A stretch of DNA of 64,000 nucleotides from a virus, in IMG/VR virus record IMGVR_UViG_3300043788_000169, positions 32,001-96,000 of that record. One strand, 5' to 3'. Below, piece after piece: positions 1 to 64,000 of this stretch (position 1 is the first letter of the stretch; every line of letters begins with the position of its first letter). Made by a program: the position numbers and the translations under genes. The notes under the pieces were generated by a model that searched no databases, had not been told where the DNA came from, and was given only the letters and a program-made list of their open reading frames with translations.

Positions 1-21
1 GAGCAGAGCCGTACCCGCCGC

Positions 22-345
22 GTGGCCACGCCTGCCGGAGTGCGCCGGTACCGCCGCAGCATGGGCCAGCCGATCATCCTCACCCACCCGCCGCGGGTGT
101 GGCTTGGCCGGCTGCCGGGCCCTAAGCGCCATCCGCGGTGCGAGTGCTGGCTGGAGCTGCACATCCTCACCGAGGCCGGGCCGCCGCCGGCCCCGCTGCG
201 CAGTGAGGAGCCGGCTGAGCGGATGTATGCGCGGGCCTCTGACATCGCGGCCCTGCCCGAGCCCCAGTACATGAGCCTCATGGCGTTCCTGCGTGCGGCC
301 ACGCACGAGCTGGGGCAGGTACTGCGGAGGCTGAAGGGCCTGTGA
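22..345 (+). CDS. hypothetical phage protein (may begin upstream of the window)
   Basis: ORF with high-GC coding pattern; its stop overlaps the next start. Confidence 0.45.
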   Translation: MATPAGVRRYRRSMGQPIILTHPPRVWLGRLPGPKRHPRCECWLELHILTEAGPPPAPLRSEEPAERMYARASDIAALPEPQYMSLMAFLRAATHELGQVLRRLKGL

Positions 346-563
346 TGACGCTGCGCTACCGGGCCCATACCCGGCTGCCGTACGCCATGGCGCTGAGGGA
401 TCTGGCTGAGTACGCCCACACTCACCCGGACCCGGACTTCACGTTCGGGCCCATGACGTTGGAGCGCATGGAGAGCGAAGGCTTGGTCATTTCCGGGCCC
501 GGTCTGGAGGGTGTCAAGGCCCTCCTGAGCAGCGTTTCTGGTCTGGTCGAGTCGGATTCTTAG
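342..563 (+). CDS. hypothetical protein
   Basis: 73-aa ORF coupled to the upstream stop; ends at promoter repeat 1. Confidence 0.55.
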   Translation: MMTLRYRAHTRLPYAMALRDLAEYAHTHPDPDFTFGPMTLERMESEGLVISGPGLEGVKALLSSVSGLVESDS

Positions 564-593
564 TTGACACGTGTCTACCGCACGTGCTAGGTT
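563..593 (+). promoter_or_regulatory. repeat promoter/operator copy 1 (TTGACA-N18-TAGGTT), leaderless into ATG 600
   Basis: GTTGACACGTGTCTACC at 563-579; TAGGTT at 588-593; ATG 6 nt later with no RBS. Confidence 0.8.
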
Positions 594-599
594 TCTCCT

Positions 600-1697
600 A
601 TGACCACGATGCAGAGGCTTCGGCCTAGTCAGGTGCTGGGTGTCCAGGCAGAGCTGCGTGAGCGCTTCACCAAGCCGAGCCCGTATCTGAAGCACTGGCT
701 ACAGGAGATGGCTCGGTCTATGGACGCGTCCAGCGCGTTCCGGCGGCAGCTGATGTTTTACCCCTATGAGCCTCACCTGGATGAGGCTCATGCTGGGCTG
801 TTCGCTCAGTCTCTTGGCCGTGGCCTGTTCTCTGCGGAGACCTACCAGATCACCGACCACATGGTGGGGATTCTGGAGGATCTGTACTGGAACACCGTTA
901 AAAAAGGCGGGGCTGAGGCCGTGGAGGAGGAGCTGCTGCCCAGCAAGGCAGGCTTCATCTGGTATGACCGCCCCGTTGAGCTGCGCGAGCGCACTGGTGG
1001 TGTGGTGAGTATCCGGGCGGTCAGCTGGAATCCACAGGTTTTCTACTACGCCCAGACCGACGGGTTCGGCCGTGCCTCCATTCCGGTGGTCCGGGATGGC
1101 GTCCGGCTGAGTTTCTGGCAGCTTCGCGGAGATCCTACGGACTGGTCCGAGGTCATGGATTCGGAGGCTTCCCGCCAGGGAGATCTGCTGCTCCAGCACA
1201 CCGTGGCCTTGTCGTTCGGTGAGCGTTATCCGGTGCAGGCGATCACCGACTCCGCTGGTGATTCGATCAAGGGCAACTCGGTGCTGCACTGGGCCATCGT
1301 CACCTGGATGCTGCTGGACACTGAGATCGCCGCGGAGCAGCGTCAGCGTCCGGAGCAGCACAGCCGCCGGGCTAGGCAGGTAGCCCGCTCGCTCAAGCAC
1401 AATGAGGTCCGGGTCATCACACTGCGCCGGTCCAGCAAGCCCCAGGACGCCGATCACGTGGTGCAGCACCGCGACGTCGACTGGACGTGCTGCTGGGTGG
1501 TGGACGGCTTCTGGCGCCACATCGAGTCTTATGATGAAGACCTGTTCAAGAAAGGCCATCAGGCCAGGACCGACAAGGGCACTTCGCCGCGGTGCACGGT
1601 TTGCGGTGCGAAGATCACCCGGGTGAAATCCCACATCCGCGGCCCGGACTGGAAGCCGTTGCGTAACCCGGACCGGCTGTACCTGCTCAAGCGGTAA
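600..1697 (+). CDS. phage protein of unknown function
   Basis: 365-aa ORF with C-terminal VITLRR...WVVDGFWRH...VKSHIRGP motif and a CxxC. Confidence 0.8.
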   Translation: MTTMQRLRPSQVLGVQAELRERFTKPSPYLKHWLQEMARSMDASSAFRRQLMFYPYEPHLDEAHAGLFAQSLGRGLFSAETYQITDHMVGILEDLYWNTVKKGGAEAVEEELLPSKAGFIWYDRPVELRERTGGVVSIRAVSWNPQVFYYAQTDGFGRASIPVVRDGVRLSFWQLRGDPTDWSEVMDSEASRQGDLLLQHTVALSFGERYPVQAITDSAGDSIKGNSVLHWAIVTWMLLDTEIAAEQRQRPEQHSRRARQVARSLKHNEVRVITLRRSSKPQDADHVVQHRDVDWTCCWVVDGFWRHIESYDEDLFKKGHQARTDKGTSPRCTVCGAKITRVKSHIRGPDWKPLRNPDRLYLLKR

Positions 1698-1848
1698 GCC
1701 GGTGCTAGTCTGATAGCTGGTCCCCTGGCTCAGAACCCCAGAGACCGGCACCGAATGCACAGGCAGAGGCCCCAAGTACGCGCCACATAGCCCATCGGCC
1801 GGGCGGCGACCGAAAACGGGGCCTTTGCTGTTTCCCGATGATCTGCGC

Positions 1849-3090
1849 ATGGACCAGGTCATCATCCCGTGCCCGGCCGGAGGCGAATACTCCGAGATCG
1901 AGCTGGCGCGCGACCGCCAGGCCAAAGGCACCGTCTTCCGCAAGCACCTGCTGAACCTCGGCACACTGCACCACCCGAAGACCGGCGAGCCCCTGCAGCT
2001 GGATGACGCGTGGTATGGCCAGCTCAAGGCCAACTTCGACAACCAGGTCTGCGACATCGTCCAGGTCCCGCTTGCCGACGGCCAGAACCACCACACCGAG
2101 GACCCCCGGTCCAACGTGGGCGAGGTCATCGGGATCGAGCGCGAGGGCAACAAGATCTACAGCCTGGTCGACGTGCGCGATCCCAAGGCCGTCGAGGGCC
2201 TGCGCAGCGGCACGTTGCTCGGCGCGAGCGCCTTCCTGCACATGGACTACAAGGACACGCGCACGAACAAGAACGTCGGCCCGACGCTGCTGCACCACTG
2301 CATCACCAACCGCCCGTACGTCACCGGCCTGGAGGACTACCAGGAGGTCGTGGCTGCCACCGCCCCCGGCGGCAGTGAGGTGGTCGTGCTGGCCTCGGCG
2401 CCCGATGTCAATTCTGACCCCCCAGCCGATAAGGCACACGACGCAGCGACCCAGGAGGAGCTGTCCATGACCAAGGAAGAGATGCTGGCCGCTCTCAAGG
2501 CCGAGCACGGCATCGACGTTGAGGCTCTCCAGGTCCAGGCGTCCCAGCCCGCTCCCCCGGCAGCACCGCTCGATGAGGGCAAGCTCGTCGCTGCGTTCAC
2601 CGCGGCGCTGCAGCAGGCAGCTCCGACGCTGAGCCTGAGCAACACGCAGACCGAGGACGGCGCGCTTCAGCTGTCCGACGTCGTCGGGGCCGTGGCCGAG
2701 CTGGCTGGCCAGCACCGCGCATTCGGGGACCGGATCGTCGGCCTGGAGCGCGAGCGCGCCGAGCAGGAGATCGACATCTACATCTCCGAGGGTCGCGTGC
2801 TGCCCAAGCAGCGTGAGGCGTACGTGACCATGGCGCTGACCAACCGCGACCAGCTGGAGGTCATGCTCCCGGACAAGGCGATCGTGGCGCTCAACGCCCA
2901 GAAGGGCACTGGCGGCCGGCCGCAGGGCGAGCAGAAGCAGCAGCTGGACATCGACCAGGAGATCCTGCGGCTGACCGCCGAGAACGCCCAGATCTTCGAC
3001 CCGGAGGCTGCGCGCGACCCGCGCGCCCGTGTGATCGCCGCGAACGCGGCTGCCCAGGCAGCCCAGCTCGCGCTGACCAGCGGCAGCTGA
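1849..3090 (+). CDS. capsid maturation protease / scaffold (Mu gpI-like)
   Basis: Lies before decoration and capsid genes; N-terminal protease-like domain (LLHHCITNRPY) and helical C-terminus; start moved from 1825 to ATG 1849, 9 nt after CCGAT. Confidence 0.7.
   Translation: MDQVIIPCPAGGEYSEIELARDRQAKGTVFRKHLLNLGTLHHPKTGEPLQLDDAWYGQLKANFDNQVCDIVQVPLADGQNHHTEDPRSNVGEVIGIEREGNKIYSLVDVRDPKAVEGLRSGTLLGASAFLHMDYKDTRTNKNVGPTLLHHCITNRPYVTGLEDYQEVVAATAPGGSEVVVLASAPDVNSDPPADKAHDAATQEELSMTKEEMLAALKAEHGIDVEALQVQASQPAPPAAPLDEGKLVAAFTAALQQAAPTLSLSNTQTEDGALQLSDVVGAVAELAGQHRAFGDRIVGLERERAEQEIDIYISEGRVLPKQREAYVTMALTNRDQLEVMLPDKAIVALNAQKGTGGRPQGEQKQQLDIDQEILRLTAENAQIFDPEAARDPRARVIAANAAAQAAQLALTSGS
2467..3090 (+). 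CDS. putative in-frame nested scaffolding protein
   Basis: Internal AGGAGGAG RBS (2453-2460), in-frame ATG 2467 (MTKEEMLAALK), GCCGATAA at 2425-2432. Confidence 0.55.
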   Translation: MTKEEMLAALKAEHGIDVEALQVQASQPAPPAAPLDEGKLVAAFTAALQQAAPTLSLSNTQTEDGALQLSDVVGAVAELAGQHRAFGDRIVGLERERAEQEIDIYISEGRVLPKQREAYVTMALTNRDQLEVMLPDKAIVALNAQKGTGGRPQGEQKQQLDIDQEILRLTAENAQIFDPEAARDPRARVIAANAAAQAAQLALTSGS

Positions 3091-3143
3091 GCCCGCTCCG
3101 ACCGACCCGCCCGGCCAACTACGTCTGAGGGAGAGAACTCCAG

Positions 3144-3671
3144 GTGGCCACATACGACAGCTTTGAGTTCGACTACATCCCGGCGTACACGAAGCCGACG
3201 CACGAGTACGGCCAGGAGCTGGGCACCGCCCCGTACGCCAGCCAGTTCATGGCTCCGGTCGTCCGGGAGCTGCTCAAGTCCTACGCGGCCTTCACCCAGA
3301 AGGGCGTCACGCTCGCGGGCGGCAACGGCATTCTGCCGACCGGCTGTGTGCTGGCGATGCAGACCGCGAACCAGCTGTACTACCCGTACAACGCGACGGC
3401 CAGCGACGGTACGCAGAACGCCCTGGGCGTGCTGCGCGATGCCCGCGACACGGGCGGCACCAGCGACCCGACCGGCCAGACCGCGACGGCGTGCCTCGGC
3501 AACCTGGTCTACCGCGGCATCCTGGACCTGACGCTGGTCTCCGGCACCGACACGACCTCGCTGGTCTCCGGCGGCACCGGCACGGGTGGCGGCATTGGCT
3601 CGGGTACCACGGGCGTGGTCACTCAGCTCAAGGCCCGCACCGACACGGTCAACGGGCTGTTCATCTTCTAG
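3144..3671 (+). CDS. head decoration protein (lambda gpD-like)
   Basis: GVTLAGGNGILPTGCVLA...YYPYNATASDG...ALGVL pattern; between scaffold and capsid. Confidence 0.7.
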   Translation: MATYDSFEFDYIPAYTKPTHEYGQELGTAPYASQFMAPVVRELLKSYAAFTQKGVTLAGGNGILPTGCVLAMQTANQLYYPYNATASDGTQNALGVLRDARDTGGTSDPTGQTATACLGNLVYRGILDLTLVSGTDTTSLVSGGTGTGGGIGSGTTGVVTQLKARTDTVNGLFIF

Positions 3672-3736
3672 CTGTGAGCTAGGGTGGGGTTGCTGGCTTC
3701 AAAGTCGCAGAAGTCCAGGGATCGCACAGGCAGAGC

Positions 3737-3771
3737 GGGCGCTCCTCCACGCCGGGGGAGGCGCCCGTTTT
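3737..3771 (+). terminator. intrinsic terminator-like hairpin
   Basis: GGGCGC...GCGCCC stem followed by GTTTT. Confidence 0.6.
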
Positions 3772-3794
3772 GTCGTCAGATGTGTAATAGCGGT

Positions 3795-4040
3795 ATGTCC
3801 GAGCTTAATTTCGCTGACCTCACATGGCAGCCCAGGTGGAACCAGGCGGCCGGCGTCGCGGCCCTGTCCCAGATCGGCGCCGACGTCATGGCTACCAACT
3901 TCATGGGTGTGCTGCGGTTCCGGCTGGACCAAGATGCGGATGTCGCGGCGATCGTCAACTGTGCCCGGAGGTTTGCTGATCTGGTGGAGGAGACCAAGCG
4001 CGAGTATGACGCGGCGGTCCTTCCCCGACCTCCGGGGTAG
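3795..4040 (+). CDS. small hypothetical protein inserted in the head operon
   Basis: MSELNFADL... 81 aa, ATG 3795 in frame with ORF 3684..4040. Confidence 0.55.
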   Translation: MSELNFADLTWQPRWNQAAGVAALSQIGADVMATNFMGVLRFRLDQDADVAAIVNCARRFADLVEETKREYDAAVLPRPPG

Positions 4041-4109
4041 CTGACTGCAAGTCCGGGTTCATCAGCCGATAGAGCACAGCAGTACCGCTCCGCGTGACAT
4101 CCCAGGGAG

Positions 4110-5375
4110 ATGGCTGTGCCAAACATTTCGCTGCTTGAGCCGATGGTCCTGCGCGGCGTCGTGGAGAAGTTCACCGTGCCGGAGTCGCTGGTCATGCTCA
4201 ACCGGCTCGACCAGACGCCATGGCCGTGGCCATACGCGACCTGGGATGTGATTAAGGGCTCGCGCATGATGGCCGCGCCCAACGTGCCGAACGCGGAAGC
4301 GCACATCGTGTCTCGCCTCGGCCGGTCGCAGGAGACCGCGAGCTTCGTGTACCTGCGCGAGAAGAAGATCTTCGAGCCGACCACGCTGCACTGGCTGCGC
4401 GTGCCTGGCGAGCTGGCCCGGGTCAACGCCGAGCAGAGCGTGCTGCGCGAGGTCAACGACCTCAACCAGCGCTTCGACAACTTCGCGGAGTGGCTCATCT
4501 GGCAGGCGATGGGTGGCTCGATCGTCTTCCAGAGCGGCCAGGGCTTCGCTGGCACCTCCGGCCCGACGGGCCCAAGCGGGATCTCCAGCGGTGCGGGCGA
4601 CGTCCAGGCGACGGTCGACTTCAAGTTCCCGTCCAGCCACTTCGTCCAGCCCGCGGTCCCGTGGCTGGCCAACAGTGCGCTGACGTGGGGCACGACTGGC
4701 GTGGGTGCCAACACCACGCTGAACCAGGCCAACACCAACCTGCAGGCCGGCGGCGGCTCGATCTCCTACGCGACCCCGATGGAGATCGTGGAGGACATCC
4801 GGAGCTGGAAGCGGATCGTCCAGATCCACGGCCGCGTCCCGGCCACGGAGGTCTTCGCCACCTCGGTCACCCTCGCTGCGATGTTCGAGGCGTGGGTCCA
4901 GGCTGGCCAGGGCTCCACCGTCAACATCCCGGCCACGATGCTCAGCGACCGGATGAAGGACGAATATTACTCGTCCGGCACGCTCTCGGGCTTCATGGGC
5001 CTGACCTGGAACACCGTCGAGGAAGTCTTCGAGAACACCTCGGGCGTCCTGACGTTCTTCGTCCCCGACGGCATGCTCTACATGGGCAACTACAGCGACC
5101 AGCGGCCGCTGGAGCTGCTGATCGGCCCGACCGCGGACGACGAGGCGCCTGACGGCTTCACCGGCAAGTACGCCAAGACGTGGAAGGAAAAGGACCCGTC
5201 GGCGCGGCAGTACCTGCTGGAGTGGAACCTCCTGCCGATCGTGACCCGGCCCGAGCAGATGCTCGTGGTCGACGGCATCATCGCCAACAACACGACCACG
5301 GCTACCTACGCCGGCGGTTCGGGCGGCAGCCTCCAGACCTACCCGTACTACTTCAACCAGAACCCGACCGATTGA
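4110..5375 (+). CDS. major capsid protein (lambda gpE-like HK97 fold)
   Basis: 421 aa; REKKIF, EWLIWQAM, VDFKFPSSH and WKEKDPS...LPIV motifs typical of capsid E family; synteny; start could be GTG 4116. Confidence 0.85.
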   Translation: MAVPNISLLEPMVLRGVVEKFTVPESLVMLNRLDQTPWPWPYATWDVIKGSRMMAAPNVPNAEAHIVSRLGRSQETASFVYLREKKIFEPTTLHWLRVPGELARVNAEQSVLREVNDLNQRFDNFAEWLIWQAMGGSIVFQSGQGFAGTSGPTGPSGISSGAGDVQATVDFKFPSSHFVQPAVPWLANSALTWGTTGVGANTTLNQANTNLQAGGGSISYATPMEIVEDIRSWKRIVQIHGRVPATEVFATSVTLAAMFEAWVQAGQGSTVNIPATMLSDRMKDEYYSSGTLSGFMGLTWNTVEEVFENTSGVLTFFVPDGMLYMGNYSDQRPLELLIGPTADDEAPDGFTGKYAKTWKEKDPSARQYLLEWNLLPIVTRPEQMLVVDGIIANNTTTATYAGGSGGSLQTYPYYFNQNPTD

Positions 5376-5401
5376 TCCAGCATCCGCTGAGCTGCTGGAC
5401 A

Positions 5402-5437
5402 AAGGACCCCGGTGTGCAGGGAGGCGCCGGGGTCCTT
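5402..5437 (+). terminator. hairpin after capsid gene
   Basis: AAGGACCCCGG...CCGGGGTCCTT inverted repeat. Confidence 0.65.
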
Positions 5438-5453
5438 GCGCTGAGGAGGACCC

Positions 5454-5705
5454 GTGCAGGCAGGCCACACCGACCGGCTGCTGGCGCAGCTCCAGAGCAT
5501 CGAAGGTCGCCAGCTGATGGTAGGAACCATGCCTGCGAGCGGCCTGGTGGTGCCGCCTGGCGGGGACATCAGCGTCTCCCCGGACGGCATGATCCTCACC
5601 GATGCCGTCGGCGTGCCGCAGTATTACGTTCACTCCAGCGGGATCGTGGTGGGGTACGCCCGTGCCAGGACGGACGGGAACGGGGACGACGACAGCCCGT
5701 CCTGA
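5454..5705 (+). CDS. hypothetical protein
   Basis: GAGGAGG RBS, 83 aa. Confidence 0.6.
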   Translation: MQAGHTDRLLAQLQSIEGRQLMVGTMPASGLVVPPGGDISVSPDGMILTDAVGVPQYYVHSSGIVVGYARARTDGNGDDDSPS

Positions 5706-5718
5706 CGATGCTCTCCGC

Positions 5719-6426
5719 ATGAGCGGTGTGAGTAAGCGCGGTCAGCTGGCTGATCCGGTAGGCATGGCCCCCGAACTTCCAACGGAAGAGCCTGTTTCGT
5801 TGGAAGTTGCTCCCGAACTACCAACTCAGCTTGCATGTGGCTACGGTCACCCGGTTGCTGAGGGTGCGAAGTTCTGCCCCGAGTGTGGGCAGCCGCTCGT
5901 GGCGCCTCCCCCGGCCCGGGAAGAGGCTCCGGCCGCGCTGAACGCGCCCGTGGACCCCCGGCCCAAGCCAGAGGCTGAGCTGACCGACGAGGAGCGCGCG
6001 GAGCGCCAGCGGCAGCACCTGCTGGCCATGGAGGCCGGCCGGCGCGATCCCGGCGTCCAGTTCGCCAGCCCGCCGCCCAACCGCGAGACGGTGCTCATTC
6101 ACATGGTGGAGGACGGCCTGACCGCGTTCGGGGTCGTCTGGTTCCGCGGCCAGGAGCTGGAGATCGAGGTCAACGGGCCACGGTGGAGCGAGGCCCGCAA
6201 GTGGATCCTGCTGGACGACGCGCAGCAGATGCTGCGGTGGAAGAAGATCATGTTCCGCCGCGGGCCGTGGCCCGGCCTCCGCTCCTACCGCGGTGCTCAG
6301 TTCATGCCGCTGCGGGCCATGTCCGGTGAGGGGGCTCTCGCGCCGATCACTCCCGATGCGCTCATGCAGGCGGATGCGGCCGAGGCCCGGCGCGGCCGCG
6401 GGATACCCGTGCTGCCGAGGGCCTGA
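5719..6426 (+). CDS. zinc-ribbon-containing protein
   Basis: CGYGH...FCPECG; start ATG 5719 is 9 nt after ACGAT. Confidence 0.7.
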   Translation: MSGVSKRGQLADPVGMAPELPTEEPVSLEVAPELPTQLACGYGHPVAEGAKFCPECGQPLVAPPPAREEAPAALNAPVDPRPKPEAELTDEERAERQRQHLLAMEAGRRDPGVQFASPPPNRETVLIHMVEDGLTAFGVVWFRGQELEIEVNGPRWSEARKWILLDDAQQMLRWKKIMFRRGPWPGLRSYRGAQFMPLRAMSGEGALAPITPDALMQADAAEARRGRGIPVLPRA

Positions 6427-6444
6427 GCAGGTAATCTTTTACCC

Positions 6445-6645
6445 GTGACCGACGTCGATGTTGATGCCACCGAGGCTAACGCCCGGCAGGTCCGCGGCCG
6501 GTCGGTGGCGTGCCCGCCGCGGGAGGCCGCTCATCCCGGATGCGGGGCGCCGGCCGGAGAGCCGTGCCGGACCAGAGCCGGAGTGATCACCGCGACCCAT
6601 CAGGCGCGCTGGGCTGCGTACTACCAGGAGCACCCCGACCGCTGA
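6445..6645 (+). CDS. small zinc-finger protein
   Basis: CP...CGAPAGEPC...H pattern; TAATCT 7 nt before the GTG. Confidence 0.6.
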   Translation: MTDVDVDATEANARQVRGRSVACPPREAAHPGCGAPAGEPCRTRAGVITATHQARWAAYYQEHPDR

Positions 6646-6661
6646 GCCCGATAGTCTGGGT

Positions 6662-7288
6662 GTGTACGAGGTCCCGACGCTTGATGAGCTGTCCCAGTTT
6701 TCCGGGCGTCCGTCGTCGTCTTATACCAGCTTCGCCACCAATGCCCTGATACAGTCCACCATCATCTGGACTGCGCTGACCCAGATCACCGACTCCTCGC
6801 TGCTGTGCAGCACCGATGACCAGAACCTGGCCCAGTGGGGGATCTGCGCGTACGCCGACTACCTCTACCTGCGCCAGCCCTACCAGCAGGTGATCGCGAA
6901 CCCGCTGCAGAACGAGTCGATCGGGTCGTACTCTTACAGCAAGCCCATGGCCGAGATGGCTCGCAACGCCCAGGCCATGGAGGTCCAGAGCGAGACCACG
7001 GGCGTCTACCTGTTCGACCTGAGTGTGCGCCTGCTCGCCGTCCGCACCCGCGCCGGCGGGGTCTTCCACGGCGGGGTCACGCTGTTCGAGCGCACCAGCA
7101 CCGGGCACCCGGAAGGCTGGAGCGAGGGCGAGGGGCAGATGGCTGTGCGGTTCGACGGCGCCGGGATGTTCGTGGACCGCTACAACGGCCGGTGGGTGGT
7201 CCGCGGTCCGGACGAGTTCAACCTGGTCGACTGGAACATGATCGACATCAACGCCGAGATATTTCCCGCTGATCCAGGCATCGGCTAG
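6662..7288 (+). CDS. head-to-tail adaptor
   Basis: ESIGSYSYS motif typical of adaptor proteins; position after capsid. Confidence 0.7.
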   Translation: MYEVPTLDELSQFSGRPSSSYTSFATNALIQSTIIWTALTQITDSSLLCSTDDQNLAQWGICAYADYLYLRQPYQQVIANPLQNESIGSYSYSKPMAEMARNAQAMEVQSETTGVYLFDLSVRLLAVRTRAGGVFHGGVTLFERTSTGHPEGWSEGEGQMAVRFDGAGMFVDRYNGRWVVRGPDEFNLVDWNMIDINAEIFPADPGIG

Positions 7289-7297
7289 CCTGCGCGC

Positions 7298-7573
7298 ATG
7301 TTGCCTGGCCCGCCGTCCTTGGCCAGCACGGCTACCGAGGGTGCTAACTGGCCGTTGCCTCGCCGCCCGGAGCCGGTGCTCCCCAAGGACGGCCCTACGG
7401 CAGACCGGCACCTCGGCCTGTGGTGCGGTTGCCCGCTGCTGGAGTGCTGTCACAACGAGGATCAGTTCGAGCACCGCGGTCGCCACATCGACCTCGGCAG
7501 TCCCCGGTCGGGCTACCTGCTGCCCTGGACTGATGACGAGTACGCAGAAGACCAGCGTGCTGGTCTCGTCTAG
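7298..7573 (+). CDS. hypothetical Cys/His-containing protein
   Basis: 91-aa ORF filling the gap between adaptor and stopper. Confidence 0.45.
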   Translation: MLPGPPSLASTATEGANWPLPRRPEPVLPKDGPTADRHLGLWCGCPLLECCHNEDQFEHRGRHIDLGSPRSGYLLPWTDDEYAEDQRAGLV

Positions 7574-7588
7574 CCCGATAACCACCGT

Positions 7589-8095
7589 GTGAGCATCACG
7601 CCTCCCGAGCCGTACATCCCGTTCGCTCCCCTGCAGGGGTCCATGCGGGCCCTGTACCACTCGATGGTGCAGGTTACGAGGCTGCAGGCCACCATCACCC
7701 CCGACGGCGCCGCGAACATGTCCTGGAGCCCGGTGGGGGTGGTGTTCGACATGTTCCTGAACACCCCCAGCTACATGATGTGCCGCCTGGACCTGCAGTT
7801 CGTCCGCCGCGGTGTCGACCAGCCGCCCGCGCTCGTCGCCGGCAAGGCGCCGGACCGCGTCGGGGTGATCTACTACGACCCGGTCACCGACCCGCTGACC
7901 GGCGTGCCGCTGATCCTGGCCGGCGACCGGCTGGTGTGCGTATCCGGCCCGGTGATGGGCACCTTCGAGCTGCGGGTCGTGCCCGACGTCGCCCAGGATC
8001 TGATCGGTGCTCACCACGTCGAGACCCAGATCGTGGAGGTCAGCCAGGCGCTGCAGCCTGGTTCGATCCAGCCGTTCCCCGGCAGTGGCCCGTGA
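7589..8095 (+). CDS. putative head-to-tail stopper
   Basis: Synteny; ILAGDRL...GAHHVETQI beta-rich pattern. Confidence 0.6.
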   Translation: MSITPPEPYIPFAPLQGSMRALYHSMVQVTRLQATITPDGAANMSWSPVGVVFDMFLNTPSYMMCRLDLQFVRRGVDQPPALVAGKAPDRVGVIYYDPVTDPLTGVPLILAGDRLVCVSGPVMGTFELRVVPDVAQDLIGAHHVETQIVEVSQALQPGSIQPFPGSGP

Positions 8096-8469
8096 GCTTC
8101 CGCCTGACGGTCGACGCCTCCCGTGCCCTTGCCGAGCTGGACCGCCTCGCCCGCGGGCCGGATCCCGGCACCTTCGAGGTTCCGCTGGCCGCCGCCACCG
8201 CGGCGACCGCCTCGCGCGTGCACAAGCTCACCGGCAGGCTGGCGGAGAGTGGTCACCCCAGCAGCGAGATGAGCGAGGGCCGGTGGGAGGGCACGCTGGC
8301 CTACGCCCGCTACCCTGGCATCTTCGAGCTGGCCCGCGGCAACCGGCCGACCAAGAACCACCCCGAGGGCAAGCACTTCTTCTTCGATCCCGGCGGCGAG
8401 AACTACCTGCAGGGCGTTCGGCGCGCACTGGTGGCCTACGTCACCGACGGAGACGAGACCGATCTCTAG
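8092..8469 (+). CDS. putative tail completion / HK97 gp10-like neck protein
   Basis: GTGA overlap start (MSFRLTVDAS); VHKLTGRLAESG motif; synteny. Confidence 0.55.
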   Translation: MSFRLTVDASRALAELDRLARGPDPGTFEVPLAAATAATASRVHKLTGRLAESGHPSSEMSEGRWEGTLAYARYPGIFELARGNRPTKNHPEGKHFFFDPGGENYLQGVRRALVAYVTDGDETDL

Positions 8470-8488
8470 CGCGCCGATTAACTCGGGC

Positions 8489-9115
8489 ATGGGACTGCTG
8501 CAGGAGGTCGTGAGCGTCCGCACCACCCTGCGAGTCGATCGCTGGGATGCGGAGCAGGTGGCCTCGGCGCGGCGCCGGCTGGAGGCCCCGCCCGGTTTTG
8601 AGCCCGATCACCGGCACTTCCGGCTGCTGAATATCAGGCCCTACTCGACCACGGTTGATGAGGACTGCAACCTGGTCACCCAGCAGGGGTGGGTCGCGCT
8701 GCTCGGCGGTATCGCGGGCACGACCATGACCACCAAGTTCTCCGCCTCTCAGGCCCGGATCGGCGCGGGCACCGTGAACACCGCGGCGGCCTATGCCGAC
8801 ACCAAGCTGGGCGGGGACGGAAGCTCCTCTACCGCCTGGTACAAGCTGGTTTCCGGCTCTCCGACGATCTCCACCGGCTCCAGCCCGCCCACTCTGGTCT
8901 TCGTCGCGGCGTTCGGCACCAGCGTGGCCAACTTCGCCTGGGCGGAGTTCGGCACCGACAACGGATCCTCGGACAGCAACACGGTGACCGTTAGCAATCC
9001 CTGCTTCCTCAACCACGGGATCAGCAACCAGGGCACGAAGGCCAGCGGCCAGATCTGGACGGTCACCGAGACGATCACCTTCGGGTACCCGACCGGCGCC
9101 GGCACGGTGTCCTGA
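8489..9115 (+). CDS. putative virion structural protein
   Basis: S/T/G-rich; FGTSVANFAWAEFG motif also echoed in 46210..46641. Confidence 0.65.
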   Translation: MGLLQEVVSVRTTLRVDRWDAEQVASARRRLEAPPGFEPDHRHFRLLNIRPYSTTVDEDCNLVTQQGWVALLGGIAGTTMTTKFSASQARIGAGTVNTAAAYADTKLGGDGSSSTAWYKLVSGSPTISTGSSPPTLVFVAAFGTSVANFAWAEFGTDNGSSDSNTVTVSNPCFLNHGISNQGTKASGQIWTVTETITFGYPTGAGTVS

Positions 9116-9130
9116 CCTGGGCGGCGCCTT

Positions 9131-10750
9131 ATGGCGTTCGGTGTTCCCTACAGTCTTGGCTCGGCGAACAGCGGCGCTGGCGCTGACACCCTCCAGCTCA
9201 CTGTCACTGCCAGCTCTGCTCAGGGCGACGCCATCGTCGTCACCGCGTCGATCAACACCAACTCGGCGGCCGCGTCGCCGTCAGCCTGCGCGGATAGCCA
9301 GGGCAACGTCTACACACGGGTCACCTTCACCGGCACGTCTGCGGAGTATCAGACTTCGCAATTCGTCTCGACGGAGAACAGTTCGGGTGGCCCGACCAGC
9401 CCGCTGGTCAGCGGCGTCGACACGATTACTGTCACATACACCACTTCTACGACAGCCACCGGGCACAACCTGGCTGCGATAGGGTGCTCTGGCTGTGCAG
9501 TCGGCCCTACATCCGCCACGGTTGACCAGACCGCCATCAACGGCAACACCACGACCGGCACGGTCACCACTGCGACCCTGGCCGCTCTCCAGCAGACCGC
9601 TGAGCTGATTGTCGCTTCGGTCAGCGCTCACGACACTGCGCCTCCGATGGTCTGGAACACCCCGCTCAGCAATGTCGTGGGCCCCGTCGTCAACGCCGCG
9701 AATCAGCAGACCTGGGTCGCCGCGGGAGTGTCGACCACCTCGGCGTCCACAACCTATGGCGGCACGGTCAGTGCCTCGGGCAAGTGGGATTGCGCCGTCG
9801 TCTCGATCCTGCCGCTGGGGGCCCAGTCCATCTCCGAGGCCGACGTCGCCGGGGCTGTGGACAGTCTCTCGGTCTCGGTGTCCGTGCCCCTGGCTGATGC
9901 AGGCGCCGCAGTAGATGATCAGCCGGGTGAGTTCACTCTTTCCGCTACCGTGGCGCTGGCCGACACCGCGGCGGGCACCGACAGCTTCTCGGCAGCCGTG
10001 GCCGCCTCGCTGGCCGACGTCGCTGGGGCTGACGACTTTGTGGCTCCTGCGGCTGCGCTGAGCCTCGCGGACGTGGCCGCAGGGGAGGACGCCCTCTCCC
10101 CGGCTGCCACAGTAGCCCTGGCTGACGTAGCCGGGGCAGATGATTCTGTGACTCCGGCCGTCGCCCTGAGCCTGGCCGACACTGCGGGTGCAGTGGACGG
10201 TATGTCGCTGGCTGCCGCTATCGCGGTGGCTGACGTGGCGGGCGGAACTGATGCCCTCCTGCTGGCGATTGGGATAGCCGAGACCGCGGGTGCGGTGGAC
10301 AGCATCTCCGTGACCATCTCCGAGGCGGGCTCCCCGCTGCCGTGGTTCACCGCGGCGCTCATGGTGAGCCGCTGGCGGGCGTCGATTGAAGGGCAGAGGT
10401 GGTCAGCTGCGCTGCTGCCGGGAAGATGGGTGAGTGCGTTGGCTACCCGGGTCTACAACGTCACATCGACGGAGCAGATCCCCGCCCGCGTGACGGGGCC
10501 GGCCGATCCCACGGGGCTGGAAGTGCAGATGGCCTTCCTGACGTCGCCCCCGCCTGCGCAGCCCACCGTCGATCAGTGGCTGGCCGCGGAGTGGGGAACC
10601 GATACCGGACCGCCCTGGACAGCCTTGTGCCTGATCGGCCCGGCCGGCCTTATGACCCTGGTCTCCGGCGTGAATTACTACGTCTGGGTGCAGGTCACGG
10701 CCAGCCCGGAGGTGCCCGTCGAGTATGCGGGGATGCTGGAGGCCCAGTAG
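9131..10750 (+). CDS. putative virion surface protein with about 19-aa tandem repeats
   Basis: N-terminal beta-rich domain, central LADxAGAxD repeats, C-terminal Ig/BppU-like segment. Confidence 0.7.
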   Translation: MAFGVPYSLGSANSGAGADTLQLTVTASSAQGDAIVVTASINTNSAAASPSACADSQGNVYTRVTFTGTSAEYQTSQFVSTENSSGGPTSPLVSGVDTITVTYTTSTTATGHNLAAIGCSGCAVGPTSATVDQTAINGNTTTGTVTTATLAALQQTAELIVASVSAHDTAPPMVWNTPLSNVVGPVVNAANQQTWVAAGVSTTSASTTYGGTVSASGKWDCAVVSILPLGAQSISEADVAGAVDSLSVSVSVPLADAGAAVDDQPGEFTLSATVALADTAAGTDSFSAAVAASLADVAGADDFVAPAAALSLADVAAGEDALSPAATVALADVAGADDSVTPAVALSLADTAGAVDGMSLAAAIAVADVAGGTDALLLAIGIAETAGAVDSISVTISEAGSPLPWFTAALMVSRWRASIEGQRWSAALLPGRWVSALATRVYNVTSTEQIPARVTGPADPTGLEVQMAFLTSPPPAQPTVDQWLAAEWGTDTGPPWTALCLIGPAGLMTLVSGVNYYVWVQVTASPEVPVEYAGMLEAQ

Positions 10751-11272
10751 ATGGACAATGTCGCCTCCGGCGCGGTGCAGTACCTGTCCGGGATTCAGGA
10801 CGTCACCGCCCTGCTCGGCTCGTTCGGGATCTCTGACCCGGCCCCCGCCAATATCGGGATGCCCTACATCTTCCAGGAGAACCAGCTCGTCGTGCTCCAG
10901 GGCACCTCTGCGGCCGGCCTGGTGTGCTCGGTGTCCGGGCAGTGGAACAATGCCATTCCTTACGGCACACAGCGGTTCAGCCGCCTGAGCGTGGAGTTCT
11001 ACGTCGACCCGCAGCGCGATTCCGGCCTGAACGTGACCGAGACCCCGGGCCTCACGATCAAGAGAGGCGAGCAGCTGTTCGCCGTGGTGAACAGCTACCT
11101 GCACCGCCGCAACCCCGATACCCAGGTCTGGGGTGATCTGGTCACAGTCAGCTGTGTGCTCCTGGCGGAGGGCGAGTTCGTCAAGATGCCGACCGGGGAC
11201 GGCGACTGGCTGCAGTACAAGCAGAGCCTTTACGGAGTCGGGTTCACCGGCTGGACCGACGTCGCAATCTAG
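10751..11272 (+). CDS. putative tail terminator
   Basis: 173 aa; helix-strand pattern and position after neck genes. Confidence 0.55.
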   Translation: MDNVASGAVQYLSGIQDVTALLGSFGISDPAPANIGMPYIFQENQLVVLQGTSAAGLVCSVSGQWNNAIPYGTQRFSRLSVEFYVDPQRDSGLNVTETPGLTIKRGEQLFAVVNSYLHRRNPDTQVWGDLVTVSCVLLAEGEFVKMPTGDGDWLQYKQSLYGVGFTGWTDVAI

Positions 11273-11281
11273 GAGAGCCCC

Positions 11282-11755
11282 ATGCCACTGTTCATTCCCC
11301 GCCGTCGCAAGCTGGGCCCTGTCAAGGAAATGATGAACTCCACTGTCCTGTGGCAGATGGGTGTGGCGGCCGCCACGATCAGCGCCAACGGGAACTCCGG
11401 CGAGATCAACGTCGCCTCGTGGGAGAACTTCATCCTGATGGCCACGGTGGGCATCCCGACCGGGTCGAGCCCGACCCTGCAGGTGCACGTGGACGGATAC
11501 GATGCCAACGGCAACGTCTACTCCGACCTGTGCAGCGCCTCGCAGCCGGTGCTGGGCTTCAGCGGGGGCGGGGCGCAGAGCCTGCAGTCAACCCTGGGGC
11601 TCAGCGCCCAGTTCGTCGTCTCGTCTTCCGCGGGCACCCCGGGCGCTTTCAACCAGCTGTTCTGCGCCCCGGAGTACATCGCGGTGCGGTGGGTCATCGG
11701 CGGCACCGGCAGCCCGACGTTCCCCGGCACCTACATGAGCTTGTTCGGCCGCTGA
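11282..11755 (+). CDS. putative structural protein
   Basis: AGGAG RBS; beta-rich, G/S/T-rich 157 aa. Confidence 0.6.
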   Translation: MPLFIPRRRKLGPVKEMMNSTVLWQMGVAAATISANGNSGEINVASWENFILMATVGIPTGSSPTLQVHVDGYDANGNVYSDLCSASQPVLGFSGGGAQSLQSTLGLSAQFVVSSSAGTPGAFNQLFCAPEYIAVRWVIGGTGSPTFPGTYMSLFGR

Positions 11756-11839
11756 CCGATGGTGTGCACCTGCCAGGGTTTCTGAGCGTCATTCCAGTTA
11801 TGTAGCAGTTGTTTGGCGGTGTGGAGGGCGGGGTTTCCG

Positions 11840-13099
11840 GTGAAAGTGCTAGTTAAGTCCCCGTACTCGCCCCTCGTCGGCTATGGCCAGGACGGCTTCG
11901 GGATCATCCGGGCGCTGGATCACTGGGGCTGCGATGTCTACCCGCAGCCCACCTGGGTGGACGTCCCGATCCCCAAGGATCTGCTGCACCTGTTCAACAA
12001 GCACCTGGAGCCCCCGTTCGACCTCACGATCAACCACTGGTCGCCTGGCGAGCTGGGGATCCGGCCGGAGGCGCGCGAGCTGACCCGGTGTGCCATCGCC
12101 TGGACCATGTGGGAGTTCGAGAACTGCCCGCTGCCTGCCCCGGTGGCCATGACCGACAAGAAGAGCGGGGAGCCGTACACCACCACCGCCAAGAGCGGGC
12201 TGGTGCCGCTGTGCCGGAACCGTGGCTCGCTGCGCAAGCGGCTGGAGCTGTTCGACCTCGTGCTCGGCTACACCGAGACCACGCTGCACGCGCTCGATCA
12301 CTACATCCCCAGGGCCCGCGGCAAAGAGAAGGTGCCGGTGCCGACGGCGATCCTGCAGGGCGGGTTCGAGGCCGGGGACTGGAAGTTCAACCACGAGCGC
12401 GACTGGTTCGCCGATGAGTTCACCTACATCATGCACGGGGCGCTGAACCGCAGGAAGTGCGCCTGGACGGCGATCCAGGCGTTCAACGACCTCAAGCACG
12501 AGCACCCGGAGTTCGCCAAGGCCCGTCTCGCTCTTCATTCGATGACCCCAGGACTGTTCCCTGAGCTAAACGAAGTGTTCAAGGACAAGAACCTGCACGT
12601 CTACATCGAAGCCTGGGATCACGAGACGGTGCAGGCGTTCTACAACGCCGCGCACGTGCTGCTGGCCCCGAGCCGCGGGGAAGGCAAGAACCTGCCCGCC
12701 CTGGAGTTCTCCACGACCGGCGGAGTGGCGGCGGTCACGGCCTTCGGTGGCCACCTGAACTGGATGGGCGATGCCTACGCCTACCCGCTGAGCTACGAAC
12801 TCACCCCGTCCTTCGATGACCGGCCGGACGCAGCTTACGATGCCAAGGTGCCCGTGGAGGAGCTGAAGCGGGTCATGTGGCACACCTTCACCCACCGGGA
12901 CGAGGCCAGGCAGAAGGGCGAGCTGGCGTCCAAGGTGATCCCGTCTATGTGCGACTGGTCGGTGGTGGTGGAGAACCTGTTCCGCACGATCCGCGACAAC
13001 GTCCCGTTCAACGGCTCGCTGATCTACGACATGGCCATGCGGTGCCGGGTCGACCCGCTGGAGCGTGTTTCACGTGGAACGCAGGATCCGCGGGCATGA
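11840..13099 (+). CDS. glycosyltransferase, GT-B/GT4-like
   Basis: GYG N-terminal loop and YNAAHVLLAPSRGEGKNLPALE (E-x7-E) motif. Confidence 0.85.
   Translation: MKVLVKSPYSPLVGYGQDGFGIIRALDHWGCDVYPQPTWVDVPIPKDLLHLFNKHLEPPFDLTINHWSPGELGIRPEARELTRCAIAWTMWEFENCPLPAPVAMTDKKSGEPYTTTAKSGLVPLCRNRGSLRKRLELFDLVLGYTETTLHALDHYIPRARGKEKVPVPTAILQGGFEAGDWKFNHERDWFADEFTYIMHGALNRRKCAWTAIQAFNDLKHEHPEFAKARLALHSMTPGLFPELNEVFKDKNLHVYIEAWDHETVQAFYNAAHVLLAPSRGEGKNLPALEFSTTGGVAAVTAFGGHLNWMGDAYAYPLSYELTPSFDDRPDAAYDAKVPVEELKRVMWHTFTHRDEARQKGELASKVIPSMCDWSVVVENLFRTIRDNVPFNGSLIYDMAMRCRVDPLERVSRGTQDPRA
13066..13081. promoter_or_regulatory. parS-like palindrome
   Basis: TGTTTCACGTGGAACG; core has one mismatch to GTTTCACGTGAAAC. 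Confidence 0.4.
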
Positions 13100-13353
13100 C
13101 CGTCATGGCGATTGATCAGAGTGTGGCTGCCCCGGAGGAAGTCGAGCTGCGCTGCCCGGAGACCGCTGGCAAGCTGCTGGCCAAGATCCGGCGCCAGGGC
13201 GAGCAGCCGAGCTACGTGCACCCGGACAACCTGATCGAGCTGAGCTGCGACTCGTGCAAGCTCTCCCGGCGCCGGGCCGGGCTGCCGGTGGTCCGGGTGC
13301 TGCACCGCTACGACATTCTCGGCACTCTCGTGGCGACTCTGGTAGTCGAGTAA
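13096..13353 (+). CDS. small Cys/His protein
   Basis: ATGA overlap start; LRCP...CDSCK...LHRY. Confidence 0.6.
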   Translation: MTVMAIDQSVAAPEEVELRCPETAGKLLAKIRRQGEQPSYVHPDNLIELSCDSCKLSRRRAGLPVVRVLHRYDILGTLVATLVVE

Positions 13354-13428
13354 CCATTCGATGGCATAGCCTCCTGCCTGGGCGTACTAGATGGCCTGTG
13401 CATCTGTCGCCTAGCGGAGGGATCATCT

Positions 13429-13848
13429 ATGGCACTGAGAATCGTCGCAGCAGAGCAGGACCCGGACGAGGCAAGGCAGGAATGGCTGTATTCCACCGAC
13501 CCTGCCATCCTCGGCTGCCGCGGGCAGGGGCATGCCTTCCCTAAGATCAAGACCGGGAAGCTGGACCCTAAGCGCAACTGGCTGGAGCACAGCCAGCACG
13601 ACGGCCAGTGGCAGCTGGTCCAGCTCTGCCGGGATGGCTGCGGTACGGAGCGGTGCGTCACCACCAACCCTGGGGGCACCGACATTGACCTGCCCGCGCG
13701 ATTCCGGTATCGCCGGACCAAGCCCGGCTACAGCCCGCCCGCGGGCGTTCGGGTGACCCGGCGCGAGTGTTTCTCCGAGGTCATGCGCCGTCGCAGGGAG
13801 GACAAGGGCCCGGCCGAGGCACCTCCCGTGAAGTTCCGCTCAGGCTGA
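13429..13848 (+). CDS. hypothetical Zn-binding protein
   Basis: GGAGG RBS; CRGQGH...CRDGC. Confidence 0.7.
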   Translation: MALRIVAAEQDPDEARQEWLYSTDPAILGCRGQGHAFPKIKTGKLDPKRNWLEHSQHDGQWQLVQLCRDGCGTERCVTTNPGGTDIDLPARFRYRRTKPGYSPPAGVRVTRRECFSEVMRRRREDKGPAEAPPVKFRSG

Positions 13849-13874
13849 ACACCTAGAAGAAAGCGAGTAATTAG

Positions 13875-14252
13875 ATGGCAGAGAACGGCCCCGCCGAGCT
13901 GCGTATCCGGTTCCCGAGCCAGGCGAAGCTGCTCAACTTCATCCGGCTGCTGCGCGAGGAGCACCCGACTCAGGTCCAGCCGTTCGGCGCTGACGTCAAC
14001 GCGGTGCCCTACATCCAGAGTGCGGACGACACCGAGATCGCCCCCGGGGATGACGTGATCCTGGTGCCGGGGCACCGGGAGGAGCTGGCGGGGCAGTTCC
14101 TGCTGCCAAAGCCGGGCGAGGAGGAGCCTCCTCCGCCACCGCGGCGCCCGCGCGGGGTGCCGGACCAGCCGTTCGCCACGCACGGAGGCCCCGGCGGGGG
14201 GCGTCCTGACGACGGCCGTACGCGGGGGCTGAACGAGCCAGCGCCGTATTAA
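13875..14252 (+). CDS. hypothetical protein
   Basis: 125-aa ORF in series with neighbours. Confidence 0.6.
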   Translation: MAENGPAELRIRFPSQAKLLNFIRLLREEHPTQVQPFGADVNAVPYIQSADDTEIAPGDDVILVPGHREELAGQFLLPKPGEEEPPPPPRRPRGVPDQPFATHGGPGGGRPDDGRTRGLNEPAPY

Positions 14253-14291
14253 ATAAACGATGGCATATTCTCACCCTGGAGGCGAGAGCTT

Positions 14292-15095
14292 ATGGTGATG
14301 ACCAAGCAGGAGAGCGGGGTCAAGAGAGCCCGCAGGGCCACCGGGACGGTCGACGGCAAGCTGGTGACGACGGAGTACACGATCACCGCGGAGCCGCCGC
14401 TGGTGCCGGAGAAGGTCGAGCTGGGCTGGACCGAGCGCGTCAGCAGCGGCTCGGTGTCGACGTGGAAGTCCCACCCGGCCAAGGGCAAGGCGGACGAGCA
14501 CGCCAACCACACGCTCGCGGTGCACGCGCTGATCGAGGCGTACCGGGCAACGGGCGCGGCAGTCGCCGCGGTGGAGCCCCCTGCGGAGAAGCCGGCCAAG
14601 GCTCCCAGGGCCTCCAAGCCGGCCAAGACTAAGGGCAGCCGGGCCAAGGCCCAGCCCGTCAAGGACAAGCCGGAGGAGCCGGCCGCCGAGACGAAGCCTG
14701 AGCCTAAAGCCAAGAGCCGCCGCCGGGCGGCTAAGCCCGTCACGGTGGCCACGGACCCTACCCCCGGCGGCCAGACGGAAGCGACGGCTTCTGGAGAGAC
14801 CGCCCCCTCAGCCGCCACCGCTGACGAGCCGCCCCGGCTGCCGGAGCCCGAGCTGATTCCCGTCGGGCCCGAGCACGCTGCTGCGCTCGATGACGGGTCG
14901 TCTCCGGAGATCCAGGACGCCGGGCAGGAGCTGGAGGATGCCGTCCTGGCCGACCCGGAGACAGCCGCTGCCGTGGCCGACCCGGAGGGCTGGGGCGACG
15001 GTTACCCCGAAGGCAAGCACCGCGCTCCTGCAGCTGCCAACCCGTTCGAGCCCGACCCGGACAGCCCGTTCTCCAACACGGGATTCGTCCGCTGA
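14292..15095 (+). CDS. protein with Lys/Ala/Pro-rich middle and acidic C-terminus
   Basis: GGAGG RBS; KPAKAPRASKPAK segment; followed by terminator. Confidence 0.7.
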   Translation: MVMTKQESGVKRARRATGTVDGKLVTTEYTITAEPPLVPEKVELGWTERVSSGSVSTWKSHPAKGKADEHANHTLAVHALIEAYRATGAAVAAVEPPAEKPAKAPRASKPAKTKGSRAKAQPVKDKPEEPAAETKPEPKAKSRRRAAKPVTVATDPTPGGQTEATASGETAPSAATADEPPRLPEPELIPVGPEHAAALDDGSSPEIQDAGQELEDAVLADPETAAAVADPEGWGDGYPEGKHRAPAAANPFEPDPDSPFSNTGFVR

Positions 15096-15113
15096 CCTGA
15101 GCCTCGACCAGAC

Positions 15114-15147
15114 AAGCCCGGCTCCTGCTCCCGCGGGGCCGGGCTTT
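15114..15147 (+). terminator. intrinsic terminator
   Basis: AAGCCCGGC...GCCGGGCTTT, directly before promoter repeat 2. Confidence 0.7.
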
Positions 15148-15159
15148 CTGTCGCTTTGG

Positions 15160-15190
15160 GTTGACACGTGTCTACCACTGGGCTTACCGT
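15160..15190 (+). promoter_or_regulatory. repeat promoter/operator copy 2 (TTGACA-N18-TACCGT)
   Basis: GTTGACACGTGTCTACC at 15160-15176. Confidence 0.8.
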
Positions 15191-15230
15191 TGAGGCGTTC
15201 ATCAAATAAAGGAATCGGAAGGAACGCCAT

Positions 15231-15401
15231 ATGGACTGTAAGCAGACCGGGGACCATGGATCTGGTGTCCCGGTGGGTGTTCGGGAATCGCCGGAAGAGC
15301 CGCGTTTCGCGATCTGCCTGGGGTGCGGGAGGATCTTGATTGCTTTCCCCGGAACCGGGCAGGCCGGAGTGCTAGTGGGAGCAGGGGCAGGTAATGGATG
15401 A
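15231..15401 (+). CDS. 56-aa CxxC protein (absent from the ORF track)
   Basis: AAGGA RBS; MDCKQTGDH...CLGCG; overlaps the next start. Confidence 0.5.
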   Translation: MDCKQTGDHGSGVPVGVRESPEEPRFAICLGCGRILIAFPGTGQAGVLVGAGAGNG

Positions 15402-15771
15402 CTTCGAGCGCCGGGCGCAGGCCCTGGACACGCTGGCCAGTTACGGGTACATCCCGGTGGGCCCGCAGTCCCGGAACCTGACGCTCGGCCAGCTGGAAGC
15501 CATGGCCTCGGCCGTCCTGAACCGGTCCCTCGCCTCGCCGCGCCCGGCTGTCAGCTTTGCCATCCGGGCCGGGGTGGTGGTCAGCGTGATCAGCTGGGTG
15601 GTGACGGTAGCAGCCCTGGTGCTGACCGTGGGATACAGCCAGCGGACGGCCGCGTTCGCCTGGGAAGCCGTGCAGTGCGGGCGCATCCACCCGTACGGCT
15701 CCCCTGCCCAGTACCAGTGCTGGGAGAAGCAGATCAAGCAGGGTGTGCCACGATTCTGGGAGGTGCCGTGA
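15394..15771 (+). CDS. membrane protein
   Basis: One hydrophobic helix, GVVVSVISWVVTVAALVLTV. Confidence 0.65.
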   Translation: MDDFERRAQALDTLASYGYIPVGPQSRNLTLGQLEAMASAVLNRSLASPRPAVSFAIRAGVVVSVISWVVTVAALVLTVGYSQRTAAFAWEAVQCGRIHPYGSPAQYQCWEKQIKQGVPRFWEVP

Positions 15772-15929
15772 GCGCCGACGTCAGCGAAGAGCCGCAGTTC
15801 TGCAGCGACCCGGAGTGCAAGGGCCATGCCCCGGCTCAGCACCCGCAGGAGAAAGTGATCACCTGGAGGTCGGAGCCGCCGCCGGACTTCCTGGAGCGCA
15901 ACGCCGGGGTGACCTACCGTGATCACTGA
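15768..15929 (+). CDS. small hypothetical protein
   Basis: GTGA overlap, GGAGG RBS, CSDPECKGH. Confidence 0.5.
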   Translation: MSADVSEEPQFCSDPECKGHAPAQHPQEKVITWRSEPPPDFLERNAGVTYRDH

Positions 15930-16422
15930 GTTCCAGGGCCAGTACCGGTTCCTCTCGAACTTCTGGGAGCAGCCGGTCTTCTACCAGCACCCGTACATGC
16001 AGGGCGCGATCTGGTGGCCGACCGCCGAGCACGCCTTCCAGGCGTCCAAGACCCAGCTGCCGACGCAGGTCCAGTGGGTCCTGGACGCGGACAGCCCTGG
16101 CCAGGCTAAGCGCCTCGGCCGGAAGCTGACCCTGCGAGACGACTGGGAGCAGGTGAAAAAGCGCGTGATGTTCAGCGTGCTCACCGCCAAGTTCGTCCCT
16201 CCTGGGTACATGCAGGATGACACCCTCGCCCGCCAGCTCGTGGCTACGGCTCCGCATGTGCTGGTGGAGGGCAATACCTGGGAGGACCGCTACTGGGGTG
16301 CGTGCACCGCTGCGTGGCCGCCGGATCGCCTCCCTAAGTGGACCCCTGATATTGGCCGCGAGCTGTGGGGGCACAACTACCTCGGGCGCCTGCTCATGGC
16401 CGTCCGCGACATCCTGGAGTAA
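15919..16422 (+). CDS. NADAR (YbiA-like) family hydrolase
   Basis: FLSNF, TAEHAFQASK, AKRLGR, LVEGNTWEDRYWG and NYLGRLLMAVR motifs. Confidence 0.9.
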   Translation: MITEFQGQYRFLSNFWEQPVFYQHPYMQGAIWWPTAEHAFQASKTQLPTQVQWVLDADSPGQAKRLGRKLTLRDDWEQVKKRVMFSVLTAKFVPPGYMQDDTLARQLVATAPHVLVEGNTWEDRYWGACTAAWPPDRLPKWTPDIGRELWGHNYLGRLLMAVRDILE

Positions 16423-16429
16423 GGACGGA

Positions 16430-16750
16430 ATGATGGCCGATAGTGGAAAGCCCTCTGCTGAGGCGTATAACGCTTCGTCTGTGGCGGGGGAGAATACACA
16501 CGAAGGCGCACTGCGTGGCACGTGCCCAGACGATGGCCGGTGTCACCACTCCTGCCTCACCCAGGGCCCGTGCTTCCGGGAGCTGGACTCCGGCTTCTCG
16601 GACACCGGCTGGGACCACGGTGACCCCGGCCCGGAGTACATCCTGGAGGAGATCGTGGCTCCGCCGCTCACCCGCCCGGCGAGGCTGCCTCTGGACGTCG
16701 TGGCTGTGCCGCCCGGCTGGGGCCCTGACCACTTCGGCGGCACGCCGTGA
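16430..16750 (+). CDS. hypothetical Cys-rich protein
   Basis: CPDDGRCHHSC...PCFR; AAGGA RBS. Confidence 0.5.
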   Translation: MMADSGKPSAEAYNASSVAGENTHEGALRGTCPDDGRCHHSCLTQGPCFRELDSGFSDTGWDHGDPGPEYILEEIVAPPLTRPARLPLDVVAVPPGWGPDHFGGTP

Positions 16751-17067
16751 GCGTCTGCCGGTCCGGGAGGTGGGCGCAGTGCCCGGGTTGCGGCCAGGCT
16801 CGTGCGGTCAACCAGAGCGGTCGGCTGCGGGTGCACCAGTCTGAGCCTGGCCGCTCTGGCGCCCGCCCGCCGTGCCCCGGCTCGGGCGCTGTGCCTGAGG
16901 TGCCCGGCCCGGTGACCGCGGCTGAGGCGGCACAGCTGCGCACGGCTCTGGAGCTGGCCCTGAACTGGCTGGGGCCCCGTGATCTGATGGCCCTGGCGCC
17001 CCGGCTCGCAGAAGTCTGCCTGGTCGCGCAGAGCGCCCTGGAGCTGCAGGAGGCCGCTCGTGGCTAG
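16747..17067 (+). CDS. hypothetical zinc-finger protein
   Basis: CPGC...H...CPGSG; GTGA overlap. Confidence 0.6.
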   Translation: MSVCRSGRWAQCPGCGQARAVNQSGRLRVHQSEPGRSGARPPCPGSGAVPEVPGPVTAAEAAQLRTALELALNWLGPRDLMALAPRLAEVCLVAQSALELQEAARG

Positions 17068-17416
17068 CGTGCCGGACCGCTGGGATGTGCTGAAAGAGGC
17101 CATCCGCTCGGATCTTATTAAGATGCATAATGCGGGGCAGGGCCCGGATAGCCCTGAGGCTGCAGCTCTGCAGTTGGTGCTGGCCAAGATGGAGGCGCTG
17201 GAGCCGGGCGGCGCGTGGTATGCGGACCCCCGGCCGCAGCCGCCCACGTTCGGCTTCTCCTCTGACGGCGCCCAGGATCCGCTGGAGCTGGTGATCCGGG
17301 CGGACGGCAACCGGCTGACCATCTGGGATCTGCTGCCGGATACCGATCCGCCGGCGTACCGCGCCCGCGGCACGTATGAGTGGGTGGAGGTGCAAGATGG
17401 CAGACAAGGCAGCTAA
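17060..17416 (+). CDS. hypothetical protein
   Basis: AGGAGG RBS; overlapping operon. Confidence 0.6.
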   Translation: MASVPDRWDVLKEAIRSDLIKMHNAGQGPDSPEAAALQLVLAKMEALEPGGAWYADPRPQPPTFGFSSDGAQDPLELVIRADGNRLTIWDLLPDTDPPAYRARGTYEWVEVQDGRQGS

Positions 17417-17729
17417 GGCAGTTATGTGGGCCGGCCGCTGGTTCTGGTGGCTGGTTCTGGCGGCGCTTGCGGTCTGCCTGGCGGAGACGCTGGCCGTCAG
17501 CTATCGCGGCCAGCTCCAGGGCGCCTATCTGGGTTTCGCGCTCGGCGCCTCGGCTGCCGCGCTGACGGCCACCTGGGGGTCCTGCCGCCGCGCCCGGCGC
17601 CGCAGCGGCCGGTGGGTGGTGAAGGTCTATGACCCGGCGGGTACCTGCGTGGCGGTGCACGAGAGCCAGCGCGCGGCCTCGGAGGCTCAGGCGCTGGCTG
17701 CGGCCCTGGAGGCGGACCGTGACGGCTGA
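17397..17729 (+). CDS. two-TM membrane protein
   Basis: GGAGG RBS; two hydrophobic helices. Confidence 0.6.
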   Translation: MADKAAKAVMWAGRWFWWLVLAALAVCLAETLAVSYRGQLQGAYLGFALGASAAALTATWGSCRRARRRSGRWVVKVYDPAGTCVAVHESQRAASEAQALAAALEADRDG

Positions 17730-18312
17730 GCGTGAGGCTCCCGGCTTCGCTGACCTGGCCGCAGCCTGCCTGCCTCCGAGGTGGGCGGCGGCGCTGTCGC
17801 TGCACCGCGAGCTGGGCCGGCTGGTGGCGCCCGGGGGGCCGCGGCCCCGGCTGGTGAACGCGGACGGCGATTCGCTGCACATGCTGGAGCCGTCCGCGTT
17901 CACCGAGCTGCTGGCGCAGATGCGCGAACGTGACGAGGGCTGGGGAGATGAGAGCTGCCAGCTGCCTCCGCCCCCGCCGGCTTCGGACTGGCCGGACGGC
18001 CATAAGCTGCCGCTGCCCTCGGAGCTGAGCGCGGCTGAGACCGACGCCGCGGTCTCTTCCCTGCCGCGCTCGGGTGTGGAGATCCTGCCCGGGTACCTGA
18101 GCTTCGGCACCGGCCGCGCGCTCATGGTGCTGAAGGCCGGTGCCTCGGCTGAGTATCTGGCCCGCGGCTGGCTCGGCCGGATCTGGTGGGACGGCGCGAA
18201 TGGCCGCTACGGCGTGGTGGTGCGCTTCGCGGGCAGCCCCGTTGATGTGATGTATGCCCCGTCGCTCAGTGAACTGATAGATACCGTCTGCGGCACCTAC
18301 GGCTGGGATTGA
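17719..18312 (+). CDS. hypothetical protein
   Basis: GGAGG RBS before GTG 17719. Confidence 0.6.
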   Translation: MTAEREAPGFADLAAACLPPRWAAALSLHRELGRLVAPGGPRPRLVNADGDSLHMLEPSAFTELLAQMRERDEGWGDESCQLPPPPPASDWPDGHKLPLPSELSAAETDAAVSSLPRSGVEILPGYLSFGTGRALMVLKAGASAEYLARGWLGRIWWDGANGRYGVVVRFAGSPVDVMYAPSLSELIDTVCGTYGWD

Positions 18313-18315
18313 ACG

Positions 18316-18438
18316 ATGAGCGCGCTGGCTGGCGTGGAGCTGGGCTTGCAGATCGGCGCCGTGGTGGTGCTGCTGGCCATCTTCGCGGTGCTGCTCCTGA
18401 TCCTGGGGGAGCAGCGGGGGAACGGGATTAAACGATGA
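18316..18438 (+). CDS. 40-aa single-TM peptide (absent from the ORF track)
   Basis: MSALAGVELGLQIGAVVVLLAIFAVLLLILGEQ; ATGA overlap with the next gene. Confidence 0.55.
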   Translation: MSALAGVELGLQIGAVVVLLAIFAVLLLILGEQRGNGIKR

Positions 18439-18698
18439 GGAAGACCGTGAAGGTGCTGCTGGATGCTCCCACGTTCACCGAGCTGGCCCTGGCTACGGCC
18501 GGGGCTGCGGTGATGGCCGGGGTGTCCGGGTACGCGTTCGCCGCGGGCTCGCCCGGCGTGGGGTGGGTGGCTGCGGTCTTCTCCGGCGCCGCCGCTTCGC
18601 CCTGGCTGGTGCGGGCGGCTTCCGAGGCGCGGTTCTGGCGTCACCGCCGGGGCGTAATAGCGGCAGCAGAGGAGATGACGGCCCATGGAAAGCACTGA
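18435..18698 (+). CDS. membrane protein
   Basis: Two hydrophobic segments. Confidence 0.55.
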   Translation: MRKTVKVLLDAPTFTELALATAGAAVMAGVSGYAFAAGSPGVGWVAAVFSGAAASPWLVRAASEARFWRHRRGVIAAAEEMTAHGKH

Positions 18699-19287
18699 GT
18701 TTCAGGACATGTGGAAGCGTGTGGATGAGCGCACGCCGAAGGCCGCCGGCGTGCACGAGCTGGCGGTGGTCCTGGCTAAGCGGGACAAGCTGGTGGCGCA
18801 CCGGGAGGGCCTGGCGCGGTGGCGGTGGATTCGCCGGCGTGCGCTGGCCGACTCGGTCGCCGTGGAGACCGGCCGGGTGCTGTTCTGGGCGCCGCAGGCA
18901 GTGGCGGCCGCGCACGAGGCTGTGGCGACCGCTGACGCGGCGCGGAGGTGGGGGCGCACCGAGCTGCGCCACCCCCGCCAGCACGTCAGGGAGGCCGCTG
19001 CGGCGCTGCTGGAGGCCATCGGGCAGCCGGTGGCCGAGCCCGGACCCGGGCAGCTCCTGAGCGATCTGGTGGCCGTCATGGGCGCCCCGGACGAGGTGAG
19101 CGCCTGGGACGATCTGGCCCGCAGGCTGAAGACGCGCCGGCCGGAGCGCTACCCGGTGCTGACCGGCACCCAGCTGCGTCAGCAGGCTCTGGTGAGTGGG
19201 GTGCGGGAGCTGGCGCTGTCCGGACCGGTGCGCCAGCGGGGCACCAGCTACGAGGCCGTGGTGGCGGCGCAGGAGGCGGCCCGGTGA
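18685..19287 (+). CDS. hypothetical protein
   Basis: GAGGAG RBS, 200 aa. Confidence 0.65.
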   Translation: MESTEFQDMWKRVDERTPKAAGVHELAVVLAKRDKLVAHREGLARWRWIRRRALADSVAVETGRVLFWAPQAVAAAHEAVATADAARRWGRTELRHPRQHVREAAAALLEAIGQPVAEPGPGQLLSDLVAVMGAPDEVSAWDDLARRLKTRRPERYPVLTGTQLRQQALVSGVRELALSGPVRQRGTSYEAVVAAQEAAR

Positions 19288-19790
19288 CCGCGGCACTGCA
19301 GGAGCTGCGCGAGAACCTGGAGCGCACTGACCTGATGCTGGCCGAGCTGCAGGGCATGCCGCGCTCCCACTTCCGCAGCCGGTTCAGTCTCCAGCGCAGG
19401 ATCGACCAGGCGCAGGAGGAGGCGCAGGTGCTGTCCATCCGGGTGGCTGACGAGCAGCGCCGCCTGATAGACGAGCTGTCGGCCGTGCCCGCCCCGGCTC
19501 GCCGTGCCCGCTCCGGCCACGAGCTGGCCCGGATGCAGATCTCCCGGCACGGGATGGACCGCTACCCCGACGTTCCGGCCCAGCTGCTCAAGCTCATGGC
19601 TGAGCTGGGTGAGCTGGCCGAGGAGATCGCCAACCACCACCGGCCCCTGGAGGGCGTGGCGGACCGGATCCGCCGCGAGTACGCCGACGTCGGCCTGTCC
19701 TACTACGAGCTGGGCAGCAAGCTGCGCCTGAACGCGATCGAGTGCATGACCGAGGTCGTGGACGGGGACGAGCGGGACTTCCGTGGCTAG
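19284..19790 (+). CDS. MazG-like all-alpha NTP pyrophosphohydrolase with N-terminal coiled coil
   Basis: KLMAELGELAEEI...REYADV acidic helices. Confidence 0.65.
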   Translation: MTAALQELRENLERTDLMLAELQGMPRSHFRSRFSLQRRIDQAQEEAQVLSIRVADEQRRLIDELSAVPAPARRARSGHELARMQISRHGMDRYPDVPAQLLKLMAELGELAEEIANHHRPLEGVADRIRREYADVGLSYYELGSKLRLNAIECMTEVVDGDERDFRG

Positions 19791-20046
19791 GCTGGTCTTC
19801 CGCCTGCTGACGCCAGAAGAGCAGGCGGAAAGGGAGCAGCGTTGCGGCGCCCGGCCGTCGCCGCACTCACTGGCCAGATGCGAGGAGAAGCCGGAGCACT
19901 GGCAAGGGCCGGGCGAGATAAATATTCACGCGGGCCGTACTCCCGGCGGGTACTGGAAGTTCTGGGACGTAGCAGATGCTGAGCGCAGCGCGCCGGACGT
20001 CCGCCGTCCCGATAATGTGCCCCGGCCCCCGCGGCGTAACAAGTAG
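19783..20046 (+). CDS. hypothetical protein
   Basis: CGA...C...H...H pattern; overlapping operon. Confidence 0.5.
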   Translation: MARLVFRLLTPEEQAEREQRCGARPSPHSLARCEEKPEHWQGPGEINIHAGRTPGGYWKFWDVADAERSAPDVRRPDNVPRPPRRNK

Positions 20047-20564
20047 TGGAGGCGATGCATATGGACATGATCAAGAGGGCCGAGCTGGTCTCGCTGGCCC
20101 GGTGCTGGAAGCAGCTTTCTGAGCGCACCGATCTCCCGGATGCGGCCCGGAACTCCTACCGCGACTGCGGGGAGGTGCTGGCCCAGCTGCTCGGCAGCCC
20201 AGCTGCCGCGGCAGGGCCCAGCCGCCGGCTGACCATAACCGTCTACGGCTTCGAGAGCCCTGCGATGGAGGAGGTGGCCCGCGCCACCGCCCGGGGGGTG
20301 TTCCCCGGGCTGGACGTGGCTGTCGTCAGCCTGCGCCTCTGGGAGCCGCACACTTTCGAGCAGCAGGCCCACGCCGCCGCGCTGACCGCCCCGGTCTTCG
20401 ACGGCGATGTGCAGATCTCGGCCGGCCGCACCGGCCCGGTCTACATGGCCGAGGTGACGCTGGCGGCCACCGAGCCGGATCCGGGCATCTCCCCGGAGTT
20501 CGCCGGCCGCCAGCGTGAGCCGCTGGCCGCCACCGAGGCGGCCAGCGGGGGCAGCTCGGTATGA
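20046..20564 (+). CDS. hypothetical protein
   Basis: Operon-coupled ORF; true start may be a nearby ATG after GGAGG. Confidence 0.6.
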   Translation: MEAMHMDMIKRAELVSLARCWKQLSERTDLPDAARNSYRDCGEVLAQLLGSPAAAAGPSRRLTITVYGFESPAMEEVARATARGVFPGLDVAVVSLRLWEPHTFEQQAHAAALTAPVFDGDVQISAGRTGPVYMAEVTLAATEPDPGISPEFAGRQREPLAATEAASGGSSV

Positions 20565-20950
20565 GGGACAGCATCTTCCTGGTGTGTGATCAGGGCGGGA
20601 TCCGGCGGATGACCAAGTCCGCGCCGTCGCTGAAGCCCGGGGAAATCCCAGTCAAGCTGGACGTCACCGTCGACCGGGACGCGTTCATCACCCCGGTGAT
20701 CGAGCAGAAGATCCACATCACCGACTGGCGGCCGAGCCGCACCGCGCTGACCGCGGCGGTGAAGGAAGGCACGATTACACGAGCCGACGCTGACGTCATC
20801 GTCGCTGACCTGCTGTCCGGGATGATCGACGCGCTGGAGCGCGCGGGCTACACCGTCACCGCGCCGTCCGGCGGCGACGGTGCTGAGGGAGGCGCATTCG
20901 GCTATGGCGGGCCCAACGAATCCGGGGCTTCCCCGGGCTGGCCGCGGTAA
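20561..20950 (+). CDS. hypothetical protein
   Basis: ATGA overlap start. Confidence 0.65.
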   Translation: MRDSIFLVCDQGGIRRMTKSAPSLKPGEIPVKLDVTVDRDAFITPVIEQKIHITDWRPSRTALTAAVKEGTITRADADVIVADLLSGMIDALERAGYTVTAPSGGDGAEGGAFGYGGPNESGASPGWPR

Positions 20951-21101
20951 CCCGCTCGCAGAGGAGCTGAAGCCGTGCCGCCGCCGGCGCTGCCGTCACC
21001 CGCGGATCGGGCACGAGCACAACAACCCCAAGACGAGGTACTGCTCGGAGCCGGGCTGCGCGTGCCTGGCCTTCTGCCGGTGGTGGCTGCCGTGGAGGTG
21101 A
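20904..21101 (+). CDS. small Cys/His-rich protein
   Basis: CRRRRCRH...H...C...CAC. Confidence 0.45.
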   Translation: MAGPTNPGLPRAGRGNPLAEELKPCRRRRCRHPRIGHEHNNPKTRYCSEPGCACLAFCRWWLPWR

Positions 21102-21108
21102 GGATGCA

Positions 21109-21681
21109 GTGAGCGCGCACGATGAAGCAGCCTGGCGGCTGGCCGAGGTGCTCGGCGTCGAGCCGGAGCAGGTGTTTGTCCTGCACGATGAGGTGGATGA
21201 GATCCTGAGTAGCCCGGCCACCGACGGCGGCCCCGGCACGATGCGCGACCAGCTGCACCGCGTCGTCGGGAAGACCATGGGTAAGGCGACCAAGGGCCGG
21301 ACCCGTGGGTCCGGCCGCCGCGACTACTCCTGGCCGCCGCAGGACCCGCAGCGCCCGGTCTGCCAAGCGAACAGGCCGCACTGGGGACGGCCTGTCCCTG
21401 AGCCGTGCGGCTGCTCGCTGGTGAAGCGCTACCGTCTTGGGTGCAAGAACGAGCACGTGTCCGAGGAGTGGCTGTGCACCTGCTGCGCAAACGCCTCGGA
21501 GAAGAAATGCTGTCATCCGGTGACCGCCCCGGAGACGGAAGCTCCGGGTACCTGCGGGGAGGTGCTCACCGCCGTGCCCGCGGAAGACCTTGGCCCTTCG
21601 GCCGGGGACGTGCAGCGCACGCGCGGCCGCGCCGCTGGCCCTGGCGACGACGAGAACTGGTTCCGGGGGCTGGGGGAGTGA
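21109..21681 (+). CDS. Cys-rich hypothetical protein
   Basis: GAGGA RBS; multiple Cys clusters. Confidence 0.6.
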   Translation: MSAHDEAAWRLAEVLGVEPEQVFVLHDEVDEILSSPATDGGPGTMRDQLHRVVGKTMGKATKGRTRGSGRRDYSWPPQDPQRPVCQANRPHWGRPVPEPCGCSLVKRYRLGCKNEHVSEEWLCTCCANASEKKCCHPVTAPETEAPGTCGEVLTAVPAEDLGPSAGDVQRTRGRAAGPGDDENWFRGLGE

Positions 21682-21965
21682 AGCTGCTGCTGCTGTCCGA
21701 CAAGGCCGGGGACAACCGCAAGATTCTCACCATGACCACCATCATCGGGCGCAGTTCGCTCGCCGGGTTCCGGGTGAATGACCAGTATGCTTCCCCTAAC
21801 CACGCAATCATCGCTCCCCACGAGGACGGCTGGGCGGTCGCTGATCTGGGATCCACGAACGGAACCCGGGTCAACGGCCTGACTGTCCATGGCGCCTGCC
21901 AGCTGGCCAAGGGGGATCAGATAAGAGTTGGGCACACCATCCTCATTGCGGTCCCGGTCAGCTGA
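21678..21965 (+). CDS. stand-alone FHA domain protein
   Basis: IGR, ASPNHA, DLGSTNGTRVNG and LAKGDQIRVG signature motifs. Confidence 0.9.
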   Translation: MKLLLLSDKAGDNRKILTMTTIIGRSSLAGFRVNDQYASPNHAIIAPHEDGWAVADLGSTNGTRVNGLTVHGACQLAKGDQIRVGHTILIAVPVS

Positions 21966-21981
21966 CGCCGATGGCCGGTGT

Positions 21982-22653
21982 GTGGTACCTCAGATAGTTC
22001 TCCCCAAGCCCGGGGACTTCGCGTGCGTCCCGGTCCGGGGCTTCGGTGGCTTCTGCATAGGTATCGGGCAGCTTGCGGCTGGCTACTGGCGCCATCCCGC
22101 GCTCGCCCGCTACCGGCACAGCTTCGTCTACCTCGGTGAGATCAGCGCCTCCACGGCTGAGGTCAGCGCGCTGGAGGAGCACGGCTGGTGCGGCCCGGGC
22201 GTCTACTGCGAGGAAGCGATGCCAGGCGGCGCCCGGCTGCGGCGGCTCGGCGCGAGTGCTGGCGACGCGTGGGCCATGTACGGCACCAGTGCCTTGTGGA
22301 GCACCACGATTCTTCCGCTGAGCGGCTGGCAGCGCTCCGAGGTGGTCAAGGCCGCCCTCGGCAAGCTCGGCACTCCGTACTCGTTTCTGGACTATCTGTC
22401 GCTGATCGCCTACCACCTGCACATCCGCACGCGGGGTTTGCTCCAGTTCATCCAGGATTCCGGACACCAGATTTGCAGCCAGGACACTGATTGGGTGTGG
22501 CAGCGCGCGGGGAAGCGTATATTTCACGATGAGAGGTGGGACGGTGACGTTATGCCGGCCGACCTCGCGTACGAGCTGGTCAGCTGGTGTAAGCGGCGGG
22601 CCGGTGACGTGCTAAGGGGAGGGGATGCCCGTGAAGATCAGGCCCATGCGTAA
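21982..22653 (+). CDS. permuted papain-like (NlpC/P60, YiiX-type) amidase
   Basis: PKPGDF, HSFVY, LGTPYSF, ICSQ and PADL motifs; GTG 21982 is 9 nt after CCGAT. Confidence 0.75.
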   Translation: MVPQIVLPKPGDFACVPVRGFGGFCIGIGQLAAGYWRHPALARYRHSFVYLGEISASTAEVSALEEHGWCGPGVYCEEAMPGGARLRRLGASAGDAWAMYGTSALWSTTILPLSGWQRSEVVKAALGKLGTPYSFLDYLSLIAYHLHIRTRGLLQFIQDSGHQICSQDTDWVWQRAGKRIFHDERWDGDVMPADLAYELVSWCKRRAGDVLRGGDAREDQAHA

Positions 22654-22737
22654 AGGACGCCACCGCCGGCGGGGGATTCTGGCGAGGGCTGCAGGAGTTA
22701 TGGCCGCCGCCGTAATGGTGCGGCTGGCCGCGGTTCG

Positions 22738-23037
22738 CTGAGCGAGCCCCGGCTTCTGTGCGCTCAGGCAGGCCGGTGCCGTTGCGGTTGCCATGCCTGC
22801 AGGTACGGGGGGCACAACTGCCTGGAGCCGCTCGGCGGCAAGTGCCACGTGCGCTGCCCGCCCATCTACCTGCTGACCTGCAGGGTGTGCGAGCCGCTGC
22901 TGCCGATGCCGTTCTCCTCTCAGCAGGAGCGCGGGCGCTGGGCGTCCGAGCACACCGCGGGTACCGGGCACGACCGCTGGCTGGTGGAGGATCCGCCCTT
23001 CGAGACGAAGGGTAATTCTGAGGTTTCGGAGCGGTAA
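22738..23037 (+). CDS. Cys-rich protein (start uncertain)
   Basis: Frame of ORF 22849..23037 is open back to CTG 22738 (CRCGCHAC...CRVC...H...GH). Confidence 0.45.
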   Translation: MSEPRLLCAQAGRCRCGCHACRYGGHNCLEPLGGKCHVRCPPIYLLTCRVCEPLLPMPFSSQQERGRWASEHTAGTGHDRWLVEDPPFETKGNSEVSER

Positions 23038-23160
23038 CGGTCCGGAAACGTGCACAATCCAGCTTGGCGGCCAGGAAACAGCAGGCCCGCGCGGCCGCCC
23101 GGCAGCGGCCTGGCCCATGACCCTGGCGAGGTGCCCGGCGGGCACGTCTTCAGGAGGACC

Positions 23161-23934
23161 ATGAGCGGGCACCGCACCACCCGCAGTCAGCCACGTCACG
23201 CTGCCCCGCAGCGCAGCCATCCTGTCATCGTCACCGCCGTCGGCACCGTCGCCGTGCTCGGCGCAGGCACCGCGGCGCTTGCCGCCCCGGCGCCCTACAC
23301 CGCCCCTCCGGCGGGCGATACCCTGCCGGCCGCGCCTGCCGTCCAGGCCGTCCCGCAGAAGCCAGCCGTCCAGGCCGAGGGCCCGGTCTTCTACCGGATC
23401 CAGGAAGGCGACACGCTCTCCTCGATTGCAGCCACCCACGGGCTCGGCTCGAACTGGGAGGGCCTGTGGGCCGCGAACCGCTCCGGGATCGATAACCCGG
23501 ACCTCATCCAGCCCGGCTGGGTGATCAAGATCGAGACAGCTCCCGTCACCCCGGCCCTGCAGCTGGTGATCGACCGCGTCCTGAGCCCGCCCGCGCCTCA
23601 GCCTGCACCTGTGACCGTGGCCGCCTCCGGCAGCAGTGGGTCTGCACCGGCCCAGCCGGCGGGTGTCCAGTTCTCCGGCACGCTGACCGTGGCCGGGTTC
23701 GGCGGTTTCGAGGGCTGCGTGATAGACCACGAGTCCAGCGGGAACCCCGATGCCCAGAACCCGGACTCGACCGCGAGCGGGCTGTTCGGCTTCCTGGACA
23801 CCACCTGGACCGCGGTCACCGGCCTGCCGGGCCCGGCCCGGGACTACTCCGTCGCGACGCAGGAGCAAGCCTTCAGCAAGGAATACGCGATGGACGGCAC
23901 CGCTCCGTGGCGGCCTTATGATGGGTGCTTATGA
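23161..23934 (+). CDS. secreted LysM plus lytic transglycosylase (Rpf/SceD-like) protein
   Basis: AGGAGG RBS; signal peptide; LysM YRIQEGDTLSSIA...NPDLIQPG; HESSGN...ASGLFGFLDTTW. Confidence 0.85.
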   Translation: MSGHRTTRSQPRHAAPQRSHPVIVTAVGTVAVLGAGTAALAAPAPYTAPPAGDTLPAAPAVQAVPQKPAVQAEGPVFYRIQEGDTLSSIAATHGLGSNWEGLWAANRSGIDNPDLIQPGWVIKIETAPVTPALQLVIDRVLSPPAPQPAPVTVAASGSSGSAPAQPAGVQFSGTLTVAGFGGFEGCVIDHESSGNPDAQNPDSTASGLFGFLDTTWTAVTGLPGPARDYSVATQEQAFSKEYAMDGTAPWRPYDGCL

Positions 23935-23953
23935 AGGTTGCTAGACTGGAGGC

Positions 23954-24496
23954 ATGAGAACTCCTCCGCCTTCAGTTGGTGATCGATTCGGACGTTGGAC
24001 CGTGGCCGGGGAATCCTTCATGAAAGACCCCGGCCACCGCGTTGTTCCCTGCCGGTGTGACTGCGGTACTGAGCAGAGCATCCTGGTTTTTGCTTTGCGT
24101 AGTGGGCAGTCTGAGAGCTGTGGTTGTCTCAAGAGGGAGCAGGTGGCTAGCTTGGTCACCCGGACCCGATGGAAGAACTCCCACGGCCTGAGCAAGCATC
24201 CGCTCTATCGGACATGGCGTGGGATGATGCGTCGCTGCTACGACCAGAGCGACTCGCATTATCCGCGCTGGGGCGGCAGAGGCATCCGGGTTTGTGATCG
24301 GTGGCAGGACGTCCGACTGTTCATTGAGGACATCGAGCGCGAGCTGGGTGACCGCCCTGCGGGGTTGTCACTCGACCGGTGGCCAGACAATGATGGAGAC
24401 TACAGGCCGGGAAATGTGCGCTGGGCGGACCCGCTGGGCCAGTGGCAGAACTCCCGTCTCCATAACGACGAGCTGACTGGACGTTTCACGCTGTAG
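23954..24496 (+). CDS. HNH homing-endonuclease-like protein
   Basis: RFGRW, CRCDCG, SCGC, GGRGIRVCDRW, SLDR..DNDGDYRPGNVRWA. Confidence 0.85.
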   Translation: MRTPPPSVGDRFGRWTVAGESFMKDPGHRVVPCRCDCGTEQSILVFALRSGQSESCGCLKREQVASLVTRTRWKNSHGLSKHPLYRTWRGMMRRCYDQSDSHYPRWGGRGIRVCDRWQDVRLFIEDIERELGDRPAGLSLDRWPDNDGDYRPGNVRWADPLGQWQNSRLHNDELTGRFTL

Positions 24497-24505
24497 TGGT
24501 GGTGT

Positions 24506-24685
24506 ATGAGCGCCGTTTACTGCCCGCCAGACTGCACGTGCCACCGCCACGACGACCACACGTGCCGGCCCGGCTGTAACTGCGGCCGCCACCTGATCGG
24601 CCCGCGCCAGGCGCAGCGCAAGTCGGCCGAGGCGGCTAAGCGCCAGCGCGATGCACACGGGAGATTTGCCCGTGACGGCTGTTAA
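24506..24685 (+). CDS. 59-aa protein with two C-x3-C-x-C-x2-H repeats (absent from the ORF track)
   Basis: CPPDCTCHRH...CRPGCNCGRH followed by a basic tail. Confidence 0.6.
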   Translation: MSAVYCPPDCTCHRHDDHTCRPGCNCGRHLIGPRQAQRKSAEAAKRQRDAHGRFARDGC

Positions 24686-24827
24686 TCACGGTATGGTCAC
24701 CGTCCCGTGTTAGTGCTGGGCGATGTGGAATACTGCGAGCCGCCTGTAAACCGGTGGTATGCCCTGCGCGTCTCAAGGGTGCCGGTTTGGCCGGGGGTCC
24801 AAAAGACAAGAGCTGGAGGTTTGGTGC

Positions 24828-25718
24828 ATGCGTAGGAAGATCTTTGGTCCGCGGCGCGTGATCGTCGTGGCCGCGCTGGCTACGGCCGGCGCGCTGGTCG
24901 CCATGGGAGCGGGCGCCAACACCGTCCCCAACGCCCGGGCCACCAATGCGAACGTCAACCCGGTCGCCGGGTACCTCGCCGTCGGCAATGACGTCAACGT
25001 GAACTTCGACCACGTCGAGGCGTACCTCGGTGCGCAGGACAACATCGGTGACCTGCAGCAGACCAACGCCAACGGCTTCGGCATCGGCCTGTGCAACAGC
25101 AACGTGGGCGGCTCTACCGGCCCGGCGGTGCAGATGGGTCTCGTGCACCTTCCCGACGGGAACTATCAGGTCGAGTACGGGTATGGCACGATCGCCCCGG
25201 CGAACGGTGCTCAGACCGACGGTGATAACTGCGAGGACGGCGCGCTGGGCAACTTCAATGCGCCAGCCTCGGCCACGGTCGACTCGCTCGGCCCGGAGTT
25301 CACCTTCGGGAACGTCGAGGAAGTGGAGATTCAGTACCTGCACGGTCGCGCGGACTTCTCCTACCGCCAGATCACCTCGGACAACCCCGGCCCGTGGTTC
25401 TCGACGGGCTGGATCTCGGTCGGCTTCAACTGCCAGTTCAACGAGGCTGAGATCGGCTCGGATGCCGACACCACCGGCCTCGTCGGGCCGCCTTCCCGCA
25501 CGCTGGCCCCGTTCGCTCACGCTTCGGTGACGTCGTTCACCTTCGCTCAGCACCACAGTGCTGACCAGGGATGGTTCGATGCAGCACCGAACGGTGAGTG
25601 GACCGCTCTGCAGGTGAACAGCTACCCGAACGGCAACAGCAGCGACTCGGCTGACCTGTCCGGCGAGGGCCTGCACAACGGCAACGGTGCCGTCTGGGAG
25701 GGTGTGCCGGTCGGATGA
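24828..25718 (+). CDS. secreted beta-rich protein, possibly glutamic-peptidase (G1)-like fold
   Basis: GGAGG RBS; signal peptide; NPVAGY, VQMG and AEIG resemble G1 motifs only weakly. Confidence 0.6.
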   Translation: MRRKIFGPRRVIVVAALATAGALVAMGAGANTVPNARATNANVNPVAGYLAVGNDVNVNFDHVEAYLGAQDNIGDLQQTNANGFGIGLCNSNVGGSTGPAVQMGLVHLPDGNYQVEYGYGTIAPANGAQTDGDNCEDGALGNFNAPASATVDSLGPEFTFGNVEEVEIQYLHGRADFSYRQITSDNPGPWFSTGWISVGFNCQFNEAEIGSDADTTGLVGPPSRTLAPFAHASVTSFTFAQHHSADQGWFDAAPNGEWTALQVNSYPNGNSSDSADLSGEGLHNGNGAVWEGVPVG

Positions 25719-25804
25719 CCCGCGATCAGTGGCTGGCGTTCTTGTTCATCGTGGCCATGGCGGTTGCCGCCGGGGCTGAAGTGATGACAGCGGGCCTGCC
25801 GTAG
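25715..25804 (+). CDS. 29-aa hydrophobic peptide
   Basis: ATGA overlap; MTRDQWLAFLFIVAMAVAAG. Confidence 0.4.
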   Translation: MTRDQWLAFLFIVAMAVAAGAEVMTAGLP

Positions 25805-25820
25805 CGGCAACGGAGCCGAT

Positions 25821-25855
25821 GACAGGGCGGAGGGCAACCCCCTCCGCCCTTCGTC
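25821..25855 (+). other. strong hairpin in the leader of the peptidase gene
   Basis: GGGCGGAGGG-CAAC-C-CCTCCGCCC-type inverted repeat right after a CCGAT motif. Confidence 0.5.
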
Positions 25856-25871
25856 ATGTATGGAGGCTTCG

Positions 25872-26705
25872 GTGGCCAACCCGAACCATGTCCCGGGCAA
25901 GACGGGGCTGCTCCCGCGGGACACCGACAAGGCCATGCTGGTGGTGGAGCACTACGTCGCGGCCGGCGGCCTGACCGCGGTGACTCCGGCCATCGACGTC
26001 GACCGCGCGACCAAGGTCAGCGACTGGCCCATGTACTGCAACGGGCCCGATCCCGAGAACGAGACCGCCTGCCCCGGATCGCCTGATGGCTGCGGTGACT
26101 GCTTCTGGGCAGCGTGCGGGCACGAGATCACCGCGTTCACTGCCTACGCGGGCGCTGCCCCGGTTGTGGTCCCCGCCACTTCGGTGATCCGCGGCTACAG
26201 CTCGACCGGCTACAGCCCGCAGACCGGGGCGAACGACAACGGCACCGAGCCGACGCAGGGCCTGGCGTTCATGCGCTCGACCGGGCTGCTCGACTCGGCC
26301 GGCCACGCGCACAAGTACGAGGCGTACGCGGCCTTCGGTGATCCTACCGACGAGGAGCTGCTGGCTCAGGTGCTGAACACCTTCGGCACCGTGCTGCTCG
26401 CCGTCGAGCTGGACCAGGCCCAGGAGGACCAGTTCGGCAACGGCCAGCCGTGGACTTACGTGGCGGGCAGCCAGGATCTCGGCGGGCACATGATCTGCCT
26501 GCAGCGCCGGGCGCCCGCAAGCCAGCTGGACATCTACAAGCCCGTGACCTGGGGCGCGCTGTGGGAAGCGAACCGCGCCTTCATCCACAACCAGGTCATC
26601 GACGCGTACGCCGTCGTGTCCGCGGACTGGATCGCCGCGAACGGCACGACCATTGAGGGTCTCGACCTGCAGCAGCTGCTCGCTGACATGCCCGAGGTGG
26701 GCTGA
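25872..26705 (+). CDS. papain-like cysteine peptidase, candidate endolysin
   Basis: GDCFWAACGH, DNG, GGHMI and VTWG motifs; followed by membrane proteins. Confidence 0.7.
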   Translation: MANPNHVPGKTGLLPRDTDKAMLVVEHYVAAGGLTAVTPAIDVDRATKVSDWPMYCNGPDPENETACPGSPDGCGDCFWAACGHEITAFTAYAGAAPVVVPATSVIRGYSSTGYSPQTGANDNGTEPTQGLAFMRSTGLLDSAGHAHKYEAYAAFGDPTDEELLAQVLNTFGTVLLAVELDQAQEDQFGNGQPWTYVAGSQDLGGHMICLQRRAPASQLDIYKPVTWGALWEANRAFIHNQVIDAYAVVSADWIAANGTTIEGLDLQQLLADMPEVG

Positions 26706-26710
26706 GCCCG

Positions 26711-27094
26711 GTGCACAGCGGAGAGCGCTCGTTCCGGCTGCTGCCGGAGCCCGGCTCGCCTGGCCGGGCACTGGCCCTGACGATTATCTGCGTGCTGGCC
26801 GCAGTTTTGCTGCTGGGCGGCTACTTCACGTGGAGTACAGGCAGCACCAACGCGCAGCTGGTGGCGACTAACCAGCGGCTGGCCGCTACCAACGTGAAGC
26901 TGCGGGAGGAGCAGGCAGCAGCTCAGAAAGGCGGGCTGCTGATCGAGAAGGCGATCTGCCTGGATATGGGAACGATGGCCGCTATCCCGCCGCCTGCGGG
27001 AGCGGGGGCCTCGAACCCGAGCCGGGCATACGAGCGGGCAGAGCACCGTGCGTGGCAAGGGCTGTTCGACGGCCTCAGGTGCGGGAAGACGTGA
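26711..27094 (+). CDS. TM plus coiled-coil protein (lysis accessory?)
   Basis: N-terminal TM helix, heptad region, two C-terminal Cys. Confidence 0.6.
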   Translation: MHSGERSFRLLPEPGSPGRALALTIICVLAAVLLLGGYFTWSTGSTNAQLVATNQRLAATNVKLREEQAAAQKGGLLIEKAICLDMGTMAAIPPPAGAGASNPSRAYERAEHRAWQGLFDGLRCGKT

Positions 27095-27109
27095 CAGGGG
27101 AATGTTCAG

Positions 27110-27502
27110 ATGTCCGGGTCTAGCCTGGTCCCGCTCTATTACCTTTCGGGTATAGGTGTGGCTGTAGGCGGAGGCGTGGCCGGCGTGCGCAGTTACCTCG
27201 GACGGCAGCGCGAGAAGTGGCTGCAGGAGGGCGCCAAAGAGGCGGACCTCGCCAAGGTGCTGGAGGCTAACAGCCGGGTCGGGGCCGGCAACACCGAGGC
27301 CATCGACCGCATGTCGGTCGAGCTGCGGCGGGTGGGTGAGGATCTGCGCGCCTTCACCTCCGAGGCGTCACGCCGGCTGGACGCCGTGGACCGGCGCTTC
27401 GATACGGCAGACCAGCGCACCCAGGCGATTGAGGATGCGCTGTGGGGCCAGCGCGGGCGCCTGCCGGACCGAGGTATCCCCGGCCAGCCCGACCACATGT
27501 AG
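27110..27502 (+). CDS. TM plus coiled-coil protein (holin-like region)
   Basis: N-terminal hydrophobic helix then coiled coil. Confidence 0.65.
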   Translation: MSGSSLVPLYYLSGIGVAVGGGVAGVRSYLGRQREKWLQEGAKEADLAKVLEANSRVGAGNTEAIDRMSVELRRVGEDLRAFTSEASRRLDAVDRRFDTADQRTQAIEDALWGQRGRLPDRGIPGQPDHM

Positions 27503-27510
27503 GAGGGGCT

Positions 27511-27747
27511 GTGGGGTTCTTGAGCAAGCATGCGGGCTTCATCACCATCATCTTTGTGATCGTGGCGGGCCTGCTGACGGTCGGCTTCTGCTACTGGATT
27601 GTGGCCAGCACCAAGGAATCGGTCTGCCGGCCGGTGCTCCGGCTGGTGGAGAAGCCGGAGCCGGTGGGTCTGACGCCTTCGCAGGCCGCGTCGTTCGAGT
27701 ACAACCACAGGACTTACGCGCAGCTGTACGTCGACCTTGGGTGCTAG
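27511..27747 (+). CDS. single-TM membrane protein
   Basis: AGGAGG RBS; FITIIFVIVAGLLTVGFCYWIV. Confidence 0.65.
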   Translation: MGFLSKHAGFITIIFVIVAGLLTVGFCYWIVASTKESVCRPVLRLVEKPEPVGLTPSQAASFEYNHRTYAQLYVDLGC

Positions 27748-27784
27748 CCGGTCCCCACGATAGCGTGCAGTATGGAGAACTGAG

Positions 27785-27964
27785 ATGCCTAAGATGGAAG
27801 ATTGGATGGAAGAGGGACGTGTTTACACGGATCTCGATCCCCTTGCCGTAGCTTATGCTGTGCGCCGACAGCGACTGTGGTATCGGCGTGTGTGGAAGAT
27901 TGCTAGGGCTGTCTTCCCCTATGCGGTGAGTGTCGCGGCGCTTATCGTTTCGGTGGTCAGGTGA
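27785..27964 (+). CDS. 59-aa protein with C-terminal TM (absent from the ORF track)
   Basis: MPKMEDW...AVFPYAVSVAALIVSVVR; lower-GC segment. Confidence 0.45.
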   Translation: MPKMEDWMEEGRVYTDLDPLAVAYAVRRQRLWYRRVWKIARAVFPYAVSVAALIVSVVR

Positions 27965-27995
27965 GTCAGTAGTACGGGATCTCCGTATTACTGAC

Positions 27996-28589
27996 ATGAA
28001 ACGACTTGAGGTAGAAGGACAGCGCTTCGGCCGCTTGGTGGTTGTCTCCGAGGGCCCGAAGCAGAACGTCACTGAGAAGCGCCCAGAGGGTCTGCGCAGT
28101 GTCGTCTGTCAATGCGATTGCGGGAACCTGACCACGGTGCTCCTCATGAATCTGGTGGCCGGGAAGGTCACCTCCTGCGGCTGCGTCCGGAAAGAGCAGC
28201 TGGCCGCTCGTAACACAGCTACCAAAACGACGCACGGTGGGCGTCGGCACGAGCTGTACGCCACGTGGACAGGGATGCGGGCTCGCTGCCTCAATCCAGA
28301 TAACCCGGGGTACCGGAACTACGGCGGCCGGGGGATCGGGATAAGTCCGCGGTGGGTGAACGACTTCGCCACTTTCGTGGCTGACATCGAGGCAGAGATC
28401 GGCCCGCGGCCCGCCGGGAAGAGCCTCGACCGCAAGGACAATGATGGGAACTACGAGCAGGGGAACGTTCAGTGGGCTACGCCCCGGGAGCAAATGATCA
28501 ACCGGCGGTCGGTACATGTGCTGACGACCCGCATCCGGGATCTGGAGGCGGAGGTAGCGCGGCTCCACGCTTTGCTCGGTGAGTCCTAG
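27996..28589 (+). CDS. HNH homing-endonuclease-like protein, paralog of 23954..24496
   Basis: RFGRL, CQCDCG, SCGC, YGGRGI, SLDRKDNDGNYEQGNVQWA. Confidence 0.85.
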   Translation: MKRLEVEGQRFGRLVVVSEGPKQNVTEKRPEGLRSVVCQCDCGNLTTVLLMNLVAGKVTSCGCVRKEQLAARNTATKTTHGGRRHELYATWTGMRARCLNPDNPGYRNYGGRGIGISPRWVNDFATFVADIEAEIGPRPAGKSLDRKDNDGNYEQGNVQWATPREQMINRRSVHVLTTRIRDLEAEVARLHALLGES

Positions 28590-28659
28590 CCGATAAGGAC
28601 AGCGACCAGGTTTCCTGCCCGGCCGCTGCGCGTGGCTGACTCGCTGGAGGTGATGTACT

Positions 28660-29341
28660 GTGGCAACACAGTACTTTTGAGGGTTTCAGCCTTTCCCACG
28701 CAGCTATCCTCGACGGAATCAACGGCGCCGAGGGGCAGACCATCTACGGTGTGCGCAACGGCACGCTGAGCACGGACAACGGGAACTTCGAGAACACCGG
28801 CGATAACGTCGTGCTCTCCGAATGGTTCTGGATCAACTTCGCGAACCTGACCATTGAGTCCGGATTCATCCCGTTCCCGACAATCGCGGACATCACTGGC
28901 CTGAGCACGGTGACCAACGGCGTCACGGTCACCTCCGGCGTCGACTCCTCGGGCACGGCCCCGAACGACTACTACGCGATCCCGCTGTGGACGCTGAACT
29001 CGATGAACACCGTGACCAAGCCGGTGGGCCTGCGAGTGCCGTCCAAGGACAACGCGGGCAACATCCGCACGCTGGACTTCGTGCTCTACCGGGTGCAGTT
29101 CCAGCCGTTCAACTTCACGGGTCCTTCGTACAAGAACGGCCTGACCACGTCGATCGCCGGCCGCGCGCTGTTCTCGACCTATAACGAGGTCGGGCTGGCC
29201 CTGCCGGTGGCCTACGGTGGCCCCGGCTTCGAGCCGGGCACCACGACTCAGGCGGGCATGAGCATCGGCCGCCTGATCTCCAGCCCGGGATCGCTGTCCG
29301 GCACGTTCACGACCGAGCCGTTCCAGAACCCGGCAATCTAG
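28660..29341 (+). CDS. major tail (tube) protein, interrupted by a +1 frameshift after codon 6
   Basis: GGAGG RBS, GTG 28660, MATQYF then TGA; the +1 frame continues EGFSLSHAAILDG... into ORF 28751..29341; lies upstream of tail chaperones. Confidence 0.7.
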
Positions 29342-29344
29342 CCC

Positions 29345-29710
29345 ATGGCGTACTGGACTCCGCCGTTCCGGGACAGCAGGCATGCGCCCATGGCCGGGAC
29401 GGCGGGGTTCTGCTACGCAGACAACCAGCTGTGTGGCGGGGAGGACACTGCCGGGCAGGCGATCATCTGCCTATGCTGCCGGGCAGCGGCTGCGTCTTCC
29501 CCCGCAGTTCCGTCACCCGCTGGCTCCCCGGATGTCCCCATCGGGGAGCCAGCTCAGCCGGACCCGGCGCAGCCTGTGCTCACCGACCAGCCGCAGACCG
29601 CGGGCGAGCAGTCTGTGCAGCAGGCAGGCCAGGAGGGCATGGCCGAGCCCGGCTCTGGCGCCCTCGCTGACCCTGCGTGGCCGAACCGGCCGCCAGAGGT
29701 CCCGGTCTAG
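29345..29710 (+). CDS. hypothetical Pro/Ala/Gln-rich protein
   Basis: ORF fills the gap between major tail and chaperone genes. Confidence 0.55.
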   Translation: MAYWTPPFRDSRHAPMAGTAGFCYADNQLCGGEDTAGQAIICLCCRAAAASSPAVPSPAGSPDVPIGEPAQPDPAQPVLTDQPQTAGEQSVQQAGQEGMAEPGSGALADPAWPNRPPEVPV

Positions 29711-29757
29711 CCGATAGCCCCTCCCGTACGCCATCACGCGAGTCCCTGGGAGGGCCC

Positions 29758-30309
29758 ATGGCTGATTCTGATCTTGACCGGATCGACCCCGAGGGCGCCA
29801 TCATCGCCCTGCAGGATGGAACTGAGGTCCGTGTCGTCCGGCTCCGCACCCGGCAGTTCTTCCGGTTCCTGCGCATCCTCACCCACGGGGGCGGTGAGGC
29901 TCTGGTCCGGGCGATCGACTTTAACGCCCCGGCTGAGGAGTTCGCGCAGCGCCTGGCCATGGCCGTGCTGTTCTCGATCCCCGACGCCGAGAACGAGGCC
30001 ATCCTGTTCGTCCAGTCGATGTGCCGGCCCCCGGACGTCGCGGCCCCCGAGGTGCAGCGGCTGAGCGAGGACAAGGTCAAGGCCGACGACGCCAAGTACG
30101 GCGCTCTCGGTGTCAAGCTGGCCAACCCGGAGCTGGAGGACACGGTCACGATCATCGAGACGGTGATCAAGCAGGAGGCCGAGGACATCCAGGCACTGGG
30201 AAAGCGCCTCGCCGGCCTGCTGAAACTGGCGGACAGGACCGGCCAGCTGAAGCCAGGGACTCCGACCGAGCCGCCGACGCCAGCGGAGATGGCAGCAGCG
30301 GCCTCGTAG
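29758..30309 (+). CDS. tail assembly chaperone (gpG-like)
   Basis: GGGAGG RBS; two genes upstream of tape measure; contains GGGAAAG slippery site. Confidence 0.75.
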   Translation: MADSDLDRIDPEGAIIALQDGTEVRVVRLRTRQFFRFLRILTHGGGEALVRAIDFNAPAEEFAQRLAMAVLFSIPDAENEAILFVQSMCRPPDVAAPEVQRLSEDKVKADDAKYGALGVKLANPELEDTVTIIETVIKQEAEDIQALGKRLAGLLKLADRTGQLKPGTPTEPPTPAEMAAAAS

Positions 30310-30884
30310 GCGCATACGCCGTCATCTTCGACCGGATCAGCGCCGAGTACGGATGGCCCGATGAGCGGATCCTCGACCTCACTCTCGGCCGCCTCCGTCA
30401 GGTCAGCGAGGCCATCGGCCGCCGTCTCCAGATGGAGGAGGAGGTCCGGCTCAAGGCCCTGGAGTGGCAGACCAAGACCCTGTGCCACTTCATCGCGGCC
30501 ACGGTGCAGTTCGACCTGGATAAGACCGGCGGCCGTAATCCGCTGTCTGACCTTGCCGCTGAGATCTCGATCCGGCCCCCTGCGAAGTCCCCGGAAGACG
30601 ATGAACTGGACAGGATGCGTGGCGAGCCTGACGGCTGGGTCACGCACGAGGAAGGGATGCGGCGGATGCGCAAGGCAGCAGGCGGCTCGGCCGCTCCCTC
30701 CCGCGCGACCGACACGCTGACCGTGGACGCCGACGGCAACGTGACCGGCTCCGCGCTCACCTCTGAGCTGGCGCCGGAGGAGCAGGCAGCGGCCGACGCC
30801 AACGCGCCCGGCAGTTTCGAGGCGTTCATGCTGGCCTTCGGCGGCGGCGGGACACCCCCGCCGCGGGGGCCCATCCCCTCCTAG
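30198..30884 (+). CDS. tail assembly chaperone -1 frameshift extension (gpGT-like)
   Basis: G GGA AAG at 30198-30204; -1 frame open to 30884 with ISAEYGWPDERILDLT. Confidence 0.7.
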   Translation, partial: GKAPRRPAETGGQDRPAEARDSDRAADASGDGSSGLVGAYAVIFDRISAEYGWPDERILDLTLGRLRQVSEAIGRRLQMEEEVRLKALEWQTKTLCHFIAATVQFDLDKTGGRNPLSDLAAEISIRPPAKSPEDDELDRMRGEPDGWVTHEEGMRRMRKAAGGSAAPSRATDTLTVDADGNVTGSALTSELAPEEQAAADANAPGSFEAFMLAFGGGGTPPPRGPIPS

Positions 30885-30922
30885 CGGAGGACATGCAGGT
30901 GCGGTAGAGCGGGAGGTGAGAC

Positions 30923-33900
30923 GTGGCTGACGACTACGACGTCATCTACCGCGCGCTTGCTGACTTCTCCCAGCTGACCACCGCGGCCGCCAAGGCCCGC
31001 GAAGACCTCAAGAGCATGCAGGAGGCTGCTCGCGAGGAGTCCGCCGAGGAGACCCGCGGGGCAGCCGAGTCCGCTGCTGCGCACGACCGGGACACCGCGG
31101 CGATCAAGCGTCAGCGGGACGCGCTGGTCGAGCTGGCCGCCACGTCCAAGGCCGCGAACAAAGAGACCACGTTCGGCGGCCGGGACTCGATGCAGGCGCA
31201 TCTGTCCGACCTGGACGCGGAGCGCCAGAAGGAAGACCTGCTCAACCGCACCCGCTGGGGCGGGATGTCCAACCCGCAGAGCTGGGAGGCGTGGCAGCAG
31301 CAGGTCTGGCAGCACCAGATCATCCGGAACAAGGAAGCCCGGCAGGGTTACGCCACCCCGGACCAGTACCTGAGCTACCTGGACCAGGAGCGCTCGCGGA
31401 TCCAGGCCCAGACCGACGCTATGAAGAGCCGGTCCGGGGCCATCGCGTCCGAGGCCCAGGCCCTGCAGGCCCACAACGACGCGCTGAGGGGCGCGCACGA
31501 GTCCGCGGGCACCCTCGGTACCACCGGGACGCAGAACATCCAGGGCTGGACCTCAGCGCTCGCCGGGGTGCCCACCGACCTCACCACCCGGGTGCGCTTC
31601 GATGATGCCGAGGCCATGCGAGAGGGTGAGCGCTACCGCGCCTCGCTCGCGGGGGCGCCCGGCCAGATCATCACCACCGCCCGGCTCGATCTCGGCACTT
31701 ACCTCTCGGACATCGCCCGGCTCAAGCGCATGGCTGCGCTGGCCGGGCAGCCCGAGGGACCGCTGCCGTCGCTGTCCAGCTACACGCTGTCCGGCCCTGC
31801 GACGGCCGCCGGGCCGGGGATGCTCACGCCGGAGGCCATGCGCCGAATCCAGGCCGGGATCGAGGGCTACCAGGCCCCGCGCAACCAGTTCACCCCGCTG
31901 GAGCAGTACGAGCTGCGCAAGGCGGTCTCGACCTACCAGCCAGCGGGCACCTATCTCCCCGGCTACACGCCGTCGGCTCCGCCCGGCTTCCCTGCCGAGG
32001 TGCCCTACGAGCCGGTGTCCGGGCCGCAGGACGTCTTCACCGGCCATCCGGACCTGTCTGGGAGGTTCCCCGCCGACGTCACGCAGCGGCCGGGGGCTTC
32101 GAGCTTCCCGCCGCTCGCCCGGGTCCGGCCGCCGAGCCCCTTCTGGCAGGGCTCCGCCCGGCCCATGACGCCCGAGGGCGCCCCGATCCTGAGTACCGAG
32201 CCGTACTCCCCGTTCGGGCCCTCGGTCGGCATCCGCGGTAAGCAGACCGCGCTGGAAGACGTCGCCTCGATCAAGAGCGCGCTCAAGGATCTGTCTCAGC
32301 AGATCGCTAACCCCAAGGTGGAAGTCGACGCCGGGCGCACAGTCGACCAGCTGGCCACCGTCAACTTCGCGATGCGCCGGCTGCAGCAGGACTACAAGGG
32401 CACCGGCCTGCAGCCGTCCGGGTACTCCGACCTGCAGCGGCAGTTTAAGGACGTTCAGTCCCAGGCTGAGCGCGCGTTCGACTCGATCTCCGCCAAGGGC
32501 AGCAGCTCGGCCAACTCTGTCGGCGCCCGGTGGTCCGCGCTCAAGGGCGCCGTCGGTGACGCGTTCCGGTCCATGGAGGCCGGGGCCGACGACGCTGCCC
32601 AGCATGCCGGCGGCGCGTTCGCCACCCTCGGGGACCGGCTGCAGGGCGCGCTGCGCGGGCTGGCCGGCGGTGGCGGGGTCGGCAACGTCTTCAAGTCCCT
32701 GGCGCTCGCGGCGGCCGCCGCCGGGTCCTCGATCGTGGGCTCCATTGCTCCGATGATCGCCACCTTCACCGTGGTGATCCAGCTGCTCCCGGCGCTGGTC
32801 GCCGGGTTCGGCGCGCTGGCTACCGTGTTCGCCGCGATGCCGGAGACCATCGCGGCCATCGCCACCGCCATGGCCACGCTCAAGGAAGCGATCGACCCGG
32901 TCGTGGCCGCGCTCCAGGCGTACTCCGCGGTGCTGGAGGCGTCCGAGTCCGCAGCCGCCAACCCGCTGCAGACGGCCATGCAAATGGCCCAGATGCAGAA
33001 CCAGCTGGCCAATGCCTATTACGAGGTCGGGCAGGCCGCGTACGAGGCGATGGAGACCCAGCTCCAGGACGCCCACGCGGTCTCCGACGCCCAGTACAGC
33101 CTGAGCCAGGCGGTCGTCCAGTCTGCGAACGCTCAGGTTGTGGCCGCGCACGCGGTCTACGATGCGCAGTTCCAGGTCAGCCAGGCCAACTTCGAGCAGT
33201 CCATCCAGCAGGTCGAGTCGGCTATGAGCGTGGCCGACGCCCAGCACTCCCTGGCTGACGCGGTCTTCGCCACCCAGCAGGCCCAGTACCAGCTCGACAT
33301 CGCGTGGCAGACGGCGTCGGAGGATCTGGCCAACCTGATGATCCAGGTTGACTACGCCTCGGTCAACCTGCGCGGCGCCCAGCTCGCCCTGGAGCAGGCG
33401 CAGCAGAACTACGCCACGACCATGGCCAACTCCAACGCCACGGCGCTGGACCGGGCCCAGGCTGCCTACCAGATCCAGCAGGCCGAGGAAGCGCTGGCCG
33501 AGCAGGAGCAGCAGAACAAGGACACCGAGACTCAGCTGGCCGACGTCCGCAAGTACGGCGCCAGCCAGGTCTTCGGGGTCACCCAGGCCCAGCACGCGCT
33601 CACCGACGCCGAGTTCCAGCAGCAGCAGGCTGCCAAGGAACTGGTCGTCACCGAGCGTGAGGCGGCCAACGCGCAGATCGAGGCGGCCCACGAGGTCATC
33701 GACGCGGTCTTCGAGCTGCAGCAGGCGTACTTCAACCAGAAAGAAACCGCGATCACGGGGGCCCACCAGGTCTCCGACGCCCAGTTCGAGCTGTCCCAGG
33801 CGCAGATGCAGCAGGGCGAGGGGTTCGTCACCTCGGCCCACGACCAGTCGCAGGCTGCCTTCGAGCTGCAGCAGGCCATTGACCAGATGGCGCTGGGCCT

Positions 33901-36900
33901 GCCGTCCATCGCGAGCGCTGAAGAGCAGCTCGCGACCGACATGTATAAGCTCGGCCCGGCCGCCAAGACCGCGGTGCTCGACCTGGAGCCGCTGGCCAAG
34001 TGGTTCGTCACCAACAAGTCGATCGGCCAGGCGTTCTTCAGCCAGATGCTGCCGTCGCTGTCCCACATCGGCTCCATCCTGCGGCCGCTCCAGGGCTACC
34101 TCGTGTCCATGGCCCTGGTGCTGGGTTCTGCGGCGAACAGCGCACTGACCTGGTTCGAGAAGCTGACCAGCAGCCCGGCCTGGAAGATCCTGACCTCCGG
34201 CGCGATCAGCGTCATCCGCTCGCTGGCGGACGCCGTCGGCCATGTGGCAGACGGCTTCACCAAGCTGGCTATCGTGGCCACGCCGTTCACCGAGTGGCTG
34301 ATGCGCGGGATCGACCATCTCGCTGACCGCTTTGATAAGTGGGCCACCAACGCAGACAAGGCCGGATCGAACTTCCGTCGCTGGCTGCGGGATGTAAAGC
34401 CAGCCCTGGACGACATCGGCGGCGTGGTCAAGGCCATCGTAGATGGCTTCTCCATCATGGCGGGCGGCCCTATGGGCAGCTCGGGTTCTCTTACGGCTCT
34501 GCACGAGTTCGAGAACCTGATGAAGGAACTCAGCACCACTATCCTGCCCGCGTTCTTCTCCATGATCCACGCGCTGTCCAGCCCGCAGATGGTGGCCGCC
34601 ATCACGCAGCTGTTCGGTGCCATGACCAAGCTGCTGCTGATCATCGTCAACACCCCTGGATTCCAGCTCGGGTTCCAGCTGGCCATCCGCGGCTTCACCC
34701 TGCTGCTCGACGCCATCTCCAAGGTGATGGAGGTCAAGGGCGTCGGGGACGTACTCGGCGTCATAGCGGGCGGGATCATCGCGCTCGGCGCCGCGTTCAC
34801 GGTGCTGAAGTACACCGGCATCCTGGCCCTGATCAACAACCTCAAGCGGGTAAAGAGCGCCGCCCAGACCGCTTATGAGTGGCTCAAGAAAGTCACCGGG
34901 TTCGGCGGGGGAACTGGCGAGAGCGGTGCCGGGGAGTCCACCCCCAGCCCCACCACCGGCACTGCGGGCCAGGCTTTCTGGGACAAGATCGTTGACGCCG
35001 CGCAGACGTTCAAGCGGATCATCACGGGCGGGGCCGCTGAGGCCAGCGACGACCTGGAGGCCGGGGGTGCCAAGGCCGGCGACAGCATCGAGGCCGGAGC
35101 GGCCACGGCCAAGGCCGACGAGGAGGTCGGCGGTGCCTCGGGCAGCGGGGAAGGCGTTGCGGGTGGTGGCCTCGCCGCGATCCTGGGCAAGCTTGGGCTG
35201 TCCAGCGGCATCATCACCCCGCTCGGCGCCGGTCTCATCGCAGGCGCGATCATCAGGGCGATCGGGGACCGCCTCGCCCCGGCCGGGAGCACCGCGGGCA
35301 AGTACAGCTCGGCCATCCAGAGCAGCGGCTTCGGCGGCCCGGGCGCGACTGGCCCGGCTGGCTTCATTGGCTGGGCGGCGGCCAACAAAGAGTTCAGCGC
35401 CTACAGCAATGATGTCTACAACTGGTTCACCCAGACGCTGCCGAATGCGGACAAGATCGCAGGCAATGCGATTGCCACTGGCTGGGACTGGGTCAACACC
35501 CAGTGGGTCAACCTCATCCAGAACCCAATTGATAATTTCTTCAACAGCACACTGCCCAACTTCTTCACAAACTCGGTGCCGAGCGCGGCTGCCTCGGGGT
35601 GGAATGCTGTCTGGGAGTTCTTCAGCCGGGACGTGTTCGGCCCGCTCGCTAATTTCTTCACCACCACCGTGCCGGGCTGGTTCAGCCTCACCGGGGTGCA
35701 CTGGGGCGCGCTGTGGAGCACTAGCTGGGACTACTTCACCGGCCATGTCATTGGCCCGGCAGATAATTTCTTCACCAAGGCCATCCCCGGCTATTTCGAT
35801 GACGTAAAGAACTGGTTTGAGCAGAAGGTTGGCTCCCCGATCGGCCACTGGTTCTCCACCACGCTGCCGAGCGGTATCGAGGGAGCCTTCAAGAACTCGA
35901 TCAACTGGGTCATCTCCAACGTGATCAACAAGGCGATCGGGTTCATCAATGATGTAACCGGTGTCGTCGGCATCCCCAAGATCAAGCCGGTGCAGCGGCT
36001 GGCCGCGGGCGGGCATGTCGGATCGGTCCCCGGGACCGGGGATGAGGACAGCGAGCACGCGATCCTCACGCCTGGCGAGTACGTCATCTCCAAGCCCGCG
36101 CGCATGGCGATCGACGCGCAGATGGGTCCTGGGTTCCTCTACGGCCTGAACTCGATGAAGGGCTACGCCTCGGGCGGCAGCGTTGGGGACAACGGATCCA
36201 ACCCGGTGTCCAACATGCTGGGGATCGCTGGCAACTTCCTGTCCGGGCTGGGCAGCGCCGGCGGGGTCATCGAGAACCTGATCGGCGGTGGCCTGCGCAA
36301 GGTCGAGGGCCTGTTCGGCAAGGGAGCCAAGGCTGTCTTCGATGGTGTGTGGGACCACGCCATCGAGCCGCTGGTCAGCAAGTTCCTGGACGGCGACTCG
36401 GCCGTGGACCGGCTTGGCGAAGCCGCCATGGCCAACATCAAGAAGGGAATCGACAAGTACCTGTCCACGCTCGGGCAGACCGGGCCGACGACGGGGATCT
36501 CCAAGCCGGTCACCGCCTTCACCGGCACCATCCTGCAAGTCCTCAAGATGCTCAAGCAGCCAGCGGGTGACCTGAACACCGTGCTGGCGCAGATGACCAC
36601 GGAGTCGGGCGGTAACGAGGACGCGGTCAACCGCACCGACATCAACTGGATCGAGGGCCACCCATCAGTCGGTCTGATGCAGGTGATTGGTCCGACGTTC
36701 GACACCTACGCTGGCCCGTACCGGGATGTCGGGCCCTTCCTGTACGGTGTCTCGACCAACCCGCTGGCGAACATCTACGCGGGCCTGAACTACGCCACCC
36801 ACCGGTACGGCGAGGGCTGGACATCCGTCCTGGGCCACGGCCACGGCTACTACACGGGCGGCGACGTCATCAGCGCCGTCAAGCAGGCCACGGCAAACCA

Positions 36901-38293
36901 GAAGTACCGCGAGGCGATGCTGCTGGGCGCGCAGCTCTCCTCGGGGATGGACCCGGAGTTCGCTCTCGGCGGCAAGCGCTTCGGTGCCTGGTCCCAGCTC
37001 CTGGACAAGGACATCACCGAACGCCGGGCCAAGGACCCGTACTACATGGCCCGCCACCTGCTGCCCGCCTTCGAGCGCGGGGTCTCCCACTACGGCTGGG
37101 GCCGGGTGCCGCAGGATGCGGCCATGGCGGCCGCCATGGCCGAGAAGGTTGGCAGTTTCTACACCAAGGACGGCGCGGGCGCGGTCAACTTGGCGTGGGG
37201 CGATGTGCTGCATGACCTGGGCATCAAGACCCAGACGAGCCCCGGCGCCTCGGGCTCCGGCTCCCAGAAGCCGGGCGGTGAGAGTGGCCTGACGCTGTGG
37301 AACCAGTACGTCCCCAAGCTCAAGGCCGCTGTGCTGGCGGAGCGCAAGGCGTACGACACCCTGTACGGTGCCGGGCCGGGCACGCACTGGGCCGAGAAGT
37401 CTGTCGACGGGGTCAAGCGCGGCAGCGCTGACTGGTCTCGCTGGTATGCGATGGACCTGATCCTGCAGGACGAGAAGGGCAAGGTTCTGTCCGACTCCGC
37501 CTCCAGCGACTACTCCAAGATCGAGGCCCAGCTCGCCAACCCGACCGCCATCTCCACAGCGTGGTGGGCCGACATGCTGACCGGGACCAACGACCTCGCG
37601 CAGTGGGAGTACGGGGACAAGATCCCGCCGCGCTCTGCCTGGGCCGCGGAGCGCGCCGGGCACTGGCCGGGCGGCTTCAGCAAGACCCACCCGGCAGGGC
37701 GTCTGCCCAAGGGCTTCGTCCCCGGCCAGATCCAGCCGTCCATTGCCATGTTCCAGAAGCACCAGCGCACCCCGTGGGAGAGGGAGCACGACGCGCTGCT
37801 GGACGTGAGCAAGATCACCGCCGAGACCGAGGCTGTATGGAAAGAGCTGTACGGCCCGGGTGGCTCGCTCGTCACCCACACGGTTACCGGGCCTCCTACG
37901 CCGGGCCCCGGAACGCCCCCGCCGGCCGCCTACTCCGCTGCCCCGAACTACACCGCGGCGATCCTGGCGTACGCAGGCCAGGGCGGCCCGGCCATCCCGC
38001 AGTACGCGGCCGGCGGCTCGGTCGGTGGTCTTGCTTCGATGTTCTCTGGCTTCCAGGCAGGCGGCAGTGTGCCGGACTTCTCCGACTTCACTCCGGCGTT
38101 CCAGCAGCCCGGCATGCAGCAGGCCCCGCGCGCCCTGAGTGAGGCAGCGCAGGCGAGCGGCGCCGGCCAGAGCATCGGGATGCAGGTCAACGGCGGGATC
38201 AACGTGCATAACCCGCTGCCCGAGCGGGCTAGTGACTCGATAGCCCACCAGGTCAACCGCCTGTCGTTCCTGCACGGAAGGGGCGTGGCCTAG
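30923..38293 (+). CDS. tape measure protein with lytic transglycosylase domain
   Basis: 2456 aa; Ala/Gln helical repeats; W/F periodic region; ESGGN...GLMQVI...NIYAGLNYA SLT motif. Confidence 0.92.
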   Translation: MADDYDVIYRALADFSQLTTAAAKAREDLKSMQEAAREESAEETRGAAESAAAHDRDTAAIKRQRDALVELAATSKAANKETTFGGRDSMQAHLSDLDAERQKEDLLNRTRWGGMSNPQSWEAWQQQVWQHQIIRNKEARQGYATPDQYLSYLDQERSRIQAQTDAMKSRSGAIASEAQALQAHNDALRGAHESAGTLGTTGTQNIQGWTSALAGVPTDLTTRVRFDDAEAMREGERYRASLAGAPGQIITTARLDLGTYLSDIARLKRMAALAGQPEGPLPSLSSYTLSGPATAAGPGMLTPEAMRRIQAGIEGYQAPRNQFTPLEQYELRKAVSTYQPAGTYLPGYTPSAPPGFPAEVPYEPVSGPQDVFTGHPDLSGRFPADVTQRPGASSFPPLARVRPPSPFWQGSARPMTPEGAPILSTEPYSPFGPSVGIRGKQTALEDVASIKSALKDLSQQIANPKVEVDAGRTVDQLATVNFAMRRLQQDYKGTGLQPSGYSDLQRQFKDVQSQAERAFDSISAKGSSSANSVGARWSALKGAVGDAFRSMEAGADDAAQHAGGAFATLGDRLQGALRGLAGGGGVGNVFKSLALAAAAAGSSIVGSIAPMIATFTVVIQLLPALVAGFGALATVFAAMPETIAAIATAMATLKEAIDPVVAALQAYSAVLEASESAAANPLQTAMQMAQMQNQLANAYYEVGQAAYEAMETQLQDAHAVSDAQYSLSQAVVQSANAQVVAAHAVYDAQFQVSQANFEQSIQQVESAMSVADAQHSLADAVFATQQAQYQLDIAWQTASEDLANLMIQVDYASVNLRGAQLALEQAQQNYATTMANSNATALDRAQAAYQIQQAEEALAEQEQQNKDTETQLADVRKYGASQVFGVTQAQHALTDAEFQQQQAAKELVVTEREAANAQIEAAHEVIDAVFELQQAYFNQKETAITGAHQVSDAQFELSQAQMQQGEGFVTSAHDQSQAAFELQQAIDQMALGLPSIASAEEQLATDMYKLGPAAKTAVLDLEPLAKWFVTNKSIGQAFFSQMLPSLSHIGSILRPLQGYLVSMALVLGSAANSALTWFEKLTSSPAWKILTSGAISVIRSLADAVGHVADGFTKLAIVATPFTEWLMRGIDHLADRFDKWATNADKAGSNFRRWLRDVKPALDDIGGVVKAIVDGFSIMAGGPMGSSGSLTALHEFENLMKELSTTILPAFFSMIHALSSPQMVAAITQLFGAMTKLLLIIVNTPGFQLGFQLAIRGFTLLLDAISKVMEVKGVGDVLGVIAGGIIALGAAFTVLKYTGILALINNLKRVKSAAQTAYEWLKKVTGFGGGTGESGAGESTPSPTTGTAGQAFWDKIVDAAQTFKRIITGGAAEASDDLEAGGAKAGDSIEAGAATAKADEEVGGASGSGEGVAGGGLAAILGKLGLSSGIITPLGAGLIAGAIIRAIGDRLAPAGSTAGKYSSAIQSSGFGGPGATGPAGFIGWAAANKEFSAYSNDVYNWFTQTLPNADKIAGNAIATGWDWVNTQWVNLIQNPIDNFFNSTLPNFFTNSVPSAAASGWNAVWEFFSRDVFGPLANFFTTTVPGWFSLTGVHWGALWSTSWDYFTGHVIGPADNFFTKAIPGYFDDVKNWFEQKVGSPIGHWFSTTLPSGIEGAFKNSINWVISNVINKAIGFINDVTGVVGIPKIKPVQRLAAGGHVGSVPGTGDEDSEHAILTPGEYVISKPARMAIDAQMGPGFLYGLNSMKGYASGGSVGDNGSNPVSNMLGIAGNFLSGLGSAGGVIENLIGGGLRKVEGLFGKGAKAVFDGVWDHAIEPLVSKFLDGDSAVDRLGEAAMANIKKGIDKYLSTLGQTGPTTGISKPVTAFTGTILQVLKMLKQPAGDLNTVLAQMTTESGGNEDAVNRTDINWIEGHPSVGLMQVIGPTFDTYAGPYRDVGPFLYGVSTNPLANIYAGLNYATHRYGEGWTSVLGHGHGYYTGGDVISAVKQATANQKYREAMLLGAQLSSGMDPEFALGGKRFGAWSQLLDKDITERRAKDPYYMARHLLPAFERGVSHYGWGRVPQDAAMAAAMAEKVGSFYTKDGAGAVNLAWGDVLHDLGIKTQTSPGASGSGSQKPGGESGLTLWNQYVPKLKAAVLAERKAYDTLYGAGPGTHWAEKSVDGVKRGSADWSRWYAMDLILQDEKGKVLSDSASSDYSKIEAQLANPTAISTAWWADMLTGTNDLAQWEYGDKIPPRSAWAAERAGHWPGGFSKTHPAGRLPKGFVPGQIQPSIAMFQKHQRTPWEREHDALLDVSKITAETEAVWKELYGPGGSLVTHTVTGPPTPGPGTPPPAAYSAAPNYTAAILAYAGQGGPAIPQYAAGGSVGGLASMFSGFQAGGSVPDFSDFTPAFQQPGMQQAPRALSEAAQASGAGQSIGMQVNGGINVHNPLPERASDSIAHQVNRLSFLHGRGVA

Positions 38294-39183
38294 TGGCGCT
38301 CACCGGCAACACGAACTTCCCGGCAGATGAATACTGGAGCTTCATGCCGTCCTATGGCCAGTATGCCGGGGTCGACGTCAGCCTCCAGATGCAGCACTGG
38401 AACATCGCGGTGTTCGGTGGCAGCCGGTTCAGCCTGCCGACGCTGCGCGGCCAGGACATCGAGCAGCCGTACCGCTCCGGTCTGCAGTGGCGGCCCAAGT
38501 TCCCGAACAGCCGAACGCTCACGCTGGGGATGTGGACCGCAGGCATTAACCAGACCACAGGCGTGCCCGACACAGCTGACCAGCGCCTGGCGTTCAACAA
38601 CAACCTCCAGCAGCTGCGCGCGATGTTCTTCCAGCGCGGGCCGGCCGGGAGCGTTCAGGGCCAGCTGACCCGGCGGTGGTGGCTGACCCAGGGTGGCCTG
38701 AACCAGATCGTCACCGCTTACGCCATGGCCGAGGTTGCCGGCACCATGGAGCCCACCAACATGGGCCGCACGAGCGCGAGCTTCAGCGTCGACCTGCTGC
38801 TGGCCGACCCGTATTTCTACGGAGCTGCCCGGGAGGTCGCTGTCACCACCAGCGGTGCCTCGATCTTCGGCTATGGCGAGGGCGTGGTCGGTGAGGGCTA
38901 CCCGAGCGATGTGAGCGCCTTCACGATTCAGCTCACTGCGGGCCCGGTCACGGTCACCAACAGCACGGCCGGGGTCTCGGTCACCTACGGGGCAGCTATC
39001 GCCAACTCCCCGGTCACCCTCGACATCCTCAACAACACCGCCACAGACGATGCGGGCAACAACGTGATCGCCAACGTCACACACGCCGGGGCCCGTCCCT
39101 GGATGACGCTCGTGCCCGGATCGAACGTCATCGCCGTGTCCGATGGGACCGCCACCTTCACCTTCTCCGACGCCTACGTATAG
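38293..39183 (+). CDS. distal tail (Dit-like) protein
   Basis: Immediately after tape measure; LLADPYFY and LVPGSNVI motifs. Confidence 0.75.
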   Translation: MALTGNTNFPADEYWSFMPSYGQYAGVDVSLQMQHWNIAVFGGSRFSLPTLRGQDIEQPYRSGLQWRPKFPNSRTLTLGMWTAGINQTTGVPDTADQRLAFNNNLQQLRAMFFQRGPAGSVQGQLTRRWWLTQGGLNQIVTAYAMAEVAGTMEPTNMGRTSASFSVDLLLADPYFYGAAREVAVTTSGASIFGYGEGVVGEGYPSDVSAFTIQLTAGPVTVTNSTAGVSVTYGAAIANSPVTLDILNNTATDDAGNNVIANVTHAGARPWMTLVPGSNVIAVSDGTATFTFSDAYV

Positions 39184-39216
39184 AGGTACTCAGATGCCCA
39201 AGAACGTGGCCAGCTG

Positions 39217-40125
39217 ATGGCCAGTCGCTACTACTCCTCGGTCGCTGTCCCGGGCAACCTGGGAGCCTCGATCTCCAACAGCGCGACCAGCTTCTACATG
39301 TCCACTACCCCTGACGGCTATCCAGGGCAGTTCCCGTTCACGATGTGCCTGGACGGCGGGGAGCCGAACATGGAGCTGGTCTCGGTCACGGGCGGCTCCG
39401 GCACGGCGGGCACCCCGTGGACCTGCACCCGCGGGTTCGACGGCACCACCGCCTCGGCCCACACCGGGGGCGCCGGGGTTTCTCACGACTTCAGCGCCTA
39501 CGACCTGACCACCAGCCGCAGCCACGAGGCGAGCGGTTCCGGCTCGGGCGTGCACGGCCTGCCGGCCAGTGCCTGGTCGACTGCGGCGAATGCCGTGATC
39601 AACGAGACGGTGCTGAACAACTCGACCACCGCGGTGCAGACCTGGAGTGGCATCCCCGGCACCTACAACCACCTGATGATCCTCGTGCTCGGCCGGCTGA
39701 CGGAGACCTCCGAGCAGACCGACTACATCACCCTGCAGATAAACGGGGACACCGGGGCGAACTACTCCACCTGCCAGATTGAGACCAACAATGTCGGCGG
39801 CACGCTCAACAGCCCGAACTCGGTGGCCTCCTACGGACAGACGTCGTTCCCGATCGGCCGGCTGACCGCGAGTGGCGGCGGCGGGGCCGCCAACGCGGGC
39901 GCCCTGGTCGCTTACATCCCCTGGTATGCAGGCACCACCTTCAACAAGGTGGTGCAGTCTCAGAGCGGTGGCGGCAACGGCACCAGCGCGCTTGTGGACT
40001 GCCGGATGTTCTGGGGCTTCTACAACCCCACGGTCCAGGCTGCTATCACGTCTCTGTCCATCTCCGCGCCGAGCGGGAGCGATTTCAAGACGGGCACCAG
40101 CTTCGCCCTGCTGGGGGTGAGCTAG
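39217..40125 (+). CDS. minor tail protein
   Basis: TRGFDGTTASAH motif; SGIPGTYNHLMI...INGDTGANY C-terminal domain. Confidence 0.7.
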   Translation: MASRYYSSVAVPGNLGASISNSATSFYMSTTPDGYPGQFPFTMCLDGGEPNMELVSVTGGSGTAGTPWTCTRGFDGTTASAHTGGAGVSHDFSAYDLTTSRSHEASGSGSGVHGLPASAWSTAANAVINETVLNNSTTAVQTWSGIPGTYNHLMILVLGRLTETSEQTDYITLQINGDTGANYSTCQIETNNVGGTLNSPNSVASYGQTSFPIGRLTASGGGGAANAGALVAYIPWYAGTTFNKVVQSQSGGGNGTSALVDCRMFWGFYNPTVQAAITSLSISAPSGSDFKTGTSFALLGVS

Positions 40126-40127
40126 CG

Positions 40128-40364
40128 GTGCATGTCGAGCACATTGTGGACTGCGGCGCGCAGCGCACCAACCACAGTGCGGTAGATGAAGATCTCTCGC
40201 CACAGCGCATGGCGGAGTTCTCCGTCCCCGGGGAGCTGACGTTCGCTCACATCGAGGATCGCAACCGCCGCCAGCGCGCGGCGCTGGACCGGTTGCAGAT
40301 GGCCGCGGTTACCGACGAGCATCTCCGCGACATCCTCATCGTGCTGGGGGTGGAGGACCAGTGA
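40128..40364 (+). CDS. small hypothetical protein (tail accessory?)
   Basis: 78-aa ORF in the tail operon. Confidence 0.5.
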   Translation: MHVEHIVDCGAQRTNHSAVDEDLSPQRMAEFSVPGELTFAHIEDRNRRQRAALDRLQMAAVTDEHLRDILIVLGVEDQ

Positions 40365-40540
40365 GCGAGCCCAACGTGATCACCGCTGAGACGGAGGAGA
40401 TCACCCTGACGGAGGGAGTGGAGATCGTCCAGCTGGTCCGTCCCGGCCGCCCGTACCCGGCCGACCCGTTCCCCGGCCCCGCCCGCCGGGTCATGGCTGC
40501 CGCGCCGGACCGGGGCCAGGGCTCACGCCCGCGGCGGTAG
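40361..40540 (+). CDS. 59-aa hypothetical protein (absent from the ORF track)
   Basis: GGAGG RBS, GTGA overlap, MSEPNVITAE. Confidence 0.5.
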   Translation: MSEPNVITAETEEITLTEGVEIVQLVRPGRPYPADPFPGPARRVMAAAPDRGQGSRPRR

Positions 40541-40543
40541 CTC

Positions 40544-43500
40544 ATGGCCACAGGAATCGGAACCACCACCCCGAGCATCCCGGAGCTGATCCCGGCCCCG
40601 GTCCAGACCTCCCAGCCAGGCCCCGGCGAGCCCGGTGGCCCTGGCGGCCCTGGCGGGTCAGCAGCACCTGGGCTGGGCTCCGGCTACGAGATAGCTATCC
40701 GTGCCGCCCCGGACTACAACACGCTCATGGCGGTGCTGCCGAGGTACGAGTCGCTTCAGTTCACCAAGATGCTGAACGACAAGGGCTCCGGCTCTGCGGT
40801 GTCCAACCTGGACGACGAGTGGTTCGAGACGGCCACGCTCGCGCTGCCTGCCCCGACCGCCCCGGTGGTCATAGCTCAGGGCAGCTCTGATGCGACAGCT
40901 AACGTGTTCACCGCCGACGTCGAGACCGCTGCGGTGCAGGGCAGCGCGGTCACGGTCGTGTCCAGTGCGAGCGGGTCGAATACCCCCATCACCTGCGTGG
41001 ATACCGAAGGCAACATCTACCTCAACACCCTCGCCGCGCTGCTGTCCTCCAACCCGTACTTTGAGCAGAACGGCGCCGGGTCGGTAGCCGACTGGGCTGG
41101 ATTCAACTGCACAATTGTCCCTCAGGCGCTGAGCGGGCTGCCGGTGCCGTACGGCGTTCTGCTGACGGTAACCACGGCGGGGTGTGCGTGCGAGGGCAGC
41201 CCGTCCAAGTTCACGATCACACCAGGTGCCTCCTACCTCGTCACTGCGCTGGTCTGGCTGCCGGAAGCGGGCACCGTCGTCCTCGGGGCCGACTGGGATT
41301 CCAGCGGCGGGTCCTACGTCTCGACCAGCACCAGCAGCATCTCCGTGGAGGCGGAGACCTGGACGGCGATCGGGACGGTGATCACGGCCCCGGGCAGTGG
41401 TGTGGGCAAGGCATACCCCCGGTGCGGGTACAGCACCGGGACGGGCGCTGGCACCACCATGCAGCTCACCGCCCTGGCGATGCAGCCCGCGGCCAGCATG
41501 CAGGTCTTCCAGGCCCTGAACATCACCGCGCTGACCCTGAATGATGCGATCAGCGTCACCTACGCGGCCGACGACGCTCAGCAGACCAACCTCATCGCGG
41601 TAAACATGACCGGGATCCAGCCGCAGACCGCGGTCGACGTCGCCGTGGCCGCCTCCGGCACCTCCGCGCACGCCACCGCCTCCGGTACCCCGTCCGAGCT
41701 TGGCGAGCTGGGCCTGTTCTTTGTCAACAATGCCGCGGCTGGTGGCGCTCCCTCGGTGCCTGCGAACTGGAGTGAGCTGACCCAGCTGGCCGGAACCGGG
41801 CGGGGCGAGGCCCAGCGGATGCTGATCGGGCTGTACTCCTACCCGCCGAGCGCCTTCTGGACAGCAGCAATCGATGCAGCGCCGACGACGGGCATCATCA
41901 TCGCCAACGTCGACAGCGGCCCGGGCGCCGGCCAGGAGTCCAACTTCCTGGCGGTCTACCAGGAGGCAGCAGCCGCGGGCATCACCCTGGTCGGCTACGT
42001 GTCCACGAACTATGGCGCGGTGAGCCAGACCAGCCTGCAGAACCAGATTCAGCAGTGGAATGATTACTACGGAATCACTAGCATATTCTTTGATACAGTT
42101 AACCCCGCTGCGGATTACGTCGACTACTACCAGGAAGCGGTGCAGTATGTGCACGCTCAGCCCGGTGGTGGTGATGCGATAGTCGTCCTCAATCCGGGGT
42201 CTCCGCCGACGCAGGCGCTGTTCGGGATCCTGGGCGAGAACGACATCATCCAGGTCTGTGAAGATACATATGCGAATTTCGCAGGCGACGGCGCGACCGC
42301 TCCCGCGTACCTGCTTGATGAGAACTCCGCGAATATAGCGATCACCTGTTACGACTGCCCGAACAGCACGGACATGAATACCGTGCTCGGGATCGCGGCG
42401 AGCGATTTCAACGCGGGCTGGGTGTGGGTGACAGATGGAACTTTGCCGAACCCGTACGCGAACGAGCCTGCCTACTTCACCACAGAAGTGTCAGCGCTCG
42501 CAGGCACCGGCACGACCGAGCAGTACACCACGGTCTACTACTCCGAGCTGACCAGTGACGCGGCGCAGTCTCCCTCGGCCACCATTACCAGTGCTGCCTG
42601 GCAGGCGCAGCTGCTTACCCTGGAGGGCACCGGCTCGGCACCGGCCTCCACGCTGTGGGATAACGAGCACCTGTGGCAGGTCATGCTCGACGGCATTGTC
42701 GTCTTCGAGTTCTTTGCCGAAACGATAACCGAGCAGCAGGTCGACCAGAGCGAGCAGCGTAACGTCACCACCACTGGCCCCGGAACGATAACCGCATTGT
42801 CGTGGGCTGCTGCGATGCCTCCCGGTTTCCCCAACATCATTTTCAAATGCGATGCAATCCAGGACGGCTTCGCAGAAATTGATGAGAATGGCAACCTGGA
42901 GGTCGACACCAGCCTGTGGAACATCATCAGCCCGACCGACATGGTCACGCTGAATCCGTCCGGCACGCTGCAGCTCACCGCCTCGCAAGATACAACCTAC
43001 TGCGGTGCCACTCCCTATGACCTGACCGAGTCGCTGATCTCTGCGCAGATAGCCCCGCTCGGCCAGGGAACCGAGAACAGCACCGACATCACCGTGGCGC
43101 TCGACGGCTCCCAGGTCACGCAGTTCTACATCCAGAGCAACGCCAACGCGGACGACTATATTTTGATGGGAGTTACCGCGGCGGGCATCTACTGCCAGCT
43201 TGGGGATACCGAGTCCGGCCCCCAGACCAAGGAACTAGGCGCCTACAACTCCCAGACCCAGCTGTACTGGCAGATGAGTGCCGACTACCTGGACGCCGAC
43301 TCCGGCGCGGTGCAGGTCACCTTCTGGACCTCCGCAGATGGGCAGACGTACACCCCGGTGTGGGTGGTGAACCCGAGCTGGGTGCCCGACAACGTCACAG
43401 TGTTCTTCGCTTGTTCTTACGATCAGAACAACAGCCAGGTGATGAGCATCACCAACGTGAACGGCAATGTCGTCACGCCGAGCAGCAGCGGCAACATCTA

Positions 43501-46201
43501 CTTCGGTGAGCCGATCATGGCTGTCTGGGACTCGATCTTCACCGCGGCGCAGGAGCGCGGCACCATCCCGTTCATCACCACCGCGCTGGACGGGGCGACG
43601 GACAGCTTCGGCAACCCCTGGACCGACAGCGAGAGCGTGCAGATCGAGAATGGGACCGACCTGTACTCGCTGCTGCAGTCCCACACCGCGATTGTCGACG
43701 CCGACTACATCATGCAGCCCGGCTTCGTGCTGCAGGTGGGCCTGCCGGTGGAGGGCTCGATCACCCTCGGGGTCGACCGCAGCGAGCAGGTGGTCTTCCG
43801 CGAGGGACAGTGGATCCAGCAGAAGCAGTACACCCGCGACCGCAGCCAGATCGCCAACCTCGATGGCGGGGTCAACAGCGACGGCACTACGATCAGCGCC
43901 TCGGACGAGGACTCCATCCTGGAGTGGGGGCAGCGCGAGGGGTGGGTTCAGACCGCGGTCCAGGTCAACCCGCAGTCCATGGAGATCGCTGTCCAGGCGA
44001 GCGTGCAGCAGACCGCGGATGAGGTGGAGAGCTATACCATCCAGGTCGACCCGGCCCAGCCCGGCTGCCGTGCGTGGAAGGACTACAACGTCGGGGACTG
44101 GATCGGCCTGGAAGCTCCCGGGCCAGAGCCGGGTGGCCCGGACTTCAGCGCGAACTCGGTCTCGGCCGTCCGCGTCACTGCGATTGCCATCTCGGTCGAC
44201 GCCACCGGCCTGGTTACCTGCCAGCTCACCCTCATGACCTACCTGCAGTGGCTCCAGGAGCAGCTGCAGTATCTGGTGAACAAGATGGGCGGGCAGTTCA
44301 TCAACTCGCTCGGCACCACCCCGGTCACCAGCTCGGCCAACGGTGTCCCTACTCAGCTGCCGACGATCTTCGCCCCCAACATCAACGGGCTCAACGGGGC
44401 GAATGTGCTTGGCACCACAGGCATCCCGAACGGTGCGCAGCTGGTCTATAACGCCATCACCGGCCAGTGGCAGGCCGCGTCCAGCCAGGACCCGGTAACC
44501 GGGTCCACGCTCAGCCCGACCGGCGCGAACCTGTCGACGCTGCAGTACAGCACGCCGCAGGCGAGCCAGGGCAACCTGATCGCCTCGATCAGCAACGCCG
44601 GCGGCACCGACCCGACCGGGAACGCCTACCTGCCTGGCGTGGTGAGCTACGGCTCGACCGAGAGCCAGACCATCCAGCTCTACATGGGTCAGGTCGCGAT
44701 CGGGCAGGCACCAGGAACCCAGATCGTGCTCAACCCCGATGCTGACCAGGTCTTCAACATCACCACCGCGATCGCCGGGACGCTGCAGGCCATCGCTGAG
44801 TTCACCACCAACGACACGAACGAGGTGCTGCCGGGAGTCGCGGGCTCGCTGGTGCTCAACCCGGGGGCCTCCCAGAAGATGGCCACCGCACTGACCAGCC
44901 CGCTGAACGCCAACTCCGCGGCGTGCGTGGTGCTGGAGACCGAGAACGATGCGGGCACCGACACCCCGGTGATCACCTTCGGTCAGGTCACCACCCCGGA
45001 CGACTCGACGTTCGTCTTCACCCCGATTGCCACGCTCACCCCGTGGGCGTTCCTGCTCTACGGTGGCTCGGGCGGCACGGTCGTGGAGACGATCGACGGC
45101 CCGTCTTCCGGCAACTGGCCGGTGCCCGCCACGGTCTCGGTGGTCAAGGCTGAGGTCTGGGGCATGGCCGCGGGAGCCGGCGGCTCGAATCACGGCTTCT
45201 GGACCGTCCAGGCGGGCGGTGGCTCGGGTGGTGGCGGGTACTCCTGTGAGCCGGCCCTGGCGGTCACGCCGGGCGGTAACTGCCCGTATGTGCTGCCAGC
45301 CGGCGGGGCCGGTGGCGTCGGGTCGACGGGCTCGCCCGGCGGGGCTGCTGATGCCACGTTCCAGGGCAGTGCGGCCACGGTCACTGCGCACGGCGGCCTG
45401 CCGGGAGCCGGTGCCGCCTCGCCCGGCAACGGCCAGGGTGGCGATGGGGCTGCGGCCTCGGGCAACACGATCAGCTATCCCGGCGGCCAGGGTGCAACCG
45501 GCGGATATAACGATGGTGGCGGTGGCGGTGGTGCCGCCGGCACGGGCGGCCCTGGTGGCGGGGGCGCGATCAATGGCGGTGGCTCGCCTGGCAGTGGTGG
45601 TGGCAAGGGCGGAAATGGTGGCGTGTCCGGAGGTCCCGGAAGCGGCAGTAACGGTTCCAGTCCGGGTGGCGGGGCTGGTGGCGGGGCGGGCACGTCGGCC
45701 AGCGGGACAGTGGATGGCGGCAGCGGCGGGGCTGCGCGGGCCCGGGTCACCTATACCACCGGGGCCCCGGACATCATGGCCAGCTTCGCGGCCGCCGCGG
45801 GCACCGACCAGTTCGGCAACACCTACCCCGAAGGCACGCTGCTGGCCGGGGCCGATGCCGGATGGACCTACGTCGGCACGGGCGGAGCCCCCGGGTTCGG
45901 CTCGGGCTGGAGCAACGCAGGCAGCGGGAACGCTGATCTGGCGTACCGGATGGTCGGCGCCCCGCACAACTGCGTGCTCATCCTCGGGTATGTGACCAAC
46001 GGGACGGCGGCCAATACGGCGTCGATCTTCACTCTGCCTACCGCTTACCGCCCGGCCAGCCAGCAGATCTTCCCATCCGTCGAGAACGGAGGGACCTACG
46101 GCAACTCGGTGGTTGTGGAGACCAGCGGTGCGGTGAAGATGTTCAACAGCGCTGGCACCGGGAACTACGCGGTCTTCGCTATGGTCAGCCTGGACATTTA
46201 G
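40544..46201 (+). CDS. modular Tal-like tail protein with CBM-like, spherulin-4/GH135, Gly-rich and C-terminal knob domains
   Basis: 1885 aa; DYNVGDWI Tal motif; NPYFE CBM start; LYSYP...NVDSGPG...GYVSTNY...IFFD...VLNPG...VTDGTLPNPY; IFTLPTAYRPA. Confidence 0.8.
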   Translation: MATGIGTTTPSIPELIPAPVQTSQPGPGEPGGPGGPGGSAAPGLGSGYEIAIRAAPDYNTLMAVLPRYESLQFTKMLNDKGSGSAVSNLDDEWFETATLALPAPTAPVVIAQGSSDATANVFTADVETAAVQGSAVTVVSSASGSNTPITCVDTEGNIYLNTLAALLSSNPYFEQNGAGSVADWAGFNCTIVPQALSGLPVPYGVLLTVTTAGCACEGSPSKFTITPGASYLVTALVWLPEAGTVVLGADWDSSGGSYVSTSTSSISVEAETWTAIGTVITAPGSGVGKAYPRCGYSTGTGAGTTMQLTALAMQPAASMQVFQALNITALTLNDAISVTYAADDAQQTNLIAVNMTGIQPQTAVDVAVAASGTSAHATASGTPSELGELGLFFVNNAAAGGAPSVPANWSELTQLAGTGRGEAQRMLIGLYSYPPSAFWTAAIDAAPTTGIIIANVDSGPGAGQESNFLAVYQEAAAAGITLVGYVSTNYGAVSQTSLQNQIQQWNDYYGITSIFFDTVNPAADYVDYYQEAVQYVHAQPGGGDAIVVLNPGSPPTQALFGILGENDIIQVCEDTYANFAGDGATAPAYLLDENSANIAITCYDCPNSTDMNTVLGIAASDFNAGWVWVTDGTLPNPYANEPAYFTTEVSALAGTGTTEQYTTVYYSELTSDAAQSPSATITSAAWQAQLLTLEGTGSAPASTLWDNEHLWQVMLDGIVVFEFFAETITEQQVDQSEQRNVTTTGPGTITALSWAAAMPPGFPNIIFKCDAIQDGFAEIDENGNLEVDTSLWNIISPTDMVTLNPSGTLQLTASQDTTYCGATPYDLTESLISAQIAPLGQGTENSTDITVALDGSQVTQFYIQSNANADDYILMGVTAAGIYCQLGDTESGPQTKELGAYNSQTQLYWQMSADYLDADSGAVQVTFWTSADGQTYTPVWVVNPSWVPDNVTVFFACSYDQNNSQVMSITNVNGNVVTPSSSGNIYFGEPIMAVWDSIFTAAQERGTIPFITTALDGATDSFGNPWTDSESVQIENGTDLYSLLQSHTAIVDADYIMQPGFVLQVGLPVEGSITLGVDRSEQVVFREGQWIQQKQYTRDRSQIANLDGGVNSDGTTISASDEDSILEWGQREGWVQTAVQVNPQSMEIAVQASVQQTADEVESYTIQVDPAQPGCRAWKDYNVGDWIGLEAPGPEPGGPDFSANSVSAVRVTAIAISVDATGLVTCQLTLMTYLQWLQEQLQYLVNKMGGQFINSLGTTPVTSSANGVPTQLPTIFAPNINGLNGANVLGTTGIPNGAQLVYNAITGQWQAASSQDPVTGSTLSPTGANLSTLQYSTPQASQGNLIASISNAGGTDPTGNAYLPGVVSYGSTESQTIQLYMGQVAIGQAPGTQIVLNPDADQVFNITTAIAGTLQAIAEFTTNDTNEVLPGVAGSLVLNPGASQKMATALTSPLNANSAACVVLETENDAGTDTPVITFGQVTTPDDSTFVFTPIATLTPWAFLLYGGSGGTVVETIDGPSSGNWPVPATVSVVKAEVWGMAAGAGGSNHGFWTVQAGGGSGGGGYSCEPALAVTPGGNCPYVLPAGGAGGVGSTGSPGGAADATFQGSAATVTAHGGLPGAGAASPGNGQGGDGAAASGNTISYPGGQGATGGYNDGGGGGGAAGTGGPGGGGAINGGGSPGSGGGKGGNGGVSGGPGSGSNGSSPGGGAGGGAGTSASGTVDGGSGGAARARVTYTTGAPDIMASFAAAAGTDQFGNTYPEGTLLAGADAGWTYVGTGGAPGFGSGWSNAGSGNADLAYRMVGAPHNCVLILGYVTNGTAANTASIFTLPTAYRPASQQIFPSVENGGTYGNSVVVETSGAVKMFNSAGTGNYAVFAMVSLDI

Positions 46202-46209
46202 GAGAGATC

Positions 46210-46641
46210 ATGCCGGTAACCGACAGCGGTGTGGCCGTGTTCGGCCAGATGCTGGCCCGCGGCTCCCGGATCGGCATTGGTGTGGGTGGCGGCAGCAATC
46301 CAGAGGATCGCGCAGCGGCCGCGCTGGGCGGAGATGGCAGCCCGCACACCGCCTGGTACCGCCCCGCCGATACCGGCTTCCCTCAGCTTCAGGCTGATGG
46401 AACTATGATGCTGAGAGTCAGCTTCGACCCGGACGAGGCCAACTTCCTGTGGCGGGAATACTGCATCTTCGTCACCACCGGGAAGATGACTCCGCACCAC
46501 ACTCTGGCCGAGGTGGGCAGGGGAGCGGCCATGCTCAGCCGCCGGGTGCCCGCGGCGCCTTTGCACGGCGAGGCCAAGACCCGCGAGAGCTGGCGGACGT
46601 GGGTGTTCCAGGTGCCGGTGAGGTTCCGCTCTCCCGATTAA
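46210..46641 (+). CDS. minor tail/baseplate protein
   Basis: FDPDEANFLWREY motif, similar to 8489..9115. Confidence 0.6.
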   Translation: MPVTDSGVAVFGQMLARGSRIGIGVGGGSNPEDRAAAALGGDGSPHTAWYRPADTGFPQLQADGTMMLRVSFDPDEANFLWREYCIFVTTGKMTPHHTLAEVGRGAAMLSRRVPAAPLHGEAKTRESWRTWVFQVPVRFRSPD

Positions 46642-46647
46642 CTGACC

Positions 46648-48393
46648 ATGGCGCTGAACCAGGTCACGCTCACACTCGATGCCTACAACGGCGCCGATGT
46701 CGCGGTGGGCGCGGGCACCGCCTACCTGACGCCGAGCGCCGCGGTGGCCTTCCCTTCCGATCAGACCTACCTGTGGCAGGTCCCGATCGAGGTCAGCCTG
46801 GTACCGCCCGAGGGTGCATCGGATGCTTGGCTGCCGACCGTCACGCTGATATCCAACGACAACAGCGGGGGCAACCCCTCAACCTGGTACTGGGTGATCA
46901 GCTACCAGTCGCCGGGCGCCCCGCCTGGGTTCACCTTCGCGCTGGACTACTCCAACGGCGCGAGCCAGAACCTGTCGGCCCAGGTGCCGGTGCAGTCCAG
47001 CCAGGCAGGCTTCGCTTACCTGCCGCTGCCGACCGGCACGCCCACAGCCGGCCAGGTGCCGGTGGTCCAGACCAACGGGGTGGCACAGACGGCCTGGGGA
47101 AGCGGTGGCGGAGGCGGCTCCTACGTCCCGCTGGCCGGCGGGAACATGACCGGGGCCCTCACTATCAGTGAGTCGGGCGCGTCCGGTGGCCTGCTGGTGG
47201 TCACCAACACCCACAGCACGCCGAGCGCACCGAGCATCCAGCTCGTCAGCCATGCTGCCGCGGATATTGCTCTCGGGCTGGATGTCAGCGGCGACGCGGA
47301 CTACCGCTTTGAGATCGACTCCAACGGCAAGATGTACTGGGGTTCTGGCTCCGCTGCCTCCGATGTGTCCCTGGCCCGGAACTCCTCGGGCCTGCTTCAG
47401 GTTGGCGGGGCGCTCAAGGCGACCGGCGGCGCTGCCGCAGGCAGCGTTTTCACTGTCCAGAACACGACCAGCTCTCCAACCAGCCCCAATGCCATTGTTG
47501 TTGCCGCCGCCGCGGCCGACTCAAGCTTCGGTATCGAGGTCAGCGGCGATGCGGACTTCCGGTTCACCGTCGACTCCAACGGCAAGCACAGCTGGGGCTC
47601 TGGCAGCGCGGTGGCCGACACTACGCTCTCTCGCAGTGCTGCCGGAATCCTCTCTGTAGGCTCTGCTCTCTCGGTGACGGGCCTGACGGGGGCCACGTCG
47701 GCCAGCCGTCTTATCGGGGCAACTGCCAGCGGGGCACCCGCCAGTGGCACCTTCGCCATAGGCGATGTGAATATTGACCAGACCGGGACGCTGGAGATCT
47801 GCACTTCAGCCGGCTCCCCCGGCAACTGGGCGGCTTTGCTCGGCGCTTATTCCTTCCCCACCATCTCGCAGCTCGGCATCCTTGCCCAGAACTACCCGAG
47901 CCTGCTGGCCAGCGTCGCGTCGGCCGCCCTTACATCCGGTCTCATTTACCTTCTCCGGATAAACCTGTCGGGCGCGAGCATCACTGTCACAAACGTGCTC
48001 CTCGGCGTTTACACCGCAGGCTCCAGCCTTACCCTCAATGAATGCTGGTGCGGTCTCTATGATAACAATGGCAATGAGATTGGCATTAGCGCCAACCAGT
48101 CAAGCAACTGGACGACCGCGGGCCTGAAGTCGATGGCCCTGGCGGGAGGCCCGTTTACCGGAACGTGGCCTTTCGTTGATGTAGCCGTCCTGTCAAACGG
48201 GTCGACCAACCCGATCTTCGCCCGTGCGTCCGGCGGGGGCGTGGGCGTAGCTATGGCGAACCTTAACGCCACGGGAGCAGGCTTGATGTGCTCGGTGAAC
48301 GGCACAGGAGCGACGGTGCTGCCGGGCAGCTTCACCTACTCCAGCAACAGCACCGCCAACAACCCGCAGTCGATCTGGTGCGGGGTGTCGTGA
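46648..48393 (+). CDS. tail fiber / receptor-binding protein 1
   Basis: YVPLAGGNMTGAL fiber motif; internal VSGD..RF..DSNGK..WGSG repeats. Confidence 0.75.
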   Translation: MALNQVTLTLDAYNGADVAVGAGTAYLTPSAAVAFPSDQTYLWQVPIEVSLVPPEGASDAWLPTVTLISNDNSGGNPSTWYWVISYQSPGAPPGFTFALDYSNGASQNLSAQVPVQSSQAGFAYLPLPTGTPTAGQVPVVQTNGVAQTAWGSGGGGGSYVPLAGGNMTGALTISESGASGGLLVVTNTHSTPSAPSIQLVSHAAADIALGLDVSGDADYRFEIDSNGKMYWGSGSAASDVSLARNSSGLLQVGGALKATGGAAAGSVFTVQNTTSSPTSPNAIVVAAAAADSSFGIEVSGDADFRFTVDSNGKHSWGSGSAVADTTLSRSAAGILSVGSALSVTGLTGATSASRLIGATASGAPASGTFAIGDVNIDQTGTLEICTSAGSPGNWAALLGAYSFPTISQLGILAQNYPSLLASVASAALTSGLIYLLRINLSGASITVTNVLLGVYTAGSSLTLNECWCGLYDNNGNEIGISANQSSNWTTAGLKSMALAGGPFTGTWPFVDVAVLSNGSTNPIFARASGGGVGVAMANLNATGAGLMCSVNGTGATVLPGSFTYSSNSTANNPQSIWCGVS

Positions 48394-48408
48394 TCCGAAG
48401 AGCCTCTC

Positions 48409-48663
48409 ATGCAGATCACCGTTGACAAGCTCCGTCAGATGGCCGGGGAGCTGGCCCTGGAGAATCGTCTCAAGGATGAGACGATCATCGTTCTCCAGTC
48501 ACGGGCCGCGGAGCTGGAGAGCCGGCTGCGCGAGCTGGAGCCGGAAACGCCCCCGGCAGCCGTCCGGGAAGAGGCACCGGCCACGACGACTCCGAACGGG
48601 GTGCTGGTTCGGGACAGGCGCCGCCGCCCGGCCGCCGCTGAGGAGCCTAAGCCCGATAAATGA
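48409..48663 (+). CDS. small coiled-coil protein (fiber chaperone?)
   Basis: Heptad helix; lies between the two fiber genes. Confidence 0.6.
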   Translation: MQITVDKLRQMAGELALENRLKDETIIVLQSRAAELESRLRELEPETPPAAVREEAPATTTPNGVLVRDRRRRPAAAEEPKPDK

Positions 48664-48666
48664 CGT

Positions 48667-50928
48667 GTGTCTCTCAACACTGTCACCCTGACGCTTGATG
48701 CGTATGCGGGCGACGGTGACCCCATCACCCAGGGCACCGCGTTTCTGGTTCCCAGCGAGCTGCTGGTGGATACCACCGACCACAAGACGGTGTTCCAGAC
48801 ACCCGTCACTGTGGCTCTGGAGCCTCCGGAAGACGCCTCTGAGGGCTGGCTGCCGACCGTCGAGCTGTTCAGTTGCGATAGCTCGAACCTGAGCCCGTCC
48901 GGGTGGCTGTGGGAGATCAGTTTTGAGGGGATGTCGGGGGCCCCTGCTCCCTACAGCTTCGCGCTGGACTACTCCAATGGCGCCGATCAGTACCTGTCTG
49001 CGCAGACTCCGGTGGCGGCCGCCCCGTCGAGCCCCACTCAGTACCTGCCGCAGCCCACCGGCTCCCAGCTTCTCGGGTTCGTGCCGGTCAGTCTGGGCGG
49101 AAGCGCTGAGTCCGAATGGTTCCCCGGGCCAGGGCTGCCCCCGAGTGGAGATCCGACGGGAGCGTCGGACACGGTCAATATCCAGAATCTGCTGAACCTG
49201 ACCGGCCAGGCGCAGCTGCAGTACGGCGTGTTCGAGGTGAACGGCCCGTTTGTGCCGCCATCCGGCAAGCAGCTCTGGGTCCGCGGGTACAAGGGCGGCA
49301 CGCAGTCCGGAGCCGGGGCCGGCAACAACATCGGCACCGTGGTCAAGGCCGTGGCCGGCTGGACAGGCACCGGGCTTCCGGTCACCGCGATGTTCAGCGT
49401 GCTCTACGGCAACGGGACCACCAACACGGCGATCAACGAGGCCCTGGACCTGCGTGACTTGTGGATCGATCTCTCGGCCGGGCCAGCGAACGTGGATGCT
49501 ATTGCCAGCTGGGGAGCGATGCATGGCCTGGTTATGCAGAACCTGGGGATCAACGCTCCCACCGGAAACGGGATCAACCTGCAGAAGAACAGCAACTTCA
49601 CCTCCTCCAATTTCGGGACCGGGGTGAAAGCCGACACCATCGTCATCCAGAACGGTGCCGGTGTCGGGGTGATCAACAACAACACCGATGGCACATGGGT
49701 TAACGTCCACCCGCAAGGCTGTGCCCTCGGGGGATGGCAGGTCAAGGCCGCCAACAACCGGCACATCGGCTGCCGGGCGGACCTGTCCGGGTTCGTCAAC
49801 GGGGTTCCCAGCGGCAACCATGCTCCGGGAGTCCTGATCGACTCCCCCGGCCCTGGCGGCGGGTACCTGGATGCGAACACGTTCATCGGGTTCGGCACCC
49901 AGCGCAACGATGGACCCGCCTTCCTGATCACCAACTCCAGCACCTCGGGCACGTCCCCGCGCAACCCGGTGATCATCCGGGGCGCGTCGCTGGACGGGGA
50001 CTGGGTGAACGGTGGAGCGGGCGCCGCTGGCAAGGGCGCCGTTCAGGTGCAGGGCCGCAACATCGTGGTGATCGACGGCGATGTGCTCGTGCACACCGAG
50101 GACGTGGCCGCCGGGTGCCCGGACTACGCGCTGAACACCGAGACCATCGGCACAGCACCCGGCGCTCCGCTCGTAATCTCCTGGGACGGCGGCCACGTCA
50201 ATGCGATGGTCGGGGACTTCCTGGACTCGGCCAACGTCGGTGCGCTGCTGCTCGTGAGCCCGCTGGTGACCGAGGAGATCGGCGCTCAGGGCGGCTCGGC
50301 CGTGTCTTTGCAGTACAACGCCAAGCTGCCGGTTAACCGGCTTGTGTGGGGTGCTTCCGGCGTCACCGACGTCACCTTGCAGCGCACCGCAGCAGGCCAG
50401 CTGCAGCTGGTGTCCACGTCGTCCGTATCACCGCGGCTGCAGATCAGCTCTGTCTTCTCCAATGCCTCCCAGCCCCTGATACAGCTGATCAACAACGCCT
50501 CCGGGGATCTGGCGTTCACCGGGCAGGTGTCCGGTGACTCCTCCAGCCGGTACCGCATGGACTCCAACGGCCAGATGAAGTGGGGCCCGGGAACCGCCAC
50601 GCAGGATTGCGAGCTGTCCCGCCTGGCCGCCAACATCCTGGGCACCACCACCACGCACCTTGCGGTCGACTCGGCCGGGTACGGCCTGCAGGTCAAGGAA
50701 GGCACCAACGCCAAGCAGGGTGTTGCCACTCTGACTGCGGGCACGGTCGTGGTGGCCAACACGTCAGTCACAGCTAACAGCCGCATCCACCTGACCGCCC
50801 AGGACAACAACTCGACCGGCGCGCTGCGGGTGTCAGCCCGGACCCCGGCCACGTCGTTCACGATTACGTCCAGCAACGCCGGGGACACGGGGGTCGTGGC
50901 TTACGAGATCTTCGAGCCTGCGCCGTGA
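48667..50928 (+). CDS. tailspike / receptor-binding protein 2 with probable beta-helix depolymerase region
   Basis: N-terminus paralogous to 46648; GDPTGASDTVNIQNLLN followed by N/G-rich beta-helix-like coils. Confidence 0.75.
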   Translation: MSLNTVTLTLDAYAGDGDPITQGTAFLVPSELLVDTTDHKTVFQTPVTVALEPPEDASEGWLPTVELFSCDSSNLSPSGWLWEISFEGMSGAPAPYSFALDYSNGADQYLSAQTPVAAAPSSPTQYLPQPTGSQLLGFVPVSLGGSAESEWFPGPGLPPSGDPTGASDTVNIQNLLNLTGQAQLQYGVFEVNGPFVPPSGKQLWVRGYKGGTQSGAGAGNNIGTVVKAVAGWTGTGLPVTAMFSVLYGNGTTNTAINEALDLRDLWIDLSAGPANVDAIASWGAMHGLVMQNLGINAPTGNGINLQKNSNFTSSNFGTGVKADTIVIQNGAGVGVINNNTDGTWVNVHPQGCALGGWQVKAANNRHIGCRADLSGFVNGVPSGNHAPGVLIDSPGPGGGYLDANTFIGFGTQRNDGPAFLITNSSTSGTSPRNPVIIRGASLDGDWVNGGAGAAGKGAVQVQGRNIVVIDGDVLVHTEDVAAGCPDYALNTETIGTAPGAPLVISWDGGHVNAMVGDFLDSANVGALLLVSPLVTEEIGAQGGSAVSLQYNAKLPVNRLVWGASGVTDVTLQRTAAGQLQLVSTSSVSPRLQISSVFSNASQPLIQLINNASGDLAFTGQVSGDSSSRYRMDSNGQMKWGPGTATQDCELSRLAANILGTTTTHLAVDSAGYGLQVKEGTNAKQGVATLTAGTVVVANTSVTANSRIHLTAQDNNSTGALRVSARTPATSFTITSSNAGDTGVVAYEIFEPAP

Positions 50929-51009
50929 TCCGCTGAGCAGCGTGGCCCGGCGCGGTTCGCCCGCCGTATGGTGGAATGCATCTGCTTTCCCTGAAGCAGG
51001 AGGATTCCG

Positions 51010-51216
51010 ATGCTCGTGGATGCCCGCAGCGGCCGCTCCAGCTCACGTAACCAGCCCGCACTGCACGAGCCTGAGTGCGCGCCGGCCGAGGCAGCCGCGC
51101 CACGGCCAGAGCACCAGCCCCCGGACGAGAAGTCCTACCGTCCGCGCGAGCTGGGCGACATCGTCTACCTGGGCGATACGGGATCGGGCTGGCGCGGCAT
51201 GGGATGGGACTGCTGA
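51010..51216 (+). CDS. hypothetical protein
   Basis: AGGAGG RBS. Confidence 0.45.
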   Translation: MLVDARSGRSSSRNQPALHEPECAPAEAAAPRPEHQPPDEKSYRPRELGDIVYLGDTGSGWRGMGWDC

Positions 51217-51227
51217 GGGCTTCCGTA

Positions 51228-51258
51228 GTTGACACGTGTCTACCTGAGCAGTTATCTT
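51228..51258 (+). promoter_or_regulatory. repeat promoter/operator copy 3 (TTGACA-N18-TATCTT), leaderless into ATG 51266
   Basis: GTTGACACGTGTCTACC at 51228-51244. Confidence 0.8.
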
Positions 51259-51265
51259 GTTCTGC

Positions 51266-51541
51266 ATGATGAATCTTCCGGTGGACGAGTTCTGTGACGG
51301 CTGCGGTCAGCCTGCTGGTCTCTGCGGCGGCGAGTGCAGCTCTGCTCTCATCGAGTACACCCCCGTGATCCGGTATGCCGACGAGGTTCTGCATCTGGTG
51401 AACACCAAAGGCCGGCCGGTGCTGCTCGATCGCTATCCGTCCCCGCACGTGCGCGTGCCGGTCGGGCTCTTCGAGATCACCCGCCACGGCCCCCGGATTC
51501 ACCGGACCCCGGTGCAGCCGCGGGAATGGTGGGAGGACTGA
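51266..51541 (+). CDS. Cys-containing hypothetical protein
   Basis: CDGC...CGGEC; leaderless start. Confidence 0.65.
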   Translation: MMNLPVDEFCDGCGQPAGLCGGECSSALIEYTPVIRYADEVLHLVNTKGRPVLLDRYPSPHVRVPVGLFEITRHGPRIHRTPVQPREWWED

Positions 51542-51663
51542 TACCTCCCCGATGCTGACACGCTACCCTGGTCAGCCCTGGGTGGTCCGCCGGCGTTCCC
51601 TGTAATCCTCCCCACGCGCCTAGCCGTCCACCTTTCAGCAGCATGCGCGCGTGGAGGTGGGGA

Positions 51664-51999
51664 GTGGTTGCCCGGTCCGTCCGCAAGATCGTCAAGACCC
51701 AGCGCCGGCTAAGCGAGGAATGCCTCGGGGCGGGCCACTGGGTCATCGAAGGTTACGACGTGCACCGGGCGACCGGCTCGGGCTCGGTCAAGCGGTGGCT
51801 CATAGACGATCCCGGCGGTAACAGGGTCGGACAGCCGGCCACACTTGGACAGGCACGGCAAATGATCAGAGATCTGCTGGGGGAGTTACGTGGTGTTGGC
51901 AGCGCTGACCATCTACAGCCTCATCGGCGGTACGATGGTGTTCTTTGTGTGGGCAGGTCTCACCGGCCAGCTGCCGTATCTGTTCGGCGCCAGTCCTGA
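51664..51999 (+). CDS. hypothetical protein
   Basis: GGAGG RBS; long overlap with the next gene makes the 3' end doubtful. Confidence 0.45.
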   Translation: MVARSVRKIVKTQRRLSEECLGAGHWVIEGYDVHRATGSGSVKRWLIDDPGGNRVGQPATLGQARQMIRDLLGELRGVGSADHLQPHRRYDGVLCVGRSHRPAAVSVRRQS

Positions 52000-52195
52000 A
52001 CGCAGAGAGCGTCGCCGGCGCTACCGGCAGGTGATGCGCTGCCGCACCATCCGGGCTCAGTCGGCCATGCTCCAGGAGGCGTGCCCGGAAGACCACGGCA
52101 ACGGCCATGTGGTGCTGTGGGCCGACCACAGGCCCTCCGCGGTCCGGCTTGATCTGCTGTGGGGCCTGTTCACCTTCACCCGCGATCCAAGTTGA
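51890..52195 (+). CDS. membrane protein
   Basis: N-terminal TM helix. Confidence 0.55.
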   Translation: MVLAALTIYSLIGGTMVFFVWAGLTGQLPYLFGASPERRERRRRYRQVMRCRTIRAQSAMLQEACPEDHGNGHVVLWADHRPSAVRLDLLWGLFTFTRDPS

Positions 52196-52221
52196 CACGT
52201 GTCTACCACTCTAAGTAGGCT
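52191..52221 (+). promoter_or_regulatory. repeat promoter/operator copy 4 (TTGACA-N18-TAGGCT), leaderless into ATG 52228
   Basis: GTTGACACGTGTCTACC at 52191-52207. Confidence 0.8.
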
Positions 52222-52227
52222 TGGGGC

Positions 52228-52494
52228 ATGGGTCATCAGATAATCAAGTGCCCGGACGGCACGCTGGCGGTCTTCTCGAACAATGTGGATTCGTGGGTGC
52301 TGACGAATGCCACGCCGGGGGAGCTGCTGGACTACTACGCTGAGAAGGCCGCTAAGCAGGCGCGGGAAGACACTCAGCGGGTTCTGGATGCCGTCCTGGC
52401 TGGTGAGCCCCGCAGGGTGTACTGCCAGTTCACCATGACCTTTGACGAGGCTGATAAGGCCAGCGTCGAGCACGGCGGGGAGTCCCTGAAGTGA
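52228..52494 (+). CDS. hypothetical protein
   Basis: Leaderless ATG 6 nt after the -10. Confidence 0.7.
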   Translation: MGHQIIKCPDGTLAVFSNNVDSWVLTNATPGELLDYYAEKAAKQAREDTQRVLDAVLAGEPRRVYCQFTMTFDEADKASVEHGGESLK

Positions 52495-52682
52495 CCCAGG
52501 ACGGCCACTGCCGGCAGCCGGAGTGCACGGCCACCTACGGCCGGCACAAGTGGGGGCAGATCAAGGCACACAATGAGGGCTGGTTTTTCCCGAAGGACAA
52601 CAAGCCCGGCGCCTGGTGCCCGGCGCACCTGCCCGAGTGGGTGCCGGACTGGCGCGCTCGCAAGTCGGCGGCCCGCGGATGA
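52491..52682 (+). CDS. small Zn-binding protein
   Basis: CRQPEC...GW...WCPAH. Confidence 0.6.
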   Translation: MTQDGHCRQPECTATYGRHKWGQIKAHNEGWFFPKDNKPGAWCPAHLPEWVPDWRARKSAARG

Positions 52683-52942
52683 ACCGGGTCCAGCTTGATC
52701 AGCAGGCCGAGCTGCTGGCCGAGGAGCTGTGGCGTGAGCTTGCCGGGCAGACGATGAAGAAATGGATGCTGCTCACGGGTGAGATGGTCGCTACCCCGGA
52801 GTGGGAGGCGTTCCGGGCCAAGGTCTTCGTCAGAGTAGAGAGCAGGATGAACAACTGGCTGCCCGCCGTCGAGGAGCTGCCCAACGGCCAGGCGCTGTCT
52901 GAGCCGGTCCCAGAGGGCCGCAGGCGCCGGGGGCGGATGTGA
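52679..52942 (+). CDS. hypothetical protein
   Basis: ATGA overlap start. Confidence 0.55.
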   Translation: MNRVQLDQQAELLAEELWRELAGQTMKKWMLLTGEMVATPEWEAFRAKVFVRVESRMNNWLPAVEELPNGQALSEPVPEGRRRRGRM

Positions 52943-53259
52943 GCGTCTACCTCATCCACTTCGAGCGCCCGTTTGGACCTGAAGGCGCTCCAGCGGGCAG
53001 CACGGCCCAGCACTACATCGGCAGCTCGCCCGAGTACCGGCTGCAGGCACGTATCCGCGAGGAGCTGTCCGGCTGTGCGGCCGCCGCAGTGATCATGCAG
53101 CACGTTATTGCCGCGGGCATCGCGTGCGAGGTGGTGCGGACATGGCCCGGCGGCCGCAAGCGCGAGCGCCAGATCAAGGAACAGGGAAGCGCCCGGAGGG
53201 TGTGCCCGGCATGCGGGGTCAATCCGGGCAAGGGCTGGACGGTCAGGAGCGTGAAATGA
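52939..53259 (+). CDS. GIY-YIG-like nuclease-fold protein with C-terminal CxxC
   Basis: VYLIHF...HYIG...R...ERQIK...CPAC. Confidence 0.65.
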   Translation: MSVYLIHFERPFGPEGAPAGSTAQHYIGSSPEYRLQARIREELSGCAAAAVIMQHVIAAGIACEVVRTWPGGRKRERQIKEQGSARRVCPACGVNPGKGWTVRSVK

Positions 53260-53396
53260 TCACTGTTCTCGTGGCGTGCGCGATCGGGCTGGTCCTTGCC
53301 GGGGGCATCTTCTGGTTTGCGTGGTGGACGACTGAGCCGCTTCGGGGCTACATGATTACCCGCGGCTGGCCGGCCGACCGGGTGCGCCGCCCGTGA
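53256..53396 (+). CDS. single-TM peptide
   Basis: MITVLVACAIGLVLAGGIFWFAWW. Confidence 0.55.
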   Translation: MITVLVACAIGLVLAGGIFWFAWWTTEPLRGYMITRGWPADRVRRP

Positions 53397-53653
53397 AGGT
53401 CATCGACATCAGCTGGCACGAGCGGGCCCGCTGCAAGGATGCCGACCCCGATCTGTTCTTCACCAAGACTGGCAAGCATGCGGATGAGGCCAAGGCCCTG
53501 TGCCGCGCCTGCCCGGTCCGGACGCCGTGCCTGGAGGAAGCCCTGAAGCTGTCTTCCACGCGCGACTACGGGATCAGGGGCGGGCTGTCGCAGAGAGAGC
53601 GGCAGGCAATAAGAAAGGCCCGGCGCGCGGCCGAGACCAGACTCTCAGCTTAA
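53393..53653 (+). CDS. whiB: WhiB family transcription factor
   Basis: W..RARC...DPDLFF...AKALCRACPVRTPCL...YGIRGGLS..ER. Confidence 0.92.
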   Translation: MKVIDISWHERARCKDADPDLFFTKTGKHADEAKALCRACPVRTPCLEEALKLSSTRDYGIRGGLSQRERQAIRKARRAAETRLSA

Positions 53654-53686
53654 CACGCCCGTACGTGCAGGTCAGGAGCATAAATA

Positions 53687-53830
53687 TGTGGCCCGCCCGG
53701 CATAGCGCCCAGGCGGGCCACGAGCTTAGCGTGAGTGCTGTAGTCGATGGTGACGGGGATCTGGTGCAGTTCCCACGTCGGTGCAGCCGAGGAGGTGAGT
53801 CAGGCGGGCAGTTTGGCCGCTGCCCGCCTG
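53687..53830. terminator. two hairpins between convergent operons
   Basis: GTGGCCCGCC...GGCGGGCCAC (about 53687-53720) and CAGGCGGGCAG...CTGCCCGCCTG (53801-53830). Confidence 0.6.
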
Positions 53831-53837
53831 GCAAGCC

Positions 53838-54482
53838 CTACTTCAGCAGGCGAGCTACTGTCGTCAGGCTCGTGGTTCTCTCAAGCTGGGACAGCTTCTC
53901 CAGCCGTGCGATGATCAGCGCCAGCTCGTCCAGCTTGAAGCTCATCCGGTCGTCGTGGCGGTAGTCCCTCAGCACCTCGATGCCCAGCACTTCCAGGCGC
54001 GCTGAGAGGTCGTCGCGCTGGAGCTGGAGCCGGTTGCGTGCCGCGGTGGCTTCCTCCCGCTGGCGCCGGTCGTTGTCTTTCTGCCGGGCCATCTGCTGCA
54101 TCACCTCGTCGTAGAGCCCGATGACCGAGGCCATCCGGGTCAGCAGGGTGAGGTAGATCCCGGCGTCAGCGTGCTGCTGCGTCAGCCCCGTGGTGATCGC
54201 GATCGGCTTGATCCTCATCATCGTGGCGATCTGGTCTGGCAGGGCGTTCTGGCGCCCGATCAGCACCGGGTAGCCGACCGCAGGGGAATAGGTGGGCCGC
54301 CCGGCTGCCGGTTTGGTGTAGCCTGCGTCGCCGCCCGGCAGATATGCGGGATCGGAGGGCAGGTCGCCGCGCCACCTCTGGCGGTAGAGCGTGCTGGACA
54401 GAAACACCAGCGGCTGTGGGTGACTCCACGATCGGTTCTGGTAGGCGTAGACGATGCCTAGTTTGATGTCCTGTTTCCTCAT
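53838..54482 (-). CDS. hypothetical protein
   Basis: 214 aa in a coupled minus-strand operon. Confidence 0.7.
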   Translation of the reverse strand: MRKQDIKLGIVYAYQNRSWSHPQPLVFLSSTLYRQRWRGDLPSDPAYLPGGDAGYTKPAAGRPTYSPAVGYPVLIGRQNALPDQIATMMRIKPIAITTGLTQQHADAGIYLTLLTRMASVIGLYDEVMQQMARQKDNDRRQREEATAARNRLQLQRDDLSARLEVLGIEVLRDYRHDDRMSFKLDELALIIARLEKLSQLERTTSLTTVARLLK

Positions 54483-54973
54483 CGCTGGAAGTCCTCCGCT
54501 TGGCGGATCAGCAGCACCAGATCGCCGGGGCCGAGAGTGAGCGGGTATCCACGGCCACCATTCGGGTGGGTGCCGAGCAGCACGAGGTGGTCATAGATCC
54601 ACTCCCACCCCTCCCTGATCGCCTGTGCTGTCGTGGCCTGTTCGGCCGCGTCTTTGCACGCTTTCTCCCACGCGAGCGGGGTGAAGTACCAGACCTCGTT
54701 GGTTGGGCTGCGGTCGTATGGGTCCTTGTCGTTCTTCCCGACCTTGCGCACGGTGCCGTCGGCTGTGAGCTTGGCCATTGCCCGGGTGACCTGACCCTGG
54801 AAGGCGACGACCGCCCGCTGCTCGGCCCCGGTGCGGGCGTGTGCGTAGTCGTCCCAGAGGCCCATTCCCTGAGCGACGGCTTGTGTTGCCTCGTAGGACG
54901 CCACCCGCTGGTTGGTGGCTGCGATGTACTTGCGCGCAGCGTCCAGGACCGCGGCTGCTGTGACCTGGATCAT
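54479..54973 (-). CDS. hypothetical protein, possible winged helix
   Basis: VTRAMAKLTADGTVRKVG segment; ATGA overlaps. Confidence 0.65.
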   Translation of the reverse strand: MIQVTAAAVLDAARKYIAATNQRVASYEATQAVAQGMGLWDDYAHARTGAEQRAVVAFQGQVTRAMAKLTADGTVRKVGKNDKDPYDRSPTNEVWYFTPLAWEKACKDAAEQATTAQAIREGWEWIYDHLVLLGTHPNGGRGYPLTLGPGDLVLLIRQAEDFQR

Positions 54974-55299
54974 GATCGCCCCACCGAAGTCACCGTGAAA
55001 GAGTTGGCCACCACCGGCTTGATCACCATCTCCTCGCCTTTCGGCACGGTCGCCCGGATGCTGAGTTCCCCGTCTTTCAGCTCGACGTCGAACGACGTCC
55101 CTTCGTGCTTGTGGCCGAACCGCACCATCACGCCGGAGCCGAGAGGCCGGGGGGTGTCGGAGAACGGGTCAGCTACGGTGTCGCTGTCCTCGGGGCCGGC
55201 CGTGAGCTTGGTCTGTGTGGCTGCGAGACGGTTCTCCAGAAGTGCGACGTGTTGCTGTACCCATGCGGGCAGCTTGCTGGTGTTGCGTGTCTGGTTCAT
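54970..55299 (-). CDS. hypothetical protein
   Basis: GGAGG RBS. Confidence 0.7.
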   Translation of the reverse strand: MNQTRNTSKLPAWVQQHVALLENRLAATQTKLTAGPEDSDTVADPFSDTPRPLGSGVMVRFGHKHEGTSFDVELKDGELSIRATVPKGEEMVIKPVVANSFTVTSVGRS

Positions 55300-55308
55300 C
55301 GTTGCCTC

Positions 55309-55650
55309 CTAGTTCTGCTCTTCCAGCAGGTCGGCCCACCGTCCGGTGAACTCCTCGACTGCGGCGTCCACGATCGGCCACGCCCAGTGCGGGTAGTTGC
55401 CGGGCCCGTAGAAGGGCTCCCTGACCTCTCGTGTGCCCACGGTGCCGTCCTGCTTGATCACGTGGCTGTAGAAGTTGCCGCCGAAGATGCGCCAGGCGTT
55501 GCCGCCCTGGTAGCGCAGCTCGATGCGGATGCTGTGCGCGCGCAGCGTCCAGGGGTTGTACTTGTGCTGGTAGTCCGGCCAGTCGTCCTCGGGCCCGCGC
55601 TCGACGGTGATGTTGCCTCTTGCGTGAGCGCCCATCATGATCTTTGGCAT
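55309..55650 (-). CDS. hypothetical protein
   Basis: GGAGG RBS. Confidence 0.7.
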   Translation of the reverse strand: MPKIMMGAHARGNITVERGPEDDWPDYQHKYNPWTLRAHSIRIELRYQGGNAWRIFGGNFYSHVIKQDGTVGTREVREPFYGPGNYPHWAWPIVDAAVEEFTGRWADLLEEQN

Positions 55651-56091
55651 TTATGCCTCCTCCTGGAGCTTGGCCAGCCCGGCGTCGGTGAGCCCGTACT
55701 GGAGCCGGTGCATTGTGGGTGTTCCGAAAGACCGCACCGTGCTGTCGAGCAGGCCGAGGCGCACCAGCCTCTGGGCCAAGCCCGCCATTCTGGCCGGGGT
55801 GCTCTCCAGCGCTTCCGCGAGCATGACGTGTGTGGTGGCACCCTCGTGCACGGCGTTGAGCACCGTCCACAGGCCGTCGGCCATCCGCCTGTCCCGCTCG
55901 GCGGGCAGCAGCGTTGCGTAGATGTCGTGCTGGTCTGTGCGAGCCTGCTCCAGCACCTGCTGCAGTGCGTCGATGTTCCTGACCTTGATCATTTCGGCCT
56001 CGTCGGCCGCGAGGATCCACACCCGGCCCTGGTCGTCCACGCCGATCTGCGCGTCCGACTCGGGTACGTCGTAGGTGATTCGCATGTCCAT
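55651..56091 (-). CDS. protein with C-terminal MarR-like winged HTH
   Basis: VLNAVHEGATTHVMLAEALESTPARMAGLAQRLVRLGLL...YGLTDAG. Confidence 0.65.
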   Translation of the reverse strand: MDMRITYDVPESDAQIGVDDQGRVWILAADEAEMIKVRNIDALQQVLEQARTDQHDIYATLLPAERDRRMADGLWTVLNAVHEGATTHVMLAEALESTPARMAGLAQRLVRLGLLDSTVRSFGTPTMHRLQYGLTDAGLAKLQEEA

Positions 56092-56097
56092 AGGTGA

Positions 56098-56364
56098 TCA
56101 GCTCCCGTCACGCATCGCTGCGCGGATCTGGCGCCAGCGAACGACGTCGACCCGGCCGGCCCAGACCACCATGTTGGGGTGCTCGGGCACGATGTCTGTG
56201 TCGTTGTTGCGCTGCTCTGGTTCTGGTACCCGCAGTGTGGCGGGCGTGGCATCGCAGACTGGGCAGCATGGTCCAGGACGCACCCGGCCGCGGAGGTGGT
56301 CCCACTGCAGGCCGGTGCCCTTGCACGGCTGTGCCTGCAGCGGGTCTGTGTTCGGCACGGTCAT
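56098..56364 (-). CDS. small Zn-binding protein
   Basis: CKGTG...CPVC...H; conserved leader with GGAGG. Confidence 0.65.
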   Translation of the reverse strand: MTVPNTDPLQAQPCKGTGLQWDHLRGRVRPGPCCPVCDATPATLRVPEPEQRNNDTDIVPEHPNMVVWAGRVDVVRWRQIRAAMRDGS

Positions 56365-56397
56365 CTTTCAGCCTCCGTTCTCTGGGCTAGTGCTCAT

Positions 56398-56443
56398 ACA
56401 TTAACACATCAGGTTGACACGTGTCTACCGACTCTGCTAGGTT
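56398..56443. promoter_or_regulatory. repeat copy 5: divergent double promoter (TTGACA-N18-TAGGTT on +, TAGACA-N18-TAATGT on -)
   Basis: Motif at 56413-56429, at the point where gene orientation diverges. Confidence 0.75.
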
Positions 56444-56478
56444 TCTCTCATGACCACAGCCCAGTAAACGGAGGCCAG

Positions 56479-57411
56479 ATGGAAACCTACACGTACGCTG
56501 ACCCGGAGCTGTCGCCCCTGCCCATGCTGTGGGCGTGGCCCGGCTACATCCCGCGGCTGTGCATGACCATGGGATACGGCGAAGGCGGCACCATGAAAGG
56601 GCTGTCGGTCGTCAGCCTGCTGTCGCTGTTCAGCAACGGTCAGGACATGCCGGATGGCAGCCCGAACGGCTTCGGCAAGCCCGTCACCGTGGTCAATATC
56701 ACGGGCGAGGATCTGCGGCGGGAGGGCATGGCATGGCGCTACCGCGCGGCCGGCGCCGACACCCGCAACATCGTGGACCTGAGCACCGACGAGGATGGCA
56801 TGCCGTTCAAGCTGAGCAAGAAAGGTCTCGCCCTCATCCGCGAGGAGATCTGCAAGATCAATGCTCACGAGCCGGGAACCAAATACCAGCACATGGCCGA
56901 CTTCGGGATCTTGTACCTCGATCCCATGATGAGCATCGCGCCGCGGAACGTGTCCCAGAACACGACCTTCCGCTCGGTGCTGCTGGAGCCGCTGGACGCG
57001 CTGTGCTACGAGTTCAAGGCTGCTTGCTGGCTCATGAACCACACCACCAAGGACGGCAAGACCGTGGCCGGCTCGGCCGCCGCGACGCAGGGCCCGCGGA
57101 TGGTGCTCGGCTTCCGGCAGAGTGCCCGCAACCCCACGCACCGTGAGCTGTACCGGTTCAAGACCAACATCACCGAGAACACCCCCGCTCCGGTCCCGTA
57201 CATGAGCGAGGGCCGGGACACGAGTCTGCGGGTGCGGTGGATGACGGACTCCTGGGAGCAGCGCCGCAGCGGGTCCGGTGTCCTGAGCCGGTACGGCTCG
57301 CGCGCCTCGGAGGCCATGGCCCCCTCGCCAGTCCCGGCCCCGTACGCTGCCCCCATTCCGGAGCCGGCCAGCGTTGGCGAGATGTGGAAGAATCTCCAGT
57401 CCAGCATGTGA
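56479..57411 (+). CDS. AAA_25 / RepA-like P-loop protein with degenerate Walker A
   Basis: WAWPGYIP, GEGGTMKG, TGED, LYLDP, NHTTK and GSAA motifs. Confidence 0.75.
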   Translation: METYTYADPELSPLPMLWAWPGYIPRLCMTMGYGEGGTMKGLSVVSLLSLFSNGQDMPDGSPNGFGKPVTVVNITGEDLRREGMAWRYRAAGADTRNIVDLSTDEDGMPFKLSKKGLALIREEICKINAHEPGTKYQHMADFGILYLDPMMSIAPRNVSQNTTFRSVLLEPLDALCYEFKAACWLMNHTTKDGKTVAGSAAATQGPRMVLGFRQSARNPTHRELYRFKTNITENTPAPVPYMSEGRDTSLRVRWMTDSWEQRRSGSGVLSRYGSRASEAMAPSPVPAPYAAPIPEPASVGEMWKNLQSSM

Positions 57412-57418
57412 GGCAGTC

Positions 57419-57694
57419 ATGGAACGTATGCAGCTTGCCGACGCCCGATCAGGACTCGCGCTGCGTGAGGCTGTGTTCCTTGCGCGCGACCAGCGGCTTA
57501 CGACCGAGATCATCGAGGACGGCGTGGTGATCGCTGTCATCGGGCCAGCGCAGAGCGCGGAGCCGGGACAGGCCGCCCGCGACCAGGCGCCGGATGCGAT
57601 CGAGCAGGGCATCGCTGCGGCCAGCCGGCTGAATGCTCAGCTCGGCCTGGAGCTGACCCGTGTCCGCGATCTTGTTGCACAGCAGAGAAGGTAG
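57419..57694 (+). CDS. small protein with possible Phd/YefM-like N-terminus
   Basis: MQLADARSGL...EIIEDGVVIAVIGP resembles the Phd fold pattern. Confidence 0.5.
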   Translation: MERMQLADARSGLALREAVFLARDQRLTTEIIEDGVVIAVIGPAQSAEPGQAARDQAPDAIEQGIAAASRLNAQLGLELTRVRDLVAQQRR

Positions 57695-57702
57695 CTCACC
57701 TG

Positions 57703-57760
57703 GTTGACACGTGTCTACCTAGCACGTAGTGTTAGATCCAATCAGCCCAGCAAACGGAGG
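57703..57760 (+). promoter_or_regulatory. repeat copy 6 (TTGACA-N17-TAGTGT) plus conserved leader
   Basis: Motif 57703-57719; AGCCCAGCAAACGGAGG at 57744-57760. Confidence 0.8.
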
Positions 57761-57769
57761 ATGATGCAA

Positions 57770-58318
57770 ATGAAAGGTATCTGGACCAGAAACCACTTCG
57801 ACGTGATTGCTGCGGTGCTGCAGCGTGCTGTCGACACGGCTGACCACATCGAGGGGCCGCAGGGGAGCAGTGCGCACCGCGCGCTGGAGTTCGTGTGCGA
57901 GGCGTTCGTCGCGGTCTTCAACGCTGACAGCGAGCGCTTCCAGCCCGACCGGTTCCGCCAGGCAGCCGGCCTCGACCCCAAGGGCACCGCGGTCCAGCTC
58001 GATGAGCGGGAGATGTTCTTCTACGAGCACGCCAACTGGGCCGGGAAGTTCGACGGCGAGAGCGCGGCGCATGCCCGCGGCCGCACCGCGATCTTGCTGG
58101 CCGACGCGGAGCGGTGCCTGGAGAAGGCACCGGACACCCGCGTCGAGTGGGAGCGCGACCCTGCAGGCAAGGTCGGCACCGGTTTCTGGGGTGCCTACCT
58201 GTACCAGGGCGGCAGTTTCCTCGGCTCGGACGACGTGGAGCTGACCGGCGACCCGGGGAAGGACTCCATTCGCAAGAGAGTCACCACCGCGGTCCTCGCG
58301 CTGGAGTACCTTGCCTGA
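57770..58318 (+). CDS. hypothetical protein
   Basis: RBS-supported ATG; FQPDRFRQAAG motif. Confidence 0.7.
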   Translation: MKGIWTRNHFDVIAAVLQRAVDTADHIEGPQGSSAHRALEFVCEAFVAVFNADSERFQPDRFRQAAGLDPKGTAVQLDEREMFFYEHANWAGKFDGESAAHARGRTAILLADAERCLEKAPDTRVEWERDPAGKVGTGFWGAYLYQGGSFLGSDDVELTGDPGKDSIRKRVTTAVLALEYLA

Positions 58319-58321
58319 CAG

Positions 58322-58377
58322 GAGGTGAGTGGACTCCACCTCGGAGCACCAGTTCTGCGCTGCAGGCTGGTGCTCCG
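58322..58377 (+). terminator. tandem hairpins
   Basis: GAGGTG...CACCTC and CGGAGCACCAG...CTGGTGCTCCG. Confidence 0.55.
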
Positions 58378-58412
58378 CTGTGTGCGAGGGTACTCCGTAA
58401 GGCCGTGGGTAG

Positions 58413-58473
58413 GTTGACACGTGTCTACCGTACCACTACCATGGGGATAGATGAAAGCCCACCGAACGGAGGC
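58413..58473 (+). promoter_or_regulatory. repeat copy 7 (TTGACA-N17-TACCAT) plus conserved leader
   Basis: Motif 58413-58429; AGCCCACCGAACGGAGGC at 58456-58473. Confidence 0.8.
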
Positions 58474-58477
58474 CGCC

Positions 58478-58774
58478 ATGACAGCCATACGGGTCACTGT
58501 GGAAGCGATGAAGCATCCGGAGGTGCGGGAAACCCTGGAGGTCGATACTGATCTGCCGCTCCCGCTCACTGCGGACGGGGTAGCGCAGCTCCGGAACTCC
58601 CTGAACGGCCAGAGCAAGGTCACGGCCGTCGCGGGGTCGTTCTGGATTCGCCACGTGCGCGACGAGCACGGCGGCTGCGTGGAGTGCGGCATGCTCGTCT
58701 CCGGCCGGTTCGGCCATGGCCCGTCGTGCTCGGTGCCGACCGGCGGCGAGCCTGCCCCGGTGCTGTTCTCGTGA
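58478..58774 (+). CDS. hypothetical protein with C-terminal CxxC..H..C
   Basis: ATG after the conserved leader. Confidence 0.65.
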   Translation: MTAIRVTVEAMKHPEVRETLEVDTDLPLPLTADGVAQLRNSLNGQSKVTAVAGSFWIRHVRDEHGGCVECGMLVSGRFGHGPSCSVPTGGEPAPVLFS

Positions 58775-58956
58775 GGCCGCACCGCTGCTCGCGCCGGCTG
58801 TGCTTCCGCATCGCCCCGATCTGGGTAGGCGTCCCCGGCACGTGGCCAGCCCCGTCGGCCGTCGGCCGGTGGTCCTGCCGACGGCATGCAGGACGGCTGC
58901 GCACCAAGCTGATCCGCGAGATGAGGAAGCACCACCCGTGGCACTTCCACGGGTGA
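58771..58956 (+). CDS. small basic Cys protein
   Basis: GTGA overlap; CSRRLC...CRRH. Confidence 0.45.
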   Translation: MRPHRCSRRLCFRIAPIWVGVPGTWPAPSAVGRWSCRRHAGRLRTKLIREMRKHHPWHFHG

Positions 58957-58996
58957 AGATCCCCGATTATCTGTATCAGCAGAGAGGAGGCAGTTC

Positions 58997-59227
58997 ATGA
59001 TCATTCTTACGGCTGGCGAGCCCGACCTAGGCCGGGCCGAGACCATGCACGAGCTTGCGTGTGCTGCCTACGATGCAGCTCGCGCGGAAGTTCTCCGGCT
59101 CATCGAAGAGCTGGACGCGACGTACCAGCGGCTGAGTGCGAACACACAGCTTGTCGACACGTCCGCGGTCAACCTCGCGGATACCTGCCAGGCGGCCGGC
59201 CTCACGCCGGTCCTGGAGCCAGCCTAG
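58997..59227 (+). CDS. hypothetical helical protein
   Basis: GAGGAGG RBS. Confidence 0.6.
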   Translation: MIILTAGEPDLGRAETMHELACAAYDAARAEVLRLIEELDATYQRLSANTQLVDTSAVNLADTCQAAGLTPVLEPA

Positions 59228-59241
59228 GCTGGCACAGCGCT

Positions 59242-59269
59242 CGGGCCCGGGACTAGCTCCCCGGGCCCG
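59242..59269. terminator. hairpin between convergent genes
   Basis: CGGGCCCGGG-loop-CCCGGGCCCG. Confidence 0.6.
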
Positions 59270-59300
59270 TTCGCATGTGTGCAGGACTGTTCGGATCTGT

Positions 59301-59627
59301 TCAGACCTCCGGCCGGCTCGGCCACGGAAACGCGCGCCGCAGCTCGGTCAGGTCGGTCAGGTCGGGTGGCTCCGGCAGGTCGTATGGTGCCTCGTCCGGC
59401 GTCACGAGCGTGAAGTCCTGTACGTCGATGATCTCGTACCCGGCAGCCTGCGCCTGCGCGGCCGCGTCGTCGCTGTCACGCGCTTGGTAGCTCGGCCCGG
59501 TCCATCCGCTAGGGGACATCACCGTGTACGTCTCCAGGAAGCTCTGCGGGCCGACTGGAGCGGCTTCCTCGTCCGGCTCGCCTGCGGGCTGCATGCGGAG
59601 GAGGTCTTTGGTCTGCTGTGCGTCCAT
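59301..59627 (-). CDS. acidic hypothetical protein
   Basis: GAGGAG RBS before ATG 59627. Confidence 0.6.
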   Translation of the reverse strand: MDAQQTKDLLRMQPAGEPDEEAAPVGPQSFLETYTVMSPSGWTGPSYQARDSDDAAAQAQAAGYEIIDVQDFTLVTPDEAPYDLPEPPDLTDLTELRRAFPWPSRPEV

Positions 59628-59631
59628 GCGG

Positions 59632-59916
59632 CTACTCCTCGCCCGTGCAGGTGCCCGCGGCCATCGCAAAGAGCGTGGCGAGGTTGACCTCCGCAACGGG
59701 CTTGCCGTCCTGGTACAGCGTGACGTACATCTCCAGGGCTGGCCAGTCGTAGCCGTGCCGGGTCTGCTCCTCCTCGCCCCAGAAGCCGGCGTTGTCGAAG
59801 CTGTGACCCTGGACCTCTGCGGTCACCTCTCGCTCGTCCGGCTCGTGCCAGTCGGCCCGCATGCCAAGCTCGCGTGCAACGGCCTGCAGCTCGGCCTGTG
59901 TGTGAATCATCTTCAT
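59632..59916 (-). CDS. hypothetical protein
   Basis: GGAGG RBS; LGMRADWHEPDE motif. Confidence 0.7.
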   Translation of the reverse strand: MKMIHTQAELQAVARELGMRADWHEPDEREVTAEVQGHSFDNAGFWGEEEQTRHGYDWPALEMYVTLYQDGKPVAEVNLATLFAMAAGTCTGEE

Positions 59917-59926
59917 GGGTGCCTCC

Positions 59927-60481
59927 CTACTGCAGCACGATCCGGGTCTTGTCCTCCAGAGCGCTAGGCTCCACGTGGGCCGGGTATTCCGACCCGTCGC
60001 GCGCCCGGACCATCAGCGGAAGGTCACTCTGCAGCGAGGGATCGGTTGCCGGGATGATGATCTCCCCGGACGCTTCGATCTGGTAGGCCGGCGTGGCGGG
60101 CAGAGACACCACGGTGCACATGCTGAAGAGCATGATCCGGAACTCGCCCGCGGCGACCTCCAGGACCGCCGGCGTGCCTTGCGGAGCGTAGGTGCCTGGC
60201 GTCGCACAGCGGCACGGGGTGTCTGGCTGGCTGTCGTGGTAGTGGCCGGCCTCGTCTTCCGGGATGACCCGGCCGATCGACCACGAGCCTTCCGCGAGCA
60301 CGTCTCCGTCTTCGTCCGTCACGGTGATCTCTCCGCCGCTGGCCACGGTCCACGCGCTCATCGGTGGCATGTCGTAGTCAGGACTTAGCGCAACGATGTC
60401 CAGCGCATCGCTCGCGTCGCTGGCCACGATGGTCACGTTCGCGTAGAGCACGCGCTCCAGTCGCACATCAAACTCTGGCAT
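59927..60481 (-). CDS. acidic hypothetical protein
   Basis: 184 aa, D/E-rich. Confidence 0.65.
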   Translation of the reverse strand: MPEFDVRLERVLYANVTIVASDASDALDIVALSPDYDMPPMSAWTVASGGEITVTDEDGDVLAEGSWSIGRVIPEDEAGHYHDSQPDTPCRCATPGTYAPQGTPAVLEVAAGEFRIMLFSMCTVVSLPATPAYQIEASGEIIIPATDPSLQSDLPLMVRARDGSEYPAHVEPSALEDKTRIVLQ

Positions 60482-60535
60482 GGGTCATCACTTCCGTTCT
60501 GGTTGTGGGGGTTCTCCGGTTGGCCGGAGGCGCGC

Positions 60536-61022
60536 TCAGCGGATCCAGTAGTCGACTCCGCCGAAGCTGACCGAGGTGTAGTCGATCTTGAGTTCGTTGG
60601 CTGCCGCTTCCCAGTCGATGTGATTCAGCGGCCACTGCGCGTTGCGGGAGATCGCGCCGATGTCGCTGGCCAGATCTTCCGCGTAGGTCTCGAAGTAGGA
60701 GTCACGGATCAGGGACTCCCCGTGCTCCCAGTCGGGCGCGTAGCCGGAAGCCTCCCCGGCCAGCTCGCGGAGCTGCTCCAGCTCTTTCCGTCTGGTCCTC
60801 GTCCAGCCCGACCCCGTACTTCTCTGCCTGCTCGCGCAGGCTGGCCAGCTCGGCCGCCTCGTCGTCGGACACCCCCGGGTGTGTCTCCAGTGCGCGCAGT
60901 TCCGCGAGCCGGCGCTCTTGCGCTTCCAGCTCGGACAGCTCTTCGATCCGCGCGATCACGTCGCGGCTGTCAATCAAGTCCTCGTCGTTGGTGATCGGGT
61001 CGGTAGCTGTGATCTCTGCCAT
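60536..61022 (-). CDS. acidic ArdA-like antirestriction candidate, split by a +1 frameshift at 60785-60787
   Basis: IDSRDVIARIEEL... then, one base on, ELEQLRELAGEASGYAPDWEHGESLIRDSYFETYAEDLASDIG...IDWEAAANELKIDY...YWIR*. Confidence 0.6.
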
Positions 61023-61028
61023 GTCCAT

Positions 61029-61087
61029 CGCCTCCGTTTGCTGGGCTGTGCTCACAGCTTAGCGGATAGGTAGACACGTGTCAACCA
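61029..61087 (-). promoter_or_regulatory. repeat copy 8 (TTGACA-N17-TAAGCT) plus conserved leader
   Basis: Motif at 61069-61085; 59 bp nearly identical to 61995-62052. Confidence 0.85.
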
Positions 61088-61285
61088 GTTAGGGAACTCC
61101 GGCAGCGGGCATAATGGAGCTGTGACCATTCTGGTGCTCAGCCTTCTGGCGCTCGCCTTCCTGTGCCGCCGGCCGATCGGCGCATGGGCGGTGCGCAAGC
61201 TCACGCGCCTGGCGATCAAGCTCCGCCCGTTCGGTATCGCCTATGTGCTGCTGCTCGCGTTTTTCTTTGGTGTCCTGCACGTCTG

Positions 61286-61317
61286 AGGGCCCGCCCAGAC
61301 GCATCTAGGCGGGCCCT
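61286..61317 (-). terminator. hairpin after 61332..61991
   Basis: AGGGCCCGCC...GGCGGGCCCT. Confidence 0.6.
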
Positions 61318-61331
61318 GGAGTGCTTGTGCG

Positions 61332-61991
61332 CTACTCCTCGTCGTCCTCGTAGGGCTTGACCTGTGCGCGCTGGTCTCCGTCGAAGAATGCACGGGTCTC
61401 CAGGTTGTTGCTGAGGATCAGGCCAAGGGTGCCGTAGTCGGCCTCCACGGTCCACGTGCCCTCGTAGGGGTCCGAGGCGAACATCACCGTGTCACCCTCG
61501 GAGAACTGGACACCCTCCAGCGGCTTGAGCTTCAGCTCGGTCTCTCCGTCCTCCTGGAACGCGTAGACCTCCGCGCCAATGTCGTCCGTGTTGCCGCGCT
61601 CGTTCTGGTACCACGCGTTGGGGTAGCACCCGGACTCCACCATGAGCTTGGCCAGCTCGTAGGTGGCGATCTCGCGCGTGGGATATCCCGGCTCGCGCCA
61701 GTAGGCCGGGCGGTGCGTGCCTTCCATGACCACGCGGTAGGTGCCGCGGTCCTCGGTCACGTAGGCGTCGAACTCGTCGGGCCGGTCCTCCCAGTCAGCG
61801 AGCATGGCCGACGCGTCCAGCGTGGCATTGGCGAGCGCACCGTGCAGCTCGTCCATGTCGGTATGGAGCCGGCCACACTCAATCTCCACCTCATCCCCGC
61901 TGTCCGTGGTGATCTTGAGGGTGATGGCTCCGTACTCGTCATCGGCGCGAGTGATCTCGAATGATGGGTTGCCGTTCAGTGTGAGCTTCAT
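61332..61991 (-). CDS. acidic hypothetical protein
   Basis: ATG 61991 after the conserved leader; D/E-rich. Confidence 0.75.
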   Translation of the reverse strand: MKLTLNGNPSFEITRADDEYGAITLKITTDSGDEVEIECGRLHTDMDELHGALANATLDASAMLADWEDRPDEFDAYVTEDRGTYRVVMEGTHRPAYWREPGYPTREIATYELAKLMVESGCYPNAWYQNERGNTDDIGAEVYAFQEDGETELKLKPLEGVQFSEGDTVMFASDPYEGTWTVEADYGTLGLILSNNLETRAFFDGDQRAQVKPYEDDEE

Positions 61992-61994
61992 GTG

Positions 61995-62052
61995 CGCCTC
62001 CGTTTGTGGGCTGTGCTCACAGCTTAGCGGATAGGTAGACACGTGTCAACCA
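61995..62052 (-). promoter_or_regulatory. repeat copy 9 (TTGACA-N17-TAAGCT) plus conserved leader
   Basis: Motif at 62034-62050. Confidence 0.85.
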
Positions 62053-62083
62053 AAAGGCCCCCGGAAGTTAGATCCGGGGGCCT
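62052..62083 (-). terminator. intrinsic terminator
   Basis: Minus strand AGGCCCCCGGA...TCCGGGGGCC followed by TTTT. Confidence 0.75.
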
Positions 62084-62099
62084 CCGTAAGGCCGGAGCG

Positions 62100-62495
62100 C
62101 TAGGAGACCAGCGCGAGGAATGGCGCGGTGCTCCGTGGTCGGCGGTACGGTGCGTACTGCCTGACCTGCCTGATGAAGTCAGCGCGTCCCTTGTACTGGC
62201 CGATGATCGCATCCGGGTCGATCTTGAAGAGGTGCGCGATCATCCAGCCGTAGTCATCCCACGACGCGGCGCGTAGCTCGTCGTCCAGCGGGTAGCTGCC
62301 GATAGTGCGGTGCGCGGTCGGCCTCGTGCCGTGGTGGCTGTAGGCGTAGAACTGCACGCCCTGGCTGTAGCCGGCCAGCCGCGGGCGGAAGTCCCGAACA
62401 TCGTCGGGCCAGATGTCCGCTCCGTTCAGCAGACGCGCCAGGCGGAAAGCCTCGCGCACGTCGTCTGAGGTGATCTTGGTGCTGTAGACCTTCAT
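62100..62495 (-). CDS. hypothetical protein
   Basis: AASWDDYGW...LFKIDPDA motif; conserved leader. Confidence 0.75.
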   Translation of the reverse strand: MKVYSTKITSDDVREAFRLARLLNGADIWPDDVRDFRPRLAGYSQGVQFYAYSHHGTRPTAHRTIGSYPLDDELRAASWDDYGWMIAHLFKIDPDAIIGQYKGRADFIRQVRQYAPYRRPRSTAPFLALVS

Positions 62496-62502
62496 GGGCT
62501 TG

Positions 62503-62565
62503 GCCTCCGTTTAGTGGGCTTGGCTTCCATCACCTATCGAAGCACATTGGTAGACACGTGTCAAC
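62503..62565 (-). promoter_or_regulatory. repeat copy 10 (weak -10) plus conserved leader
   Basis: Motif 62549-62565; AGCCCACTAAACGGAGGC at 62503-62520. Confidence 0.7.
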
Positions 62566-62661
62566 CACCATAGGGAACTCCGTAAGGCCGCGGGCAGCAA
62601 AGACCGCCCGTACCGGCAGGCACGAGCGGTCTCCAGGCCCGATGCAGTTATTCCGAGAGAG

Positions 62662-62940
62662 CTAGGGATAGAACCGGATAGTCGGAACCCCGTTCGCGTC
62701 CCGCTCGGTCACGGTCTCCTCGCGCGGCTCGTAGGCGATCCAGTCTCCGTCGTCAGTGATCGCCCGTACGGGTATCACGTTGCCGGCCGCGTCGGTGGCC
62801 AGCACGAGTCCGGGCCCTAGCACGTCCGCCTCCAGGTAGTAGGTTGCCGACTCAAGGCTGGGCTTAGGCAGGGACAGATGAATCTTGCCATCCCTGCCAG
62901 TGAACGCCGCGACATAGGGGGCTTGGTGTGCAGTGCTCAT
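62662..62940 (-). CDS. hypothetical protein
   Basis: GGAG RBS before ATG 62940. Confidence 0.6.
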   Translation of the reverse strand: MSTAHQAPYVAAFTGRDGKIHLSLPKPSLESATYYLEADVLGPGLVLATDAAGNVIPVRAITDDGDWIAYEPREETVTERDANGVPTIRFYP

Positions 62941-62967
62941 AGAGATCAGCTCCATTCTCCGATGCAT

Positions 62968-63156
62968 CTATTTTGGCAATAGGCCAAGCTCGCGCATGTC
63001 ATCCATCACCACCCCGAACGGGCTGGAGCCGTCCGGGATCGCTGCCACGCGCCTGGCGAGATCAGTCAGGTACAGCCGCACCGCAAGCGCGTAGGTCTCA
63101 GGCGTGCCGTGGAATTGCCAGGGCACGCGCACGGCCGACTCATCCGTCGCTGCCAT
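62968..63156 (-). CDS. hypothetical protein
   Basis: AAGGAGG RBS. Confidence 0.6.
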   Translation of the reverse strand: MAATDESAVRVPWQFHGTPETYALAVRLYLTDLARRVAAIPDGSSPFGVVMDDMRELGLLPK

Positions 63157-63499
63157 GCGCCTCCTTGCCGGGCCAGCGCGGCACGTGTGGCCCGTTGCCG
63201 GCCGGATAGCAGTGATCGTCCCCGGACGTGTCGAATACGCGTCCGTCGCTCGCTAGGTGCACGTAGTCACCACAGCCACGACAGGTCACACCAGGGAGGT
63301 GCGGGGATACCTGAATCAGGAACTGTGAGCCGGCCGCATCGGTGTAGATGAAAGACGCGCCCGTGTTCCATTCCTCCGGCTCAGAGCAGCCGCTCAGGAT
63401 GAGATCTCCGGTTGACAGCTCTTGCGCGACGGACAGCGCATGCTCTGGTTTGGCCAGCGCGCAGAACTCATCCCACAGGGGATCATGCGGTGTGCTCAC
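63140..63499 (-). CDS. hypothetical protein with CxxC...C...H
   Basis: GTG 63499 (MSTPHDPLW), GTGA overlap. Confidence 0.6.
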   Translation of the reverse strand: MSTPHDPLWDEFCALAKPEHALSVAQELSTGDLILSGCSEPEEWNTGASFIYTDAAGSQFLIQVSPHLPGVTCRGCGDYVHLASDGRVFDTSGDDHCYPAGNGPHVPRWPGKEAHGSDG

Positions 63500-63657
63500 A
63501 GCCTCACCCCACGATGCACAGGATGATTGATGGGGGTAGCTCGCAAGCGCCGGCGGGCCCGCTTCTGGAGTTCGTGCCATCCTGGCCACGGTCTCAGCAG
63601 ATACAGCATGTGCCGGCGGCACTCCGGGCAGATCAGGAGGAGCACGAGCGCTGTCAT
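63496..63657 (-). CDS. small hypothetical protein
   Basis: ATGA overlap; CPEC. Confidence 0.4.
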   Translation of the reverse strand: MTALVLLLICPECRRHMLYLLRPWPGWHELQKRARRRLRATPINHPVHRGVRL

Positions 63658-63929
63658 GACGCCGGCCGCGGGGGAGCAATCCAGCATCCTGGCTGGCTCG
63701 CGTCGAAACGCTCATACCATGCATCGCTGGCAGCCTCCGCCTGTGCGTGCGCCTCCGCGCTGTCACGCGGCTGTGCGTCAAGCTCAGCCTGCCTAGCTGT
63801 GCGCTGGTGATACGCGAAATTCTGTTCCGCTATCCTGTTGTACGCTCCGCCCTGCGCGACGTGGCCACAAGTGCAGGTGATGAAACGCTCACCTAGCATT
63901 GTCCGGTCGCTGGAAATCTCGTGCTTCAT
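63654..63929 (-). CDS. hypothetical protein
   Basis: ATG after the conserved leader; CTCGH. Confidence 0.65.
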   Translation of the reverse strand: MKHEISSDRTMLGERFITCTCGHVAQGGAYNRIAEQNFAYHQRTARQAELDAQPRDSAEAHAQAEAASDAWYERFDASQPGCWIAPPRPAS

Positions 63930-63936
63930 GGTCCTA

Positions 63937-63996
63937 GCCTCCGTTTGTGGGCTTTGCTGTGTCCTCATTGTCTCATGCCGGTAGACACGTGTCAAC
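63937..63996 (-). promoter_or_regulatory. repeat copy 11 (TTGACA-N17-GACAAT) plus conserved leader
   Basis: Motif 63980-63996; AGCCCACAAACGGAGGC at 63937-63953. Confidence 0.75.
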
Positions 63997-64000
63997 CACA

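Follow-up and report, generated by a model that had tools for sequence, protein, structure and literature searches.

A 17-bp sequence, GTTGACACGTGTCTACC, recurs across the genome of a large uncultured soil phage, and it probably does two jobs at once. Our analysis favours reading it as the invariant core shared by a set of promoter cassettes of the primary-sigma type, a core that would double as the operator of a second, symmetric reader. The phage, an actinobacterial siphophage with a genome of about 140 kb, is known from a virus record of 132.5 kb (83% complete). In the 64,000-nucleotide stretch of that record analysed here (the window), all eleven copies listed in the initial annotation are present with no mismatches, on the top strand at 563, 15160, 51228, 52191, 56413, 57703 and 58413 and on the bottom strand at 61069, 62034, 62549 and 63980. 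If up to three mismatches are allowed there are 22 matches, which include each site's own near-palindromic complement, against 0.05 expected from 100 shuffles. The whole-genome scan proposed in the initial annotation yields 14 exact copies and four with one mismatch, hence 18 dyads in the record.

The core is, as had been described, a 16-bp inverted repeat with one fixed mismatch. Adding the preceding G and the last C extends it to an 18-bp dyad with the half-sites GGT[T/A]GACAC and GTGTC[T/A]ACC. Over 35 copies from the record (G000) and a relative whose flanks are 87–91% identical (G001), all 17 dyad positions hold 1.5–2.0 bits and position −1 holds 1.1 bits. Each of the eight spacer bases after the 17-mer holds at most 0.42 bits; the claim that the spacer varies freely therefore stands.

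All 18 dyads belong to a cassette: after the dyad comes, in most, a −10, and then either a leaderless start or a conserved leader with the Shine-Dalgarno sequence AGCCCAnnAAACGGAGGC. The −35 is TTGACA in 17 of the 18 dyads and TAGACA at a perfect palindrome. A TAnnnT or nAnnnT −10 follows the hexamer at 17–18 bp in 16 of 18. TAnnnT itself is found at this distance in 12 of 18 dyads in the record and in nine of the eleven in the window, with the same hexamers that had been reported, and nAnnnT in four further dyads of the record (GACAAT, CAGGAT, GACTAT and GAGTCT). The two window copies that lack TAnnnT are 63980, with GACAAT, and 62549, with TTCGAT, which matches neither pattern; the dyad at genome position 100490 has its −10, TACGGT, on the opposite strand. 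Farther on comes, in every case, a leader with its start codon, an ATG of the leaderless type or a tRNA array. A −35 close to TTGACA and a TAnnnT 16–19 bp downstream are the marks of primary-sigma promoters. Both are found here, which supports the prediction, made from sequence, that the cassettes are primary-sigma (SigA/HrdB-type) promoters. The dyads often stand after terminator-like hairpins.

The first core in the window lies at 563–579 (+), with TTGACA at 564–569 and TAGGTT at 588–593 (18-bp spacer); translation may begin in leaderless fashion at ATG 600 or, alternatively, at 633, and capsid-assembly genes lie downstream. The core at 15160–15176 (+) also has an 18-bp spacer to its −10 (TACCGT, 15185–15190). 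The next called gene starts 233 nt downstream at 15394, with an uncalled short open reading frame with a Shine-Dalgarno sequence in between. Two cores precede starts of the leaderless type: 51228–51244 (+; TATCTT, 51253–51258), with the ATG of a 91-aa gene at 51266, 7 nt past the −10, and 52191–52207 (+; TAGGCT, 52216–52221), with the ATG of an 88-aa gene at 52228 and an operon that continues to WhiB (53393–53650). The dyad at 56398–56443 works on both strands around the 17-mer at 56413–56429. On the top strand, TTGACA-N18-TAGGTT (56438–56443) and a leader precede an AAA_25 ATPase gene (56479–57411). On the bottom strand, TAGACA (56427–56422)-N18-TAATGT (56403–56398) is followed by the leader AGCCCAGAGAACGGAGGC and by ATG 56364, which opens a leftward operon (53838–56364).

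The remaining window cores are all followed by a leader. Those at 57703–57719 (+; TAGTGT, 57727–57732) and 58413–58429 (+; TACCAT, 58437–58442) have 17-bp spacers and lead to genes at 57770–58318 and 58478–58774. On the bottom strand, 61069–61085 has TAAGCT at 61061–61056 (17-bp spacer) and a gene start at 61022, and 62034–62050 has TAAGCT at 62026–62021 and a gene start at 61991. Site 62034 lies immediately past a terminator-like hairpin with a T run. The core at 62549–62565 (−) has no canonical −10 (TTCGAT at 17 bp) before the gene start at 62495, and the one at 63980–63996 (−) has GACAAT at 63972–63967 (17-bp spacer) and an ATG at 63929.

What these promoters serve is broader than had been thought. 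It had been claimed that every copy points into non-structural genes, which is wrong for copy 563: it sits between a MuF-like gene and a run encoding a Mu-I-type protease/scaffold, a decoration protein and the major capsid protein. An early regulon of non-structural genes is likewise unsupported. Dyad promoters lie upstream of this capsid-assembly operon, an array of about 31 tRNAs, a core sigma-like gene (fam166), genes of the replication module and many small genes. About 19 transcription units would begin from a dyad promoter.

The comparison with relatives indicates that selection acts on the whole 17-mer. It is identical in all 15 orthologous cassette pairs of G000 and G001 (255 of 255 bases), where identity is 88.6% in the 60 nt upstream, 86.7% in the eight spacer bases and 90.7% in the 60 nt downstream. 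Even site-specific variants are kept between the two genomes, namely the centre ACGG before the tRNA array and fam166, and ..ACT at a flipped site. Across the relatives the left arm TTGAC is retained and the right arms are lineage-specific, with four types (GTCAAG, GTCTAC, GTCAGG and GCCAAG), each uniform within its genomes. TTGAC-N4-GTCAA occurs 26 times in G003, 30 in G005, 32 in G006, 23 in G007, 13 in G008, 25 in G009 and 11 in G013. G004 has 28 TTGAC-N4-GTCAG(GT) sites, and G002 has seven TTGAC/GCCAA and two TTGGC/GCCAA sites. Reverse-order control patterns give 0–2 matches in total per genome. Orthologous promoters change in concert: those before fam166 have the dyad type of their own genome in seven of nine genomes, and those before the AAA_25 ATPase in six of eight.

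Cassettes use the dyad in both orientations. The initial annotation held that the fixed asymmetry keeps TTGACA on one strand, which our data do not support: the TAGACA half serves as the −35 in four cassettes, and relatives have TTGAC in both arms. In the record TAGACA is the −35 on the other strand at three sites. Window 56413 and genome position 100845 are bidirectional, with complete cassettes both ways, the dyad at 100490 is flipped and the one at 103085 is a perfect TAGAC palindrome. Fully symmetric sites with the variant arm twice occur in G000 (1), G001 (1), G004 (1) and G002 (2), five in total, and there are no sites with TTGAC on both sides in these four asymmetric genomes. The asymmetry looks more like a compromise, in which the left arm TTGAC is held for sigma and the right arm is the second reader's preferred half-site.

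Dyad symmetry is thus kept beyond what a polymerase needs (255 of 255 bases against about 11% flank divergence), and half-site changes are mirrored or concerted across copies, as one would look for in a dimeric operator. The strong selection beyond the −35 is best explained by a symmetric dimeric reader, judging from these sequences. The original proposal of such a reader survives in part: on the sequence comparisons, the primary-sigma-type promoters and the selection beyond the −35 stand; the early, non-structural role and the one-strand asymmetry do not.

The dyad also resembles known operators. It shares the 10-bp core GACACGTGTC with two published operators for which binding by TetR-family proteins has been shown, GTTGGACACGTGTCCAAC, bound by EilR (eilO of Enterobacter lignolyticus; PMC6127294), and CGGACACGTGTCCG, bound by LtmA (LtmA/Ms6479 of Mycobacterium smegmatis; PMC3526308). 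Both are even-centred palindromes like the phage dyad (eilOc is about 18 bp in total), both overlap promoters and both are bound by homodimeric helix-turn-helix proteins. The outer bases differ, TTGGACAC and CGGACAC in the EilR and LtmA sites versus GGT[T/A]GACAC in the phage. They are single chromosomal operators beside the regulator gene, whereas the phage has 18 copies per genome, each also a −35, and no TetR gene.

How might such a reader act? The −35 hexamer forms the left half of an 18-bp dyad centred near −29.5. The second reader would be a dimeric helix-turn-helix protein with operator preferences like those of the TetR family, and the bound dimer would occupy roughly −38 to −21, in competition with sigma region 4. 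Because the −35 is half of a TetR-type palindrome, one two-part protein, possibly the host's, could gate all units, holding about 19 of them shut or freeing them together. It could be a host TetR-family repressor with an identical 17-mer operator or a phage protein of another fold. We regard this as the best explanation of the cassette anatomy, the selection on the 17 bases, the concerted right arms and the TetR likeness; binding, repression and timing are what we infer from it. Against it, a perfect −35 can do without an activator, and some rationale would be needed for a lytic phage that puts all its promoters under a repressor.

We searched for the binder in the phage genomes. Six-frame hmmsearch (E≤10), with a profile built from up to 19 host TetRs, found no TetR-like open reading frame in nine phage genomes, and tblastn and phmmer searches for TetR there gave nothing better than E ~2. 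No protein family follows the division between dyad-rich and dyad-poor genomes, except a probable tail chaperone. Candidates are a small core HTH_17 protein (weak Pfam match, E 0.0023, and Atlas leads), which shows no clear co-variation with the right arm, a Cox-like protein at window 54482–54973 (weak match, E 0.0023) and a winged-helix-like protein of 146 aa at 55654–56091 (weak MarR_2 match, E 0.044; Atlas 0.86). Neither an integrase nor an immunity repressor turned up in the Pfam and PHROG scans. Among the 173 proteins called in the 83% complete record there is no RNA-polymerase family (Pfam E≤0.001), and we rejected promoters of a phage single-subunit RNA polymerase because no such gene is among them.

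The exact 17-mer is also found in 22 genome loci. Ten are in Streptomyces or Kitasatospora records, each of them paired with an inverted copy about 16–27 bp away. In the three of these loci compared with their surroundings, the operator-like pair has a gene for a DUF4345-type membrane protein on one side and a TetR_N gene on the other. A TetR gene accompanies the site at the host locus and in none of the nine phage genomes. The host genomes concerned have the site at this locus only, with one or two sites per locus (in one genome on two contigs). The host 17-mer is identical to that of the phage (18 bases in some species) and equally fused to TTGACA. With the inverted copy beside it, the two TTGACA halves point away from each other, and the spacer from one TTGACA to TAnnnT is 19 bp in the two sequences counted versus 17–18 bp in the phage. 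There is one such locus per host genome with its regulator encoded alongside, versus many copies and no TetR gene in the phage. From its position, the host TetR may be the binder of the host-locus sites. We know of no publication on this intergenic region of Streptomyces and Kitasatospora.

The match between phage and host may nevertheless be due to chance. At even base composition, a 17-mer should have about 69 random matches in 596 Gb, against 22 found; for Streptomycetaceae we estimate about 0.6. The ten Streptomycetaceae matches are one orthologous locus and therefore amount to a single event. The exact 16-mer of the commonest dyad of the relatives occurs in none of 401 sampled Actinomycetes genomes.

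Could the sites be read by the RNA polymerase holoenzyme alone? The right arm would then be a lineage-specific spacer optimum or a product of gene conversion, and the palindrome a by-product. TTGACA and TAnnnT at 17–18 bp are enough for a strong promoter, our searches yielded no binder, and cassettes look paralogous (563 and 56413 share TAGGTTTCTC..ATGACCAC). We still consider it unlikely. Gene conversion would homogenise the adjoining spacer too, yet the spacer holds no more than 0.42 bits, and the 255 core bases show no changes against about 11% divergence in the flanks. Nor does an asymmetric polymerase contact predict a variant base mirrored into the left arm, or flipped dyads. We give even less credence to a phage sigma (core fam153 or sigma-like fam166) that reads the 17-mer as an extended −35 of a middle or late class. 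Phage-specific polymerases or sigmas typically have invariant promoters of about 17 bases, a sigma gene is core in all nine genomes, and what lies behind the copies includes the capsid operon, the tRNA array and replication-module genes. The TTGACA/TAnnnT pattern is, however, that of the primary sigma. Region 4.2 of the phage sigma, as we read the alignment, is without primary-sigma residues and differs between lineages that keep TTGAC. A monomeric sigma domain would leave the dyad symmetry, the mirrored variants and the flipped sites unexplained. Furthermore, fam166 itself lies behind a dyad promoter in seven of nine genomes, so something else must fire it first.

It is very improbable that the dyad is a compact bidirectional module with a −35 on each strand. 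Window 56413 and genome 100845 do drive full cassettes both ways, but only these two of the 18 dyads of G000 do so. Under a strict pattern of TAnnnT plus leader, the 113 dyads of G003, G005, G006 and G009 are one-sided in 75 cases, two-sided in none and neither in 38, and on the side that faces away from the gene there is often, in our reading of the sequences, a terminator-like hairpin. We find it scarcely credible that the palindrome itself acts as a hairpin, whether in DNA or in read-through RNA, for processing, termination or as a cruciform: although the dyad often lies behind terminator-like hairpins and the 16-mer of the relatives can fold (−5.1 kcal/mol), the 17-mer of G000 reaches only −2.3 kcal/mol and its fold contains a mismatch, and the right arm changes between lineages without a compensating left arm, the opposite of what pairing needs.

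Known repeated sites offer partial parallels to the operator reading. The stoperators of Cluster A mycobacteriophages (L5 gp71) reportedly form dozens of copies of one short repressor site per genome, contain CTTGACA and overlap the −35 at the early promoter Pleft. They are said to be asymmetric, monomer-bound 13-mers, set one way round relative to transcription, mostly inside transcription units and without a −10, that block elongation and serve prophage immunity. They share with our sites the many copies of one short sequence across a phage genome; the phage sites, unlike stoperators, are dyads with their own −10, some flipped or bidirectional, and do not belong to that class. MerR promoters have a TTGAC-type −35 next to a dyad, with the dyad in a 19–20-bp spacer and its centre near −24. 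The phage cassettes, with 17–18-bp spacers and the dyad centre 1.5 bp past the −35 hexamer (near −29.5), are not of this type. Cluster O mycobacteriophages have more than 30 17-bp dyads per genome (TGTTCGG-N3-CCGAACA) with invariant arms and a variable centre, and SigA-like promoters were mapped separately, with the dyad outside the −35 and many copies intragenic (PMC4351075). These palindromes resemble the phage dyads in their genome-wide repetition and invariant arms and differ in sequence, in their separation from the −35 and in the intragenic copies.

A host-encoded TetR reader would explain why no phage-encoded binder was found. We raise, as a tentative and rather doubtful step beyond the dimeric operator, that nearly all strong promoters of the phage are wired to the TetR small-molecule sensor beside DUF4345 in Streptomycetaceae. 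Comparable cases are the Bacillus phage phi29, with host Spo0A boxes on its early promoters, and phages with host LexA boxes on theirs: sites for a host regulator on the promoters of a lytic phage let the state of the host gate infection. Those cases involve few sites and global regulators, whereas in our phage, should the host reading hold, every cassette would be under a local TetR-type sensor. Whether infection goes ahead or the genome waits would then depend on the chemical state of the host cell, and the relatives would have retuned every right arm in concert to the regulators of other hosts.

Our results show that all eleven copies of the 17-bp dyad GTTGACACGTGTCTACC reported in the initial annotation are present without a mismatch, at window 563, 15160, 51228, 52191, 56413, 57703 and 58413 on the plus strand and at 61069, 62034, 62549 and 63980 on the minus strand. 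The chance expectation is about 0.05 matches, even with three mismatches allowed. The TAnnnT hexamers proposed as -10 boxes were also found, 17 or 18 bp past TTGACA, at nine of the eleven copies. In the whole record (G000), a scan for exact and one-mismatch copies yields 14 of the former and four of the latter: the centre is ACGG in two of these (genome 15754 and 124590), one has T as its final base (genome 100489), and one is the perfect palindrome GTAGACACGTGTCTAC (genome 103084). Information content, taken from 35 copies in G000 and the closely related G001, is 1.5–2.0 bits at every one of the 17 positions and 1.1 bits at the preceding base. The following eight bases hold at most 0.42 bits, so the spacer does vary freely, as had been claimed. 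The single fixed asymmetry also stands; once the flanking G and C are counted, the element is an 18-bp dyad.

All dyads in G000 sit in cassettes. The -10 follows at 17–18 bp (TAnnnT in 12 of 18 cases, nAnnnT in four more), and in most cassettes a leader, AGCCCAnn(A/G)AACGGAGGC, ends 0–11 nt ahead of the start codon (window 56466–56474, 57752–57760 and 58464–58472; on the minus strand near 61039, 62005, 62512 and 63946). This conserved leader resembles the start-associated sequences known from Cluster K mycobacteriophages and may serve either as a translation signal or as a further binding site. At window 51228 and 52191 there is no leader and the ATG lies 6–7 nt past the -10 (window 51253–51268 and 52216–52230); messages from these cassettes look leaderless, and the cassette at window 563, with its ATG at 600, may be a third case. 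Several dyads adjoin the terminator-like hairpin of the preceding unit (e.g., window 62034). The dyad at window 56413 is bidirectional: its bottom strand reads TAGACA-N18-TAATGT, followed by a leader and the ATG of a leftward operon. A second bidirectional dyad at genome 100845 is of the same build. In the flipped dyad at genome 100490, TAGACA faces the -10 TACGGT, and at genome 103085 TAGAC stands in both halves of a dyad that nonetheless heads a cassette with leader and a 356-aa gene. A generic promoter scan scores likeness to TATAAT and for this reason recovers only three of the nine copies that it covers.

The suggestion that the dyads serve only early, non-structural genes has to be given up, because copies also precede the capsid-assembly genes (window 563), the tRNA array (genome 15754) and a core 362-aa gene that we call fam166 (genome 124590).

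G001 (141.7 kb) has a capsid protein 100% identical to that of G000 (residues 16–419 matched) and an ATPase 79% identical. The 17-mer is the same in 15 of 15 orthologous cassette pairs, the flanks of which are 87–91% identical, and three site-specific dyad variants of G000 are retained as well. For the other uncultured relatives, we counted words and palindromes de novo and ran pattern searches. The symmetric form TTGAC-N4-GTCAA, mostly CTTGAC-N4-GTCAAG, occurs 26 times in G003, 30 in G005, 32 in G006, 23 in G007, 13 in G008, 25 in G009 and 11 in G013. G004 has 28 copies of TTGAC-N4-GTCAGGT; G002 has seven of TTGAC-N4-GCCAAG plus two with TTGGC in both arms; and G010 has two to three of TTGAC-N4-GTCAGG/GTCAAG. 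The pattern search for TTGAC-N4-GTCAA finds no copy in G011, G012 or the isolate Magritte, and the one match to TTGAC-N4-GTCNA in the isolate Mildred21 is below control (four matches). Dyads of the symmetric group have a variable centre (TCAA, TCTA or TCCA on the transcribed strand at 51 of 75 one-sided sites), a -10 of their own and a leader that differs from that of G000 and is also conserved, ..AACCGA..GAAGGGCAGGCAC, 1–6 nt before the ATG.

The left arm is TTGAC in all lineages, and the right arm is uniform within each genome and differs among lineages. The promoter before fam166 is of its own genome's dyad type in seven of nine genomes, and that before the AAA_25 ATPase gene (window 56479–57408) in six of eight. 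At orthologous promoters, the right arm has changed in concert. Where symmetric sites occur in asymmetric lineages (four genomes), the variant arm is used twice at five sites and TTGAC twice at none, a modest test on small numbers (p ~0.03–0.06 assuming both outcomes equally likely).

Neither gene conversion nor a hairpin nor an asymmetric contact of the polymerase predicts this arm pattern. Two overlapping constraints, the host sigma factor and a symmetric dimer, do predict it: a fixed TTGAC left arm, concerted and lineage-specific right arms, and mirrored variant sites. With both constraints acting, the host SigA holoenzyme would fire the cassettes. The left arm would be held by the host sigma and both arms by the dimer, whose half-site preference would be specific to the lineage. 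Bound to the dyad, whose centre is near -29.5, a dimer would cover the -35 and shut all cassettes. The ACGG-centre sites before the tRNA array and fam166, which G000 and G001 both retain, may be weaker and escape or lag. This two-reader model predicts that affinity is highest for a perfect TAGAC palindrome, lower for the natural site (GGTTGACACGTGTCTACC) and lowest for a double TTGAC.

The 10-bp core of the phage dyad is shared with the operators of two TetR family proteins of demonstrated binding. One is EilR, with the operator eilOc, GTTGGACACGTGTCCAAC, that served in gel shifts and co-crystals (PMC6127294); the other is LtmA of M. smegmatis, whose protected sequence is CGGACACGTGTCCG with the core GGACANNTGTCC (PMC3526308). 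Among 185,579 species genomes, the exact 17-mer occurs at 22 loci: ten in Streptomyces/Kitasatospora, one each in Nocardia, Lentzea and a Nanopelagicales MAG, and nine in unrelated phyla. All ten Streptomycetaceae loci have common flanking sequence and a second, inverted copy about 16–27 bp off. At the three of these examined with their flanks, the pair of sites has a gene for a membrane protein on one side and one for a TetR on the other. The membrane protein matches Pfam DUF4345 at one of the three (6e-26) and in Lentzea (4e-32), with no Pfam match to DUF4345 at the Kitasatospora locus; the neighboring regulator matches TetR_N (1.5e-14 and 2e-17). Each of five host genomes searched has one such locus with one or two sites (on two contigs in one genome), which argues for a local operator and against a regulon.

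Related sites also lie upstream of TetR relatives taken from other Actinomycetes: GTTGACATGCGTCTACT, GTAGACGTGCGTCTACC and GTTGAACCGACGTCAAG, before proteins 76%, 59% and ~40% identical to the Kitasatospora TetR, respectively. These sites point to TTGAC/TAGAC-N4-GTCAA/GTCTA as the putative operator class of one TetR subfamily, where we infer binding from position. That the phage 17-mer and the host operator are identical is no more than suggestive, because random 17-mer matches are expected in such a large collection and because the Streptomycetaceae matches represent one orthologous locus. The exact 16-mer dyad of the relatives is found in none of 401 sampled Actinomycetes genomes. The 17-mer is also intergenic in four Clostridia/Ruminococcaceae (Firmicutes) MAGs, at loci L155, L159, L160 and L161. 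These form two look-alike pairs; all four have a second related palindrome nearby and look like operators of another regulator.

A search of nine phage genomes gave no TetR-like ORF. The phage dyads would be read either by the host repressor or by a phage protein of another fold. Weak candidates for the latter are a core 98-aa HTH_17/Cox-like protein, present in nine of nine genomes, and two proteins of the leftward operon at dyad 56413, one winged-helix-like (146 aa; window 55654–56091) and one Cox-like (window 54482–54973). The core protein shows no clear co-variation with the right arm among the nine genomes, and its family profile has no match below E 0.86 among PDB sequences; jackhmmer found no wider family for the leftward-operon proteins. 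A ribbon-helix-helix protein is common to the symmetric-dyad lineage, and a GntR/HutC-type regulator to that lineage and G004. A probable tail chaperone was all that the phyletic-pattern search for a regulator yielded.

Up to three sigma-like genes occur in the clade: a core sigma (G000 116869–117516; PHROG 351, E 2.6e-12), fam166 (G000 124682–125770), which has a sigma region-2-like N-terminus with weak matches only, and an ECF-type sigma (G006 88263–89057) that the symmetric-dyad lineage has among its small genes. Pfam Sigma70_r2 matches fam166 at E 0.011, and the best PDB sequence matches to its profile are M. tuberculosis SigE at E ~0.8. Its predicted fold (mean pLDDT 68, pTM 0.32) has no Foldseek match at E<=0.001; the weak rows are mostly sigma factors, all above E 0.1, and the alignment to a sigma-E region-2 chain (probability 0.98, TM 0.70 by target, 95 columns) is a lead only. 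From three weak but concordant matches, fam166 looks sigma-like. Together with the core sigma, this suggests a possible cascade in which the dyad promoters would come first and phage sigmas next.

The window spans bases 32001–96000 of the G000 record, which is 132.5 kb long, 83% complete (CheckV) and has a G+C content of 67%. The genes of G000 were called with our own codon-usage script rather than a curated caller, and domains were assigned by Pfam and PHROG scans. Virion genes encode a Mu-type portal, a MuF-like protein, a Mu-I-type protease/scaffold, a lambda-type decoration protein and an E-type major capsid protein; a 2456-aa protein without family match stands in the tape-measure position. 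Replication genes encode DnaB, PolA, a sliding clamp and a clamp loader, and the same scans detect the sigma factor gene. ARAGORN places 31 tRNAs at G000 15629–20444, one of them an odd call with a 4-base anticodon. NADAR, FHA, LysM and WhiB domain proteins stand amid small genes (window 15919–16419, 21678–21962, 23161–23931 and 53393–53650). In the tail-gene region, an 1885-aa protein has a Spherulin4 domain (1e-33; window 40544–46198). The end of a 753-aa protein (window 48667–50925) is a K1-lyase C-terminal domain (1.6e-24), suggestive of a tail spike that degrades polysaccharides. About 850 bp without a called gene (G000 103100–103950) contain two orphan leader motifs on the minus strand and many TGTGAT/ATCACA repeats and could be a replication origin or regulatory region.

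There are many uncultured IMG/VR relatives of 124–152 kb with capsid proteins 65–72% identical. Isolates are related only distantly, the nearest being Microbacterium phage Magritte (50% capsid protein, 45% terminase and 34% PolA identity) and Streptomyces BE-type phages such as Mildred21 (31% terminase identity). Megablast of window 50000–64000 against phage records gave no match. A DNA search of window 50900–64000 against 201 Streptomycetaceae genomes found the WhiB gene only (72–82% identity, four genomes).

It is already known that promoters and operators can overlap and that phages can have operators in many copies. Our literature search yielded no paper on the motif or the clade. Nor did it yield the combination described here, in which each cassette has its -35 fused into a TetR-type dyad, four types of right arm have changed in concert, and the site is identical with a host operator. 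If true, this would be a clean natural case of two overlapping codes within one 18-bp element, in which the host sigma factor freezes the left arm and the right arm is free to follow a second reader. The record of that tracking would be the concerted change seen in at least four lineages, over 9 to 32 promoters per genome. Terminator, dyad promoter and leader would also make a compact, portable and probably repressible promoter for high-GC bacteria. The dyad offers an experimental handle on the expression program of a clade of ~140-kb soil actinophages without a cultured member, and a single oligonucleotide could pull down its regulator. If the reader is the host TetR, Kitasatospora or Streptomyces would be suggested as host, and a ligand-sensing local repressor would join the few host factors that phages use for the timing of infection.
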